A stretch of DNA of 64,000 nucleotides from an uncultured Acidimicrobiia bacterium (GCA_964195315.1 CAXMOZ010000113.1:2873-66872); one strand, 5' to 3'; counted from the first letter of the stretch, positions 1-64,000 are shown. Numbers and translations: made by a program. The notes: generated by a model from the sequence alone, not told the origin.

Positions 1-676
1 GTAACGAAAAAACGGAAGCGCTATTGGCGTTATAGATAGAAACAGGAATCGATGTCGAAAAGCTAGCATTGGCATTGCCAGGAGTGCCCGCTGCCGCAGT
101 ATGCCCAAGCGTAGTTCTATCCGTGCTAACAGAGGTGATCTGAAAAATGTTAGCGGAAAAACAATTGGTGATCATAGCAATGTCACCAGTTTGAAAAGTA
201 TTATTCGCGCCAACAACAACGGGATTAGTCAGAGGGGAAAGATTGGTAGTAATTGTATTCTGACTGGGCTGAGCACCCCGAATAGTTAGAGTGTCAGCAT
301 TTGCAGCGGTCCAGCTACCGGCTGTGTTTGTTGCATCAACCGAGGGCTCATCTACAAAATCGAAGATAGCGCCAGCTGTAAAATTTAACTGGTTAAAAAG
401 ATAGGGGTTGTCATCAGACAGGTTGCCATCGTTGTTGTCATCGTCCTGTAAGCTGTAGCAGCCCATGAATCCAGCCATTCGAATATCGCTCGCTATGATA
501 TCAAGTGAAAAACGGCCATTTTCCTGAACACGTGCACTAGCATCTGAAAAACGATAGGTGACTTTATTGCCAATAAATACCTGAATAATGCCACCGAGCA
601 AGAACAGGCTAATGACTAAAGCGACCATGATTTCGATTAACGAAAAACCGCTTTGAATTTTTTTAGTATGTCTCAT
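1..676 (-). CDS. pilW: Type IV pilus minor pilin PilW (partial, runs off the window start)
   Basis: Not in the ORF track. My translation from ATG at 676 gives MRHTKKIQSGFSLIEIMVALVISLFLLGGIIQVF..., with a G|FSLIE prepilin site and 'QENGRFSLDIIASDIRMAGFMGC'. It overlaps the pilV stop (ATGA). Confidence 0.85.
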   Translation of the reverse strand, partial: MRHTKKIQSGFSLIEIMVALVISLFLLGGIIQVFIGNKVTYRFSDASARVQENGRFSLDIIASDIRMAGFMGCYSLQDDDNNDGNLSDDNPYLFNQLNFTAGAIFDFVDEPSVDATNTAGSWTAANADTLTIRGAQPSQNTITTNLSPLTNPVVVGANNTFQTGDIAMITNCFSANIFQITSVSTDRTTLGHTAAAGTPGNANASFSTSIPVSIYNANSASVFSL

Positions 677-1167
677 TGTATTGTTACCGAGAAGCAAGTC
701 ATGTTGTCGCTATCTGCTTCTCCGTTGGTGCAATTCGACGTGTCGTTGCCATCGTCCCACATCACCGAAACGGTTAAAAGACCAGCGGTTTGGCTTACAA
801 ACCCTCTCCCCTGAGGCAGATTACGGACTAGAGACTGCCATTCCTTGGCATCGGCAACGACCATTTGTGCCACACTACAAACAGCAGTTTGGCAGTCCTG
901 ATCCGGAAGGTCAGGAGTCGCGTCCTGAGCGAGGGTATCAATGCCGGCGTAAGTACCAAAGGCGCCACGATTGGCATTAATGCGATCGGTCATCTCATAA
1001 CTATACCAGGCGGCCTGGCTATGCCAGTTCGCGCTGGCGCTCTGTTTTAGCGATGTAACTTGTAAAACAGCGATACCGAGCAGACCTATAGAGATAATGA
1101 GCAATGTTATCAATGACTCGATCATCCCCAGCCCGAATTGTCGATTGATCTTGGCACTTATGGGCAT
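673..1167 (-). CDS. pilV: Type IV pilus modification protein PilV
   Basis: Prepilin-like G-LGMIE N-terminus, 'IGLLGIAVLQ', 'MTDRINAN', 'VSVMWDD'; lies between fimT and pilW. Confidence 0.85.
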   Translation of the reverse strand: MPISAKINRQFGLGMIESLITLLIISIGLLGIAVLQVTSLKQSASANWHSQAAWYSYEMTDRINANRGAFGTYAGIDTLAQDATPDLPDQDCQTAVCSVAQMVVADAKEWQSLVRNLPQGRGFVSQTAGLLTVSVMWDDGNDTSNCTNGEADSDNMTCFSVTIQ

Positions 1168-1676
1168 GCTGGATCTGCTCCTCGGCTTACCCGGCCGGTA
1201 ACGGAAAGGGATATAGTTCTTGCAAAGTCGTTAGGATTCGCTCGGTCATCACAAACTGAGATGGTACCGGTATTAGCGCCTGTCGGTAAAAAACCTCTAC
1301 TATCGAAGCTAATAATCGATAACCCTGCGCCGCCTTGATCGTAGGTGATATTGTTTTCTGCGCTCGATTGAATTTTAATGATTTCGTCACCGGTGCCATT
1401 ATTATCATTATCGATTGTGACTATCCAGCCTTCCTCGTAACTACCATTGGTACAGGTGGCTCCATCACTACTAGCACAGATAATAACGGGTTGATTTCGA
1501 CCTACCGCTTTACTGCGAGCTAACATTATGTCTGAGAGTAAACCATTAGTAGCCGAAGTAAGGCGTTCATTCTTTATTGTTTCAGATAGGCTAGGAACGG
1601 CAATAGCCATAACCACGCCGATAATACCAACGACGATCATTAATTCTAATAACGTAAAGCCAGAAGTTTTTTTCAT
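1158..1676 (-). CDS. fimT: GspH/FimT family minor pilin
   Basis: G|FTLLELM prepilin motif, 'ARSKAV..NQPVIICASSDG', C-terminal 'TGRV'. Confidence 0.85.
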   Translation of the reverse strand: MKKTSGFTLLELMIVVGIIGVVMAIAVPSLSETIKNERLTSATNGLLSDIMLARSKAVGRNQPVIICASSDGATCTNGSYEEGWIVTIDNDNNGTGDEIIKIQSSAENNITYDQGGAGLSIISFDSRGFLPTGANTGTISVCDDRANPNDFARTISLSVTGRVSRGADPACP

Positions 1677-1784
1677 GCATGTATCCTAGTGATCTAAAAA
1701 AAATACTTGTGAAAAGAGATAGGATAATAAAAATCGCCGATAAACGGTACTGGCATATCCGAATGAGTTAGAATTCAGGCCGAA

Positions 1785-2516
1785 TTGACACTGCAAACAA
1801 TGAAGACATTAGTAACGATGACAGAAGAATTGAAAGTTGAACGGGCGATTAAAAGTTTTACACGCCGTTCGGGGCGACTGACACTAGGCCAAAAAAATGG
1901 GTTGAAAGAGTACTGGCCGCTTTACGGTCTAGATTTTGAGCTGACAGAGGTTGGAATTAGTCAGGCGATACAGGGCTTTGAGTCGGTGAATCTAGAAATA
2001 GGGATTGGAAATGGCGATGCATTGATCGAAATGGCTGACAGCCAGCCTAAGACTTTTTATATTGGTGTAGAAGTACACACGCCAGGTGTCGGGCAGTGTT
2101 TGAATAACATCGAAAAAAACGCATTGGATAATGCTCGATTGATATCGCACGATGCTATCGAGGTCATGCAGCATATGGTTCCCGCTCAGTCACTCGATAG
2201 AATATTACTTTTCTTTCCAGACCCCTGGCATAAAAAAAGGCATCATAAGCGTCGAATTGTTAATCAGAAATTCCGCGACCTTGCTTTTAAGTGTTTAAAG
2301 CCCGATGGCCATTTGCACTTCGCGACTGATTGGCAGGATTACGCCGAACATATGGTGGAGGAGCTTTCATCGGACGAGCGCTTTTCGAATTGTGGCAATA
2401 GCGATGGTTTTGCGGCGCGCCCTGATTACCGCCCCCTGACTAAATTCGAACAGCGCGGATTAAAGCTAGGCCATGGTGTGTGGGACCTGGTGTTCCAGAA
2501 AGCAGCTACGCTCTAG
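1785..2516 (+). CDS. trmB: tRNA (guanine-N7)-methyltransferase
   Basis: LEIGIGNG SAM motif, GVEVH, FFPDPWHKKRHHKRR, ATDW, TKFEQRG. The true start may be a downstream Met. Confidence 0.95.
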   Translation: MTLQTMKTLVTMTEELKVERAIKSFTRRSGRLTLGQKNGLKEYWPLYGLDFELTEVGISQAIQGFESVNLEIGIGNGDALIEMADSQPKTFYIGVEVHTPGVGQCLNNIEKNALDNARLISHDAIEVMQHMVPAQSLDRILLFFPDPWHKKRHHKRRIVNQKFRDLAFKCLKPDGHLHFATDWQDYAEHMVEELSSDERFSNCGNSDGFAARPDYRPLTKFEQRGLKLGHGVWDLVFQKAATL

Positions 2517-2555
2517 TCACTTTCAACACCCTATGAGTGCATTTTCAGAGCTGTC

Positions 2556-4514
2556 TCAGTCAAAAAGTATGTGCATCATTACCATCATCACTACTAAGAA
2601 TAGAATGCTCATACCAATGCCAGCACGCATAAAGTCGGGTACTCTATAACCGCCGGGGCCTTTGATTAGAGCGTTCACCTGGTGCGTCGGTAATAAAAAG
2701 GAATTAGAGGTGGCGATAGCAACGGTGAGTGCGAATACGGCTGGATTAGCGCCAACGCCAATCGCGATATTCACGGCGAGTGGCACTAACAAGACCGTTG
2801 CGCCGACATTTGACATGACTAAAGTGAAAAATGTAGCGAGTAAGGCGACCGATAGTTGAATCACCCAAATCGGCATGTCACCCACTACTAACAAGGTTTG
2901 CTCTGCAATCCATTTCGCAGTGCCACTGGTTTCAACCGCTAGCCCTAGCGGGATCAAACTGGCAAGTAAAAACACCGTGCCCCATGAGACTGATTTGTAA
3001 GCCTCATCCATTTTGAGCACGCCGGAGATAACCATACCAATAGCACCGGACATCAATGCGACTGACAATCGCAGATCGGTGAATAGAACCATGAACAATG
3101 ACAGTCCAAAAAACAGGGTGGCCCAACCGACTTTATTAGGGCGAGACTCTTCACGTGGATATTCCGATGTAACAATTACAAAGTCACGATTACCCTCTAA
3201 ATGGGCCAGTGCTCTCCAGCTCGTGTGAGCGAGCATGGTGTCTCCGGCCAATAACGGAATATCGCGAATACTGTCTCCTTCGAATTGGGTTTCGCCATCT
3301 CTGTGAATAGCAACCATTGCCATGCCATAGGTTTTTCGCATCCAGACATCACGAGCACTTTTACCGATCAGTGAAGAACCCGGCGGGATAACAATCTCGG
3401 CAATACCGGCCTGATTGGACGATAAAACTTCAGAAAACGCTCGTAAGCCTTTTTGAATCACTAATCCGTAATTATCAACAAAGTCTTTTAGATGGGCGGG
3501 AGAGCACAGAATACCCAGTGTAGCGTCGCCACCAATGTTAATGTCGCGTGATAAATCGCCTCGCCCAGCGCGCATACCGGCGCTGGCCGCTTTCATGGCG
3601 ATAATCCTGATTTTATTTTTGGACTCAATATCGTCCAGTACCTGCCCTACCAGTGGGCTATCCTTAGGAACATTGACCTCGAACAGGGAATAATCGACCC
3701 CATACACCTCTTGCAAAAACTGGCTTGAGCCAGCCACATTAGCCGAGCTGTCGGTCGACACATTCGGTAAAACATATTTACCCGCTACAACGAAATAAAT
3801 GATGCCAGTGATGACTAAGGAAAGACCGATTGGGGTCACAGAAAAAAGGCCCCAGCTTTCCATTTGCTGGTCGGCTGATAGTGCGACGTTAGATGTATCG
3901 ATCAAATCATTCAGTAAAATCAATGGCGATGACCCTACCATCGTCACCGTACCACCTAAGATAGCGGTAAAACCCATGGGCATTAAAAGGCGTGACATCG
4001 CCAATCCGGACCTCGCCGAGATGCGGCTAACAACTGGCAGGAACAAAGCTGCAGCACCGACGTTTTGCATAAACGATGAAATAACGCCGACCGAGCCGGA
4101 AATAATGGGGATGATGCGCCCTTCGGTGTTGCCACCGACCTTCAAAATAAAACCGGCAACTTTGCTCATCATGCCCGTCTTATCAAGGCCTGCGCCAATA
4201 ATCATCACCGCAATAATTGACATCACTGCGTTACTGGCAAAACCATCAAATAGGTGATCGGCCGATACCAGCCCTTGCTCTAAGCCCATGATAGGTGCTA
4301 ACAAACTCGTTAAGCCTAGTAGCACCATAATAGAAATGGCGGTTTCATCAACACTGACGATTTCGAATGAAAAAAGATAGATAGTGAGCAGCAGTAATAA
4401 GCTAACCCAGGCGATTTCAATACTGGGCGTCGATACTATAAGCCCCCAGCCCAGACCAATAAATATCAGCCCTGCGATCCATTTAATATGGTGAGATTTG
4501 TTTAATTTAAACAA
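2556..4514 (-). CDS. SLC13/CitMHS-type permease with two TrkA-C (RCK_C) domains
   Basis: SSFMQNVGA and MSNVGAT hairpin motifs; central 'VPKDSPLVGQ' and 'IPPGSSLIGKS' TrkA-C repeats; 'GPGGYRVPDF'. Confidence 0.85.
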   Translation of the reverse strand: MFKLNKSHHIKWIAGLIFIGLGWGLIVSTPSIEIAWVSLLLLLTIYLFSFEIVSVDETAISIMVLLGLTSLLAPIMGLEQGLVSADHLFDGFASNAVMSIIAVMIIGAGLDKTGMMSKVAGFILKVGGNTEGRIIPIISGSVGVISSFMQNVGAAALFLPVVSRISARSGLAMSRLLMPMGFTAILGGTVTMVGSSPLILLNDLIDTSNVALSADQQMESWGLFSVTPIGLSLVITGIIYFVVAGKYVLPNVSTDSSANVAGSSQFLQEVYGVDYSLFEVNVPKDSPLVGQVLDDIESKNKIRIIAMKAASAGMRAGRGDLSRDINIGGDATLGILCSPAHLKDFVDNYGLVIQKGLRAFSEVLSSNQAGIAEIVIPPGSSLIGKSARDVWMRKTYGMAMVAIHRDGETQFEGDSIRDIPLLAGDTMLAHTSWRALAHLEGNRDFVIVTSEYPREESRPNKVGWATLFFGLSLFMVLFTDLRLSVALMSGAIGMVISGVLKMDEAYKSVSWGTVFLLASLIPLGLAVETSGTAKWIAEQTLLVVGDMPIWVIQLSVALLATFFTLVMSNVGATVLLVPLAVNIAIGVGANPAVFALTVAIATSNSFLLPTHQVNALIKGPGGYRVPDFMRAGIGMSILFLVVMMVMMHILFD

Positions 4515-4807
4515 GCTTTGTCTGTAACCTCTCTCGACAAAAATGGGTATATGGAATTATATTCGAATGGTTGTGGCGCTGTGGGGAGGCCAATATTATG
4601 TATTCTTGAGTTTACACGTATTCTATTAGCCATTCAAAGCCAGACGGCTCGTTTAAATAGTCCAGTTCTACAATTAGATCGTATAATTGAGTTGTTTGAT
4701 TTGGTTGATGCTCTTTATTTAGGGATATTCAGTTCGCCATAAAACCCCAAAAAAGTTAAAATTATGTGGATCAGGCAAACCGACCAGATGGAAACTAAAA
4801 ACAGGAA

Positions 4808-5707
4808 TTGAATATGTCGCAAAAGCATCCAGTGGTTGTTATTACCGGGTCATCCGGAGCCGGGACATCCACCGTGAAGAAAACGCTCATTTCTATTTTC
4901 CAGCGCCAGAAAATTAATCCAGCGGTAATCGAGGGCGATAGTTTTCATAGCTACGACCGAGAAGAAATGCAGCGCTTGCAGGAAAATGCGGCCAGTGAGG
5001 GTGGAATATTTAGTCAGTTTGGTGCCGGGGCTAATCAGTTTGAAAGGCTTGAGCAGCTCTTTAGAAACTATGGCGAAACCAATAGCGGAGAGCAGCGTCA
5101 CTATCTGCATAATGAAGCAGAAGTTGAGCACCATAGCAAACGGTTGGATACAGCCTTTGAATCGGGGCAGTTCACTCCCTGGGAATCACTTCCTTCCGAC
5201 ACCGATCTTTTATTTTATGAGGGGTTGCATGGCCTGGTAAAAACTAATTTGGTCGATCTACCGCGTTATGTCGACCTTAAAGTAGGGGTGGTGCCCGTGG
5301 TCAATTTGGAGTGGATCCAAAAGATACACAGGGATACTACCGAACGTGGTTATAGCGAAGAAGCGATTGTTGATAACATCTTACGCCGCATGCCCGATTA
5401 CGTGAAATACATAACACCTCAATTTTCAGAAACTGATATCAATTTCCAGCGAGTCGCGACCGTGGACACCTCAAACCCATTCGTTGCTCGTGAAATTCCG
5501 ACTCTAGATGAAAGTTTTGTCGTCATTCAGTTTAGAAATCCCAGTATCCGCCACATCGATTTTCCTAATCTATTAAGCATGATTCAAGGCTCGTTCATGT
5601 CGCGCCGAGATACCATTGTTGTACCGGGTGGAAAAATGGGGTTAGCGATGGAAATTATTTTCCCACCAATTATTGCTGAGCTAATGGACCGTCGACGTGC
5701 AAGTTAA
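4808..5707 (+). CDS. prkB: Phosphoribulokinase (proteobacterial type)
   Basis: GSSGAGTS P-loop, GDSFH, YEGLHG, EWIQKIHRD, DTSNPF, VVPGGKM. Confidence 0.92.
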   Translation: MNMSQKHPVVVITGSSGAGTSTVKKTLISIFQRQKINPAVIEGDSFHSYDREEMQRLQENAASEGGIFSQFGAGANQFERLEQLFRNYGETNSGEQRHYLHNEAEVEHHSKRLDTAFESGQFTPWESLPSDTDLLFYEGLHGLVKTNLVDLPRYVDLKVGVVPVVNLEWIQKIHRDTTERGYSEEAIVDNILRRMPDYVKYITPQFSETDINFQRVATVDTSNPFVAREIPTLDESFVVIQFRNPSIRHIDFPNLLSMIQGSFMSRRDTIVVPGGKMGLAMEIIFPPIIAELMDRRRAS

Positions 5708-5710
5708 CAA

Positions 5711-6478
5711 ATGAGATTGATAGATAGCCATTGTCACCTCGATAACGACCGATTCGATCCTGATCGTGATCAAATCGTTGCTCGAGCAAAAGCATGCAAT
5801 ATCGACCGTATAGTCATACCCGCAACAACAGCACAGCGATGGCAAAAGGTAAAACAAGTAAGTGGACGGTACGAAGGCGTATACCCGACTTACGGTCTAC
5901 ACCCGATGTTTATGGCCTCGCACCAGGCACAACATATTAGCGTGCTAGATGCCTGGCTAGACCGAGAAAAACCCATTGCAGTTGGCGAATGTGGACTCGA
6001 TTTTTTTATTGGTCGTGAAGATGAGGCGCGGCAGATAAAGATTTTCAGCGACCAGCTACAACTCGCAAAAAATTACCAATTGCCAGTGATCATCCATGTC
6101 CGAAAAGCGATGGATCAAACTATCAGCCTGCTCCGAAAGTTCGCGCCGCTGACTGGAGTTATCCACAGTTTCGCTGGTAGTCAGCAGCAGGCCGAGCAGT
6201 TAATTGATTTGGGGTTTAAGCTGGGCATCGGTGCCACGGTGGGGTTTGAGCGAGCCAAAAAACTACGCTCGATAGTCGCCACAGTGCCTGAAACTGGTTT
6301 ATTAATAGAGTCAGATGCGCCAGATCAGCCCGGTGCGAATCACCGCGGCGAACGTAACGAGCCGGCCTTTATTATTGAGCAGCTAGCGACGATCGCCTTA
6401 TTGCGAGATGTATCTGAAAATGAACTGGCGCAAACGTTGCTGCGTAATACCAACAACCTATTTGGATTTAAGGACTAA
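5711..6478 (+). CDS. TatD family hydrolase
   Basis: DSHCHL, GLHP, GECGLDF, IIH, IHSF, ESDAP. Confidence 0.92.
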   Translation: MRLIDSHCHLDNDRFDPDRDQIVARAKACNIDRIVIPATTAQRWQKVKQVSGRYEGVYPTYGLHPMFMASHQAQHISVLDAWLDREKPIAVGECGLDFFIGREDEARQIKIFSDQLQLAKNYQLPVIIHVRKAMDQTISLLRKFAPLTGVIHSFAGSQQQAEQLIDLGFKLGIGATVGFERAKKLRSIVATVPETGLLIESDAPDQPGANHRGERNEPAFIIEQLATIALLRDVSENELAQTLLRNTNNLFGFKD

Positions 6479-6480
6479 CG

Positions 6481-6677
6481 GTAGGCCGGAATTCGAAGCG
6501 CCTCCCGGCAAGTTGACCGCGCCTTACTAGCGCCTGATGGCGCTGTGGGCCTGCCTACAGGGATGGGGAGCGATGCGGCGTTCCGATATCAGGGGCGAGA
6601 GCATATGTCCATGGATGGACGGTATTAGAACAATGCAGGAGTAAATGTCGAGGATGCGGTAAGCTTATTATGCCTAC
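6481..6677. repeat. Composite GTAG-type REP element, copy 1
   Basis: Begins GTAGGCCG...CGAAGCGC...CCGGCAAG and ends GCTTATTATGCCTAC. Both ends recur, inverted, at 11746-11885. Lies between convergent genes. Confidence 0.65.
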
Positions 6678-6691
6678 GTTGTTTTCAGGAA

Positions 6692-7456
6692 CTATGGCGC
6701 TATAGCAAACGTCTCATCAATACGGGGCTTTTGACCTGTATCAGGACCGAAGCTTTGTTCAGTAAAACGAATAGTATTTTGATTCGAAAACTTCACCAGA
6801 CTAGTGGCTCGCGTTCCATAATCAGGCATTTTAATAAACCGACTCGATAACAGCCGTTCCTTCTCTAATGGAACACCAGTAGTGGGTAATAGGTTATCAG
6901 GCGGTTGTTGTTCGCTACTCATAATATCGATAAAGGCATCATCATCCGCATCATTGCTGAGAGCCTGTTCGAGCGCTATTTTGCCCGATGCTAACTTGGG
7001 CCAGGCTTCGTCAAAATAGCCGTTACTGACACCGTAAAATCCCGGTGTGAGCTTATGAATGCCAGGTTGGCGGTTGGAGTAAGACCAAAGCTCGTTATTG
7101 TCACCAAGCAGTAAATTGAATCCTGCAAAATCGTCTTGCTGCGTGTTTATTCGTGCTAAAAACTGCGGCACCGACTCTGATCCGGTGAGAAACTCTCGCG
7201 TTAAATCACCACGTGAACGTTTGCTGATTTGTTTGTGACCTGGCTCTCGAATATTAGTCACGGCCGCGAATCGACCTTGGTTGTTGACCCCCATCCAGGT
7301 CCCATGTGCTTCTAAGTCACGACCACCAAATGTGTCTGGCGCATCGTCCCACCAATGCGCGGCTCGAGTTGGGCGGGCGTAAAACTCATCGCGGTTAGAG
7401 AGTATGACTAACGGATAATTCTCGTGTTGAGACAGTGCCAATAGGATTAAACACAT
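6692..7456 (-). CDS. NRDE/TANGO2 family protein
   Basis: N-terminal MCL, NRDEF motif, GGRDL..HGTW, SRG, YGTR. Confidence 0.92.
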   Translation of the reverse strand: MCLILLALSQHENYPLVILSNRDEFYARPTRAAHWWDDAPDTFGGRDLEAHGTWMGVNNQGRFAAVTNIREPGHKQISKRSRGDLTREFLTGSESVPQFLARINTQQDDFAGFNLLLGDNNELWSYSNRQPGIHKLTPGFYGVSNGYFDEAWPKLASGKIALEQALSNDADDDAFIDIMSSEQQPPDNLLPTTGVPLEKERLLSSRFIKMPDYGTRATSLVKFSNQNTIRFTEQSFGPDTGQKPRIDETFAIAP

Positions 7457-7465
7457 CGCTGACGA

Positions 7466-8734
7466 CTATTGACTGCTTAGTTGATCGATTTCGGGCAATT
7501 CCTCGTTGTTGATTGCTGCCTCAAACGAAGATAAGCGTTTGTATACCGACAGTAAATCAACAATCGTTGTCCACGAATTAACCAAGTATTGAAATGAGTT
7601 GCTCACTTGCCCGAAGGCAGTCAAAATTTGTTGCAAGATACCAAAAGTAATAACGCCTGCGGCTATGGTTGGCATCAATAAAATGTAGACAAAAATACCA
7701 TCAGCTTGGAGGTATAACATGCGTGCAACATTGAAGTACATGTAGTGGAAGTATAAGCGGAAATAGTTTTTCCTAACATTCGTAAATAGTTCAACTAATG
7801 TCGCTGGCTGAGCGCGCATTTCATCATCTTCACCATAGACCAGTTCTTTGCGGAAAGCCGCTTCGACGCGTTGATTTTTAAACTCAAGTCCTGGCAGTTT
7901 AATACCAACAGTGGCTAGCAATGTAGTGCCAAATATGGCCCAAAAAACAGCGGCCCAAAATAGAGGCTGAGGAATCGCTCCAATGAATGGCAGTTCGCTG
8001 ACATATTCGGAAAGCGCCCAAAGGACGGGCAAAAATGCAAATAGAGTCATTACCGCATCGACAATAGAAACACCAAGTCCTTCCATGATACTGGCGAAGC
8101 GCATGGTGTCTTCTTGTATCCGTTGAGAGGCACCTTCGATATGCCGAACCTGTTTCCACTGCGCGGTGTAATACTCGTTCATAGCGGTGCGCCAGCGAAA
8201 AATAAAATGACTGACAAAGAAGCGTGTTATCACAAAAAGGAAAATGGCGAGAAAGGCCACTTCAGCAAAGATAAAAATCAAATCGAGTAATTCGCTAGAA
8301 ATAGAAGCGATAGACTCAGCTGAACGATCATTGTCAGCCGCATCAGTGCCAGGTGTCATGAGTGCTTGTTGAACCAGATCAAAAAACGGTCGGCGCCAGT
8401 TATTGATAGCAACCGATACTTGCACAGAAAAATAAGTTGAAAATAAGATAAAAGCAGAACCAACAATCGACCACCACTGCCAGCGATGATTGGCAATTTT
8501 GAACCATACAATTGCAAAAAATGTGGTGCAGACAAAATAGTAGCCATAAAAAAGCAAGAAGGAGTCAGTGACGAAATGGCCTAAACCTATGACTGGCGTC
8601 GAATCAGACAAGTCTAACCCAAAAAACTGGCCAATCTGCTCATTAAATCCATACCAGATAGCACAACAAATCGCGGCATAAATCACCAGTGATGAAAAAA
8701 ACAGTTTTGGGTTTGGGAAAAAGGACTTAAACAT
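7466..8734 (-). CDS. sbmA: Peptide transporter SbmA/BacA
   Basis: MFKSFFPNPKLFF start, FRWRTAMNEYY, HIEGASQRIQEDTMRF, NQRVEAAFRKELVYGED. Confidence 0.92.
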   Translation of the reverse strand: MFKSFFPNPKLFFSSLVIYAAICCAIWYGFNEQIGQFFGLDLSDSTPVIGLGHFVTDSFLLFYGYYFVCTTFFAIVWFKIANHRWQWWSIVGSAFILFSTYFSVQVSVAINNWRRPFFDLVQQALMTPGTDAADNDRSAESIASISSELLDLIFIFAEVAFLAIFLFVITRFFVSHFIFRWRTAMNEYYTAQWKQVRHIEGASQRIQEDTMRFASIMEGLGVSIVDAVMTLFAFLPVLWALSEYVSELPFIGAIPQPLFWAAVFWAIFGTTLLATVGIKLPGLEFKNQRVEAAFRKELVYGEDDEMRAQPATLVELFTNVRKNYFRLYFHYMYFNVARMLYLQADGIFVYILLMPTIAAGVITFGILQQILTAFGQVSNSFQYLVNSWTTIVDLLSVYKRLSSFEAAINNEELPEIDQLSSQ

Positions 8735-9162
8735 AATTTAGGTTCTATTAGTTATGAAAGATGCCTATGAACGGCGACTTTGAAGAAGGTGTAGACCCGT
8801 GATTGACGGATTGATTCCTTGGTTTGATTGATACGACTCATTCAGCCTTTACTGAACTATTGGTCAAAACATCTGATGTTGTCAGGTTACTCAGTGCAAC
8901 CAAAGCTTTAGTGATCATCGATGAGCAGGCTAGAGAAAAGATAGCAGTTTAGTGTGCCTGCTCAGGAAAGTCACTGGTATAGACTGGCGACGCACTAGCA
9001 TTAAAATAATTGCAACTGACAATATCTAAATATCCGCAAAAAAATTATCGATTTACTGATAATTAAGGCTTGACTTAAAAAGATATGCACCGATGACGGA
9101 CTCGATTGATATCTTTTTCATTAGCCGGCTAGGTTGCACTACGAGAACTTTTTGGTAACACC

Positions 9163-9296
9163 TAAGTAATTGATAAATAACGATAAAAATAAAACGGTGA
9201 CTATTTGATCAATTTAACAAAAAGTGAGGATTGGTGCGGCTTCTGGCCTAGTATTTACATTTCATCCACAGAGTTATCCACAGTAAATGTGGATAA
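9163..9296. promoter_or_regulatory. Three-DnaA-box cluster with an IHF consensus site (DARS-like)
   Basis: TCATCCACA 9262-9270, TTATCCACA 9274-9282 and TGTGGATAA 9288-9296. TATCAATTACTTA (minus strand, 9163-9175) matches WATCAANNNNTTR. Confidence 0.7.
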
Positions 9297-9483
9297 CCAA
9301 ATTTATCCTGATTTCTTAGTAGGTTAGCTCACATAGGCTAGAAACTTGATTAGAAAAGCGCGCTATCTGAACCTCGAAATTTATGCATGTTTAAACTGAC
9401 CTGTTGACAAAATCTATTTCAGTACACTGCGTATAAAGTATCATGGCGATGCATACGCCATTCTTCATTCATGAGCCTAAAAA

Positions 9484-11718
9484 TTGTCGGACAAACTCTT
9501 AAGTCATTTTGCCAGCTTCGCAATCGCGATACCTTTGTATCGTGTATTCGATTATGCAATTGAGCCTGTTGACTCGATTGGCAATGGCTCGACCGGCACT
9601 GATGCCAATCATATAGGAAAGCGTTTTCGGCTACCCTTCGGCAGCGGTAACAAAATAGGCCTGTTTTTGGATCAGATAGATGATTCATCTGTCGCCCGTG
9701 AGAAAACCAAACAAGCGCTCGAATGTCTGGATGACACGCCGGTTTTATCCGAGCACATGATGGCGCTGGCCTACTGGATGGCAAGCTATTACCTGCAGCC
9801 GCTCGGTGAAGTTATGTTCCAATGCTTGCCAGCCCACCTGCGTAGCGGAAAAAGTGAGAAGCCCGATCGGGTCAAGTACTGGCATGTGCAAACCACTGAT
9901 GGGGCATTGCACGATTCTATTCGGCGGCGGTCACCCAAGCAATTCGAAATACTATTGGCTATCGAGCAATCAACCGGCGGTTTGAATGCTGCGCAATTGA
10001 AGCAAGTCAATAGTAGTTGGTCGAGTCTGATTAAAGCCTTAGAGCTCAAGCAAGCTATTCGTTGGGATTATACGAAACCAGAAACGACTGGCGTCACATT
10101 AGAGTCGCCACCGCAATCGAGTGCCGATCAGTCGCAGGTATTAGCTCAACTCGAAACCCGACTGGATGTTTTCTCCGTGCATCTACTCGATGGCATTACA
10201 GGCAGTGGTAAAACCGAAGTCTATTTTCATCTAATCCAATGGCAATTAACCCAGCGTAAACAGATCATTTATCTGGTGCCAGAAATTGGTTTGACATCAC
10301 AACTTGTAGAGCGTGTACGGCGCCGCTTCGGCGAGCAGTTTGCCATTTCTCACTCGGGTCTTAGTAATCGTCAGCGCTATCTGGCCTGGGAGAAATTTAG
10401 AGCCGGCGACGTCAATATCATGTTGGGCACTCGTTCTAGCCTGTTTTCTCAGAGCGATCGGTTGGGCTTGATTATTATCGATGAAGAGCATGATAGTTCA
10501 TACAAGCAGGTCGATGGTATTCGTTATCATGCCCGTGATGTGGCCATCAAGCGTGCTCAAATGCTTGATATCCCAATTGTACTCGGCACTGCAACGCCCT
10601 CGCTCGAGAGCTTGCATAATTGCGATCGTGAACATTATTTTTATTATCAGTTATCGCAGCGCCCGACTCGACATGCACCGCCTAAAATTGAGTTAGTCGA
10701 CACCAGCAATGTGACGCTGGTATCTGGCTGTTCGCCTTATCTATTGAAGAAGATAGATTGGCATTTAGAGCGCAAGGGGCAGGTGTTACTGTTTTTAAAC
10801 CGACGCGGATTCGCGCCCGTCGTCATGTGCCATGAGTGCGGTTGGCAAGCCAGCTGTGCGCATTGTGATTCAAAGCTGACGTTGCACCATCGCATCAATA
10901 CTTTGTTATGCCATCACTGCGGTCATCGTCAAACAATGCCATTAGCTTGTCCGAAATGTCAGCATGCCGATATCAAGCATTACGGCATTGGCACCGAACA
11001 ACTAGAGCAAGGCATTAAGTGGCGATACCCAGACACGCCCATCATTCGGATAGACCGCGACACGATTGCATCACGTGAGGAATTCGCCAGTCGACTAGCA
11101 CAGATTCAAAGTGGCGAGCCCTGCATTATTATTGGTACGCAAATGATTGCTAAAGGGCATGATTATCCGGCGATTACCTTAAGCGCGATGCTCGATGCTG
11201 ATCAGGCGCTGTTTAGTGCTTCGTACCGTGCCAGCGAACAACTGGTGCAAATGGTATTTCAAGTGTCGGGCAGGTCAGGCAGAGGCGAGGTCAAAGGCGA
11301 AGCTCTGTTACAAACGGCTTACACCGATCACCCGATGATGAAATCACTCGTTAGCGAAAACTATCGCGATATCGTGACGACCATATTGCAAGGACGCAAA
11401 ATGATTGGTTTTCCGCCTTATGCGCGTGTCGTCATGTTTCGAGCCGATGCAATGACCTTAAGTGAAGCCATGGAAAAGCTGGCGGAGATAAAACAAGGGC
11501 TGCAAACCAGCGTCCACATTAAACAGCTCAACTGCATTGGCCCTATTCCCGCATTAATGACGCGCCGAATCGGGCGATACCGAGCGCAACTATGCCTGTT
11601 TAGTCAAGATACGACGAAGCTGCGAGCCGTTTTGCGCGAGACAATGCCGACATTGCAAGCGGTGAAGAATACGTCAACAGTGAAATGGGTGATCGATGTT
11701 GATTCATTTGATATTTAA
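9484..11718 (+). CDS. priA: Primosomal protein N' (replication restart helicase)
   Basis: GITGSGKTEVY, DEEHD, two CxxC zinc clusters, GTQMIAKGHD, QVSGRSGR, FPPY. Confidence 0.97.
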   Translation: MSDKLLSHFASFAIAIPLYRVFDYAIEPVDSIGNGSTGTDANHIGKRFRLPFGSGNKIGLFLDQIDDSSVAREKTKQALECLDDTPVLSEHMMALAYWMASYYLQPLGEVMFQCLPAHLRSGKSEKPDRVKYWHVQTTDGALHDSIRRRSPKQFEILLAIEQSTGGLNAAQLKQVNSSWSSLIKALELKQAIRWDYTKPETTGVTLESPPQSSADQSQVLAQLETRLDVFSVHLLDGITGSGKTEVYFHLIQWQLTQRKQIIYLVPEIGLTSQLVERVRRRFGEQFAISHSGLSNRQRYLAWEKFRAGDVNIMLGTRSSLFSQSDRLGLIIIDEEHDSSYKQVDGIRYHARDVAIKRAQMLDIPIVLGTATPSLESLHNCDREHYFYYQLSQRPTRHAPPKIELVDTSNVTLVSGCSPYLLKKIDWHLERKGQVLLFLNRRGFAPVVMCHECGWQASCAHCDSKLTLHHRINTLLCHHCGHRQTMPLACPKCQHADIKHYGIGTEQLEQGIKWRYPDTPIIRIDRDTIASREEFASRLAQIQSGEPCIIIGTQMIAKGHDYPAITLSAMLDADQALFSASYRASEQLVQMVFQVSGRSGRGEVKGEALLQTAYTDHPMMKSLVSENYRDIVTTILQGRKMIGFPPYARVVMFRADAMTLSEAMEKLAEIKQGLQTSVHIKQLNCIGPIPALMTRRIGRYRAQLCLFSQDTTKLRAVLRETMPTLQAVKNTSTVKWVIDVDSFDI

Positions 11719-11745
11719 GCTATATATCGGATTAAGGCTAGCTGA

Positions 11746-11885
11746 GTAGGCATGATAAGCCACGGTACCATTAGGCTAGACTGCCAATATACCCTAGGCA
11801 GACTATAGCGAGACAATCTTAAGAATCAACCAGGTGTGTTGTTACTGAGGGCTTGCCGGAAAGCGCTTCGCTTTTCACGGCCTAC
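11746..11885. repeat. Composite GTAG-type REP element, copy 2 (inverted relative to copy 1)
   Basis: GTAGGCATGATAAGC at 11746; GCTTGCCGGAAAGCGCTTCGCTTTTCACGGCCTAC ending at 11885. Confidence 0.65.
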
Positions 11886-11935
11886 ACTGCTAACACCTTA
11901 AGTTAAGGCGTAAGAGAGTCTTAAATGCAAAGGTT

Positions 11936-13129
11936 TCAAAATCCGTTTATTGGCTTTAAATCAATATTCCAGGTAGCGGGGTCTTCTAAGCTTGTAATGG
12001 TTTCGCTAGATTTAGCCAGGTTTAGTATTTTAGGGGGTATATTAGACATCGTTGTCGTCGAATAAAAAACCTTCACAATCGGCTTTAACAGCCCCTGGTT
12101 TGATTGGTCAGTCACAACGCCGAGCCGCCCCGAGCTTAGTTTGATTAACGTACCGGCAGGATAAATGCCAACGGTGCTGACAAATGCATTGAAAACTTTC
12201 TCGTCAAAATGGCCGTTTTTCCAGCTAGCCATTTTTCGAATGGACTCGGCAGGCGACCAGCCATCCTTATAACTACGATTTGAAGTGATTGCGTCGTAGA
12301 CGTCGCACACTGCCCCCATCTTGGCAAATAAAGACAGGTTGTCCCCCGTTAATTTTTCAGGATAACCGGTACCATCGACTCTCTCGTGATGGTGTAGGCA
12401 AACATCCCTTGCGATATCATCGACATCTTCTGATTCTTTTAGCATCTCCCAGCCACGTTCTGGATGAGATTTGATTAAGCCAAACTCCTCCTCCGTTAAT
12501 TTCCCTGATTTATTCAAAATCAAATCTGGAATCACCATCTTGCCCACGTCGTGCAGTAGCCCGGCCATACCGAGCGATTTCACAGTATCTTCATCAACAC
12601 CCATTTTCCGGCCCAATGCGATCATCAAGGCGCAAACAGCCACAGAATGCATATAGGTATAGTCATCCTTAGTTTTAAGTCGAGTCAGGCTGATAAGCGC
12701 CGATGGGTTGCGTACCACCGAGAGGTAAATTTCGTTCGCCAGGGGAATCGCATTTTCGGTCTGGAGAGCATTGCCCATGCGCACCTCATTGAACATCGAG
12801 GTCACTACTGTGGCGGCTTTTGTCTGAATCCTACGGGCATTTTCTAACTCTTCTTCGAAACATGCGCTGTGTTCGGTGCAAGAATCTGGCTGCGACACTT
12901 TGACTAATAATGAGGCATCAATATTAACCTTTTCTGGTTCATCAATGTCTTTACCTTTATTAGTATCAATCCAGATATCTCGGATGTTACTGGATTGGAG
13001 TGACTTTAGTTCTTTAGTGGATGACAGTTTGAACGAAGGTTTCCAAAATGGTGAATCGACCCAGTTTCCGCATAGTTGGTGGACATACATACCCACAATG
13101 GCACGTTTAACGGGTATTTTTTTTTGCAT
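11936..13129 (-). CDS. HD-GYP c-di-GMP phosphodiesterase with DUF3391-like N-terminus
   Basis: HSVAV, LHDVGK, HHERVDGTGYP, DVYDAITS; N-terminal 'GMYVHQL..NWVDSPFW'. Confidence 0.92.
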   Translation of the reverse strand: MQKKIPVKRAIVGMYVHQLCGNWVDSPFWKPSFKLSSTKELKSLQSSNIRDIWIDTNKGKDIDEPEKVNIDASLLVKVSQPDSCTEHSACFEEELENARRIQTKAATVVTSMFNEVRMGNALQTENAIPLANEIYLSVVRNPSALISLTRLKTKDDYTYMHSVAVCALMIALGRKMGVDEDTVKSLGMAGLLHDVGKMVIPDLILNKSGKLTEEEFGLIKSHPERGWEMLKESEDVDDIARDVCLHHHERVDGTGYPEKLTGDNLSLFAKMGAVCDVYDAITSNRSYKDGWSPAESIRKMASWKNGHFDEKVFNAFVSTVGIYPAGTLIKLSSGRLGVVTDQSNQGLLKPIVKVFYSTTTMSNIPPKILNLAKSSETITSLEDPATWNIDLKPINGF

Positions 13130-13366
13130 TTTTATCCTGTCTTGAATTTCAAAAGATGAGAATAGTCTGAGGATAGTTCAAGATAATAAAATATTCTTAA
13201 ATTTTAGACAATTATGAAGCCCAGGCAGGCTGTGTTGATAGCGGTAAGTGCAGTGCAGTGCAGTGTCGCGTTTCGGTAATCTGTAGTCGCGAAGATGTAG
13301 GATTAATCAAACTGTAGTGTCTAGTATGCTCTCACTTATAGAATTTTTGAGCGCTGGAGTTTTTGC

Positions 13367-14071
13367 ATGACCGACATAGATGATGACTACGAAGACGATC
13401 TAGATCTTTCAACTTTACCTGATGATGAGCTTGTCGAGCAGATGCACGATGACCTTTACAACGGCTTAAAAGAAGAAATCGCCGAAGGCACAGATATTCT
13501 TTTAGCGCGTGGTTGGAGTGCAAACAAAGTTTTAACCGAAGCATTAGTTGCGGGTATGACTATTGTTGGTATCGACTTCCGAGATGGAATTTTGTTTGTA
13601 CCTGAAGTTTTGATGTCGGCTAACGCAATGAAAGCAGGCATGGCCATTCTGAAACCATTGTTATCTGAATCTGATGAGCCAACTGCCGGTAAAATGGTCA
13701 TCGGGACTGTGAAAGGTGATATCCACGATATTGGCAAAAACCTGGTTTGTATGATGATGGAAGGTGCTGGATTTGAAGTCATCGATCTTGGTATTAATAC
13801 GCCGGTAGAAAAATACCTCGCAGCCCTGGAAGAGCATAAACCTGAAATTTTGGGTATGTCTGCGCTGTTGACGACGACCATGCCTTACATGAAAGTTGTC
13901 ATTGATACTATGAAAGAAAAAGGTATCCGTGACGACTACATCATTCTGGTCGGTGGTGCGCCTTTGAATCAGGAGTTTGGTGATGCCGTCGGCGCTGACG
14001 CTTATTGTCGTGATGCTGCGGTAGCCTCTGAAACAGCCAAGCAATTGGTTGCTGAGTTTCGAGCGCGTTAG
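13367..14071 (+). CDS. Stand-alone corrinoid (B12-binding) protein with cap domain
   Basis: FVPEVL cap helix, GDIHDIGKN (DxHxxG), SALLTTT, VGGAP; acidic N-terminal extension. Confidence 0.93.
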   Translation: MTDIDDDYEDDLDLSTLPDDELVEQMHDDLYNGLKEEIAEGTDILLARGWSANKVLTEALVAGMTIVGIDFRDGILFVPEVLMSANAMKAGMAILKPLLSESDEPTAGKMVIGTVKGDIHDIGKNLVCMMMEGAGFEVIDLGINTPVEKYLAALEEHKPEILGMSALLTTTMPYMKVVIDTMKEKGIRDDYIILVGGAPLNQEFGDAVGADAYCRDAAVASETAKQLVAEFRAR

Positions 14072-14117
14072 CCAGTAGTATTGATTCAAAAATAACTGGT
14101 TTGAGTGTCAATCAAAA

Positions 14118-14741
14118 ATGGACAAATCCGCCTCAATCCTGGTAATAACCTGTGCCGCTGTTGCACGCGAAGTTAATGATATAAAAAAGTTAGGTCAGTG
14201 GTCGCAGATGGATCTGCAAAGTATTACCGCTGACCTGCATGTCACTCCCGAAAAAATCCCCCAGGCCGTTGCCGATAAGATCGACAAAGCACGTGATGCT
14301 TATGATCATATCTTTGTCGCCTATGGTGATTGTGGCACCAGCGGTGAGCTCGACAAGGTACTAGAAGAGCGCGGTGTTAGCCGGTTGCCAGGCGCTCATT
14401 GTTATGACTTTTTAGCTGGTGAAGAAACCTACGCTCAATTACAGGAAGAAGAGCCAGGCACATTCTATTTGACTGATTTCCTGGCTCAGCATTTTCAGCG
14501 TTTAGTCATCGGTACGCTGGGACTGGATAAACACCCTGAGTTGCTGCCGATGTATTTCGGTAACTACACTCGGTTGGTGTATTTGGCGCAAACTGACTCG
14601 AATCAACTCACTGAATTAGCGCGACTGGCAGCCGAACAGCTTGGTTTGCGGTTCGAGCGGTTATTTACTGGCACTGGAGAAATGGTGCCAGCACTCGATG
14701 CTGCGATGCAAAAGGTAATGCGCACAGGGTCAGAAGGGTAG
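14118..14741 (+). CDS. DUF1638 protein (associated with corrinoid reactivation)
   Basis: CAAVARE, LH..P, YGDCGT, GAHCY, EPGTFYLTDF, YF.NY.RLVYLAQ. Confidence 0.85.
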   Translation: MDKSASILVITCAAVAREVNDIKKLGQWSQMDLQSITADLHVTPEKIPQAVADKIDKARDAYDHIFVAYGDCGTSGELDKVLEERGVSRLPGAHCYDFLAGEETYAQLQEEEPGTFYLTDFLAQHFQRLVIGTLGLDKHPELLPMYFGNYTRLVYLAQTDSNQLTELARLAAEQLGLRFERLFTGTGEMVPALDAAMQKVMRTGSEG

Positions 14742-15061
14742 TGCCTGGCATGGCTAAGCTCAAAATAGTTTTCTGGAGAGACATACCCGGCCAGGTGGTG
14801 GTTCGTGAAAATCGTCGTAGCACTCGGTTGCGCTTGTCACCCAAGTTTATGCGAGCAATAGAGCGAGCCGCCTATCGCTTAAAAAAGAGACATAAAGATG
14901 TCTGGTTCGATCCCTGGCATGACGTTGAACAACCTTTTATAGGTGACATCAATGAACAAGGGCGGTTATTAGTAGAGCATATCGAGCAGCAATACTCGGA
15001 ATCTGTTCTGGATCAATTAAGTCGAGCGAGCGGAAAAGAAATCCGCGCTCTAAATGCATAG
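14741..15061 (+). CDS. Small 'virulence factor' domain protein (PF13769-like)
   Basis: IVFWRDIPGQV and F..AI.RAA motifs; translationally coupled within the operon. Confidence 0.7.
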   Translation: MPGMAKLKIVFWRDIPGQVVVRENRRSTRLRLSPKFMRAIERAAYRLKKRHKDVWFDPWHDVEQPFIGDINEQGRLLVEHIEQQYSESVLDQLSRASGKEIRALNA

Positions 15062-15076
15062 TTAGGAGATTAAGTC

Positions 15077-15562
15077 GTGTACTCAGTCCGCCAATGGTCG
15101 GTCACTCATTCCAGAAAGTTGGGGAAATTTTACGACCTGTTTGAGGCAGCTTTATTCAAGTTGCATCCTTTATTCAATGTGATTGGATACGAGCGGCTTG
15201 AAAAGCCTGTCCGTGTTGTCGAGCAAGCCATTAAAGGTTTATTGTTTGATTGCCAAATGTGTGGCCAATGTGCGCTCAGTTCGACCGGTATGTCCTGTTC
15301 AATGAATTGCCCCAAATCGATACGCAATGGCCCTTGTGGTGGCGTGCGTCTGGATGGTCACTGCGAAGTGAAGCCCGAAATGCGTTGTGTTTGGGTTGAA
15401 GCGTGGCGTGGTAGCGCGTTAATGGTGGATACAAATGCGATTCAGCAGGTACAGGTAGCCGTTGATTTTAATTTAAAGGGAAGTTCATCTTGGCTGCGTG
15501 TTGTACGCAAAAGGGCTGAAGCAAAGGCGCTGCTCGACGAAGTTGGCGAGGTGCAATCATGA
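15077..15562 (+). CDS. Methylene-THF reductase C-terminal-like Cys-rich protein (MetV-like)
   Basis: CQMCGQC, CSMNCPK, NGPCGG, CEV, CVW; overlaps the metF start. Confidence 0.85.
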   Translation: MYSVRQWSVTHSRKLGKFYDLFEAALFKLHPLFNVIGYERLEKPVRVVEQAIKGLLFDCQMCGQCALSSTGMSCSMNCPKSIRNGPCGGVRLDGHCEVKPEMRCVWVEAWRGSALMVDTNAIQQVQVAVDFNLKGSSSWLRVVRKRAEAKALLDEVGEVQS

Positions 15563-16566
15563 TTGCTTATGATCAAAATCACCCAGGGAACCCGCTGCCT
15601 GAAAAAGAAGGCCATGTATCGCGTGGACGTTTTGAACGCGTATTACGAGAAGGTCACTTTGCAGTTACCGCCGAACTGGCACCACCAGACTCAGCACTAG
15701 CGACCGATGTTTACGACCGGGCGCGCGTGTTTGATGGATTTGTCGATGGCATGAATGCAACAGACGGCTCGGGCGCGCACTGCCATATGTCGAGTGTCGC
15801 CATGTGCGCGATACTCACTAATGTGGGCTATTCACCCATCATGCAAATTTCCTGTCGCGATAAAAATAGAATCGCAATTCAGGGCGACGTACTGGGTGCG
15901 GCTGCCATGGGTGTTAGTAGCATGCTTTGCCTGAGTGGTGATGGCGTACAGGTTGGTGACCACCCTGAAGCAAAGCCAGTCTTCGATTTAGACAGCATGT
16001 CATTGCTCGAAATCATTCGAGGCATGCGTGATAAATCAACCTTTCTCAGCGGACGTAAAATAACCTCAGCGCCTCAGGTTTTTCTTGGTGCGGCGTCTAA
16101 CCCAACGGCCCCACCGATCCATAATCGGCCCGATCGCTTAGCTAAAAAGATAGCCGCAGGGGCCGACTTTGTTCAAACCCAATATATATATGATGTCGCT
16201 CAGTTTAAGAGCTTTATGGCCAAATCGAGAGATCTTGGGTTGATCGAGAAATGTTTTATTTTGCCGGGTGTAGGGCCACTGGCATCCGCCAGAACAGCCA
16301 ACTGGATACGGACCAACGTACCAGGCATCGATATTCCTGACGCGATTATTGACAGGCTCTCTGGTGCAGAAAACCAAAAGCTGGAAGGCCAAAAAATTTG
16401 TATCGAACTAATCCAGCAACTACGCGAGATCGAAGGTGTCAGTGGCGTCCATGTCATGGCTTATCGTCAGGAAGAGGCGGTTGCCGACATTATTCAGCAA
16501 TCAGGCGTACTAGGCGATCGTAAACCCTGGTATCCGGGGTGTGAAGTTCAGGAACAAATTGCCTAA
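15559..16566 (+). CDS. metF: Methylenetetrahydrofolate reductase
   Basis: TAELAPP, TDG, QISCRDKNR, LSGD, K..AGADFVQTQ, GVHVM. Confidence 0.88.
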   Translation: MIAYDQNHPGNPLPEKEGHVSRGRFERVLREGHFAVTAELAPPDSALATDVYDRARVFDGFVDGMNATDGSGAHCHMSSVAMCAILTNVGYSPIMQISCRDKNRIAIQGDVLGAAAMGVSSMLCLSGDGVQVGDHPEAKPVFDLDSMSLLEIIRGMRDKSTFLSGRKITSAPQVFLGAASNPTAPPIHNRPDRLAKKIAAGADFVQTQYIYDVAQFKSFMAKSRDLGLIEKCFILPGVGPLASARTANWIRTNVPGIDIPDAIIDRLSGAENQKLEGQKICIELIQQLREIEGVSGVHVMAYRQEEAVADIIQQSGVLGDRKPWYPGCEVQEQIA

Positions 16567-16621
16567 GTAGTGCATAACTATCTATTTATTACCTATTAAT
16601 TTACTTTTTGAGGATTAACCA

Positions 16622-17524
16622 ATGACCGAGACGGTCCTTAGCTCAGCTACCAAAGAATTAGTCATCGGATTTGACCGCCCATTCGTTATTATCGGCGAGC
16701 GAATCAACCCAACTGGCCGCAAAATTATGGCCGAAGAAATGAAAAATGGCGATTACAGCCGAGTCGAATCTGACGCTCTGGCGCAGGTTGCTGCTGGCGC
16801 ACACATGCTCGACGTCAATGCTGGCATTCCGTTGGCAGACGAGCCACGTATTTTGGCAGAATCGATCCAGCTAGTTCAAAGCTTAACCGACGTACCCTTA
16901 AGCATTGATTCGTCGATTATTGATGCACTTGAGGCCGGACTGGCCGTTTATAAAGGTAAGGCATTAGTCAATTCGGTAACAGGTGAAGACGAGAGTCTTG
17001 AGCGTGTATTGCCGCTGATTAAGAAATATGGCGCAGCGGTTGTTGCCATTTCCAACGATGAGACGGGTATTTCAGAAGACATCAACGAACGTTATAAAAT
17101 TGCCAAGAAAATTGTAGAGCGTGCTGCAGATTATGGTATACCAGCTTGTGATGTAGTGGTTGATCCGTTGGTAATGCCAATTGGTGCGATCAACTCAGCT
17201 GGAAGAGAAGTGTTGAAATTGATTCATCGTTTGCGTACCGAACTGAAGGTTAATACAACCTGTGGCGCATCAAACGTGAGCTTTGGTCTACCTAATCGAA
17301 ATGGTTTTAACGGCGCATTTATCAGTATGGCGATTCAGGCTGGTATGACATCAGCGATTACTAATCCGTTGCATGCAGAGGTCATTAGTGCCAGCTTAGG
17401 TGCTGACGTGATGATGGGTAAAGATCCAGATTGCGCACGCTGGATTAAGCAATTCCGTGAGCCACCAGCTGAAGGTGCTATTGTTCGTGGCTCTGGTCGT
17501 AGAGGCCGTAGAAGTCGTTCATAA
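16622..17524 (+). CDS. Pterin-binding methyltetrahydrofolate:corrinoid methyltransferase
   Basis: IIGERINPTGRK, LDVNAG, SIDSS, NSV, DPLV, GASNVSFGLP; Arg-rich C-terminus. Confidence 0.9.
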   Translation: MTETVLSSATKELVIGFDRPFVIIGERINPTGRKIMAEEMKNGDYSRVESDALAQVAAGAHMLDVNAGIPLADEPRILAESIQLVQSLTDVPLSIDSSIIDALEAGLAVYKGKALVNSVTGEDESLERVLPLIKKYGAAVVAISNDETGISEDINERYKIAKKIVERAADYGIPACDVVVDPLVMPIGAINSAGREVLKLIHRLRTELKVNTTCGASNVSFGLPNRNGFNGAFISMAIQAGMTSAITNPLHAEVISASLGADVMMGKDPDCARWIKQFREPPAEGAIVRGSGRRGRRSRS

Positions 17525-17532
17525 AAACTAAT

Positions 17533-17672
17533 GGCTCCTTTTAAAATGCACTTTCCCCGCGATTGCCGTGTCAGCGCCGTGCTCGAATCCTCATGTACTA
17601 CTCGTACACTCCGGTTCTGTGCGTGGTGTTTCCTAGCACTCGCGAAAAAGATTACTATTTTTAGAGATACCC
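17533..17672. mobile_element. Palindromic MITE-like element (RPE-like), copy 1
   Basis: About 140 bp; shares AAAATGCACTTT, GTGCTCGAATCCT, ACACTCCGGTTCT and ACTATTTTTAGA with 57554-57698. Confidence 0.75.
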
Positions 17673-17693
17673 ATAAGCTTAAGGTGCTAGTGC

Positions 17694-19721
17694 ATGAGTG
17701 AAAAAGAAGTAAGCGTATTATTCATGCCTTCGGGCTTGCGCGGCCAGGTACAGACAGGCACTACTGTCTTACAGGCCGCGCAACGCCTCGGCGTTGATCT
17801 CGATTCGATCTGTGGCGGGCAGGGCAAATGTCGTCGCTGCCAGGTTTTACCGCAGGAAGGTGAATTTTCTAAGCATGGCATTACCTCGCGTGCTGAGCAC
17901 CTATCCGGGTTGACCGAAACCGAACATTATCTTCAAAGCAAAAACCGTCTAAAAGATGGCAAACGACTGGGTTGTAGTGCGCGTATTCTCGGTGATCTAG
18001 TCGTCGATGTTCCTGAAGAAAGCCAGCAGCACAAGCAACACATTACTAAGGCCGTCACTGCCTACGACATTCAGGTTCAACCTGCGCTACGCTTATATAC
18101 CGTAACGTTGCCCGAACCAGATATGCATGCGCCAATCTCCGATAAGCGACGTTTGCAAAATGCATTGGCAGCTGATTTTGAATTGCCCATTATGGATTGC
18201 GAGCTCTCACAGCTCAGGTTACTTCAGAAATCCCTCGATAAAGCCGACAGGCAAGTGACTGCTGCTGTTTATCAGCATCAGCAAATTATCGGCATTTGGC
18301 CCGGCGAAAAGAAAGTGCTCTATGGCCTCGCAATTGATCTTGGTTCTACTACTATCGCTGCCCAGCTATGTGATATGAACACGGGCGAAGTGGTCGCTAC
18401 GGCTGACACCATGAATCCACAGATTCGGTTTGGTGAAGACTTGATGAGTCGCGTGTCCTACGTGATGATGAACGAAGGCGGCGACGTTGCGATGACCAAT
18501 GTTGTGCGCGAAACGTTTAATCTACTAGCCAAACGTGCCGCAAAATCTGCTGGTATTGCTCTCGATGACATACTCGACATAACTGTTGTTGCTAACCCCA
18601 TCATGCACCACTTGTTTCTCGGTATTGATCCCACTCCGTTGGGAACAGCACCATTTACGTTAACGACTGACCAAACCACGATTGTTCGTGCTGCAGATAT
18701 CGATATTTACTGTCATCCGGAGACACGCGTGTGTGTTCTACCGTGTATTGCTGGACATATTGGAGCGGATACAGCGGGTGTTATCCTCGCCGAGCGTCCT
18801 GACCTGTCTGATGAATACGTATTGCTTGTCGATGTTGGTACCAATGCAGAAATCGTGCTGGGTAATAAACATCGAATGTTGGCAGCCTCCAGCCCAACAG
18901 GTCCCGCATTCGAGGGTGCTCAAATTACCGCCGGGCAACGAGCCGCTCCAGGCGCTATTGAGCGAGTGCGAATTGACCCCGAAACACTAGAACCACGGAT
19001 TCGTGTAATTGGATGTGACGTCTGGTCAGATGATCCTGAATTCACCGAAAAAAGCGCCAAAGTAGGTGTCAGCGGCGTGTGTGGATCAGGCATTATCGAA
19101 GTAGTCGCTGAAATGTTTCTCGCCGGCATCATCGATCAAGATGGCGTAATCGGTCTCGTCGAAGGCAAGGACAATAGCCGGGTAGTGCTTGATGGAAGAA
19201 CCTATTCCTACATATTGCATGATGGCGATAAATCACTTCGCATCACCCAAACTGATATTCGTGCGATTCAACTGGCAAAGGCCGCATTGCACGCAGGCAT
19301 TCGTTTGTTAATCGATTACATGGGCATTAGCAAAGTAGATAAAATTGGCTTCGCCGGTGCATTTGGCAGCCATATTGATGTTAAATACGCGATGGTTCTT
19401 GGCCTTATTCCTGATTGTAAATTGGATCATGTAGGGTCGGTGGGTAACGCCGCGGGTACCGGCGCGCGTATCGCTTTATTGAACTTTCCATCACGTCTTG
19501 AAATTGCCGAAATATTGCCAAAGGTGGAGAAAATCGAAACTGCTCTCGAACCTAAGTTTCAGGAATACTTTATTGAGGCGATGGCTTTGCCGCATAAAAC
19601 CGACCCCTACGAAGAACTGTCTACAATAGTCACTATTCCACCGCCCAAAGCGAAAGCAGAAGGTGATGGGCAGAATGACAGGAAACGTGGCGCTCGAGGT
19701 CGGCGTCGGGCGAGGGTTTAA
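17694..19721 (+). CDS. ASKHA-type ATP-dependent corrinoid reductive activase (RamA/RACo family) with N-terminal 2Fe-2S domain
   Basis: CGGQGKCRRC...C ferredoxin domain, DLGSTT, NPQIRFGEDLMSR, DVGTNAE, GPAFEG, AGAFG, GNAAG. Confidence 0.92.
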   Translation: MSEKEVSVLFMPSGLRGQVQTGTTVLQAAQRLGVDLDSICGGQGKCRRCQVLPQEGEFSKHGITSRAEHLSGLTETEHYLQSKNRLKDGKRLGCSARILGDLVVDVPEESQQHKQHITKAVTAYDIQVQPALRLYTVTLPEPDMHAPISDKRRLQNALAADFELPIMDCELSQLRLLQKSLDKADRQVTAAVYQHQQIIGIWPGEKKVLYGLAIDLGSTTIAAQLCDMNTGEVVATADTMNPQIRFGEDLMSRVSYVMMNEGGDVAMTNVVRETFNLLAKRAAKSAGIALDDILDITVVANPIMHHLFLGIDPTPLGTAPFTLTTDQTTIVRAADIDIYCHPETRVCVLPCIAGHIGADTAGVILAERPDLSDEYVLLVDVGTNAEIVLGNKHRMLAASSPTGPAFEGAQITAGQRAAPGAIERVRIDPETLEPRIRVIGCDVWSDDPEFTEKSAKVGVSGVCGSGIIEVVAEMFLAGIIDQDGVIGLVEGKDNSRVVLDGRTYSYILHDGDKSLRITQTDIRAIQLAKAALHAGIRLLIDYMGISKVDKIGFAGAFGSHIDVKYAMVLGLIPDCKLDHVGSVGNAAGTGARIALLNFPSRLEIAEILPKVEKIETALEPKFQEYFIEAMALPHKTDPYEELSTIVTIPPPKAKAEGDGQNDRKRGARGRRRARV

Positions 19722-19787
19722 TCTGATTAGGCCAAAGTGGAAGGGCGAGGGTTCTATGGCCCTTGTTTGCTGCTGAAAACGGCTGGC

Positions 19788-21611
19788 TTAAGCTGTACTA
19801 GTGAGCTCCTTATCTGCAAGGGGCTGTCCCGAAATATTGGTTACTTTGATCGAATCACGACCAGACATCTTAACCTGATACATCGCTTTATCCGCTGCGG
19901 CTAAAAGCTGATCGAGTAGTTTCTCCGGGTTTTCTTCCGTCGGATTAGTTGCTTTCCAACACACCAATCCAAAGCTAGCGGTAATACGAATTGTTTTATT
20001 ATCACTGGTTACCGCTGTTTCACTGATGGCCTGTCTTAATCTCTTCGTTAGTATATGCGCCTGGCTAGAGTCGGTGGCGTGTAATAAAACGACAAACTCC
20101 TCACCACCATATCGACAAATCAAGTCACCTTCACGACAGCTATTTCTGATTGAGTCGGCAATCGCTTTCAGCACTAAATCACCCGCACTATGACCATAAT
20201 TGTCATTGACCTTCTTAAAATGATCAATGTCGAATAACAGTAATGAAATTGGGCGCAGAAAGCGGATGGCGTTGGAAATTTCGGCTATCGCCTGATCTGA
20301 AAATGAACGCCTATTCAGCAATAAGGTGAGAAAATCTTCGTGTGCCATGCGCTCGAGCTTCTCCTGACTGTCCTGCAGTTCAGCAGTGCGTTCATCAACC
20401 TTTGATTCAAGACGTTCAGTGAGCATTTCCAGTGATATCTGCTGTTTCCAGTCTTGCACTAGGTAGATAGCGAGTGACGTTAGTGTAAATAACACTAAAC
20501 CAAATTGACCCGTACGTCCGATCCAATTGATAAAGCCATGGGCGCTCATCATATCCAGAACTAAAGAGCAAAATAGCGTGAGAATGCCAAAGGCCATTAA
20601 CAGCCCTAAAATCCTTTGGTGTTTCACTTGTTTGAAAAAGCTAAACATCAAAGACAGTACCAGCAAAATAAAAAGAATATCAAACCAGGGGTAAGCATTA
20701 ATAAAACTAAATTCGCTAAAAGTAGAGAGCAGAGCAACGATGGTGGAAAACCCGAGAGTAATAAAAAGTACGCATTGGCTTGTGAATGACCGGCCACTTT
20801 TAAGCCAAGCCGGAATAATAATGGCAAGAAAGGCTGGAATAAGAAAATAACTAAAGGCAGCGACATAACGCCAAAACAGAGGGTCATACCAAACAACTTG
20901 GCTTAACGCATTTTCTGCAAACATCATCAACGCCAAATTAAAAGAAAGCAGGCCAGTAGCGATAGCTGCAACACGATCTTTTTTAATCGTGCCCATGATC
21001 GTGCTGATAATTCCGACCAGTAATACCGTCACGATAAAAAACAAACCGGTGAGTCCTTGGCTATAGACAATATTGATAAGGTCAAAATGTTCGCCAACAA
21101 TTACTTCACCAGAAAAGCCTATTTGTGGATAGTTAGAAAAAACACGGAAATATAGGCTTTGTTGAGCATAATCATCTGGTAGCCGGATTATATGCCAGGG
21201 CCAGCCTTCGAACTGGCTGTTCCCCTTTGCATCTATGTTTCCGAATTGATAGATTTGCTGGCTTTTATGGAATACCTGCAAAGTCAAATCGACACTGTTA
21301 ATGAACAAATAAGGGTCGCGCCAATCACCCGCTGGCAGTGTTACTTTAAGCCAGACGATTTTTTCAGTACCCCTGCCAGGTATTTGCTCTGGTGAATTGG
21401 TGCGCCACCAATCGCTTTTGTCGAAGTCCCATTGACCTGTTCCCATATCTTTAGACAGATCTCCCCAGTGGTAGAACCAATCACCTGACGTTATAAGGGT
21501 GGTAGTACTCTGATTACCCAAGTCAGCCCTAGCTTGTTCTACAATAAAAAAAACAGAGGTGATGGTTATGAATAATAGAAGGACGATTCTTATTAATGGG
21601 TTGAAACTCAA
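19788..21611 (-). CDS. Membrane diguanylate cyclase (periplasmic 7TM-DISM-like sensor)
   Basis: Periplasmic domain plus about 7 TM helices; DIDHFKKVNDNYGH; REGD I-site; RYGGEEF. Confidence 0.88.
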   Translation of the reverse strand: MSFNPLIRIVLLLFITITSVFFIVEQARADLGNQSTTTLITSGDWFYHWGDLSKDMGTGQWDFDKSDWWRTNSPEQIPGRGTEKIVWLKVTLPAGDWRDPYLFINSVDLTLQVFHKSQQIYQFGNIDAKGNSQFEGWPWHIIRLPDDYAQQSLYFRVFSNYPQIGFSGEVIVGEHFDLINIVYSQGLTGLFFIVTVLLVGIISTIMGTIKKDRVAAIATGLLSFNLALMMFAENALSQVVWYDPLFWRYVAAFSYFLIPAFLAIIIPAWLKSGRSFTSQCVLFITLGFSTIVALLSTFSEFSFINAYPWFDILFILLVLSLMFSFFKQVKHQRILGLLMAFGILTLFCSLVLDMMSAHGFINWIGRTGQFGLVLFTLTSLAIYLVQDWKQQISLEMLTERLESKVDERTAELQDSQEKLERMAHEDFLTLLLNRRSFSDQAIAEISNAIRFLRPISLLLFDIDHFKKVNDNYGHSAGDLVLKAIADSIRNSCREGDLICRYGGEEFVVLLHATDSSQAHILTKRLRQAISETAVTSDNKTIRITASFGLVCWKATNPTEENPEKLLDQLLAAADKAMYQVKMSGRDSIKVTNISGQPLADKELTSTA

Positions 21612-21792
21612 GAAAGATATTCTCTTACGACCAATCGAAAATTGAGTATAGCGGATGATGATGAATCTGCAGGCGAATCATTGGCCCGATCGATAGGTTC
21701 GGTCGACCCGATGACCTTATACACTCCTGATTGACTGTTTACTGCCCTCTGATACGACGGTAGCTAATCAGACGGAGTCAGTGAGAGCGCTA

Positions 21793-22800
21793 CTAGAATT
21801 GATAATCGACTAGCAGGTAACACAGACAGTCCTGGCGAACGATTGATTTATCGACTGTAATCATCGCTGGCATTAGGTTGTGCTTGAGATAAATCTTCCC
21901 ATCCTCAATATGAATAATATCGTCGGTCACATCATTACCCTGTTGGTTGGTAATCGATAGTGGCCTCTCCACCGTGGTATAAGCGAAAACATCCTTTGGG
22001 CTAAATTCTGTGAAATTTTTGCGTTCGAAATTTTCATCGAAAGTAATATCAGTTTTAGCTTCTAGATTAAAATCAAAACTAACTAGCGGTGAGATTTTTA
22101 ACGTAGCGAACGATTGCACCAGTTGTAAATCGTGGCTACCAACGGAACGTTGCGGTAAGTGCTGCATATGTAATAACGCGTCGAGTAATTCTAGGGCATG
22201 GTTTATTCCAGCTTCATCACCAGGCCTGCCACATTCAAGTGTTGCGGCAGGGCAAATTCCATCGAATGCCATGGTCGAAACTCCTTTTGGACTTCTAAAC
22301 ACCATGCCGATGTGATTGAACATCGCTGCGATATGATAATTTTCCTGAGTCACACTGGTAATACAAGCGTAGTGAGGATTAAACCCGCTATTATTGTGCA
22401 GGTCGATGGCAGAAAATAGTGGTGTTGCTGTCACGATATCTACCACCTGCTGCATCATTTTAGTTTCATCACTGCTTCCGATATCGGTTCCGGGCCAGCA
22501 TCGATTGAAATCAGTTTGGCCGGGTACCACACGCTCACCGGATGCAGCAGCAGTTACATTACCTATAAACAGGTATATTGGGCGAGGTAAGCCATCTGCA
22601 TATTTTTTTAATAAAGCCTGAATCGTTTTGAGACCTGAAAACTCATTGCCATGCAGTAAAATAGAGACGAACAAAGGTCGACCTGTCTTACCCTCAAGGT
22701 GAATTAATGTCGGTGTTGGAAATATCTGTAAAATTTCACTGACTTCGAAGTCATAAAATTGTTCAGGTAGTTCAGATAATACGGTGAGTTGTTGTGTCAT
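21793..22800 (-). CDS. M14 family Zn-carboxypeptidase / succinylglutamate desuccinylase-like protein
   Basis: LHGNE, DFNR, IDLHN, TLECG. The likely start is MTQQ at 22800; the ORF track extends to 22875. Confidence 0.8.
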   Translation of the reverse strand: MTQQLTVLSELPEQFYDFEVSEILQIFPTPTLIHLEGKTGRPLFVSILLHGNEFSGLKTIQALLKKYADGLPRPIYLFIGNVTAAASGERVVPGQTDFNRCWPGTDIGSSDETKMMQQVVDIVTATPLFSAIDLHNNSGFNPHYACITSVTQENYHIAAMFNHIGMVFRSPKGVSTMAFDGICPAATLECGRPGDEAGINHALELLDALLHMQHLPQRSVGSHDLQLVQSFATLKISPLVSFDFNLEAKTDITFDENFERKNFTEFSPKDVFAYTTVERPLSITNQQGNDVTDDIIHIEDGKIYLKHNLMPAMITVDKSIVRQDCLCYLLVDYQF

Positions 22801-22831
22801 ACGGTTGTTTGAGTGTTCCTGAATATTAATG

Positions 22832-24247
22832 CTAAATCTTTGGCCATAAGTGTACAGGCCTATTGCTTTTCGCATTAGCTAAATAAGCGAGCACTAAAGC
22901 ATTCAGATCATTGTTTTTATGATGAAAACGTAATATCCAGTCTGCGCCGGTTCTGCCGCTCGCGACACGAGCCTGAATAATATCGAGCCATTTCTGCGGG
23001 TTTTCTATACCGAGTTGCTGCAACCCGACTAGTGCAGTCGGTAAGGCTTTTTTAAGCAATAGAGTTTGAATACAATTCACTTCACCATCGCACCAGTTAA
23101 CTCTGGCCCTTAATCCTTCACGCGCTACACGATAGAAATCTTGTTCGAGGGTGGCAAAAGGCACACGCGTTAATTCCTCAGGCTTTAGCTTGAGACCTTC
23201 AAGTAATCCAATAAAGAATACCATGTTGGCCATGGTATCGATTTGGGTTGGGCCGGACGGTGTCACTCGTAGTTCAAGGCGCAAATGATAGAGGTCTTGT
23301 TCTACCCCCAAAATGGGTCTTATCCATCGCCAAATGGTGCCGTTGTGCATATTAAAATGTTGCAGGTTTTCAGTAGGGACGTGTTTAACTTCGGGCAGTA
23401 TAGGGCTGTAGTAGCTATTATCTTCAAACAAGTCTAGCCAGGAATCGATGTAACCTTTGCCAAAATGTACACGGGGGATGATGGCATCCTGTACTTCTCT
23501 TTCATTGCGGGTATCAACTGCCTGCTTAAAAATAGCGATGCGGGATTCCTGCCAACAATGTTTGCCCAGCACCAATGGTGAATTAGCACCAACAGCCAGT
23601 ACTGCCATACTCGCCCATAGAGCGGCGTGATAACTGTCGACTGCTTCGTCAAAGGGAATTTGTAAATGGGTTTGAAGCGAAGTGCTTAGCGCCTCGAGCA
23701 TGACGTCATTTTTTTCAATCTGTAGTAGCTCGTCGCCTTGAATTTCCAGTTTCACGGGACGATTACGCATTTCGATCAAACGCTGATCGAGTAAATGATA
23801 GCGATGTTGGTCCGACATATAATGGGCACTATCGAGGTGTTTCTTTTCCAGACTGGGTAGGACACCAAATAGACCTGGCTGCAAATCAAATTTTGCCGCA
23901 GATTCTTTTACCTGCAAATACAGGTTATTTAAATCTAGTTCTATCTGGTCGAAAACGTCAGGCTGTAGGTCGAAAGCATTTCCGTTAATTTCAAGGTTAA
24001 ATTTTGCTAGTTCATAGGTAAACAGTGGATTGTCTGCATTATCTAAAACTTGCTCGATGAGTGGTGCTGGTTGCCCGGTCGAATCGAGTAGACAAAGCTC
24101 CAGTTCGTATCCGATTTTACATCGTCGGTTATCGAATCGCTTCTCTGCGAATAATCTACGCACGAATTCAGTCTCCTGGTCCAGGCGATGCTGGAACAGG
24201 CGAAAGTCCTTGGCGTCATAGGTTTCCTTACTTATTTCATCGCCCAT
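22832..24247 (-). CDS. Glutamate--cysteine ligase (GCS2)-like carboxylate-amine ligase
   Basis: IGYELE, ELAKFNLEIN, TSLQTHLQ, NSP, ESRIAIF, HNGTIWRWIRP, HLRLELR. Confidence 0.85.
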   Translation of the reverse strand: MGDEISKETYDAKDFRLFQHRLDQETEFVRRLFAEKRFDNRRCKIGYELELCLLDSTGQPAPLIEQVLDNADNPLFTYELAKFNLEINGNAFDLQPDVFDQIELDLNNLYLQVKESAAKFDLQPGLFGVLPSLEKKHLDSAHYMSDQHRYHLLDQRLIEMRNRPVKLEIQGDELLQIEKNDVMLEALSTSLQTHLQIPFDEAVDSYHAALWASMAVLAVGANSPLVLGKHCWQESRIAIFKQAVDTRNEREVQDAIIPRVHFGKGYIDSWLDLFEDNSYYSPILPEVKHVPTENLQHFNMHNGTIWRWIRPILGVEQDLYHLRLELRVTPSGPTQIDTMANMVFFIGLLEGLKLKPEELTRVPFATLEQDFYRVAREGLRARVNWCDGEVNCIQTLLLKKALPTALVGLQQLGIENPQKWLDIIQARVASGRTGADWILRFHHKNNDLNALVLAYLANAKSNRPVHLWPKI

Positions 24248-24504
24248 CTCATCTCTCGCTGAAGCTATCAGTCAGAACTGGCCAACTATTCTGAGTGAGG
24301 CTTAAAGAATACTGACCCAGCATAACTAAATTTAGAATCATAGCAAAATTGAAACGCCAAAAAATTACCGAGTCTATCCGATTAGGGTGTCACTTTAGAC
24401 ATTGCTCGACTATCGGCTTTAAGCGCGCCTCTATTATCCTCATTCAGGATTGATTTTTATTGGATAGTGTTACAATAGCGTGGCTTATCAAATATTCGTA
24501 GCCA

Positions 24505-25968
24505 ATGGAAATTCATAAACTAACCAATATCCTTCTTATGGCCATCCCAATCATAGTGTTACTAGCGCTATGGTTGATATTAAACTTCCGTGGTCATCAT
24601 AAATCGGCTTCAGCCGAATTGCAGGTGCTTACCCTGTTAAGCCATCAGCTTGAAACCAAATTAGCATTAGAGCAGCAGCGTCGGCAGCAGCTTGAGCATT
24701 TGACCCTGGAGCTGAAAAAAAATCTGAACGAGGCTCAAGCTCAGAGCCATAGCTTGCAAAAGTTATTACATAACTCAGAAAAAATCAATCAGGCAGTGAA
24801 ATCAGAGTTAGTTAAAAATCGCGCACTGAGTGATCAAAAGTTAACTCAGTTTGAAGACAATAAAAAACAACTAAAAATCGAATTTGAAAACCTGGCTGGG
24901 AAAATTCTCGACGAAAAAACTAAAGTATTTAACCAGAATAGCCAAAGTTCAATCGAGACTTTACTTAAACCATTTCGCGATCAAATTGAAGGTTTCCAGA
25001 AACGCGTTAACGAAGTCCATAGCGATTCGATTAAAGGAAATTCAGCCATCGAAGTAGAAATTAAAAAGGTGCTGGAAGCGGGCTTGAAAATGGGTGACGA
25101 TGCAAAGAACCTGACATCGGCCCTAAAAGGTGACTCACAAAAAAGAGGAGGCTGGGGAGAAGCTCAACTAGAACGTACATTGGAAATGAGTGGTTTGATT
25201 TCTGGCGCTCACTTTGAAAAGCAGGCATCGTTTAAAGATGTAGACGGGAATCGAAAACAAACTGACTATCTAATCAATGTACCAGGGGGAAAGCAGATTA
25301 TTATCGATAGCAAGGTATCGCTTGTTGCTTATGATCGAGTTGTTGCAGCAGAGACAAGCGAGGCACAAAACCAGGCCCTAACGGAACACGCCAATTCGGT
25401 GAAACGACATATTGATGATTTATCGGGTAAGGACTATACCAACCTGATAGGCATGCGTAGCCCGAGCTTTGTGCTCATGTTCATGCCAATCGAACCGGCT
25501 TATATTGAAGCGCTTAAGTTCGAGAAAGACTTATTTAACTATGGTTATGAACGAAACGTTGTTTTGGTGTCGCATACCACATTAATTCCTATCCTGCGCA
25601 CGGTAGCCAATTTGTGGATGATCGAACGTAGCAATAAAGAAGCCCGAGAAATTGGTGAAAAAGCAGGTGATATTTTCAATCAGGTTTGCGAAGTGGCAAA
25701 CCGAATGAAAAAACTGGGGGGTAGCCTGAGCGCGGCATCAAACCATTACAATTTGACTCTAACTGCTATTGCAGGTCGTCAGGGCTTGCACGGAAAAGTC
25801 GAGCGTTTCAACCAATTGTCGAATAAGGTTAGTAAGTCGATGCCTGGGCTCGAACCATTGCACAATGACTTGAATCACGAAACAATAGAGTTGATAGCGG
25901 AAGCAATCGAAGAGAAAACCGAAAGTGCCGATCAGCAGGAAAGCATCGATCAAACTATAGGTGCTTGA
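24505..25968 (+). CDS. rmuC: DNA recombination protein RmuC
   Basis: N-terminal TM plus coiled coil; RGGWGEAQLE, IIDSKVSL, FVLMFMPIE. Confidence 0.93.
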   Translation: MEIHKLTNILLMAIPIIVLLALWLILNFRGHHKSASAELQVLTLLSHQLETKLALEQQRRQQLEHLTLELKKNLNEAQAQSHSLQKLLHNSEKINQAVKSELVKNRALSDQKLTQFEDNKKQLKIEFENLAGKILDEKTKVFNQNSQSSIETLLKPFRDQIEGFQKRVNEVHSDSIKGNSAIEVEIKKVLEAGLKMGDDAKNLTSALKGDSQKRGGWGEAQLERTLEMSGLISGAHFEKQASFKDVDGNRKQTDYLINVPGGKQIIIDSKVSLVAYDRVVAAETSEAQNQALTEHANSVKRHIDDLSGKDYTNLIGMRSPSFVLMFMPIEPAYIEALKFEKDLFNYGYERNVVLVSHTTLIPILRTVANLWMIERSNKEAREIGEKAGDIFNQVCEVANRMKKLGGSLSAASNHYNLTLTAIAGRQGLHGKVERFNQLSNKVSKSMPGLEPLHNDLNHETIELIAEAIEEKTESADQQESIDQTIGA

Positions 25969-26045
25969 AAAGCTAATCTATAACCTTACCTATTAGTAAC
26001 ATTAATATGCAAGTTTTTTGCAGTATTTGAGACACAAAGAAAAAT

Positions 26046-26954
26046 ATGAAGTATCAGGATTATTACCAAATTTTAGGCGTTGAACGTGACGCAGCTACCC
26101 CAGACATCAAGAAGGCCTATCGCAAGCAGGCCAGGCGATACCACCCTGATGTCAATAGCGAAGCCAGTGCCGAAGAAAAATTCAAGGAAATAAATGAAGC
26201 CTACGAGGTATTAAAAGATACCGAAAAACGTCAGGCCTACGATCGATTTGGAAGCGACTGGAAGCATGGGCATGAATTCAATGGTGGTCATGGTCATGGG
26301 AATGCAGGTGCTGATGGTTTTAGCGGCGGTGATTTCAGTGATTTTTTCGAATCTATTTTTGGTGGTGCTCAACAAGGTGGGCAAGGCAGGCAAAGACAGC
26401 CACTGCCAAAAGGTGAAGACCATCACTTAAAACTTGATATTTCCCTTGAGGAAGCCTACCTCGGCGGTGCTAAGACTATTCAGTTCAGCCGGAAATCACC
26501 GAATGCCGGCAAGCTATCAAGCCCTGAGTTGAAAAAACTCAAAATCAATATTCCTAAAGGTGTCTCGACAGGACAAAAAATCCGTCTTGGCAAGCAAGGC
26601 TATGAGAGTCCACAGGGAGGAGAAGCAGGAGACCTTTATTTGGAAATGAGTATTTTACCCCATCGACTTTACAAGTTAGAAGGTAAAAATATCAACCTGA
26701 GGCTGCCGCTAACCCCCTGGGAAGCCGCGCTGGGCACGACGCTCAAAGTACCTACATTAGATGGTGAAGTTGGTCTTAAAATAAAACCTGGCATGCTATC
26801 AGGACAAAAAATTCGCCTGAAAGACAAAGGCATGCCTGGTGGTGATCAAATGGTCGAGGTGATGATTCAAACACCAGCGGCCGATAGTGAAGAGGCTCAG
26901 CAATTTTACAGTGATATGAAAAAACAGTTCGATTTCAATCCGCGTTCATTTTAG
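26046..26954 (+). CDS. cbpA: DnaJ-class chaperone (CbpA-like)
   Basis: J-domain with HPD, G/F region 'FSDFFESIFG', PWEAALG; no zinc finger. Confidence 0.85.
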   Translation: MKYQDYYQILGVERDAATPDIKKAYRKQARRYHPDVNSEASAEEKFKEINEAYEVLKDTEKRQAYDRFGSDWKHGHEFNGGHGHGNAGADGFSGGDFSDFFESIFGGAQQGGQGRQRQPLPKGEDHHLKLDISLEEAYLGGAKTIQFSRKSPNAGKLSSPELKKLKINIPKGVSTGQKIRLGKQGYESPQGGEAGDLYLEMSILPHRLYKLEGKNINLRLPLTPWEAALGTTLKVPTLDGEVGLKIKPGMLSGQKIRLKDKGMPGGDQMVEVMIQTPAADSEEAQQFYSDMKKQFDFNPRSF

Positions 26955-26971
26955 AGAGGGTCAACCAGCCA

Positions 26972-28345
26972 ATGGGGAAAGTACGGTTAGTACTAGTACT
27001 ATTGCTGTCGACCTGGTTCATGGTGGTGTCGGCAGCTCTACCGGTCGCAGTAGACGGGCAGGTATTACCCAGCCTGGCCCCAATGTTAGACAAAGCAAGG
27101 CCAGCAGTCGTCAACATAGCAACTCGTGGTAAAACTAAGCAAAGGCGGCAGTCGTCACTCTACAATGATCCTTTCTTCCAGCGCTTTTTTAACTTACCGG
27201 GTGCTGAACGTACACGCGAAACTCAAAGCCTCGGATCTGGCGTAATCGTCGATGCTAAAAACGGTTATGTGCTGACCAATAATCACGTCATTAAAGACGC
27301 CTACGAAATTACCGTTACCTTGACAGATGGGCGAGAAATGCAGGCCAATATTATTGGCAGTGATCCAGACACCGATGTAGCAGTGATTCAAGTGCAAGCC
27401 AATGACTTGAACGAATTGCCGATGGCCGATTCAGGCCAACTGCGTGTCGGCGATTTTGTCGTCGCGATTGGCAATCCGTTTGGTTTGGGCCAGACCGTCA
27501 CCTCGGGCATCGTATCGGCACTAGGCCGATCGGGACTCGGACTCAAATCTATCGAAGACTTTATTCAAACCGATGCATCTATCAATGTAGGTAATTCAGG
27601 CGGTGCATTGGTTAACTTACGAGGCGAGCTAATTGGTATCAATACCGCTATCTTAAATGGAGGCGGCGCATCATCCGGCAGTATTGGTATTGGCTTTGCG
27701 ATCCCGATAAATATGGCACACGACATCATGTTGCAACTCGTTGAATTTGGTGAAGTGCAACGTGGCAGGCTAGGCGCGCAGGGGCAAGACTTAACGCCTG
27801 AGCTGGCCCAGGCATTTGGTATGCCCTTAACCAGTGGGTTTATAGTCACGCAGATAGAAAGCGGCTCTCCCGCACAAAAGGCCGGCTTAGAAATAGGCGA
27901 TGTTATTACATTAGCCAACAATAAGAGCATTCGTTCATCGCAGGACATGATTAACCTGGTCGGACTATTACGTATGGGTCAATCGATGGATGTCACTTTA
28001 TATCGGCAGGGTAAAAAACTAGAATTAGAGGTCGTCATCCAGCCAATCGAAATAGCGGTACTCGAAGGCAGGCATCTATTACAGAAACTGACAGGAGCCA
28101 AAATTGGACAGGTGACTGAATCGAGCCTTAAATACGGCCTGGTCACTTATTTGCAAGTGCTAGAAATAGAAAAAGACTCACCCGCATGGCGGGCAGGTAT
28201 AAGAAAAGGTGATGTCCTGTATTCAATCAATAAACAATTAGTACCAACATTCGAACAAGCGCTGGGAATTATTAGCAATAATCAGGGTGGTATGATCCTC
28301 AATATTAGTCGTGGCAATAGAGCCCTGTATCTGGTCATTAAGTAG
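26972..28345 (+). CDS. degQ: Periplasmic serine endoprotease, DegQ/DegP family
   Basis: Signal peptide, PSLAPML, TNNHV, GNSGG catalytic Ser, two PDZ domains. Confidence 0.9.
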
Positions 28346-28353
28346 GCAAAATC

Positions 28354-28836
28354 ATGAGTAAACTAACGCATTTCAACGAGTCGGGCGAAGCCCACATGGT
28401 CGATATTAGTGAAAAAAAGAGCACTGCGCGCCGTGCCGTAGTGAGTGGTAATATCAGCATGAAACCGACTACGCTGGCACTCATTACCGAGGGCAAACAC
28501 AAAAAAGGAGATGTTCTCGGCATCGCACGTATTGCTGGCATCATGGCAACCAAGCGCACCGCAGACTTGATTCCGTTGTGTCACCCGCTAGCACTCACCC
28601 ATGTATCAGTTGATTTTGAAATTAACGAGTCTAATCATCGAATCGAATGCACCGTTGCGACAGAAACACAGGGTCAGACCGGTGTAGAGATGGAAGCACT
28701 GACGGGTGCTCAAGTAGCGCTGCTGACTATCTATGACATGTGTAAGGCGGTTGATCGAGGCATGGTGATTGGTGATATTAAACTGCTAGAGAAAAAGGGT
28801 GGTAAGTCTGGGCACTGGGTGTCCAGTTGTGAGTAG
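28354..28836 (+). CDS. moaC: Cyclic pyranopterin monophosphate synthase
   Basis: [30 protein letters not shown]. Confidence 0.97.
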
Positions 28837-28862
28837 TCTGTCAAACTTAGGGTGTCCTTCAG

Positions 28863-29522
28863 TCAATCAATAGCCGGTAAATAGCGCTTAGGATCAATTG
28901 ACTTTCCTCGCCGACGAAGTTCAAAGTGAACGTGAGACCCTGTGGCATTGCCGGTTCGACCCATCTTTGCAATAACGCTTCCTTGTCGAACACTTTGTCC
29001 CGTATTGACCAAGTTTCGACTGTTGTGTGCATACACTGTTTCAAAGCCATTGGCATGAGCAATAATAATAATTTTACCGAAACCACTTTTTCGCCCAGAA
29101 AATATCACTTTACCGTTGGATGACGCCTTAATCGGTGTGCCTCGTGGTGCACGTAAATCGATACCGGCATGTAAACGACCAGACCGGTAACCAAAGGTTG
29201 ACGAAACGTCGATGTTGGACACAGGCCAAATATAGGTGTCACTCTGAATAGACTTGTCAGCTTTCGAATTTTCATTTTGGTAGCGTGCTTGTGGCCCAGG
29301 CACAATGATACGTGAACCTGGTATTAAATTATCTGGATCAATCGAGGGATTGATTCGAATTAAAAGTGTCGGAGGCATCTCGAGCAAAAAAGCGATTGAA
29401 TCCAGGTTGTCACCCGCCTGAACCGTGTAATATGGGTTTACTGATGGTACTGTAATTGGGGTGTGATTAGCGCAGGCACTTAATATTACCGATAGCAGTA
29501 TTCCGATTAGAGTCCTTAGCAT
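28863..29522 (-). CDS. LysM + M23 peptidase lipoprotein
   Basis: Lipobox LSAC, LysM 'YTVQAGDNL', HAGID and HVH zinc motifs intact. Confidence 0.9.
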   Translation of the reverse strand: MLRTLIGILLSVILSACANHTPITVPSVNPYYTVQAGDNLDSIAFLLEMPPTLLIRINPSIDPDNLIPGSRIIVPGPQARYQNENSKADKSIQSDTYIWPVSNIDVSSTFGYRSGRLHAGIDLRAPRGTPIKASSNGKVIFSGRKSGFGKIIIIAHANGFETVYAHNSRNLVNTGQSVRQGSVIAKMGRTGNATGSHVHFELRRRGKSIDPKRYLPAID

Positions 29523-29707
29523 TATAAAAATTGAGTGTTCAAATATCTTTCCTCGATAGAGTGCTCACAGTATGACAGTCATTCAGTAATGAATAGAACT
29601 AAGTTTTGAAAAGAGTAAGGTTTAAACTTAGAATGTAGAAGCAGCGCTGTTTGATACAACTTATAAACTAATAATTTGGAAACTATTTCGCTATCCGAGG
29701 GTATGAA

Positions 29708-30538
29708 GTGACATCCGATATTGATCCATACCTGGAAGCCCAATACAACAATCGGTTAGCAGTGCCCGATTTTGCCGACTATTTAGCCAACTGGTCACAA
29801 CGCAGTACACACTACCGAGAGAGCGCGAAAGGCCATTTAAACCTGAGCTACGGTGACTCCGAGCGAGAAACACTCGATATATTTCCGGCAACAACAGTCT
29901 CAGCACCGATTCATGTTTTTTTACACGGCGGATACTGGCAAGCGCTGAGTAAAGACTCGTTTAGCTTTGTCGCAGAGCTCATTAATCAACAAGGCGAATG
30001 CGCCATTATTGTGAATTATGACCTTTGCCCTTCGGTGACAGTGGCTGAAATAATTGCCCAAATTCAAAAGGCGGCCCGCTGGATACTATCGAATGGTGCT
30101 GATTTTGGTGGTGATGTCAGGCACATTCAAGTAACAGGTCATTCGGCGGGTGCCCAATTACTAGCAAAGCTAATGACGACCAACTGGACAGAGCAAGGTT
30201 TTTCTCATCTACCATTTCAGCGATTAAATGCGTTAAGTGGGCTTTATGACTTACAACCGTTGGTGCCAACGTCAATCAATCAGGCTTTGCAACTCACCCC
30301 ACAATCATCGGAACAAGTGAGCCCTTTATTTGATCGCTTCCACCATCAATCAGACCTGGTTGAGTTGAATCTTTTAGTAGGTACGCTTGAAAGTGATGAA
30401 TATAAAAAGCAGTCTACGCAATTGGTTGAAACATGGGGAGACAAGCTCAGAATGCAATATCAAACGATTCCTGATACTCACCACTTTTCAATTTTAGATC
30501 GATTTTACTCTAACTTCTATCATCCGATTGAAATGTAG
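29708..30538 (+). CDS. Alpha/beta hydrolase, arylformamidase-like
   Basis: HGGYW, GHSAG nucleophile, SGLYDL, HHF. Confidence 0.85.
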   Translation: MTSDIDPYLEAQYNNRLAVPDFADYLANWSQRSTHYRESAKGHLNLSYGDSERETLDIFPATTVSAPIHVFLHGGYWQALSKDSFSFVAELINQQGECAIIVNYDLCPSVTVAEIIAQIQKAARWILSNGADFGGDVRHIQVTGHSAGAQLLAKLMTTNWTEQGFSHLPFQRLNALSGLYDLQPLVPTSINQALQLTPQSSEQVSPLFDRFHHQSDLVELNLLVGTLESDEYKKQSTQLVETWGDKLRMQYQTIPDTHHFSILDRFYSNFYHPIEM

Positions 30539-30703
30539 ATAAATAGGGGGAAGGGGAATAATATTTCTTAAGAAAATGAAGTTAAGCCTTTTCATTTCAT
30601 ATTAATAGCCACTACTTTACAGAGACCTTGTAAAAAACTATTGGAAATTCAATTCAGTTTGGGTCATAACGTTTATTATCCATATATGAGGTGGAGATAT
30701 TAA

Positions 30704-31124
30704 ATGAAAGCTATGGGTTTTTTAATCTTTTGCTTTCTTACTTTATTGTTAATTCCATTCAGTAGTTTCAGCCGTGATGTAGGGGCTGCATCAGTTTTGA
30801 CACCCAGCACATTAATGGGTAAAAAATATTTCGTAACGAGGAGTCTGGTTCAGGGGGGGGCTTGCAATGGCGGGCTCATATACCGTTATTTTTTGAAGCG
30901 CTCAGCCGACGTATACATCGAAAGGGAATGGTGCTAATTTCGACGATTCTAGTGGGCTATATATTTATAGCACTAGTGGTAGCAGTGGTACTGTTAAGGT
31001 AAATGACTCTGTGGCTTTGAAAACTGCATTTTCGTTTAAACTTAATACGTCTATCTCTTGAACATTTATTGCCACTGCAACGGCAGATATCAATTCGAGG
31101 CAATCGGGCATATTCGCTGAGTAA
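30704..31124 (+). pseudogene. Decayed secreted protein
   Basis: Signal-peptide start. After a G8 run (30853-30860) the +1 frame reads as a protein-like sequence interrupted by TGA at 30894 and 31059. Confidence 0.45.
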
Positions 31125-31197
31125 TACATTGCCTTCTGAAATAATGTGATTAAAAGGTTAAGGCCTTGGATCACCCATCAACAGTCTTTAGCTAGAT

Positions 31198-31620
31198 ATG
31201 GCTTTTAGCATAATGGAGAATAAAGTGGCAATAAAGGGTGAATGTTTCTGCGCTGAAGTTAAATACCAACTAAAAGGTAAGTTACGTGATTCCAGGTCAT
31301 GCCATTGCTCGCGCTGTCGTAAAGCTTTTAGTTCACAAGCATCTGCCTATGCACTAGTTGAACCTGATGAATTTGAGTGGCTAGCGGGTGAGGAATTTCT
31401 TACATCTTATGTTGGTAAGCATAATTTTGGCCTTCGATTTTGTAGCTTATGTGGTTCAACACTGTGTGGTACCTATAATGGTTCTATTCACGGTATCACG
31501 TTAGGTTGCGTTAACGGAGACCCAGAAATCGAAATCGGTAAACATATTTACGTTGGTTCAAAAGCAAACTGGGAAGTTGTTCCTGAGGGTGTTATTCAAT
31601 ATAAGGAAAATGAACTTTAA
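31198..31620 (+). CDS. GFA/CENP-V family zinc protein
   Basis: GECFC, CHCSRCRK, FCSLCGS, HIYVGSKANW. Confidence 0.9.
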   Translation: MAFSIMENKVAIKGECFCAEVKYQLKGKLRDSRSCHCSRCRKAFSSQASAYALVEPDEFEWLAGEEFLTSYVGKHNFGLRFCSLCGSTLCGTYNGSIHGITLGCVNGDPEIEIGKHIYVGSKANWEVVPEGVIQYKENEL

Positions 31621-31703
31621 AATGCTTAAAAGTAGATATTTAGTTAAATACAGTTAATGTAGACGCTATCAAATTAATGTTACATCAATCATAGGAGAGT
31701 GTT

Positions 31704-31940
31704 TTGAAAACAATAAAGTGCAGGGACCTTGGCGGAGTGTGTGATCTGGAATTTAGCGCCAATACATTTGAAGAGGTCACTGAACTGGCCAAGCAGCATG
31801 GAATGGCAATGTTTCAAAAACAGGACTCAGGCCATCTTGAAGCAATGAGCGCTATGCAAGAGTTGATGAAGAAACCAGAAAAAATGCAGGAATGGTTCGA
31901 CTCTAAACGAAAGATGTTTGATAGCTTAGAAGAAAACTAG
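31704..31940 (+). CDS. Small metal-binding DUF1059-like protein
   Basis: MKTIKCRDLGGVCD...HG...H pattern; GGAG RBS with TTG start. Confidence 0.75.
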   Translation: MKTIKCRDLGGVCDLEFSANTFEEVTELAKQHGMAMFQKQDSGHLEAMSAMQELMKKPEKMQEWFDSKRKMFDSLEEN

Positions 31941-32094
31941 AGGTGTGAGTCTAGTCGGCTAACTATAAATAAGTTTTCTAATCGACGTTTTGGGTTTCGC
32001 TATTGCTTGAACATGAATTACCCATAAAATGAAATGGGGCCTCGATTAAGTGTTCAATACCAGGTTTATCAGTGAGTATTCTGACTTTCTACAG

Positions 32095-32499
32095 TTAGCC
32101 TAAAAACTTCCTTGGCCGAACCCATAGCCAGCTAAGCAAAACCAGACTTCCAAAAACAGTATAGCAAACGACAAAAACCCAGGCTGGTGCTTGAAAAAAT
32201 AGAAGCTGGTTTAACCAGTGGGTTATAAAAGAACCATCATAAATAGTTTCGCCAGCTTTGGCTCTCAGGTTCATTTCCCAGATTGTCAGCGGGCAAATAA
32301 TACCGAGCCAGGATTGTATAACGACAATGCCAATCCCCAGCAGATGTGTCATACGAAACCATGGATTTCTAATCCATTGCCAGGAAGCCAATTTACCGAC
32401 GTAAATCAGAACTAGACTAACCACAACAAAGAGTGCGAACAGAACGTGTGTGACTAGTATTAGGTCTGCGGCCAGGGAGTATAGTTTGGTGGAAATGAT
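32095..32499 (-). CDS. DUF2784 family membrane protein (start codon uncertain)
   Basis: FRMTHL, CPLTIWE, FITHWL. The frame extends upstream through 'YSLAADLILVTH' to an ATC at 32499 behind GGAG. Confidence 0.75.
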   Translation of the reverse strand: MISTKLYSLAADLILVTHVLFALFVVVSLVLIYVGKLASWQWIRNPWFRMTHLLGIGIVVIQSWLGIICPLTIWEMNLRAKAGETIYDGSFITHWLNQLLFFQAPAWVFVVCYTVFGSLVLLSWLWVRPRKFLG

Positions 32500-32541
32500 G
32501 GTGTCTCCTAATACAATAGTGTTTACATTTTTAGCCGCGTC

Positions 32542-34149
32542 TCAATTTTTGGGCAGGGAAATTAAATTAGAGTCGCTACGCCATTTTTCAAGTTGCTCGA
32601 GTATTGCTTTTGGCTTATTTATTTGAGGGTCCGAGTGATCGTAATCTTTATCCTTCTCGCGTCTTTTGACTATTTCTTGAGCGATGCCAAATGCGGTTTC
32701 AAAATTATTGGTTTGACTGAGTGCATCTTTAAAATATGCTTCTCCAAAGTAAGTGAATTCAGCTTCGTTACTACAGCCAAAGGATGTTTTTTCTGCGGCT
32801 GCCGCGGTAATGATTAAGTTTTTTTCACTTTTTAGGGCTCGGATGAATCCACCTGAATAACAGGCTGACACGACGATAACCTTCCACCGAATCGGCAAGT
32901 CATTAAGAATGCGATGAAGTGTTTGTGCTGAAATATCGGGTAGTTTCATCGCAGGTTGGTGCAAGCTGAAATTAAATTTCTTCGAGCCATGACTACTCAT
33001 GTAAATGAATAGTATGTCGTTATCTACATCCATTTTTTGCGCAATTTTTTGCAGACTTTTAGTAATGCTTGTAACGGTTGCTAAAGGGATTTCTTCTATG
33101 GTTTGTTTTGCATTGATTAATGCGATCGATTTTCCAGCGGTTTTAAATCGAGAGTCAAACTGTCTTTTGACGAAATTTATTTCTCTGCGAAATACTGCCT
33201 GAGATCCATCACCGGCTATCCCTAGAAAGTAAAGCTCCACTTTATCGGGGTCATTTTCTTTCAGGTTGTTCCAGCTTTTTTCCAAAAGCGCATTCTGGTT
33301 GTAGAGCAGTGTTTCATTTATTTTTTCTGGGTTGACTTTCAAGCTGTTGTCGTCAGATTCGATAAGACTGCCTCTACGCCAGGTCCCCGAGACTTGAGTG
33401 CGGTTGTCGAGAGGTTTGGCATAGGTTAGGGTTCCGTTTCCATGGTATTGGCCATACTCAAACTGCCCCTCGTAAGTATTGCCTTCGGTGGAGGTGTAAT
33501 GGCCCTGTCCTGAAAAACTGCCGTTGTTGAATTCACCCTTGTAAATTGAGCCGTCATTACCGAAAAATTGACCTTCACCTTCGAGTTCGCCATTTACATA
33601 TTTTCCGATAGCTCGACTCTGGTAGGCATCGGTACTTTCGCCTAACCCTTGATAAACCCAATCGACGAAAGCGCCGGTATGTTTTATTCCAGTAACATCG
33701 GAATACTGCCCTTGCCCTGTGAAATTTCCAGCTAGAAAGTCACCGCTATAAATTCTTTTGTTCGCTGTGGTATAGATGCCTGTCCCGTTGAACTCACTGT
33801 TGACAAATTCTCCGATATATAGGCTCTTGTTGGCTGTGTGCAAAGTGCCAATACCTTGCATTTCGCCCAGCCTGTATTCCCCTTCGTAAGATCCGCCGAG
33901 ATGCCAGTGGTACTTTCCCCGGCCATGAAACAGGCCATTCAGAAAATGACCTTCGTATCGATCGCCATTAGTCCAGATCATTCGCCCTTTCCCTTCGATA
34001 ATACCTTCTGCCATTTCACCATCATAAACGGCACCATCAGGCAGCGTAGCAACAGGGATTAAAATTTGAAAATAATAGTGCTGATAAGACTTCAGTGCGA
34101 GTATGCCAAGCAAAATGCCAACGGCCAGGCAGCCAATTGTTTTAAACAT
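32542..34149 (-). CDS. C13 family peptidase with MORN repeats
   Basis: Many YxGxxxxGxxxGxG MORN repeats; catalytic SSHGS and SACYSG; TSFGC. Confidence 0.9.
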   Translation of the reverse strand: MFKTIGCLAVGILLGILALKSYQHYYFQILIPVATLPDGAVYDGEMAEGIIEGKGRMIWTNGDRYEGHFLNGLFHGRGKYHWHLGGSYEGEYRLGEMQGIGTLHTANKSLYIGEFVNSEFNGTGIYTTANKRIYSGDFLAGNFTGQGQYSDVTGIKHTGAFVDWVYQGLGESTDAYQSRAIGKYVNGELEGEGQFFGNDGSIYKGEFNNGSFSGQGHYTSTEGNTYEGQFEYGQYHGNGTLTYAKPLDNRTQVSGTWRRGSLIESDDNSLKVNPEKINETLLYNQNALLEKSWNNLKENDPDKVELYFLGIAGDGSQAVFRREINFVKRQFDSRFKTAGKSIALINAKQTIEEIPLATVTSITKSLQKIAQKMDVDNDILFIYMSSHGSKKFNFSLHQPAMKLPDISAQTLHRILNDLPIRWKVIVVSACYSGGFIRALKSEKNLIITAAAAEKTSFGCSNEAEFTYFGEAYFKDALSQTNNFETAFGIAQEIVKRREKDKDYDHSDPQINKPKAILEQLEKWRSDSNLISLPKN

Positions 34150-34152
34150 AGC

Positions 34153-35355
34153 TCATGAACTATGACTCATTAGTTGACGGCATAGTGCTTCAAATGCGGC
34201 AATATGAATGGGGCCATAGAGGTCATTTAATGGATCGGTTTGAGCTGATGTCTTGACGATGGTTATGTTGGCGACTGGATCGAGATATAACCATTGTCCG
34301 TGTAGCCCTATGGCTGCAAGCGCCGCGTTTTGATTGCCTATTTGATACCAGCAATTTCGATAGCCGCCCTCAGGGAATCTTTCGCTTGAGTTGCCGTTTT
34401 GCCATGGTTTTTTATCACCGCCACTGAAGCAGTCTTGGATCCACTGCTGGGGAATTACTTGACGGTTACCTACTCGCCCTTGATTCAACATCATATCGCC
34501 GAAGCGCAGTAAGTCACGAGGCAATGTGCAGATGCCACCAGCACTTCGTGCGGCACCTTTTTGATCTACGGTGATGTAAGCGTCCATTTCTGTTTGCAGT
34601 GGTTGCCAGATTAAATTAGACAATAGACTCGCAATGGTTTGTCCACTAATGCGCTCTAATACCCAACCGAGTAAATCGGTGTTAGGCGATTGATATTGAT
34701 ATCGAAAACCATGAGGGCTAGATCCGCTATTCAGCGACAACAGAAAATTGTGTAACCCAGAATTTGATTGATTGTCGATAGGTGGATTCCAGCCAGTCGA
34801 TGCCCAATATTGTGCTACCTTGCTCGATGGATTTTCAGTGAAGTCTTCAAAGTCAAGACTGGTTGTCATATCCAGTAATTGTTGGATAGTGCAATCGGCG
34901 AAACCACTCTGCATTGCCTCGGGTACATAGCGCGTCACTTTGGCTGTTACCTCAAGTTGGCCGCTGTCTACGAAAATACCCGTTAGTGTGCCTATGATCG
35001 ATTTGCTCACCGAAAATAAAATGTGTGGGTTATGAGCAGCACTGTCGTGGGCATACCATTCGTGCACTAGTTTGCCATTGTGTGATATGAGTAAGGCGCT
35101 GCCATTACTTGCTTCGCATAACTGCTGAATTGTCCAGGGTGCCCGATTTGATTCTTGTGCTGATTCTGGCCCCTCAAACTGGATAGAATCGATCAATGGG
35201 TTGTTATTCAATGTCAGCGCTGTGGGCGAACTTCCTGTTGGTATGTTCTCTGTGGGTAGTAGTTCACGAATGTGCTGAAAACTCCATTTACTGAGTGGTG
35301 ACTGTCTCCAGTTGGCCAGACTTAAGTGACCAGGACGAGTCTTTGACGCAGCCAC
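34153..35355 (-). CDS. Serine hydrolase of the beta-lactamase fold (NylB / 6-aminohexanoate-dimer hydrolase-like)
   Basis: FSVSKS (SxxK), YQSPNT, GLHGQ; NylB-like N-terminus 'NWRQSP..KWSFQHIRELLPT'. Confidence 0.82.
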   Translation of the reverse strand: MAASKTRPGHLSLANWRQSPLSKWSFQHIRELLPTENIPTGSSPTALTLNNNPLIDSIQFEGPESAQESNRAPWTIQQLCEASNGSALLISHNGKLVHEWYAHDSAAHNPHILFSVSKSIIGTLTGIFVDSGQLEVTAKVTRYVPEAMQSGFADCTIQQLLDMTTSLDFEDFTENPSSKVAQYWASTGWNPPIDNQSNSGLHNFLLSLNSGSSPHGFRYQYQSPNTDLLGWVLERISGQTIASLLSNLIWQPLQTEMDAYITVDQKGAARSAGGICTLPRDLLRFGDMMLNQGRVGNRQVIPQQWIQDCFSGGDKKPWQNGNSSERFPEGGYRNCWYQIGNQNAALAAIGLHGQWLYLDPVANITIVKTSAQTDPLNDLYGPIHIAAFEALCRQLMSHSS

Positions 35356-36584
35356 TATTCAATCTCGCTAATGATTCTTTGGTTAGATGAACTTAATGGG
35401 GTCTGACACATTTCTAGATGCAACCGACCGCCGCTAGTGTAGGGGTTTGCGTCCAATACTGATTCGTTGAGTTCGATGCCTAATCCAGGTTCGGTTGGCG
35501 GTAGCATATACCCTTGTTCCCAGGTAAGTGGTTTTTTCAATATGGCGTCATGGAATTCTGTTTGAATAGTTTCCAGTATCAAAAAAGCCGGGCTCGAAAA
35601 GGCAACATGAGTCGCTGCCGCATGCGCAATTGGGCCGCAATAAATATGAGGTGCAATCTGAGCGTTATAGAGTTCGGCGATCATGGCTATTTTTTTGGTT
35701 TCCCAAATGCCACCACTGCGACCGATGTCGGGTTGTAGAATTGAAACGCCAGCTTGCAGTGCCTGATGGAATTCCATTTTAGTGGTTAGTCTTTCACCCG
35801 TGGCAACAGGGATAGAAGTTGCACTGGCTACCTTGCCAATGGCTTCCATTTGATCTGGTGGGCAGGGTTCTTCAAACCACAAAGGATCATACTGCTCGAT
35901 GCGCCGCGCCAGTCGAATCGCGGATGATGTCGTCATTTGTCCGTGCGTGCCGAATAGTATGTCGGCTCGATCACCGACGGCTTCGCGAATACATTTTATG
36001 TTGTACTCACAGCGCGATAATTCATGCATTGATAATTCGCGGCTGCCCTGGAAACTGTAAGGCCCGGCTGGGTCTTGTTTGACAGCGGTGAATCCCATTT
36101 CGACATATTCGAGTGCACGTTTGGCTGCTGCGTCACCATCGTGGTAAACATCGCCTGCCTGCTCATCTTCGGCAGGGGATTCATTATTTGGGTACAGGTA
36201 GGTATAAGTGCGTAGACGAGGATGAAACTGACCGCCTAGTAATTGATAAACAGGTTGCTCATGCGCCTTGCCCAGAATATCCCAGATCGCAATTTCGATA
36301 CCACTGAAAACACCCATCATGCTGATGTCTGGGCGTTGCGTAAAACCAGCTGAGTAAACTCGTCGGAATAGCGTTTCGATGTGATGCGGATCTTCACCGA
36401 CAATAAACCGCTCGAAAGTATCTTCTACCATGGCACAGGCAATATCACCAGAAACAGGAATGCCATAACACTCGCCAATACCCTCGATGCCATTGTCAGT
36501 CGTAATTTTGACAATGACCCAAAACGATCCGCCGATACCTGTTGGTGGAACGGTTACCCAGGTGCTAATTTCTTTTAGTTTCAT
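35355..36584 (-). CDS. Enolase superfamily enzyme (mandelate racemase subgroup)
   Basis: TDNGIEGIGE, WDILGK, KQD, GTHGQ, WFEEP, TGER, QPD, APH. Confidence 0.9.
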   Translation of the reverse strand: MKLKEISTWVTVPPTGIGGSFWVIVKITTDNGIEGIGECYGIPVSGDIACAMVEDTFERFIVGEDPHHIETLFRRVYSAGFTQRPDISMMGVFSGIEIAIWDILGKAHEQPVYQLLGGQFHPRLRTYTYLYPNNESPAEDEQAGDVYHDGDAAAKRALEYVEMGFTAVKQDPAGPYSFQGSRELSMHELSRCEYNIKCIREAVGDRADILFGTHGQMTTSSAIRLARRIEQYDPLWFEEPCPPDQMEAIGKVASATSIPVATGERLTTKMEFHQALQAGVSILQPDIGRSGGIWETKKIAMIAELYNAQIAPHIYCGPIAHAAATHVAFSSPAFLILETIQTEFHDAILKKPLTWEQGYMLPPTEPGLGIELNESVLDANPYTSGGRLHLEMCQTPLSSSNQRIISEIE

Positions 36585-36676
36585 ATCGATCGACCTATTT
36601 TCATTTGGGTGTCATTCTAAGTTAGAAAGGCAGCGATGCGCCATGCTTAGAGTTAACATTGATGTCATTGTATGTG

Positions 36677-37576
36677 CTAAATATCACGTGGCAATAATTC
36701 TGTTTTTATCAGCTCTAGTAACTTTGTCATTTGTCCGGTGGCAGCGCCCGAAGAAAAACGTGCGACGTGTTGTATCGGGGGTGGTTGAGGTAAGTTTTTG
36801 CGATCGACTATGAGTCCTCGATTGCCACTGTTGTATCGGCTCAGTGAACGTTGCTCGAGCGTAGCGTTATTGACTAGGCCTATACCCAGTCCATTTCTGA
36901 CAGCGCTGATCATACCGTCGACACTCGGGCATTCGAACACAACGCGAATAGTCTTGCCTTCTCGAGCGAGCGTGCGCTCTGCCCATGCTTTGTAAAAACA
37001 ATCTTTATGATAGGTGACAAACGGAATTGGCGTGTCAGGTTCAAGACTAAAATCCTCTGCTTGTAACCAGACTATCTCTTGCCGTCCCAACGCATGGTCG
37101 GTGTCTAGCTGTTCTGACTCAAATACTTCAATTAACGCCATGTCAACCATGCCAGTATCAAGCCAGCCGATTAACTGTGGTGTATGGCCTACTTTGGATG
37201 TGAGGTTTATGTTGGGAAAGTTATTTGTGAAATTTAATAATATCTGTGCAATGCCGGGTGCGGTGACATCTTCCGTAATGCCAAGTTTCAATTCACCCGT
37301 TAGGTTACTCCGATTAAAACTGGCCAATGCTTCATCATGTAGTTTCACCATGCGACGGGCGAAGTCGAGCAGTTTTTCACCGTCAAAACTCAAGTTCATT
37401 TTGCCATCGACTCGATTAAACAAACTGCGATTGAGTTTAGTTTCGAGGCGCTTCATTTTATGACTAACAGCTGATTGCGATAAGTTCAGTTTTTTGGCAG
37501 CGCGGGTAACGCCACCTGTTTCTGCTATCGCCGTTAAGGCTCGCATAGATTCAATATCGAGATGGGTAGAAGTCAT
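36677..37576 (-). CDS. LysR family transcriptional regulator
   Basis: HTH 'GVTRAAKKLNLSQSAVSHKMKRLE'; divergent from the flavoprotein operon. Confidence 0.95.
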   Translation of the reverse strand: MTSTHLDIESMRALTAIAETGGVTRAAKKLNLSQSAVSHKMKRLETKLNRSLFNRVDGKMNLSFDGEKLLDFARRMVKLHDEALASFNRSNLTGELKLGITEDVTAPGIAQILLNFTNNFPNINLTSKVGHTPQLIGWLDTGMVDMALIEVFESEQLDTDHALGRQEIVWLQAEDFSLEPDTPIPFVTYHKDCFYKAWAERTLAREGKTIRVVFECPSVDGMISAVRNGLGIGLVNNATLEQRSLSRYNSGNRGLIVDRKNLPQPPPIQHVARFSSGAATGQMTKLLELIKTELLPRDI

Positions 37577-37594
37577 GACAAATATCGATGGAAA

Positions 37595-37618
37595 GCATGA
37601 AAATATATCGTTTTATGC
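37595..37618. promoter_or_regulatory. Putative LysR operator
   Basis: Imperfect dyad GCATGAAAA-tatatcg-TTTTATGC in the 100-bp divergent spacer. Confidence 0.45.
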
Positions 37619-37675
37619 ATGTGGCTACAAGTCGTATATTAGCCTCATACCCCTTAACCTTAGCCTGCTACCAAG

Positions 37676-39670
37676 ATGACTCACTATCCTAAGCTGTTTG
37701 AACCGATTCAACTACGGCACAAAACACTCAACAACCGAATCGTGTTTGGTGCCCATACCGCGAATATGGCTGAGCAGGGTTTGCCTGCTGAACGCCATCG
37801 GGCTTATTATGAAGAGCGAGCGATTGGTGGGGCAGCCATGATCGTTGTCGAGCCGATGCCTGTTCATCAGACTGCGGTATTAACTCGCGGCAATTTTCGT
37901 CATAGCGATGATGCCGTTATCCCGCATTTTCGCAAAATTACGGATGCAGTTCATTCCCATGGCACGGTAATTTTGCAGCAGCTTTATCATATTGGTCAGC
38001 ATGGCGATGCCGATCTCTCCTTTGCACCGAACTGGTCACCCTCTGGTTTGCCGTCTTATCATGATTCGGATGGCAGCCATCAAATGTCGAATGCTGAAAT
38101 AATCGAGCTTATCGAGGCTTTCGTGACTGCCGCTAAGCGGTGCCAATTATCAGGATTTGATGGCGTCGATCTTTTCGCCGCTTATCACTCCCTGTTCGAG
38201 CAGTTCTGGTCGTCCTGGTCAAATACACGTGATGATGCTTGGGGTGGCTCGGTTCAAAATCGCTGTCAATTTTCTACCCATATTATCAATGCAATTCGTA
38301 AGGCCTGCGGAGAAGATTTTATCATTGGAATGTCGATTAGTTATTCCGAAAATACGCCGTTTGTTTTGCAGTTAGACGAACTGCAGGAAGTCATAGCATT
38401 GCAGTGTCAAACCGAAAATCTGGACTATGTCAGCTGTGGTGCTGGTAACTATGTTGACTATGACCGAGTGATGCCAACCTTTATGCATGCCGAAAAACTA
38501 GGTGCACCGCTGGCGACAATACTGAAGTCAGCTGTTGCCTCGGTAACAGGAAGCACGCTTGTCACCGCCGAGTGTCATATTCGTACGCCAGAAAATGCGA
38601 GTTCGGTCATCGGTAGTGGCGAGGCAGATTTGGTATCGATTGTGCGCGGTCAAATTGCCGATCCTCATTGGGTCAATAAAACACGTGAAGGTCGACCAGA
38701 AGATGTACGAGGTTGTATCTCCTGTAATCAAATGTGTTGGGGGCGTCGCTCTCGAGACTATTGGATATCTTGCCTGGTTAATCCGTCTGCTGGGCGAGAA
38801 TTCGAATGGGGTGGTGATCGTTTTGATAGTGCTGCAAACGTTAAAAAAATTCTGGTCGTCGGTGGCGGCCCGGCGGGCATGGAAGCTGCCAGAGTGGCAG
38901 CAGAGCGTGGTCATCAAGTGACCCTGGCCGAAGCGTTAGGCGATTTAGGCGGACAGTTTCGACTCGCTGGTTTAGCACCCAGACGAGGTCAAATTACCGA
39001 ACTGATGCAATGGTATCTGCGTCAGTTTGAGAAGCTCAAAGTTGATGTTTTGTATTTTTCGCCGATGGATGATATCGATATCATCGAATTCGCTGCCGAT
39101 GAAGTAATCATCGCGACAGGCTCACTCCCGGATGGGCTGGGTCGCCAGCGTTGGCTGCCAAACGAAGAGCAAATGCCTGGATTAGATCAAGGCAACTTGT
39201 GGTCATGTGAAGAAGTTTTGCGTGAACAGGCAACGTTGGGTGAGCAGGTTATCGTGTTGGATGAGGGTGGTAACTGGCGAGGGGCTGGCACAGCCTGGTA
39301 TCTAGCCGACAAGGGCCATCAAGTAACGGTTGTAACACCTGATGCCTATGTCGGAAAAGAACTTTCGCGAACCACTGCTGACTATCCCATTCGCAGCAGC
39401 CTGAGTAAAAAAGGTGCGACGTTTATGGTTGATTCGGTCATCGAGCGTTGGCATGGCAACGGTGCTGATGTGCGATGCATGCTTGATGGTAGCGTTACGT
39501 TTGTGGCTGCTTCTGCCTTAGTCATGGCCACTACCAACATGGCTGAAAATAGCATCGAGCAGGCGTTGGAAGGTAGCGATATCAAGTTTCATATTATTGG
39601 CGATTGTGCCAGTCCCCGTTCGGCACCCTATGCATTTCATGAAGGGCGTAAGATCGCTCTGAGTCTTTAA
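37676..39670 (+). CDS. NADH:flavin oxidoreductase (OYE barrel + 4Fe-4S + FAD domain; StcD/DgcA/TMADH-like)
   Basis: YYEERAIGG, N.R.D.WGGS, CISCNQMC...C, GGGPAG, IGDC. Confidence 0.9.
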   Translation: MTHYPKLFEPIQLRHKTLNNRIVFGAHTANMAEQGLPAERHRAYYEERAIGGAAMIVVEPMPVHQTAVLTRGNFRHSDDAVIPHFRKITDAVHSHGTVILQQLYHIGQHGDADLSFAPNWSPSGLPSYHDSDGSHQMSNAEIIELIEAFVTAAKRCQLSGFDGVDLFAAYHSLFEQFWSSWSNTRDDAWGGSVQNRCQFSTHIINAIRKACGEDFIIGMSISYSENTPFVLQLDELQEVIALQCQTENLDYVSCGAGNYVDYDRVMPTFMHAEKLGAPLATILKSAVASVTGSTLVTAECHIRTPENASSVIGSGEADLVSIVRGQIADPHWVNKTREGRPEDVRGCISCNQMCWGRRSRDYWISCLVNPSAGREFEWGGDRFDSAANVKKILVVGGGPAGMEAARVAAERGHQVTLAEALGDLGGQFRLAGLAPRRGQITELMQWYLRQFEKLKVDVLYFSPMDDIDIIEFAADEVIIATGSLPDGLGRQRWLPNEEQMPGLDQGNLWSCEEVLREQATLGEQVIVLDEGGNWRGAGTAWYLADKGHQVTVVTPDAYVGKELSRTTADYPIRSSLSKKGATFMVDSVIERWHGNGADVRCMLDGSVTFVAASALVMATTNMAENSIEQALEGSDIKFHIIGDCASPRSAPYAFHEGRKIALSL

Positions 39671-39682
39671 GGAAGTGAAATT

Positions 39683-40570
39683 ATGAGTGATTTAAAAGGT
39701 ATTAATCTCGCGATGCAAACGCCATTTAATGATGATGGCAGTATCGATTATTCGCGTTGGCAAGAGCTGATCGATAGTTACATCGATGCGGGCGTTCATG
39801 GATTAGTGCTCGGTGCGGGCACTGGTCAGCACCCCTATTTGACGCAGGCAGAATGCAATAAGCTATATGAGCTAGGTGCCGCCAGAGTCAATGGTCGTTG
39901 TAATCTCATTATGCAAACCTCGGCGCTGATTGTTGATGAAGTGATTGAAAGGTCCAAACATGCTCAGGGGCTAGGGGCTGATGCGTTAATGATATTACCG
40001 CCTTATCTAGAAGGCCCGGAAGATGACGATGGCTTGTTTGAGTTCTATCGAACCATCGATGCGGCATTAGACTCATCCAAAGATACGGACATCATCGGTT
40101 ACAACATCCCACAAACGACAGGCATCGCTATTTCGGTCGACTTGTTTAAGCGTTTAAATCAACTAACGCATTTCAATTACATCAAAGATAGCGCCGGAGA
40201 TCTGGCAACCCATCAAGCCTATTTGCAAACCGGTTATAAAGTTCTCAACGGCGCTGATCCGACTACGGTGTTCGCCATGATCGCCGGGGCAACTGGCACA
40301 ATTTGGGGTGGCGCTAATTATATGCCGAAACAATGTGTTGCTTTGTATGAACTGGTTTCATCGGGTGATATTGCGGGTGCTATGAGCCTCTGGAATAAAA
40401 TGATTCCATCTCTACTGTATATATGGGAAGGCAATTATATTCCAAAGGTGAAAGTCGCCTGTCGCTTGCGTGGCTTCGATGGTGGGTCAGTCCGCGCACC
40501 ACTGAGACCGATCGGTCCCCATGAAGAAGCCGAGTTAGGCAGATGCCTGGCACTACTGGATGAGCTTTAA
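39683..40570 (+). CDS. Dihydrodipicolinate synthase/NAL family protein (probably not DapA itself)
   Basis: TPF..DGSID, GAGTGQ in place of GTTGE, YNIP, KDS Schiff-base Lys. Confidence 0.88.
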   Translation: MSDLKGINLAMQTPFNDDGSIDYSRWQELIDSYIDAGVHGLVLGAGTGQHPYLTQAECNKLYELGAARVNGRCNLIMQTSALIVDEVIERSKHAQGLGADALMILPPYLEGPEDDDGLFEFYRTIDAALDSSKDTDIIGYNIPQTTGIAISVDLFKRLNQLTHFNYIKDSAGDLATHQAYLQTGYKVLNGADPTTVFAMIAGATGTIWGGANYMPKQCVALYELVSSGDIAGAMSLWNKMIPSLLYIWEGNYIPKVKVACRLRGFDGGSVRAPLRPIGPHEEAELGRCLALLDEL

Positions 40571-40579
40571 TGGAAAGGA

Positions 40580-42103
40580 ATGATGGCAACTAAACGTAGA
40601 AGACTCGGTGGCAGTAAAGGGCGACATGCTGCAATTGCAAATAAAGCAATTGTCCATCATCCTTCTTTGCAACGTAAAATTCCTATTATGGAAGTAACGA
40701 ATCAGGAAGGTGTTGAGCTGATTCATGATTTTGCAATGCGTACAGCAGAGCAAATTGGTTGTGAATTTCAGGATGAGGAATCGATAGAGTATTGGCGTCA
40801 AACAAGCGCCGAAATAAAGGGGCAGAGAGTCTACATCGGTCGCGAAGAGTTGTTAGCGCTAGTAGCAAAAATCCCTTCTTCGTTTACCCATCATGCGCGT
40901 AATCCTGAGAGATCAGTCAAAGTTGGCGATGGTCATGCCGTCGTTTCACCTTCTTACGGCGCACCTTTTGTGCGTGATATGGATGGCGTGCGACGTTACG
41001 CGACGATGGAAGATTTAAACAATCTACAAAGACTCAATCATATGGCTTCATCAGTTCATATAGCAGGTGGTCCGATTGTGGAGCCTGTTGATATACCCGT
41101 GCCGTATCGTCATATGCACATGGCTTATAGTGGCCTTAAATATTCGGACAAACCCATCATCGGAAATGTGACATCACGCAGTCGTGCAGAAGATACGATG
41201 GAAATGATGAAGATCGTATTTGGTGCAGAGTTTGCAACTAATAATACGGTCACGACATCACTTATCAATGCCAATTCCCCACTGGTGTGGGATGAAACCA
41301 TGCTCGATGCCCTCAAGGTTTACGCGATGAATAATCAGGCCGTTATGTGCTCACCCTTTTCGATGGCTGCGGCTAGCACGCCAGCGAGTAATGTCGGGAC
41401 TATAGGCGTCGTATTAGCCGAGGCGCTAATGGCGATGGCGATGGCACAAATTATACGTCCTGGTTCTCCGATGGTGTTCGGTGTGCCAGCTATGACGGTT
41501 GCATTGAACAGTGGAGCCCCAGTGCATGGCTCACCCGATTCAGCCATGGTGCAATTTTTGGCGAATGCCATGGCGAGGTATTATAAGGTGCCTCATCGCG
41601 CCATTTTAAATGTGGCGACATCAAAGTCGGGTGACATGCAGGCGGCTTATGATTCGATGTGGGGATTGTTCCCAAGTATGTTATCCGATGCGAACTGGTT
41701 AACGATGGGTGGTGGCATGCTGGAAGGTGCGTTGACGGTTGGTTATGGCAAAACCATGATCGACTTCGAGCAGCTGGATGCTTTTTATCATTTTCTTCAA
41801 GGGCCAAAATTTGATGACATAGAAGAGGTTTTTCAATTGGCTAAAAAAATAGGGCCAGGTGGACACTTTTTAGGCGAAACTCACACTCTGGAAAGCAATT
41901 TATTTATCTTTGAATCGCAACATAATAATTCATTCGAGCAATGGGAGGTTGACGGCAAGCTCGATAGTGAGCAGGTAGGGATTAATAAAGCAAAATCCTG
42001 GCTGGAAAAGTATCAACTACCGGCTATGGACCCGGCATTAGATAATGCTTTGTTGGCCTATATCGCAAAACGAGAAAGTGAAATCCCACTGACTTTAAGC
42101 TAA
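40580..42103 (+). CDS. Trimethylamine methyltransferase (MttB) superfamily, non-pyrrolysine
   Basis: HARNP, YGAPFV.D, EPVD, NANSPL, DMQAAY, GPGGHFLG; no in-frame TAG. Confidence 0.92.
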   Translation: MMATKRRRLGGSKGRHAAIANKAIVHHPSLQRKIPIMEVTNQEGVELIHDFAMRTAEQIGCEFQDEESIEYWRQTSAEIKGQRVYIGREELLALVAKIPSSFTHHARNPERSVKVGDGHAVVSPSYGAPFVRDMDGVRRYATMEDLNNLQRLNHMASSVHIAGGPIVEPVDIPVPYRHMHMAYSGLKYSDKPIIGNVTSRSRAEDTMEMMKIVFGAEFATNNTVTTSLINANSPLVWDETMLDALKVYAMNNQAVMCSPFSMAAASTPASNVGTIGVVLAEALMAMAMAQIIRPGSPMVFGVPAMTVALNSGAPVHGSPDSAMVQFLANAMARYYKVPHRAILNVATSKSGDMQAAYDSMWGLFPSMLSDANWLTMGGGMLEGALTVGYGKTMIDFEQLDAFYHFLQGPKFDDIEEVFQLAKKIGPGGHFLGETHTLESNLFIFESQHNNSFEQWEVDGKLDSEQVGINKAKSWLEKYQLPAMDPALDNALLAYIAKRESEIPLTLS

Positions 42104-42429
42104 CTTTTCAATTGCGACGGTTCGCGCAGGTAGATTCAATGGATGGGTTCGTGCCATGCCCGAGCCGACCGGGCTGAAAAACACTTAAGGCTAATTGGGC
42201 CTCGGCGAACCTTTACTTCCTGTTTGATCGTTTGAGTTTTTGTGCAGTCGTGCAAGCGCGACATTCTTGTCGATTAATCTGCGAATGGCATTAAAAATGC
42301 GCATAGTCTCCAGTAGTCATCTGCAGGATCCCGCCAGAAAATACGATGCGAAGTAGCCTGGATAAAATATTTTTGCTCACAGTCTATTCACAGAATAATT
42401 CAAGCCACTAAATGCCTGCTTTTTTAATA

Positions 42430-42445
42430 TGTGATGCAAGTCACG
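42430..42445. promoter_or_regulatory. CRP-like site
   Basis: TGTGA-tgcaag-TCACG (9/10 match to TGTGA-N6-TCACA), about 130 bp upstream of the lipoprotein genes. Confidence 0.5.
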
Positions 42446-42570
42446 TTGAATTCGTAAATAAATCACAGTAAAACCTTCCGCCTGCTGTAAGATGCGAATG
42501 CCATGACCCCAAAATTTAGTAATTTTGACTAGAAGAACACTTAAATTTTCGAAAATATAAAGAGGTAAGG

Positions 42571-43278
42571 ATAAACAAACTTAAACTAGTAGCTGTATTT
42601 CTATTTACGTTTGTTCTTGCGGCCTGTGGTGGCGGGGCAGACGCAGATCCGGCTACGCAGATGCAACTATCCGGGGCAGCTACCTATACCTCCTGCCAGT
42701 TATCAACTACCGGTATAGTATATGCAGGCCCTATTACCAACCTATCCGTGGAGCGCTCGTACAGCCTCGATAAAATAAACACGATCGCCCTGGCAGAAAA
42801 CATAGCGAGTTCTAATGAATTTGAAATTATAAAGAACGTATCGGAGAACGCTGATTGGCCAAAAATCTACACTAACATTAACTCAGGAGTGCTGCCTGCC
42901 ATTTTCGATGCTGGTGGGTTCCCACTAAAGACCTGGAATAATTTTCGTCCAATCACCGCCGAGGACTCTGGTAGTAAGTTGTTTAATGCTCAATTTTTTC
43001 AAGCAACCATAGATACAACCGGTTGCCATACCATAACCGTTACGCCGACTGGCGCTTGACTTACTACTGGGAACGTAACCATAAAGTTTCCAAACGGCCT
43101 TGCGCTGGACGAAAGTTTGGTAACAGGAAACTTCAAACAAGGCTTGGCAGGCATGAGGACAGTCTCTTATCCGTGGGTCGAAGGTCAATTAGCCTTTGCG
43201 GTTGAGGCGACAAATGATGGTACGGGTGAAATGCCATTTACTGTCCTGATTGCATCAGCCATTAGTGCTTGTTCTTAA
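42571..43278 (+). pseudogene. Interrupted lipoprotein gene
   Basis: AGAGG RBS, then ATA-NKLKLVAVFLFTFVLAACGGG (lipobox), in frame with ORF 42661. A single TGA at 43057; the frame stays open to TAA at 43278. Confidence 0.7.
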
Positions 43279-43314
43279 AATTCGTCGCATTAAATTCACT
43301 AAAGAGTAGTACAT

Positions 43315-44373
43315 ATGAAGTTAGTTAAATTGAAAGTAGTCGCCAAAGCATTAATTCTCAGTTCGCTCACCGCTGGTCTCATCGCATGTGGCGGTGGTGG
43401 CGGCGGTACTCCTGCGACAGCTGTGCCAGTACCCGTAAGCGGTAAGCTGGTTCCCGAAGTTCGTACCAATGGTTTTTCAGCTGAATATGACAGTAATGCC
43501 AATTTCAAACTTGCTACAGATTCAGTAATCATCGGGCTAAATACTTTTGTTGAAGGCATCAAATCTGTTTTTAAGTGGCCATCTGACGTGCCGGTTGTGT
43601 TTGCAGGCTGTGGTCAAACAAATGCTTTCTTTAGCCCTGGTCTGGATTTCCATGCAGCGTTGCTTAATGATAATTCGACTATAGATCCTGCCGTTGTATT
43701 TGGTGGTAATGTTACGATTCCAGCAATCGTTATGTGCCATGAACTGACAGAAAAAATACTCAAGACGTTTTTTTTAGATGCAGCTACTGACGCGACAATT
43801 ATAAATGTCTTCAACCCCACTACGTCTACGGAATTGGATAGAGCTAAATTGGTAATTTCATATTTCTTTGGGATACAGGTTTTTCTGCATGAATTGGGCC
43901 ATGCTACGGACACACTATTGCTCAAGGACTTGAATAACACGATAAAGATGGCGCAATTTACAATCCCTTTGCCTAATACATGCGTGCAATTGGGTTGTGA
44001 CACTGCTGGGAATGATTTTGCCGATTGGATTTCATCAGCCACATTTATTGCCGCTTTACAAGATATTTTCAAAGCGGACCCCATTGAAGGCGCTAACCTT
44101 GTTAAAGCATGGGTAGTCGCTTTGAATGCCTGGCCAACTATTCTTGGCGGAGGCGGTGGCATTTCACACGGCCTTACCCAGGCGAGGCAAGTCAACATGC
44201 TTTGTTATGCCTGGGGTGCAATGCCAGAGATTAGAACGCTTGATGCTGCAGCAGGTAATCCTCTTCAGACGGCTATTACGAGTCAAAATCTAGATCCTAA
44301 CAATTGCGAAGCGACTTACAACACTAACAACGCTGCAACTACTGCACTTTTAACTCGTTTCGTCAACATCTAG
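43315..44373 (+). CDS. Lipoprotein with DUF4344-like zinc metallopeptidase domain
   Basis: Lipobox LIACGGGGG; CGQTNAFF, MCHEL, FLHELGH (HExxH), AD, H...QAR...LC..WG. Confidence 0.78.
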   Translation: MKLVKLKVVAKALILSSLTAGLIACGGGGGGTPATAVPVPVSGKLVPEVRTNGFSAEYDSNANFKLATDSVIIGLNTFVEGIKSVFKWPSDVPVVFAGCGQTNAFFSPGLDFHAALLNDNSTIDPAVVFGGNVTIPAIVMCHELTEKILKTFFLDAATDATIINVFNPTTSTELDRAKLVISYFFGIQVFLHELGHATDTLLLKDLNNTIKMAQFTIPLPNTCVQLGCDTAGNDFADWISSATFIAALQDIFKADPIEGANLVKAWVVALNAWPTILGGGGGISHGLTQARQVNMLCYAWGAMPEIRTLDAAAGNPLQTAITSQNLDPNNCEATYNTNNAATTALLTRFVNI

Positions 44374-44379
44374 TCCAGG

Positions 44380-44405
44380 GCGAAGCGCATGCAAGTGCGC
44401 TTCGC
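44380..44405 (+). terminator. Hairpin after the lipoprotein gene
   Basis: 10-bp stem GCGAAGCGCA/TGCGCTTCGC; weak U-tract. Confidence 0.5.
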
Positions 44406-44592
44406 TAAATGGTTTCCTCGCGTATGTAACCATCCATAACACCTTGACGGTGTTGTCGGTTAACGTCTTTATAATGTCTGAGCACTAGACCGGGCCATAT
44501 TTCAAAGCGGAGTATCTGTCGAATTTAAATGGTGCCGTACTAGGATATTTGAATCCATCCGGCCTGCGCGAGCACAAACACAGGAAAGATAA

Positions 44593-45219
44593 ATGAGAGA
44601 TGACCTAAAGATAAGTGTTCGAATCGTCGCATGTGCTGTATTGGCTTTCGCAACCAGTCTGGCCATGGCTTTCGATGCATCTAAAATACCATTCAAAACT
44701 AAAGAGACTAAAGCGGAAATCCTAAAGGACTTCGAACAGGCTCAAGAACGTGGGCGAAATTTTATTTTAGCGGTTGGTAGAGATGGCGCTTGGTCGAGCA
44801 AGTGGCTCAGGTCTGATTGGGAAAGCCATGAAGAGAGCGCGAGAATGGTGCGGGAAAAATGTGAACACTTATCAGATGGCGCATGCAATGTCGTTTATCA
44901 AAATGGTGAATGGATAGACTTCGAGAGTAGTTCAAGAATTCTCGAATACGTGACTACTTTTGACGCCAGTAAAATTCCGTTTGTTCAAGATGATACGCGC
45001 GAAAAATTAGCATCTAAGTATTCACCTAAATCAAAAAATAAGGCATTAGCCATCAGTCGGCACGGGCGTTATTGGTATGTGTATTCGAAGGAATCACCAG
45101 AAGAAGCCGCCGATGCAGCGCTTCACAAATGTAGAGGTGAGAAGAATTTTCCTTGTTTTGTTTATGCTATCAACGATGACGTAGTGTTTGATTCCAATAC
45201 AGTTATTTATCCGCAGTAG
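44593..45219 (+). CDS. Secreted protein with two internal repeats (DUF4189-like)
   Basis: Signal peptide ending AMA; 'FDASKIPF' twice, each unit with LA(V/I)..G and a C...C pair. Confidence 0.65.
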   Translation: MRDDLKISVRIVACAVLAFATSLAMAFDASKIPFKTKETKAEILKDFEQAQERGRNFILAVGRDGAWSSKWLRSDWESHEESARMVREKCEHLSDGACNVVYQNGEWIDFESSSRILEYVTTFDASKIPFVQDDTREKLASKYSPKSKNKALAISRHGRYWYVYSKESPEEAADAALHKCRGEKNFPCFVYAINDDVVFDSNTVIYPQ

Positions 45220-45733
45220 GGTTTCCTCTGGTCTCGACGCGCATGCTCATGCCTTGATTCATTTGGCAGCCTTTAAAGGCCTTCCGCCTACTGTCAATAT
45301 CCCTTTCACTTGCAATAATGGTGTCGATAGAGGTGCTGAGTATCTATATTAGTGGTTAGGCGTATTTTGTTCGGCAGATTGCCAGCGAGCGTTGACGTTT
45401 AGAGAAATGGATAACTGGGTGCTGAAGCGTTTGAGTGGCAGCGTTCAGTTATCTGTTTTATCGTTATCTGGCAGCAGCGCTTTTATCGCTTCAGGACCGG
45501 TTACTTTGGGCGGGAAGAGTGCCTGTCGAAGAACAGGGGGTTTTAGAGAGCTAAGCCCCACAGTAAAGGGTCAATAAAAGCCTAACTAGGCAGATATTCT
45601 ATACAAAGATGACTAACGTCAAACCGATCCAGTGAGTCAGAAATTAGCTGTCGAGCTTTTTATCGATCTGTAGAACGAGGGCAAGGTATCTTTCTGGTCT
45701 CGGCTCGTACACTAACCTTCCAATTTAATCAGT

Positions 45734-46126
45734 TCAAAGACAGGTGACATGCAGGAGGCTTAAGACTCGATGTGAGGGCCGTTCCCGAGCATGTTGTCGG
45801 ATGCTTTTTATCATTTTCTTCAAGGACCAAAATTTGATGACATAGAAGAGGTTTTTCAACGCGCTAAAAAAATAGGGCCAGACGGACACTTTTTAGGCGA
45901 AACCCACACTCTGGAAAGCAATTTATTTATTTTTGAATCGCAACATAATAATTCATTCGAACAATGGGAAGTTGATGGCAAGATGGAGAGTGAACAGGTC
46001 GGGGTTAATAAAGCCAGGAAATGGTTAAGACAGTATCAGACACCGCCTATGGATGAAGCGCTCGATGACGCTTTGCTGGCTTATATCGCAAAGCGAGAAA
46101 GTGAAATCCCACTGACGTTAAGCTGA
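45734..46126 (+). pseudogene. Truncated second copy of the mttB 3' end
   Basis: Aligns to 41621-42103; stops TAA 45761 and TGA 45773; 90-bp internal deletion. Confidence 0.9.
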
Positions 46127-46138
46127 TTTTTTGCTTAT

Positions 46139-47746
46139 CTAACCATCAACATTGTGTAACCCCCATGCTTTTAACAAGCCGGGCAGCAGCTTGTTCCAGT
46201 CCACTACGCCGCTACTATTAGCCCAGGCTTGATACTGTTTGAGTAGCTCAGTTTCAAGTCTGGCATTTTTACCGATTAGATTATTCAGTTCGGTTCGATC
46301 GGTTTCCATATCGTACAACTCCCAATTTTGATTATGCTGGCGCACCAGTTTGAACTGACCAAGGCGGATAGCGCTGTTGCCTTCATGCTCCCAGAAAATG
46401 GGTTGTTCGCGCTGCCATGTGTTGCCGTCGAGTAAATGCATGAGGGATTCGCCTTGTAGCGGTTGCGTTTCGTGACCGCCAATTTCATTTAAGTAGCTGC
46501 TGCCGCTGGCCTCTAAAATCGTGGGCATGATATCGATTACGTGACTCGCTGCATGACAGGTAAGGGGGTTTTTGAAGCGGTTCGGCCAATGGGCGATCAA
46601 GGGTGTAGATATGCCTCCTTCATGTACAAAGTGTTTATAGAGTCGGAACGGCGCGTTCGAGGCGTTGGCCCAGGGGCGGTCATAACTTTGGAAGGTGAGG
46701 GGGTCGCCGGGGCGTAGATTTTCGATATTGCCCTTTACTATTTTCTCGCCTGCATTGGTGAAGTCGGGGTAGCTTTGAGCCCAACCGTCTTCCGCCATAA
46801 ATTCGGCGCAGCCACCATTGTCGGATAAGAAAAGAATGAGCGTATCGTCATATTGATCGAGCTGTTTCAGGGTCGACATGATTCGGCCGATAGATTGATC
46901 CATGCGATCCACCATAGCCGCATAGACTGCCATCTTGCTCGCTTCCCAGTCTTTTAGCTTGATGTCGTTCCAGGCGGGCACTTCACTATCTCGGGGTGTC
47001 ATATTCCAGTTGGTTTGAAACAGTCCCCGACTATTCATTTCTTCGTGGCGATCGGTACGAGTCGCATCCCAGCCTTTATTATAAACGCCATCATATTTGG
47101 CAATATCTTCTTCATGGGCATGTAGTGGCCAGTGCGGTGCGGTATGTGCGAGGTAGAGGAAAAAAGGTTTATCCTCAGCCACCGCGCCTTGCATCATGTC
47201 GATGGCTTTATCGGTGATTGCGTCAGTGTAGTAAAACTCATCGGGAGACACTTCGATTCGGCCATCGTCTTCAATCATGTAATGGGGCGAAAAGAAATGT
47301 GTTGCGCCGTCATGAGTGCCATAAAAGCGATCAAACCCACGTTGGCGAGGGCCAGGATGATCGACATCACCGACATGCCAGCTATCATAATCACGAGCGC
47401 CAAAATCACCGCCTACATGCCATTTGCCTGACATTAATGTGCGATAACCAGATGCGCGCAAAACTTCGGCAATGGTGGCGCTGTCGTTACGCAAAAAACC
47501 CTGGTAAGCCTCACTACCCAGGTTGATGCCCATGTGTCCAATACCGGCATTGTGTGGATAGAGGCCGGTGAGTAACGATGCGCGGGTAGGACAGCAACGA
47601 GCGCAGTTGTACATGGAGGTTAGCAATACGCCATTATTTGCCAGCGTATCGATATTGGGTGTTTTTATTTCGGAACCGGTAATGCCTAAATCGGCAAAGC
47701 CCATGTCATCTACCAGTACCAAAATAATATTAGGCCGTTTCTGCAT
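46139..47746 (-). CDS. Arylsulfatase (formylglycine type, cytoplasmic)
   Basis: RPNII..DDMG, CCPTRASLLTG, GKWH, APHWPL, SDNG; no signal peptide. Confidence 0.92.
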   Translation of the reverse strand: MQKRPNIILVLVDDMGFADLGITGSEIKTPNIDTLANNGVLLTSMYNCARCCPTRASLLTGLYPHNAGIGHMGINLGSEAYQGFLRNDSATIAEVLRASGYRTLMSGKWHVGGDFGARDYDSWHVGDVDHPGPRQRGFDRFYGTHDGATHFFSPHYMIEDDGRIEVSPDEFYYTDAITDKAIDMMQGAVAEDKPFFLYLAHTAPHWPLHAHEEDIAKYDGVYNKGWDATRTDRHEEMNSRGLFQTNWNMTPRDSEVPAWNDIKLKDWEASKMAVYAAMVDRMDQSIGRIMSTLKQLDQYDDTLILFLSDNGGCAEFMAEDGWAQSYPDFTNAGEKIVKGNIENLRPGDPLTFQSYDRPWANASNAPFRLYKHFVHEGGISTPLIAHWPNRFKNPLTCHAASHVIDIMPTILEASGSSYLNEIGGHETQPLQGESLMHLLDGNTWQREQPIFWEHEGNSAIRLGQFKLVRQHNQNWELYDMETDRTELNNLIGKNARLETELLKQYQAWANSSGVVDWNKLLPGLLKAWGLHNVDG

Positions 47747-47944
47747 GTTTTATTTTGCTGATTGAATTTGGCTTAATATAGCAGTATCAATGTACTATCG
47801 GAACACTGGTTCTTATTGCTACAGCTCGATGTTTGATTTGTCTCCATAAGGCAGGCCGTTTCAGTGTTTTTTTTCAGTGCAATTGTCATATAGCTAAATA
47901 GGATAGATCTACTGCCAATTACACGTATAGATGAGCAAATTACT

Positions 47945-48712
47945 ATGACCTTAAAAAGAAAAAACCAGATATGTACATTACTTAAAGGTATCGAAACTGG
48001 CGATGAGGCTGCAGTTGTAGTGGTTAATCCTGACCAGTATATTCAGCATAATCCTCAAACTCATGAAGGTGGTGAGGGTCTTTCGGCGCTATTCAAACGG
48101 CTAGCGAAGAGCTCGCCTCGGGTTAATATTGTTCGCGTTTTTTCCGATGGCAATTTTGTATTTGCGCATACCGAGTACGATTTCGATACGTCGAGAGTCG
48201 GATTCGAAATTTTCCGTTTTGAGGGTGATTTTACGGTTGAGCATTGGGACAACATCCAGCCAAGAGAAGCGCCAAACGCCTCGGGTCACAGCATGGTTAA
48301 TGGGCCAGCACAGGCAACTGATATTGACAGAACTGAAAACAACCGAGCGTTAGTGCGGTCTTTTGTTGATGACGTCTTAATTAATCGTCGACTCGATAAG
48401 CTAGGGAATTATATTGATGACAAAAACTACTCAGATCATAACTCACGAGCGGAGGATGATTTTTCGACACTGAACTCAGCTGTATCCAACCTTGCTTCGA
48501 GCGCTGACATCGGCAGAAGGTACGACAGACTGCATCGAGTTTTAGCAGAGGGCAATTTTGTGCTGACCGTCAGCGAGGGTTCTGTGGAAGGTGCCCACTC
48601 ATCCTTCTTCGATCTTTTCCAGGTTGCCCACGACAAGCTTGTAGAGCATTGGAATACGACAGAGGCTGTCCCGCCTCGTAGTGAATGGAAAAACGACAAT
48701 GGGAAATTCTAG
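47945..48712 (+). CDS. Tandem SnoaL/NTF2-like protein
   Basis: Two repeats: YIQHNP...F.IFRF...VEHWD and HN...FDLF...VEHWN. Confidence 0.8.
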   Translation: MTLKRKNQICTLLKGIETGDEAAVVVVNPDQYIQHNPQTHEGGEGLSALFKRLAKSSPRVNIVRVFSDGNFVFAHTEYDFDTSRVGFEIFRFEGDFTVEHWDNIQPREAPNASGHSMVNGPAQATDIDRTENNRALVRSFVDDVLINRRLDKLGNYIDDKNYSDHNSRAEDDFSTLNSAVSNLASSADIGRRYDRLHRVLAEGNFVLTVSEGSVEGAHSSFFDLFQVAHDKLVEHWNTTEAVPPRSEWKNDNGKF

Positions 48713-49165
48713 GGCGAAAATCAGAACGTTCGAATAATTTATTTCGAAGCATGTTTTAAAAATGATCGCCAACCTCAAACGCTATGATTTTACTTTAGCT
48801 TTTAGGCTTAATCTGGCTGCTAACCTATTGACGAAAAGATGAGCGCTGAAAATTTTTTCGACCTCCATCTCCCTGATGATCGAAATTCAGTTACCGGTAA
48901 TTTGGAATACTCGATTCCTTCCTCCATCATTGGTTTTATTCGGCGCAATTCTCTGCGCTATTACACGCTACAAAATTACGAGGGTGTTGGCAGCTGTGTC
49001 GTACTACCTTATTGTGTAGTGAATAGTTGATATTAATAACGACTGTTAAGTGCCTGGACAGCCTTCTAATCTAATTTTATTAATGCCAGCTGTGTTAATA
49101 AAGTGATCGTTCACATGCGATGGTTTTACTGTTGGGATCTGCATTCTATGATTCTCACCAATAAT

Positions 49166-50071
49166 CTATACGACTCTATCTCTTCCTGATGACTTGGCCT
49201 CATAAAGGGCTTCATCAGCCCGTTTTAAGACTGCTTCTATCTCTATGTCTTGCGGTGTATTCTCGGCTACTCCAATGCTCATAGTGAAAGATAGTGGTTC
49301 AATCGGCGTTTTAATCACTATTTCACTGATAGCAATACGTACTCTTTCGGCCAGACCAAAAGCGGCTAACCTTGTTGTCCCTGGCAAGATAACAGCAAAC
49401 TCTTCGCCTCCCAGTCGAAATAGGAGGTCTTCGTTACGAATGGTGTTTTTAATCACAGTAACTGTTTCTATTAATGCCTGATCCCCAACATCATGGCCGT
49501 AGGTATCGTTAACCACTTTAAAGTGATCTATATCCAGCATCAAAATCGTGAAGGCATTGTTATACCGTTTACTTCGAGATATTTCATTAATACCCACTAT
49601 ATCTAAATGTCGCCGATTGAAGGCACCGGTAAGAGGGTCTGTTGAGGCAATTAGCTTGAGCTTTTTGGTCGCTTGCTGGAGCTTTAGAATATTGGAAACC
49701 CTTGCACTCACAATTTTGGGCGAAATTGGTTTGCGAATAAAATCAGTAGCGCCGATCTCAAGGCCATGTTCCTCATCTTCATTAGTACTATTTGCTGTTA
49801 AAAATACGATAGGAATTAATGAGGTTTTGTCATTAGCTTTAATTTTTTCGCACACTTCATAACCGTTCATTTCTGGCATTTGGACATCAAGAATAATCAA
49901 ATCAGGATTAAGAGTATTCACCTTTTCCAAAGCCTCCTTGCCAGAGTCAGCCATCTCAATAGTGCCAAAATCCTTTAGCAGCAGTGACATTAAATGGCGG
50001 ATAGGCATCTCATCATCAACAATTAATATGGTCACATTCGGATCTATATTTTGTGTGCTTTGAGGGATCAA
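49166..50071 (-). CDS. Response-regulator diguanylate cyclase (REC-GGDEF)
   Basis: IVDDE, LDVQMP, KP; RNED I-site; RLGGEEF. Confidence 0.92.
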   Translation of the reverse strand: MIPQSTQNIDPNVTILIVDDEMPIRHLMSLLLKDFGTIEMADSGKEALEKVNTLNPDLIILDVQMPEMNGYEVCEKIKANDKTSLIPIVFLTANSTNEDEEHGLEIGATDFIRKPISPKIVSARVSNILKLQQATKKLKLIASTDPLTGAFNRRHLDIVGINEISRSKRYNNAFTILMLDIDHFKVVNDTYGHDVGDQALIETVTVIKNTIRNEDLLFRLGGEEFAVILPGTTRLAAFGLAERVRIAISEIVIKTPIEPLSFTMSIGVAENTPQDIEIEAVLKRADEALYEAKSSGRDRVV

Positions 50072-53000
50072 CTTAAGCTCTCCAATCCTTGTAATAATAG
50101 ACGGTCAGCTTTGCCACCGTTTCCAGACAATTTCTTTCCGGATACTAATGTTAGGGCTTCAGCATGGTTGGTTAATAACTCAACACTTTGCGCAGTGAGG
50201 CTTTCGTTATCTTTGATTAATTGATCTGTATAGGCAGCTATTGTCGTAATCAAGTGATAACCAAATGAACCGCCACCACCCTTAATGGAATGTGCCAATT
50301 CTATCGTCGTTGCTTTTGACAACTTATCGGTAGTCTTATTACATAAGATAGAAATCTCTGCCATGGCGGAGGGTATATCATTGTCTTTGTTCTGTTCAGT
50401 GGTTTGATCAACGATGCTTGCAACTCGTAATAGCACTTTTGAAAAGTCCGCGGTTTCTCCACTTTCTTCAACGCTAGGCACTTGACCGACGGGCTGGTGA
50501 CTCGTCGAGGATGCACCCGCATGCGCTGCTGAAGTATAGATTTCTTCACCTAAGCATTGATCAATTGATTTTAGCAAAAGCTTTAATTCGATGGGGTTGC
50601 CACAGACATCGTTCATACCCACACTAGTATATTCGGTGATATTGCCCGTTGATATATCAGCCGTCAGGGCGATGATTGGAATGTTGGCTTTGGTGCCATG
50701 CATTAAGCGGGTAGCAATAGTGGCTTCTAAGCCGTCCATCACTGGCATGCGAATATCCATCAATATAACTTCAAATTCACTCGAATTAAGAAGTTCTATT
50801 GCACACTGGCCGTCCTGCGCAATTTCGACTGAGAGAGTTAATTTATTCAAAATTGCCCTTATGATATGTTGATTAACTGTATTGTTTTCGGCTACTAATA
50901 CCTTTAAAGGCCTGAACGCTACCCACTTATCTAAAGCGACTCCCTTATCTTTTTCTATCACCGCTTCTTTTGCGGGCTTGCAGCAAATCGTAAACCAAAA
51001 CGCAGAACCGATACCCTTGGTACTATCACCGCTAATTTGACCGCCCATCAATTCTACCAGCTGTCTTGAAATCGACAGCCCTAACCCTGTGCCACCGTAG
51101 GTTCTGGAGGTTGAACTGTCTGCTTGAGTGAAAGCAGCGAAGAGTTTACTTTGTTCCTCGTCAGTCAACCCTATTCCACTCTCGGTAACCCTAAACCGAA
51201 GCCTAAGTTTATCCTGCTCATTCGGTTCTAGTTTGACAGCAACCTCAATGCGACCTGAGCTCGTGAACTTCAACCCATTGCTGAGAAAATTGGATAGTAC
51301 TTGACCTATCCGCATCGAATCCGCATGGATAGCATCGGGTAAATCGTCATCAAATTTGATGTTCAGCATTAACCCTTTTGATGCAATGCTAGGGCGGAAC
51401 AATTGAATATTATCGTCTAAAAATGACCGCAACTGAAAATCTAAGGGCGAAATTTCAAGCTTGCCGGACTCGAGTTTGGATTGACCCATAATCTCATTGA
51501 GAATCGACATTAAGTTTTTACCCGAAGACAGAATGCTGTTTGCCAATTCAACTGTTGAGGTGTCAAATCGGTATCAAATAGCAAATCTGACATGCCTATG
51601 ACCTCCGCCATCGGTGTTCGGATTCCATGACTCATGGCGGCAAGGAATTGGGATTTGGTCTTACTAGTTGACTCGGAGTGTCTTTTTTCCTGGTCTAGTT
51701 TTTTAACTAAAATTTCGAGTTCCTTGCGGACTTTTAGCGCTTCATTTTGTGATTCCCTGACTTCAGTCACGTCTCGCCCAACCGATTGAACCTCAGCCAG
51801 AATTTGGTTTGAATCGAATAGTCCGTGATTGATCCACTCGATTATTCTGCTCTCCCTGGTAGCATTGACTATCGAGTTTCTATGGATTCGTCTGGTTTTT
51901 TCAAAACTGAGTTGAGACAGGGTGACTTTGACAGAGTTGTGCTCCTTGGGTGATATATATTGGTAGATAGAAGGTCCTAACAGCTCGTTTTTACCGCTAC
52001 TCATGAATGAAATGTACGAGTCATTAACAAAAGTTAATGTGCCATCTAGGGTAAGCCGAGAAATCAAGTCTGATTGTGAATGCAGTAGTGAGCTAAATCT
52101 CCGCTCACTCGTTTGCAATTCTTTCATTATCTTATCCGCATATGAAAGTGCCGTATGATTGGCCCTAGACAGAAAAATCAATAAGGCTAGCAGCAAGGAA
52201 TCGAATAGAATTACAGCTAATAAAAAGAATAAAGGTAGGCTACTGGATTTTGCTACTCGGAAACCTAAATTGGAGTTAATTTGAAAAGACCACTGGCGAC
52301 CATGCATCTCCACCGTGGTAGTACTTTCAAACAAAGGCTCGGGATCAACATCGTCAATCGAGTCATCATAGAGTAAGTCATCATTATCTCTAATGCTGAC
52401 CGACAAGTTGCGTTTTTGAGAGGCCAGGGTTCCATCTAATAATTTGTCCATGATAAAGGGTGCATTGGTGACACCGAGAATCGATTCTTTTCTGGCATTG
52501 ACTGAGTCTGGTTTTAGTCCCCCTTTGTAGAAATGGGCATAAAATAGAAAGCCAGGGGTTTTCTTCGCATCCTGTGCCAATGTAATGGGTCCCGCTACCT
52601 GAGTTAATTCCAAGTTGCTGTCTTTCTTAATAGCCGCGTATCGATTTTTTTCGAATGCCATATCGAGGCCAATTGCCTTCTTATTTGGACCGGCTGGTTC
52701 AATATATGTAATGGGCCAGAACTCTGACTTTTTATGCTCTGGATGCAATCCGAAGCTTGGGCGCCACTTTTGCTCGCTCGCAAGATACGGTTGTAATTCT
52801 TCGGGTTGGATATTGAAAATCACGCCGATACGGTTTATGCCGGGATCGACTTTATCGATTTTCAGACTGTTGGAGTACTTAAACCATTGTGTGTAGGAGA
52901 TCTCGCCATCGAGACTGTCAATTAAGGAAGCCCCGGCTAATAACGCATTTTCATATAGTTGCATTCTTTCATTAATCAGCCCAATAACGTGATTAGTTCC

Positions 53001-53222
53001 GCGCAGACAATGCTCTTCGGCAGTTTTAGCGGATTGATCTTTCGATATATACCAGGCTGCAAGCGTCGACGTTAGTGCTAGCATTATCATTGTCCAGTGA
53101 GTCAAATGCATTCGACTGGCGTATTCTAGTTGTCCTCTGTGTTTCAGCAAGGCCCCGCTGTCATTCTGGACCTCGCTGGCACCCGAATCTTTCAAGAGTA
53201 ATCCGTCAGTCGTGCCCAACAT
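50068..53222 (-). pseudogene. Frameshifted hybrid sensor kinase (CHASE-PAS-HisKA-HATPase-REC-Hpt)
   Basis: ORFs 51510-53222 and 50068-51546 join if one G is added at about 51543 (QQLNW|ANSILSSG). Motifs are degenerate: SHGIRTPM, ESGIG, AENN, NP. Confidence 0.8.
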
Positions 53223-53746
53223 AAACAGTAGTCCTCATAAAGGCTCTTTCGAAGTTATGCTCATTAGACAATTGATCTAATATTTCCAACAAGGCTGCAA
53301 AATTTTTTATGCCTTACAAAATTGGAACCTTCGTGTCATATCATTGAACTATAGATAGTTAATAGTAGGACAAAAATAAGCACAATTTTTATTTTTCTCA
53401 GGTAATAGCTTTGTTCAATATAAAATGAGTCTGAATCTAGGTTGTGAGTGCGTTTACGGTGGTGAATGAAACCATTATGAGGTCTGAGGACTTAAAACCC
53501 ATTGATCAAGTGATCCTTTGTTCAAGCTCACATGCGGTTGCCTTTTCGGTTATTAGTGATGTGGAGGCTGTCTGTGACTAGATTCTATCTGGCTATTCAA
53601 GTTGCGTACGTATACGCTAGATCCTACCTTTAATTGCGGGGCTGAGACGCTCGAGCAATAAAGCCTGAGTAGGCAGGCGTCTTAGAGCTGTGATTTGAAT
53701 AGGAGGACGACTCGTTGGAAGGCATTAGCCCGACTCCGCTGGCATG

Positions 53747-54814
53747 TTAGCCTTCCAACTTGATCGGTTGGAATATCAGGTTAATTTCGCAGTTCTTCTG
53801 TGTCTTTTTGGCATTACGCACAATACCTGAAATGCGGATAATCGCTGATTTTTTCAAGTCTTTGGCAAAATCTTTGGGCACAGCCTTCATCGACAGCAGT
53901 AGCTCGAAATTCAATTGCTTTTTAACCAAGTTGATGGTCAAGCTGTCATCAGATTCAGTATTGGGTTCGATACTGCGGATAGTTGCGCTACCCGTCAGAT
54001 GGGCACCGTTAATGGATTCGGCGTAGTAACCGAACCCTGCTTTCGTGTAGTTTTTACATTCAGTTACGACATCTTGCAAATAAACCCGGTTTAATACCTT
54101 ATCAGCCGCCTTCTTAGCACCGCCAGCATGGGCCAGTGCTATCGCTAATATTTCTTTCTCTTCAACTGTTGCCTCAACTACTGTTGCGATAGGCAATGAT
54201 TGTTCTGATAATTCAAGCGTCGCAACTGCCTCTGTTTCTAATACTACTGTTTCTTTTAGCGTTTCAACTTTCTCAATAGCTATTGGCATTACGACTGCTT
54301 GTGCAGATGACTCGACTATTTTTGGCTTCGGTTGGCTATTGTTTGGACTGGCTTTTGGACGGCTATTTTTATCGCGGTATTTGAGTTGAATCAGTGGCCC
54401 CTGCGCGTTTTTGTTACCTAATTTGGCCGCTGTTTCATAATAGGCAATGGCTATGACATCGCTGTCTTTTTCCTGCGATCCGGTCCACCGGTTGTGGTAG
54501 ATAACGCCCAGTAGGTAGTTCGCTTCAGACGAGCCTTGCGTGGCTGCCATTTGATACCAGGTCACAGGGTCCTGTTGAAGGTTGCCAGTATCTGACCGAG
54601 AAAGGCTATGTAATATGTTACCCAGCAACAGCTGCGCCTTAGAATCGCCCGATTGTGCCAACGGCTTAATCAACGCGATTGCTTGGTCGGGTAAACCTGA
54701 ATAATAAACCTCGATGGCCTCGGACAGTTTAGCGCTGTTGGCATTGACCGTGGTCGAAAAAATCAAGAATCCCAAAATGAGTGTTTTTAATGCGATTGAA
54801 ATATTGCGGCTCAT
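53747..54814 (-). CDS. Secreted Sel1-repeat protein
   Basis: Signal peptide; GDSKAQLLLG, WYQMAATQG..ANYLLG and YYETAAKLGN Sel1 repeats; low-complexity linker; C-terminal beta-rich domain. Confidence 0.75.
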   Translation of the reverse strand: MSRNISIALKTLILGFLIFSTTVNANSAKLSEAIEVYYSGLPDQAIALIKPLAQSGDSKAQLLLGNILHSLSRSDTGNLQQDPVTWYQMAATQGSSEANYLLGVIYHNRWTGSQEKDSDVIAIAYYETAAKLGNKNAQGPLIQLKYRDKNSRPKASPNNSQPKPKIVESSAQAVVMPIAIEKVETLKETVVLETEAVATLELSEQSLPIATVVEATVEEKEILAIALAHAGGAKKAADKVLNRVYLQDVVTECKNYTKAGFGYYAESINGAHLTGSATIRSIEPNTESDDSLTINLVKKQLNFELLLSMKAVPKDFAKDLKKSAIIRISGIVRNAKKTQKNCEINLIFQPIKLEG

Positions 54815-54905
54815 GATTAGCTATCATTTATTAAAATAAGGGATGTCTTATACCAAAATCATGATCAAAAATTAAGCGACGAGTCGACAACTTTGGCATC
54901 TCCAC

Positions 54906-54933
54906 AAAAAAAGGCGCTCAATGAGCGCCTTTT
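54906..54933 (-). terminator. Rho-independent terminator of gltA-acnB
   Basis: AAAAGGCGCTC-aat-GAGCGCCTTTT with an A-run that reads as a U-tract on the minus strand. Confidence 0.85.
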
Positions 54934-54951
54934 GACTTGTTTAGCCAGTCT

Positions 54952-57531
54952 CTAAACAACTTTCACTGGAAAAGCGCTTTCTGCCGCTGTGATATAGTTT
55001 TCCATCTCATTAAAGTTGAGATATCGATAAACGTCATCTGCCATCGTATTGATGTCATTTGCATAGGTCATGTACTCGTCCATGCTCGGGATCTTACCCA
55101 AAATAGAGGCCACTGCAGATAACTCTGCAGATGCCAAGTACACATCGGCACCAGCGCCTAAACGGTTCGGGAAGTTTCGGGTCGAGGTTGAAACAACCGT
55201 GCTATTGGCTGCGACTCTGGCCTGATTGCCCATACAGAGTGAACAGCCTGGCATTTCGGTACGAGCACCGGTGCGACCAAAGATATTGTAATAACCTTCG
55301 GCCGTTAACTGCGCTTCGTCCATTTTGGTGGGTGGTGCAATCCATAGTCTAGTTGAAACAGGGCCTTCTAGTTTTTCGAGCAGTTTACCCGCGGCACGGA
55401 AATGACCGATATTGGTCATGCACGAACCAATGAAGACTTCATCGATTTTAGTGCCAGCAACGTCTGACAGGGTCTTGACGTCGTCAGGATCGTTCGGGCA
55501 AGCCAGTAATGGCTCCTTAATTTCATTGAGGTCAATCTCTATGATTTCTGCATATTCAGCATCGGCGTCTGCTGCCATTAATACTGGGTTGGCTAGCCAG
55601 GCTTCCATTTCTTCGATACGACGATTGATGGTTCGTACGTCACCATAACCTTCGAAAATCATCCACTTGAACATGGTGATATTAGAGTTCATATATTCGA
55701 TGATGGGTTCTTTGTCTAGTTTAACGCTACAACCTGAAGATGATCGCTCTGCCGAGGCATCGGATAATTCGAATGCCTGCTCGACTTTGAGTTGTGGCAA
55801 GCCTTCAATTTCGAGCACGCGACCAGAGAAAATATTCTTCTTGCCTTTTTTCTCAACGGTTAACAATCCACGTTGAATGGCTGTATAAGGAATGGCATTG
55901 ACCAGGTCACGCAAGGTGATACCTGGCTGCATTTCTCCTTTGAAACGGACTAGCACTGATTCAGGCATGTCCAGTGGCATTACGCCGGTTGCCGCTGCGA
56001 AAGCAACTAAACCAGAACCTGCAGGGAATGAAATACCAATCGGAAATCGAGTGTGTGAATCACCACCAGTTCCGACTGTATCAGGCAATAACATACGGTT
56101 CATCCACGAGTGAATGACGCCGTCGCCGGGCCGCAATGAAACGCCACCACGAGTCTGAATGAAGTCTGGCAGTGTGTGATGAGTAATGACATCAACTGGC
56201 TTAGGGTAGGGTGCTGTGTGACAAAAAGACTGCATGACTAAGTCAGCAGAAAAGCCTAAGCAGGCTAAATCTTTCAGTTCATCGCGCGTCATTGGACCTG
56301 TCGTATCTTGTGATCCAACGGTTGTCATCTTTGGCTCGCAGTACATGCCAGGGCGGACGCCCGGAACGCCGCAAGCCTTGCCGACCATTTTTTGAGCCAG
56401 GGTAAAACCCTTACCGCTGTCTTGCTTGACTTCCGGTACTTCGAACACATCGCTGACTGGAAGGCCTAGTGATTCGCGCGCTCGGCCAGTGAGTCCACGG
56501 CCAATGATCAATGGAATGCGGCCATCGGCCTGTACTTCGTCTTTTAAAACATTGGTACTGAGTTTAAACGTGGCGACCACTTCGTCACTATCATGTTTAG
56601 TTGCTTTTCCTTCAAATGGGTAGACGTCGATAATATCGCCAGTCTCCATTTTTGAGACGTCCATTTCGATCGGTAGTGCGCCAGCGTCTTCCATTGTATT
56701 GAAGAATATAGGTGCGATTTTAGTACCGAAACAATAACCACCGTTGCGTTTATTAGGAATAAAAGGAATGTCCTTACCCATGTGCCACAGGACTGAGTTA
56801 GTGGCCGATTTGCGAGAAGAACCAGTGCCGACAACATCACCGATATAGGCAACAGGGAAGCCTTTTTCCTTTAGAGTTTTGATTGTCTCTAATGGGTTTG
56901 GGGCTACACCCTCACGTGCAATTTTCAACATTGCATTGCCATGTAACGGAATATCAGGACGTGACCAGGCATCTTGTGCAGGTGACAGATCATCGGTGTT
57001 GGTTTCACCAGGGACCTTAAATAGAGTGACAGTTATCTTGTCCGCTAGTGGTGGCTTGCTGGTGAACCATTCGGCGTTGGCCCATGACTCGACTGTCTGC
57101 TTGGCATAAGCATTACCGGCATCTGATTTTTCTTTTACGTCGTGGAAGGCGTCAAACATTAACAAGGTATGCGATAGTGCTTTAACGGCTGCGGCACCTG
57201 TTGTTTCATTATCCAGACCTGCAATCAGTGGCTGAATATTGTAGCCGCCAAGCATAGAGCCCAGGATTTCGATCGCTTTAACAGAGTCGATCAAAGGTGA
57301 AGTTGTCTCACCTGAACTGATAGCGGCTAAAAACCCTGCTTTAACATAGGCCGCTTCATCGACGCCTGCTGGCACGTGCTGGGTTAACAGTTCCAGCATA
57401 TAGTTTTCTTCTCCAGCTGCGGGTGCTTTGAACAGTGCTACCAGGTCGGCAGTTTGTTGTGCATTTAAAGGTTCCGGTGGAATACCGTCTAAAGCACGCT
57501 CGGCGGTGTGGTCTCTGTATGTCTGTAGCAT
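54952..57531 (-). CDS. acnB: Aconitate hydratase B / 2-methylisocitrate dehydratase
   Basis: [47 protein letters not shown]. Confidence 0.98.
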
Positions 57532-57553
57532 ATTGATTCTCTCTTAAAATCAG

Positions 57554-57698
57554 TAGGGGGCGATTCTAAAAATGCACTTTTCCGTGATTGACGCGCCTGC
57601 TCTGTGCTCGAATCCTTATGTATGTCATACACACTCCGGTTCTCCGCACGGCGATTCCTTGCACTCACAAAAAAATCACTATTTTTAGAAGCACTCTA
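57554..57698. mobile_element. Palindromic MITE-like element (RPE-like), copy 2
   Basis: Terminal inverted repeats TAGGGGGCGATTCTAAAAAT / ATTTTTAGAAGCACTCTA with TA ends; homologous to 17533-17672. Confidence 0.75.
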
Positions 57699-57716
57699 AG
57701 TCTTATATATGGGGGC

Positions 57717-59018
57717 TTAACCGCGTTTATCGATAGGCTCATATTTCCGATCAATCGGTCCGGTGTATAACTGCCTTGGACGGCCGATTTTATAACCAGG
57801 CTCTGAGATCATTTCATCCCATTGAGTGATCCAACCAATAGTACGCGCCATTGCAAACATCACAGTGAACATGTTCATTGGAATACCCATTGCGAGGAAG
57901 ATGATACCAGAGTAAAAATCTACATTGGGATAAAGGTTTCTTTGTATAAAGTAGTCGTCTTCTAGTGCTACTTTTTCGAGTGCCATAGCTGTTTCGAGCA
58001 TTTTTTTCTGTTCGCCGGTTGAATCCATTTCGCCGAGTAATTTATGGCAAATTTCACGGATTAAGGTTGCTCGTGGATCGAAGTTTTTATACACGCGATG
58101 ACCAAAACCCATCAAGCGGAAGCTGTCATTCTTGTCTTTGGCGCGGTCTACGAATGCCTGCAAAGGTTTACCTGAATCATTAATGTCGATCAGCATGCGA
58201 ATAACTGCTTCGTTGGCACCACCATGTGCTGGACCCCAAAGTGTCGCTACACCCGCAGCAACCGCTGCAAATGGGTTAGCATCCGAGCTGCCTGCAAGCC
58301 GGACGGTAGAAGTAGATGCGTTTTGCTCGTGATCGGCATGCAATATCAGGATAAGGTCGAGTGCTTTCGCTAATAATGGGTTTGGCTTATAAGTTTCGGT
58401 TGGCATGGAGAACATCATGTACAGGAAGTTCTCGGTATAATTCAAATCGTTACGGGGATAAACGAAAGGTTTACCCGTCGCATAACGATAACTCCAGGCT
58501 GCGATCGTTGGTATTTTAGCGAGTAGGCGATGTGCTGTAATTTTACGATGTTCAGGATCTTTAATATCCATGTGATCGTGATAAAAAGCAGCTAGCGCAC
58601 CGACAACACCCACCATGATGGCCATCGGATGTGCATCACGACGAAAACCACTGAAGAAACGTTTCAATGCTTCGTGCAGAATGGTGTGATTGGTGACATC
58701 TGCTTCGAAACTAGCCATTTCCTCTTTGTTTGGCAGCTCACCATTCAATAGCAAATAACAAACTTCAAGATAAGAGCTGTGTTCGGCCAGTTGCTCGATT
58801 GAATAACCACGGTATTGCAGAACGCCTTTGTCACCATCAAGAAAGGTGATCGCACTCGAGCAGCTCGCAGTAGACATGAATCCTGGGTCGTAAGTGAAGT
58901 AGCCTAGCTCTTTGTAGAGCGAACTAATGTCGATAGTTTTCGGCCCACTAGTGGGTGTGAGTAATGGCATTTGTACTTTCTTGCCTGTCTCGTCGTCGAT
59001 AATAGTTACGGTTGACAT
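57717..59018 (-). CDS. gltA: Citrate synthase (type II)
   Basis: [41 protein letters not shown]. Confidence 0.98.
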
Positions 59019-59284
59019 GGTTATCCTCTCTCTATGATCCCGATGCTGAAACTGCCTTTTTTCTGGCGATTAGTTTCGTATCTGACTATTAATTTAAACG
59101 TAAGATCGGGGTGGTTGCCCTACGATTTTACGGCAGGGTGGCAATATACCCTATTATCTAATTCCTTATATAGTTACCTCTAGTAGTATTAAATAATGCA
59201 ATTCTCAGAATTAAACAGCACGGATGGGAATATGTCTGAGTGTACTGACGAGGTGGTATGAAAAATTGAAATCCAAAATTCTTT

Positions 59285-59358
59285 ATTGTTGACAATTATC
59301 TCCATTTAGATGCAAAATGTATAAAAATAGAAACTAATATCCAATTATTGTTGACAAT
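59285..59358. promoter_or_regulatory. Two GntR (PrpR-type) operators
   Basis: ATTGTTGACAAT at 59285-59296 and 59347-59358, near-palindromic, directly upstream of the GntR gene. Confidence 0.7.
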
Positions 59359-59361
59359 TAA

Positions 59362-60060
59362 ATGAATGAGTTAGAAAAAAATGAAGCTAATTTTACTCCA
59401 AACCAGACCAAAACACTGGCTGGTAAAGTTTACGAGAGCATTAAGTCCGATATTATCAGAGGAGAGCTGTGCCAGGGTAGCAAGATAGTTGAGTCAGAAC
59501 TGGCATTAAAATACGGCATCAGCCGTGGTCCCTTGCGCGAAGCGATCCATCGCCTCGAGCAAATGAAATTGATTCTGCGCGTACCCCATGCAGGTTCTCG
59601 CGTTGTAACGCTCGACATTAAAACCATGCTCGACATTTATACCGCACGCGAAGCGCTAGAAGGCATGGCAGCTAGATTAGCAGCGCGGCACATGAGTGAC
59701 GAGGGGATTGAATCCCTACAAAACCTTCTCGATTCGCATGAGCAGGCGATCTCAGAATCTGAAGGTAAAGCTTATCTTCAGGAAGAAGGCAATATCGACT
59801 TCCACCATCGCATTGCTAATGCTAGCCAAAATCAGTGGATTCTGGAAAACCTAAACGGTGAGCTGTATCAGCTGATTCGTATGTGTCGTTACCAGTCGGG
59901 CCAGCAACCAACGCGTCCCGCGACGGCACTCTCGCAACATCGTCAAATCGCCACTGCTATTGAGCAGCGTGATGAAGAGCTTGCCGAGTTATTAATGCGC
60001 CGCCATATTAGCGGCGCGTGGAAAATTGTTAAAAAATTATTGGAGCACCAACATGACTGA
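59362..60060 (+). CDS. GntR/FadR family regulator of the methylcitrate operon
   Basis: [18 protein letters not shown] winged HTH plus FCD domain; first gene of the prp operon. Confidence 0.9.
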
Positions 60061-60970
60061 TCTCTTTTCGAATAAGGCTGTCTCAAATAGAATAGTTTCG
60101 CCAGGCGAAAAACTGCGGTTGGCAGTCGAAAAAAATAACCTGCTACAGGTAGTCGGTACGGTCAACGCCTATAGCGCTATTATGGCTGAAAAATGCGGCC
60201 ATAAGGCGATATACCTGTCAGGCGGCGGTGTTGCGGCCAGTTCACTCGGTGCACCTGACTTAGGAATCTCTGCATTACATGATGTACTTGAAGATGCGCG
60301 GCGTATCACTGATGCATGCTCGTTACCTCTGTTAGTTGACGCAGATACTGGTTGGGGTGGGGCATTTAATATTGCGCGCTGTGTGCGAGAAATGACCCGT
60401 GCCAATGTCGCCGGTATTCATATTGAAGACCAGGTAATGCAAAAACGTTGCGGTCATCGACCGAATAAAGCGATCGTATCGCAGGCCGAAATGATCGACC
60501 GTGTGAAAGCCGCAGTCGATGCACGAACTGATGATAGTTTTGTGGTTATGGCGCGAACCGATGCGCTCGCGGTGGAAGGCATGAATTCAGCATTAGACCG
60601 AATTTCCGCCTGCGTCGAAGCAGGTGCCGACATGATATTCCCAGAAGCGATAATAGAACTGGAACAGTATCAGCAGGTGACTCAAATGGTGAGTGTTCCT
60701 GTGCTAGCTAATATTACCGAGTTCGGTGCGACCCCACTTTTTGACAGTGAGCAACTGGCCTCTGTCGGCGTCAAGTTATCCCTCTACCCACTCAGTGCTT
60801 TTCGTGCGATGAGTCTGGCAGCCTTGAATGTTTACCAGAGTATCCTCACAGAAGGCAGTCAGCAAAAAGTTGTCGACACCATGCAAACGCGTATGGAGTT
60901 ATACGACTTTCTTGATTATCACCAATACGAAAAAACTTTAGATCAGTTATTCAGCGAGGAAAAATCATGA
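60053..60970 (+). CDS. prpB: 2-methylisocitrate lyase
   Basis: YLSGGG, DADTGWG, KRCGHRP, ARTDA, NITEFG; likely start ATG 60053. Confidence 0.96.
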
Positions 60971-62115
60971 GTGACACGCCCGTATTTAAACCTAAAAAAT
61001 CTGTAGCGCTATCTGGCACAGCGGCTGGCAATACAGCAATTTGTACTGTGGGTCGCACAGGTAACGATCTGCATTACCGTGGTTTCGATATACTCGATAT
61101 TGCCGAAACCTGCGAATTTGAAGAAGTCGCATATTTAATCGTCCATGAAAAACTGCCGACTAAAACAGAGCTGGCAGCCTACAAAGCGAAGCTACAATTG
61201 TTGCGCGATTTACCGCAGTCCGTTAAAACCGTTCTCGAGCAATTGCCTGCTAGCACCCATCCAATGGATGTGATGCGTACGGGCTGTTCTGCGCTTGGTT
61301 GTCAAACACCCGAGGCACTCGACCATGATGAAGCCGCCGCGCGTGACATTATCGATCGTTTGATGGCTTGCTTTGGTTCGATGCTGGTTTATTGGTATCA
61401 CTTCGCCAATAGCAATAAACGGATCGACTTGAATACCGATGATGATTCAATCGGTGGACATTTTCTTCACCTGTTACACGGCAAGCCGGCGCCTGAGTCC
61501 TGGATTAAGGCGATGCATATTTCTCTCATTTTATATGCCGAGCATGAATTTAATGCGTCGACTTTTGCGAGTCGTGTTATCGCGGGTACAGGGTCAGATA
61601 TGTATTCCGCGATCACCGGTGGTATTGGTGCATTACGCGGACCTAAACACGGTGGTGCGAATGAAGTTGCCTTTGAAATTCAATCCCGTTACAGCTCTGC
61701 CGATGAAGCCGAAGCTGATATCCGTGAGCGAGTTGCTAAAAAAGAAATCGTGATTGGATTTGGTCATCCGGTTTATACCGTGAGCGACCCACGAAACGAA
61801 GTTATAAAGCGAGTAGCGAAACAGCTATCTGCTGAAAACGATTCCATGCTGATGTATGACGTTGCCGAAAGACTCGAAAGCACAATGTGGGAAATGAAAA
61901 AAATGTTCCCTAACCTCGACTGGTTTTCAGCCGTGTCCTATGACCAGATGGCTGTTCCTATTGATATGTTTACGCCACTTTTTGTTATTGCTCGAACTTC
62001 CGGTTGGGGAGCACATGTCATTGAGCAGAGACAGGATGGGAAGATAATTCGTCCGTCAGCAAACTATACTGGTCCTGAAAATCTGGCGTTTGTTGCCATC
62101 GACGATCGAAACTAA
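60967..62115 (+). CDS. prpC: 2-methylcitrate synthase
   Basis: [46 protein letters not shown]. Confidence 0.96.
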
Positions 62116-62148
62116 TAGCTCAGTAAATGCAGCAGTAAGAGTAGCTCT

Positions 62149-64000
62149 ATGAATACAATGCACCGCAAGCCTTTACCCAATACAGGGTTAGATTATTTCG
62201 ATACCCGTGCCGCCGTCGATGCAATCGAGTCGGGCGCGTACGACCGACTGCCCTATACCTCGCGCGTACTGGCGGAAAATTTGGTTCGGCGCTGTAACTC
62301 TGACTCACTAAATGCTGCGCTAGAGCAAATAATCGAGCGCAAACGTGATCTGGATTTCCCCTGGTATCCCGCTCGGGTAGTGTGTCATGACATCCTAGGG
62401 CAAACAGCACTGGTCGACCTTGCTGGTTTACGTGATGCGATTGCAGAGCAAGGAGGCGACCCATCGCAGGTTAATCCGGTGGTGCCAACACAGTTAATCG
62501 TCGATCACTCGCTTGCCGTCGAGCATGCTGGGTTTGAGCCTAATGCATTCGAAAAAAACCGAGCGATTGAAAATCGTCGCAATGATGATCGATTTCACTT
62601 CATTAACTGGACTAAGAAGGCCTTTAAGAATGTAGATGTCATTCAGCCGGGCAATGGCATCATGCATCAGATCAATTTGGAGAAAATGTCACCCGTGATT
62701 CAATCGCAAGATGGCATTGCTTTTCCTGATACATTAGTAGGGACGGATAGTCATACGCCTCATGTTGATGCATTAGGCGTACTTGCTATTGGCGTTGGTG
62801 GACTGGAGGCCGAGACCGTCATGCTAGGACGACCGTCTTATATGCGTCTACCTGACATTGTTGGTATCGATTTGACTGGTAAGCGACAGCCCGGCATCAC
62901 GGCTACTGACATTGTTTTGGCGATAACTGAGTTTTTGCGTGATCAAAAAGTCGTGTCATGTTATCTCGAATTCTTTGGCGAAGGCGCGACTGCTTTAACG
63001 CTGGGTGACCGTGCCACAATATCTAATATGACGCCTGAATTTGGTGCTTCGGCTGGCATGTTCTATATCGACCAACAAACTATCGATTATCTCAAACTCA
63101 CTGGGCGCGAACCCGAGCAAGTGAGTTTGGTTGAAACCTATGCCAAGCAAACTGGCCTGTGGGCCGACGACTTAGTCAACGCGGAATACGAACGAGTTTT
63201 AACATTCGATTTATCGTCAGTAGTACGAAATATTGCAGGGCCGTCAAATCCGCATCGTCGTGTGCCAACGTCAGAACTAGCTGAGCGAGGCATCTCAGGT
63301 AAAGTCGAAAACGAGGTTGGTTTAATGCCTGATGGTGCGGTCATAATCGCCGCGATTACGAGCTGCACCAATACCAGTAACCCACGTAACATGATCGCTG
63401 CGGGTCTGATTGCGCGTAAGGCGAACGAATTGGGTTTACAGCGTAAGCCTTGGGTTAAAACATCGCTTGCACCAGGGTCAAAAACTGTTCAGCTCTATTT
63501 AGAAGAGGCGAATTTACTGAACGAATTAGAACAGCTCGGATTTGGTATTGTTGGTTTTGCCTGCACCACTTGTAATGGTATGAGTGGGTCGCTTGACCCC
63601 GTCATTCAAAAAGAAGTTATTGATAGGGATCTTTACGCCACTGCTGTGTTATCTGGTAATCGAAATTTTGATGGTCGAATTCACCCTTACGCAAAGCAAG
63701 CTTTCCTCGCTTCACCACCACTGGTGGTTGCTTATGCCATTGCAGGAACAATTCGTTTTGATATCGAGAAAGACGTTCTTGGATATGATAAAACAGGCTC
63801 GGCTGTCACCTTAAAAGATATCTGGCCAGATGATGAAGAGATCGATGCAGTCGTCAAGGTGAGCGTAAAACCTGAGCAATATCGGCAGGTTTATATCCCC
63901 ATGTTTGAGGGTTCATCGGGTTCAATTGAGACAGTCAATCCATTATATGATTGGCGTCCGCAAACTACCTATATCCGACGACCGCCCTATTGGGAAGGAG
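62149..64000 (+). CDS. acnD: Fe/S-dependent 2-methylisocitrate dehydratase AcnD (partial, runs off the window end)
   Basis: Not in the ORF track. My translation gives MNTMHRKPLPNTGLDYFDTR...LPYTSRVLAENL, RVVCHDILGQTALVDL, AITSCTNTSNP. Confidence 0.93.
   Translation, partial: MNTMHRKPLPNTGLDYFDTRAAVDAIESGAYDRLPYTSRVLAENLVRRCNSDSLNAALEQIIERKRDLDFPWYPARVVCHDILGQTALVDLAGLRDAIAEQGGDPSQVNPVVPTQLIVDHSLAVEHAGFEPNAFEKNRAIENRRNDDRFHFINWTKKAFKNVDVIQPGNGIMHQINLEKMSPVIQSQDGIAFPDTLVGTDSHTPHVDALGVLAIGVGGLEAETVMLGRPSYMRLPDIVGIDLTGKRQPGITATDIVLAITEFLRDQKVVSCYLEFFGEGATALTLGDRATISNMTPEFGASAGMFYIDQQTIDYLKLTGREPEQVSLVETYAKQTGLWADDLVNAEYERVLTFDLSSVVRNIAGPSNPHRRVPTSELAERGISGKVENEVGLMPDGAVIIAAITSCTNTSNPRNMIAAGLIARKANELGLQRKPWVKTSLAPGSKTVQLYLEEANLLNELEQLGFGIVGFACTTCNGMSGSLDPVIQKEVIDRDLYATAVLSGNRNFDGRIHPYAKQAFLASPPLVVAYAIAGTIRFDIEKDVLGYDKTGSAVTLKDIWPDDEEIDAVVKVSVKPEQYRQVYIPMFEGSSGSIETVNPLYDWRPQTTYIRRPPYWEG

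Follow-up and report, generated by a model that had tools for sequence, protein, structure and literature searches.

Acidic and arginine-rich tails on a corrinoid carrier and its partner enzymes: a candidate electrostatic docking system

The free corrinoid carrier encoded in a 64,000 nucleotide stretch of an uncultured Acidimicrobiia genome (the window, in what follows) begins with a strongly acidic tail, and the enzymes expected to act on it carry short basic ones. These tails are extreme for the whole proteome, keep their composition across phyla, occur together, and are absent both from paralogues that are not clients of the carrier and from distant systems; that the pattern is far from chance is confirmed. 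The conserved pairing probably helps the separate proteins to find each other: basic client tails would capture the acidic carrier tip, aiding encounter in this methyl-transfer system, a role which, as judged from sequence, we regard as moderately likely. The electrostatic docking proposed by an earlier reading of the sequence alone (the sequence-only reading) is partly supported.

By its protein families, the operon at 13367-19721 (plus strand, as all window features given below) is an aerobic MtgC/MtgD/RamA/DUF1638/MetF2 corrinoid methyl-transfer system. The family assignments of the sequence-only reading hold in Pfam and NCBIfam, and all the termini it quoted, for carrier, pterin methyltransferase, activase and MttB, are present in the sequence. 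The MtgC-type carrier (13367..14071) is composed of a PF02607 cap (B12-binding_2, 58.9 bits) and a PF02310 Rossmann B12-binding domain (93.5 bits) featuring the DxHxxG motif, where G117, D118, I122 and G123 are invariant in the alignment and H120 and D121 nearly so; its NCBIfam match, to an MtgC-like model, is below cut-off. The protein starts with MTDIDDDYEDDLDLSTLPDDELVE: its N-terminal extension (residues 1-24, 13367-13438) contains 12 D/E and no K/R, exactly as first reported. In a genome-wide set of 3929 proteins derived from ORFs and not shorter than 100 aa, the carrier comes first by net acidity of the first 24 residues (12; the runner-up scores 9). The net charge of the whole carrier is -25.

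GGAG is found 8 nt upstream of the carrier start ATG 13367, and the acidic extension is kept in frame in 120 of 120 close homologues among the matches listed, the length variants being whole-codon differences. For the MttB protein described below, GGAAAGGA lies directly upstream of the start ATG 40580; both starts are therefore credible. Among close homologues, in-frame indels make the poly-D run variable (14-18 D/E, 0-1 K/R), which points to selection on composition, not on sequence.

The AF2 model of the carrier has pLDDT <50 for residues 1-9, averages 89 over residues 11-20, and shows a helix from 19 to 31; in 27 carriers of the tailed clade defined below, L22, Q25 and D29 are invariant, and L14, L17 and D19 nearly so. 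Flexibility is thus predicted for the tip alone (residues 1-9). The continuity of the extension with the first cap helix, and these conserved positions, are compatible with the acidic extension being a handle by which the B12 cap is regulated: the Arg tail of a client would pull it, uncovering the cobalamin or gating access to it, any gain in affinity being a by-product. In MetH-type chemistry the cap must be displaced; yet outgroup carriers with ordinary caps function without such a handle. We consider this explanation rather unlikely as the main role of the extension; it would in any case refine the docking explanation, and is not an exclusive alternative to it.

Two operon partners end in Arg-rich tails. 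The MtgD-type methyl-THF:corrinoid methyltransferase (pterin-binding; 16622..17524; PF00809; NCBIfam NF005719, 352.8 bits, above cut-off) terminates with RGSGRRGRRSRS (17486-17521), and the RACo/RamA-type reductive activase of the corrinoid protein (17694..19721), made of a 2Fe-2S ferredoxin domain and an ASKHA ATPase (PF14574, 289 bits; PF17651, PF17650, PF00111), with RKRGARGRRRARV (19680-19718). Having 7 and 6 Arg, respectively, among the last 13 residues, the activase ranks first and MtgD second of the 3929 proteins, none of the others exceeding 5. The codons of these arginines are mixed CGN/AGR, in a region of 45-48% GC, so that the tails are not a GC or repeat artefact. The net charge of the tail is +6 in MtgD and +8 in the activase, against -10 and -23 for the respective cores.

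The remaining operon members, whose termini were inspected, do not feature such charged tails: they are a DUF1638 protein (14118..14741; PF07796, 107 bits; C-terminus ...AMQKVMRTGSEG), a small basic PF13769 ('Virulence_fact') protein (14741..15061; 47.5 bits; pI ~10; net +6), a MetV-like protein (DUF5981, methylene-THF reductase C-terminal-like; 15077..15562; PF12225, 87 bits) and a MetF2-type methylenetetrahydrofolate reductase (15559..16566; PF02219, 127.7 bits; end ...YPGCEVQEQIA), a MetF paralogue located immediately upstream of the stand-alone MtgD. For the MetV-like protein and MetF, this absence had already been noticed in the sequence-only reading.

A further predicted client, a methyl donor to the carrier, is encoded 20.9 kb downstream of the activase: an MttB-superfamily (non-pyrrolysine) methyltransferase (40580..42103; PF06253, 518.9 bits), whose 507 aa ORF is free of internal stops, with no in-frame amber codon. 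It begins with MMATKRRRLGGSKGRH, and its basic N-terminal extension (residues 1-36, 40580-40687) has a charge of +9, against -20 for the core; consecutive 10-residue blocks of residues 1-30 have mean AF2 pLDDT of 38, 51 and 58. The carrier and all three client cores measured (MtgD, activase and this MttB) are accordingly net negative. Counting this one, the genome has seven MttB paralogues, all full-length and spread over six contigs; the other six also lack internal stops. K/R-rich N-terminal segments are present in 7 out of 7, and 5 of them belong to the 53 proteins, of 3929, with at least 6 K/R per 12-residue window near the N-terminus. These figures fit both the suggestion that MttB, though distant, is labelled by its tail as a client of the operon and the idea of one carrier serving many dispersed clients.

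The consecutive arginines of the window MttB (KRRRLGG) are superficially similar to a twin-arginine motif, and basic termini could be read as export (Tat-like) or proteolysis signals. No hydrophobic h-region, however, follows the MttB arginines (MMATKRRRLGGSKGRHAAIANKAIVHHPSLQRK); of the four client classes, all but MttB have the tail at the C-terminus, which is not a site of export signals; and the partners are cofactor-handling cytoplasmic enzymes, which need a cytoplasmic carrier. We hold such signals to be highly improbable.

The fourth client class, not listed in the sequence-only reading, consists of MtgE-type homocysteine methyltransferases, with Arg/Lys C-terminal tails. In the present genome, the MtgE-like protein, a stand-alone homocysteine S-methyltransferase (contig C20:11704-12549; PF02574, 204 bits), ends with KARPASGKRRRK; the net charge of its last 13 residues, +7, is exceeded by just three of the 3929 proteins (+8). 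Used as a query, it scores 287-386 bits against 12 full-length homocysteine methyltransferases from the clade loci described below, several of which adjoin mtgC in Rhodobacterales. The MmuM-like paralogue on contig C102, ending KRLKEQGYSV, has no such tail. The inventory is completed by a single free corrinoid protein, a single activase and a single pterin methyltransferase which is neither FolP nor MetH; a full MetH is also retained.

The system itself is not new. In Mausz et al. 2025 (Ruegeria pomeroyi, PMC12478193) and Price et al. 2018 (Phaeobacter inhibens, PMC5764234), MtgBCD(E)/RamA/DUF1638/MetF2 of aerobic marine bacteria is described as a glycine-betaine demethylase and a split methionine synthase; in R. 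pomeroyi the carrier is required for both glycine-betaine demethylation and methionine synthesis (PMC12478193). The protein families and their logic are those found here: MttB donors have their corrinoid carrier in common with a pterin methyltransferase working in both directions, a homocysteine methyltransferase and a RamA-like activase with DUF1638; the present genome adds a full MetH and seven MttB paralogues. The sequence-only reading knew of no earlier description. This appears to stand for the tails, but not for the use of one carrier by several methyltransferases, which PMC12478193 already reports. The main text of that paper contains none of the words acidic, tail, electrostatic, charged or N-terminus, and a similar search, of the same scope, of a related preprint (10.64898/2025.12.19.695462) gave no occurrences. 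No description of charged tails was found in the literature on the system: only the tails appear to be undescribed, the system and the sharing of its carrier being known. DUF1638 deserves separate mention: genetically needed for the system and tied to B12 reactivation, according to PMC5764234, it is yet devoid of a tail, a point against docking.

The distribution of the tails was evaluated in 80 fetched loci, none of them archaeal, divided by identity to the window carrier into 38 clade loci (65-82%) and 42 outgroup loci (41-52%). The same identities place the window carrier in the proteobacterial MtgC clade, apart from MetH and from anaerobic MtgC. Clade loci include Ruegeria, Pseudophaeobacter, Mesorhizobium and Rhizobium, and the tailed clade spans Alpha-, Beta- and Gammaproteobacteria, Actinomycetes/Acidimicrobiia and Chloroflexota; the outgroup includes Clostridia, Lachnospiraceae, Desulfobacterales, Actinomycetota and Chloroflexota. 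Over the 25 residues which precede the cap, net acidity ranges from 5 to 12 in the clade and from -3 to 6 in the outgroup, values of at least 5 being found in 38 of 38 and in 1 of 42 carriers, respectively. At least 5 Arg in the last 15 residues are present in 20 of 21 clade pterin methyltransferases (0 of 18 in the outgroup), and at least 4 Arg in 16 of 17 clade activases (0 of 20), with one read-through ORF (L023) entered under both proteins and some clade values deriving from frameshifted long-read MAG contigs (L010, L025, L031). For MttB, the median N-terminal K/R density is 5 in the clade and 2 in the outgroup. Homocysteine methyltransferases behave likewise: all 13 from the clade have an extra C-terminal extension ending in 5-7 Arg, while all 8 from the outgroup end just past the GGCCGT helix. 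Exceptions are few: the activase of L009 ends with KKTRSRGTTAGF, the pterin methyltransferase of L012 has 3 Arg only, and a divergent MttB-superfamily gene (84 bits) adjoining the L001 operon has no basic N-terminus.

The anaerobic three-component systems (Desulfitobacterium hafniense MtgABC, methanogen MttBC/RamA, Clostridial O-/N-demethylases) share the general layout of the present one: a corrinoid protein which is free, two methyltransferases, of which one (MttB-family or other) acts on the substrate, and a RamA/RACo activase. Carriers from the 42 outgroup loci, which include neither D. hafniense nor archaea, differ from that of the window: they start some 10 residues ahead of the cap helix and have no acidic extension, and their partners have no Arg tails. 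The absence of tails from the Clostridia and Lachnospiraceae loci is in line with the Firmicutes control proposed in the sequence-only reading.

A second set, of 25 other genomes from 25 genera and 10 families, was selected solely for homology to an outgroup corrinoid protein; 15 of the 25 are from one family, and relatives are not independent. The acidic extension of the carrier is found in all 25, as is an activase with at least 5 Arg. Tails with at least 5 Arg are present in 23 of 25 MtgD-type proteins and in no FolP (0 of 25). For homocysteine methyltransferases, whose classes were assigned from the cores with tails removed, the figures are 23 of 24 for MtgE-like, 0 of 14 for MmuM-like and 0 of 2 for weak others. 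In two genomes (L108 and L159) the Arg cluster is displaced to 13-28 residues before the C-terminal end.

Conservation and co-occurrence of the tails, as anticipated, are therefore borne out in both sets, but co-variation of their strengths within the clade is not: the acidic and Arg tails show no significant correlation (Spearman 0.34, p 0.13, n=21; 0.08, p 0.76, n=17). No independent loss or gain of tails was seen among the compared loci and genomes. Since the association opposes one clade to everything else, it is a clade-level contrast, which may reflect one event, passed on together with the operon. Such a single contrast, along with the weak or displaced tails of a few members, would also be seen if the tails had no docking role, being low-complexity appendages from one operon ancestor, or aids to solubility or stability. 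Several observations make this quite improbable: five protein families have retained the tails, including some whose genes are remote from the operon; the tails are kept from the ~45% GC of this genome to Arg-rich MAG and isolate loci; their composition is constant while sequence and length turn over; they are missing from FolP and MmuM-like proteins, paralogues from the same genomes which make no use of the carrier; and neutral tails are unlikely to stay extreme for a whole proteome.

Short, disordered Arg/Gly-rich tails are generic polyanion binders, and the same kind of tail is found on all client classes, whatever face meets the carrier. The Arg tails might consequently bind another polyanion (RNA/DNA, polyphosphate, the anionic inner membrane), co-localising the enzymes of the pathway on a common scaffold; the acidic tip would then have a separate role, for example keeping the carrier off the scaffold or displacing clients from it. 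This leaves unexplained why the common partner has the most acidic N-terminus of the proteome, and why its acidic extension occurs in exactly the same clade as the basic tails; moreover, a scaffold attracting the clients would repel the carrier, given its net charge. We consider a polyanion target unlikely.

In this genome MtgC is predicted to shuttle methyl-cobalamin among the seven MttB donors, MtgD, the MtgE-type enzyme and the ATP-dependent activase. In the preferred reading, that of docking, its flexible poly-Asp/Glu tip, joined to the first helix of the B12 cap domain, would be met by the short, flexible Arg/Gly-rich tail of each client, N-terminal in MttB and C-terminal in MtgD, MtgE and the activase. 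The basic tails may work as electrostatic antennae for the tip, their capture of it raising the encounter rate and holding the carrier near its clients. We infer both the contact between acidic and basic tails and its importance for turnover.

The charged tails could thereby stand in for the covalent linkers which join the same modules in MetH. As in the window system, MetH combines homocysteine-, pterin- and cap/B12-binding modules and offers its cofactor to several active sites in turn, and partial matches to NCBIfam metH models are found for carrier and pterin methyltransferase alike. In MetH, however, the modules are held on covalent linkers and reactivation depends on a SAM-binding domain, while the window system relies on separate proteins with charged tails and on an ATP-dependent RACo/RamA activase. 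Acidic hubs are also known elsewhere, such as the C-terminal acidic tip of SSB, or acyl carrier protein with the basic patches of its partners: in both, a small acidic hub or tail is electrostatically recognised by many partner enzymes. Recognition there is by folded basic pockets or patches of the partners, while in the present system a cobalamin carrier is the hub and every partner brings a disordered Arg-rich tail.

As a minor observation, the small basic PF13769 protein is a recurrent member of the operon, with 15 phmmer matches across the 80 fetched loci.

Seven co-directional genes on the + strand (13367-19721) were identified with Pfam and NCBIfam. The first (13367-14071) encodes the MtgC-type corrinoid protein, composed of a B12 cap and a B12-binding domain and hereafter called the carrier; it is followed by DUF1638, a small PF13769 protein (14741-15061, assigned by Pfam), a MetV-like DUF5981 protein, MetF, a pterin-binding methyl-THF:corrinoid methyltransferase and a RACo/RamA-type activase. 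A gene for an MttB-superfamily methyltransferase (40580-42103) is located 20.9 kb downstream of this operon. The sequence-only reading had proposed that an acidic tail on the carrier docks electrostatically with Arg-rich tails on the pterin methyltransferase, the activase and MttB. Every terminus quoted there was found in the sequence as written, and the proteins described as devoid of tails (MetF and the MetV-like protein) indeed lack them.

The assembly of the source genome (GCA_964195315.1; 4.88 Mb, 223 contigs) was scanned, and a crude proteome was derived from it, by retaining 3929 ORFs without overlap, each 100 aa or longer, out of 4847. Counting Arg over the last 13 residues places the activase first with 7 and the pterin methyltransferase second with 6; 5 Arg are present in 8 proteins, some of them from a contig rich in ribosomal proteins (C89). 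The corrinoid protein also ranks first when net acidity is computed over the first 24 residues (12, the runner-up reaching 9). Near the N-terminus, six or more K/R within 12 consecutive residues are found in 53 of the 3929 proteins, and 5 of the 7 MttB proteins of the genome are among them. The charged tails are real and statistically extreme. In the Arg tails, CGN codons are mixed with AGR codons, and the DNA there has 45–48% GC, which led to the rejection of a GC or repeat artefact as their source; a Tat-signal reading of the basic N-terminus was rejected because a hydrophobic region is absent. The 13 most basic N-termini of the genome also include a K/R-rich start, DRKTKRNRGKTKGR, on a product of about 570 aa (contig C40, 9559-11271, - strand); with its Cys-rich motifs it resembles, by eye, a subunit of NuoE/NuoF-type dehydrogenases, and it was left out of the client set.

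The same genome encodes a single free corrinoid protein, the remaining PF02607 match being MetH, and a single RACo protein; its three PF00809 proteins are FolP, MetH and the enzyme of the operon. Full-length MttB paralogues are 7, spread over 6 contigs, in addition to a fragment inside the window and a match under the Pfam cut-off, and all 7 have a K/R-rich N-terminal start. The six paralogues other than the window copy (L081-L086; contigs C52, C13, C177, C17 and C44) are 18–40% identical to it, two of them sharing one contig, 5.5 kb apart on opposite strands; the basic N-terminus is retained by the two most divergent ones (18% and 22% identity). The fragment, a 111-aa ORF at 45791-46126, matches the final 108 residues of the window MttB at 88% identity and, judging from its sequence, is a C-terminal remnant or partial duplicate; 3.7 kb separate it from the intact gene upstream, a stretch that encodes a DUF4344 putative metallopeptidase lipoprotein and a DUF4189 protein.

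The system itself is known. In Phaeobacter inhibens, methionine synthase was described as a three-part enzyme accompanied by a RamA-like protein and DUF1638 (Price et al. 2018, PMC5764234). In Ruegeria pomeroyi a single MtgC serves both glycine-betaine demethylation, with MtgB (MttB family) and MtgD, and methionine synthesis, with MtgD and MtgE (Mausz et al. 2025, PMC12478193), so that the notion of one carrier for several methyltransferases is already established; the system is reported there as a major route of both processes in abundant marine and soil bacteria. How one B12 carrier is shared among separate enzymes is left unexplained in the accessible text of the published accounts. Wording about tails or charge is absent from the main text, supplements excluded, of PMC12478193 and of a 2025 preprint (10.64898/2025.12.19.695462), and a literature search, including PMC13080624 and covering subscription journals thinly, found no prior description of the tails. 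They are a new and apparently undescribed feature of a known system.

Conservation of the carrier extension was evaluated at increasing distances. All of the 120 close homologues listed, 91–99% identical, carry it, with 14–18 D/E and 0–1 K/R before the LYNG motif; the length of the Asp run varies among them by whole-codon indels, giving 32 variants. This pattern, together with a GGAG 8 nt upstream of ATG 13367 and the purine-rich GGAAAGGA directly preceding ATG 40580, makes the starts of the carrier and of the window MttB credible. Among representatives of a 50% clustering, homologues of at least about 55% identity carry an N-terminal extension, typically of the form DDEIILSELSDDELVQQMHDDLYDGL, while those of 50% identity or less begin about 10 residues ahead of the cap helix.

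A scan of genome contigs with a 23-sequence alignment yielded 80 loci, falling into two groups. In 38 of them, referred to as the clade, the carrier is 65–82% identical to that of the window (Alpha-, Beta- and Gammaproteobacteria, Actinomycetes/Acidimicrobiia, Chloroflexota); in the other 42, the outgroup, it is 41–52% identical (Actinomycetota, Chloroflexota, Clostridia/Lachnospiraceae, Desulfobacterales, Thermotogaceae and others). Counts refer to homologues complete in the fetched DNA, loci without the gene there being left out. A carrier net acidity of at least 5 is found in 38/38 clade loci and 1/42 outgroup loci; at least 5 Arg in the last 15 residues of the pterin methyltransferase in 20/21 and 0/18; at least 4 Arg in the last 15 residues of the activase in 16/17 and 0/20. 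Three of the clade loci so counted are frameshifted MAG contigs, and a read-through ORF of locus L023 is entered under two headings. Apparent fusions of pterin methyltransferase and activase occur in L023 and L047; they resemble read-through products of long-read MAG contigs and are left out of the interpretation. For MttB, the median N-terminal K/R density is 5 in the clade (n = 16) versus 2 in the outgroup (n = 10). The comparative predictions of the sequence-only reading are borne out: acidic and basic tails co-occur in the clade, outgroup loci being nearly devoid of them. As to co-variation, the rank correlations of tail strengths inside the clade are not significant. One clade locus, L001, from a gammaproteobacterial MAG, contains a 508-aa divergent MttB-superfamily ORF (84 bits to the window MttB). 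Its N-terminus, MIPQFAQFLSQTEVL, shows no basic extension, which leaves two options: a wrongly called start or an enzyme that the carrier does not serve.

The fetched loci were also scanned for other Arg-tailed enzymes. An ORF of about 340 aa with such a tail is a recurrent neighbour of the carrier gene, in Rhodobacterales as well as elsewhere among the loci, and was identified by Pfam as a homocysteine S-methyltransferase (PF02574) in 6 of 6 cases tested. This enzyme, MtgE, did not appear in the original list, yet it follows from the same idea, and the comparative predictions are extended by it to a fourth enzyme class. PF02574 proteins of clade loci (n = 13) all end with 5–7 Arg, after an additional extension of about 40 residues, while those of outgroup loci (n = 8) stop soon after the GGCCGT helix, with 1–4 Arg. 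In the source genome, the MtgE-like gene lies on contig C20 and its product ends KARPASGKRRRK; the net charge of its last 13 residues (+7) is exceeded by just 3 of the 3929 proteins (+8). The second PF02574 protein of this genome, of the MmuM type, has no tail.

Paralogues from the same genomes served as controls in a genome-level comparison. When 401 Pseudomonadota genomes were searched with an outgroup corrinoid protein (P0198), no intermediate lineage was found: the matches (44–51% identity) were the clade itself, in 38 genomes including the source genome, each with one carrier gene; an extra match of 38% lies within a 1267-aa open frame of another genome, G053. One genome per genus was sampled, giving 25 genera from 10 families, 15 of the 25 belonging to a single family. 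The carrier extension is present in 25/25 genomes, with a net acidity of 4–11, the lone value of 4 being caused by codons upstream of the Met. At least 5 Arg are found at the end of the activase in 25/25 genomes and of the MtgD-type pterin enzyme in 23/25, versus 0/25 for FolP (maximum 3 Arg), in a comparison where frames were picked by homology from 50 pterin-family regions and 7 MetH-type matches were left out. The two MtgD exceptions have, respectively, 4 Arg and an Arg cluster 13–28 residues from the end. For PF02574, 40 of 61 matches were fetched and classified with query cores deprived of their tails: the same threshold is reached by 23/24 MtgE-like proteins, 0/14 MmuM-like proteins and 0/2 other weak matches (L188 and L189, 32 and 44 bits, not counted as MtgE-like). 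In the sole MtgE-like exception, an Arg cluster lies 15–25 residues from the end.

Since one clade is set against all the rest, the contrast may reflect a single evolutionary event; no lineage with loss or gain of a single tail type was found among the loci and genomes compared. The maintenance of the tails argues for a function: they are kept in five protein families, some of whose genes are remote from the operon, and persist across phyla and genome compositions; their composition is preserved even as sequence and length change, and non-client paralogues of the same genomes do not have them.

AF2 models were built from alignments of 27 and 20 sequences. In the carrier, pLDDT is below 50 over residues 1–9 and averages about 89 over residues 11–20; a helix at 19–31 runs into the cap bundle. 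In MttB, mean pLDDT over residues 1–30 is 38, 51 and 58 per 10-residue block. The net charge of the carrier is -25, of which -12 in the tip; client cores are also net negative (-10, -23 and -20), and their tails carry +6, +8 and +9, respectively, so that the tails are local positive antennae on proteins that would otherwise repel the carrier. Electrostatic tethering or steering between the acidic tip and the Arg tails of clients is probably the mechanism. A complex prediction with the full carrier and MttB residues 1–45 (alignments A2 and A3), run without controls, gave a score of 0.09 and a mark of 0.32. The main rivals are a variant where the carrier tip works as a handle on the cap, and one where the tails bind a common polyanion as a scaffold.

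In a broader reading, which we consider rather improbable as a whole, the Arg/Gly-rich tail would be a portable address tag and the acidic tip its receptor; any enzyme could be recruited to the single B12 carrier by acquiring the tag, and this would account for seven or more MttB paralogues plugged into it. Through the attachment of the tip to the first cap helix, docking would be coupled mechanically to cobalamin uncapping; at cellular concentrations, multivalent tails of opposite charge could keep the carrier together with its clients, as a dynamic metabolon or condensate.

A conserved docking tag readable from sequence would offer a direct, testable mechanism for carrier sharing and a simple engineering handle for multi-enzyme cobalamin methyl-transfer cascades; dispersed clients, here seven MttB paralogues and an MtgE, could be predicted by annotators from termini alone.

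The PF13769 ("Virulence_fact") protein, located between the DUF1638 and MetV-like genes, is 106 aa long with a pI of about 10, and has 15 phmmer matches across the 80 fetched loci; being basic, it could also contact the acidic carrier.

The MttB gene lies in a cluster including a divergent LysR regulator (36677-37576, - strand), an FMN/FAD oxidoreductase of the Oxidored_FMN + Pyr_redox_2 type (37676-39670) and a DHDPS-family protein (39683-40570), adjoined by an MR/MLE enolase-superfamily protein (35355-36584). This combination appears to resemble the published proline-betaine/hydroxyproline-betaine catabolic genes (epimerase, N-methylproline demethylase, DHDPS-like deaminase); by this resemblance, the substrate of the window MttB may be a proline-type betaine instead of glycine betaine. 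Rfam gave no match anywhere in the window. The operon is flanked on both sides by signalling genes on the - strand, both read by eye: upstream, an HD-GYP-like protein (11936-13129; motifs HDVGK...HHERVDGTGYP) and, downstream, a membrane protein with a C-terminus similar to GGDEF diguanylate cyclases (19788-21611; motif GGEEF).
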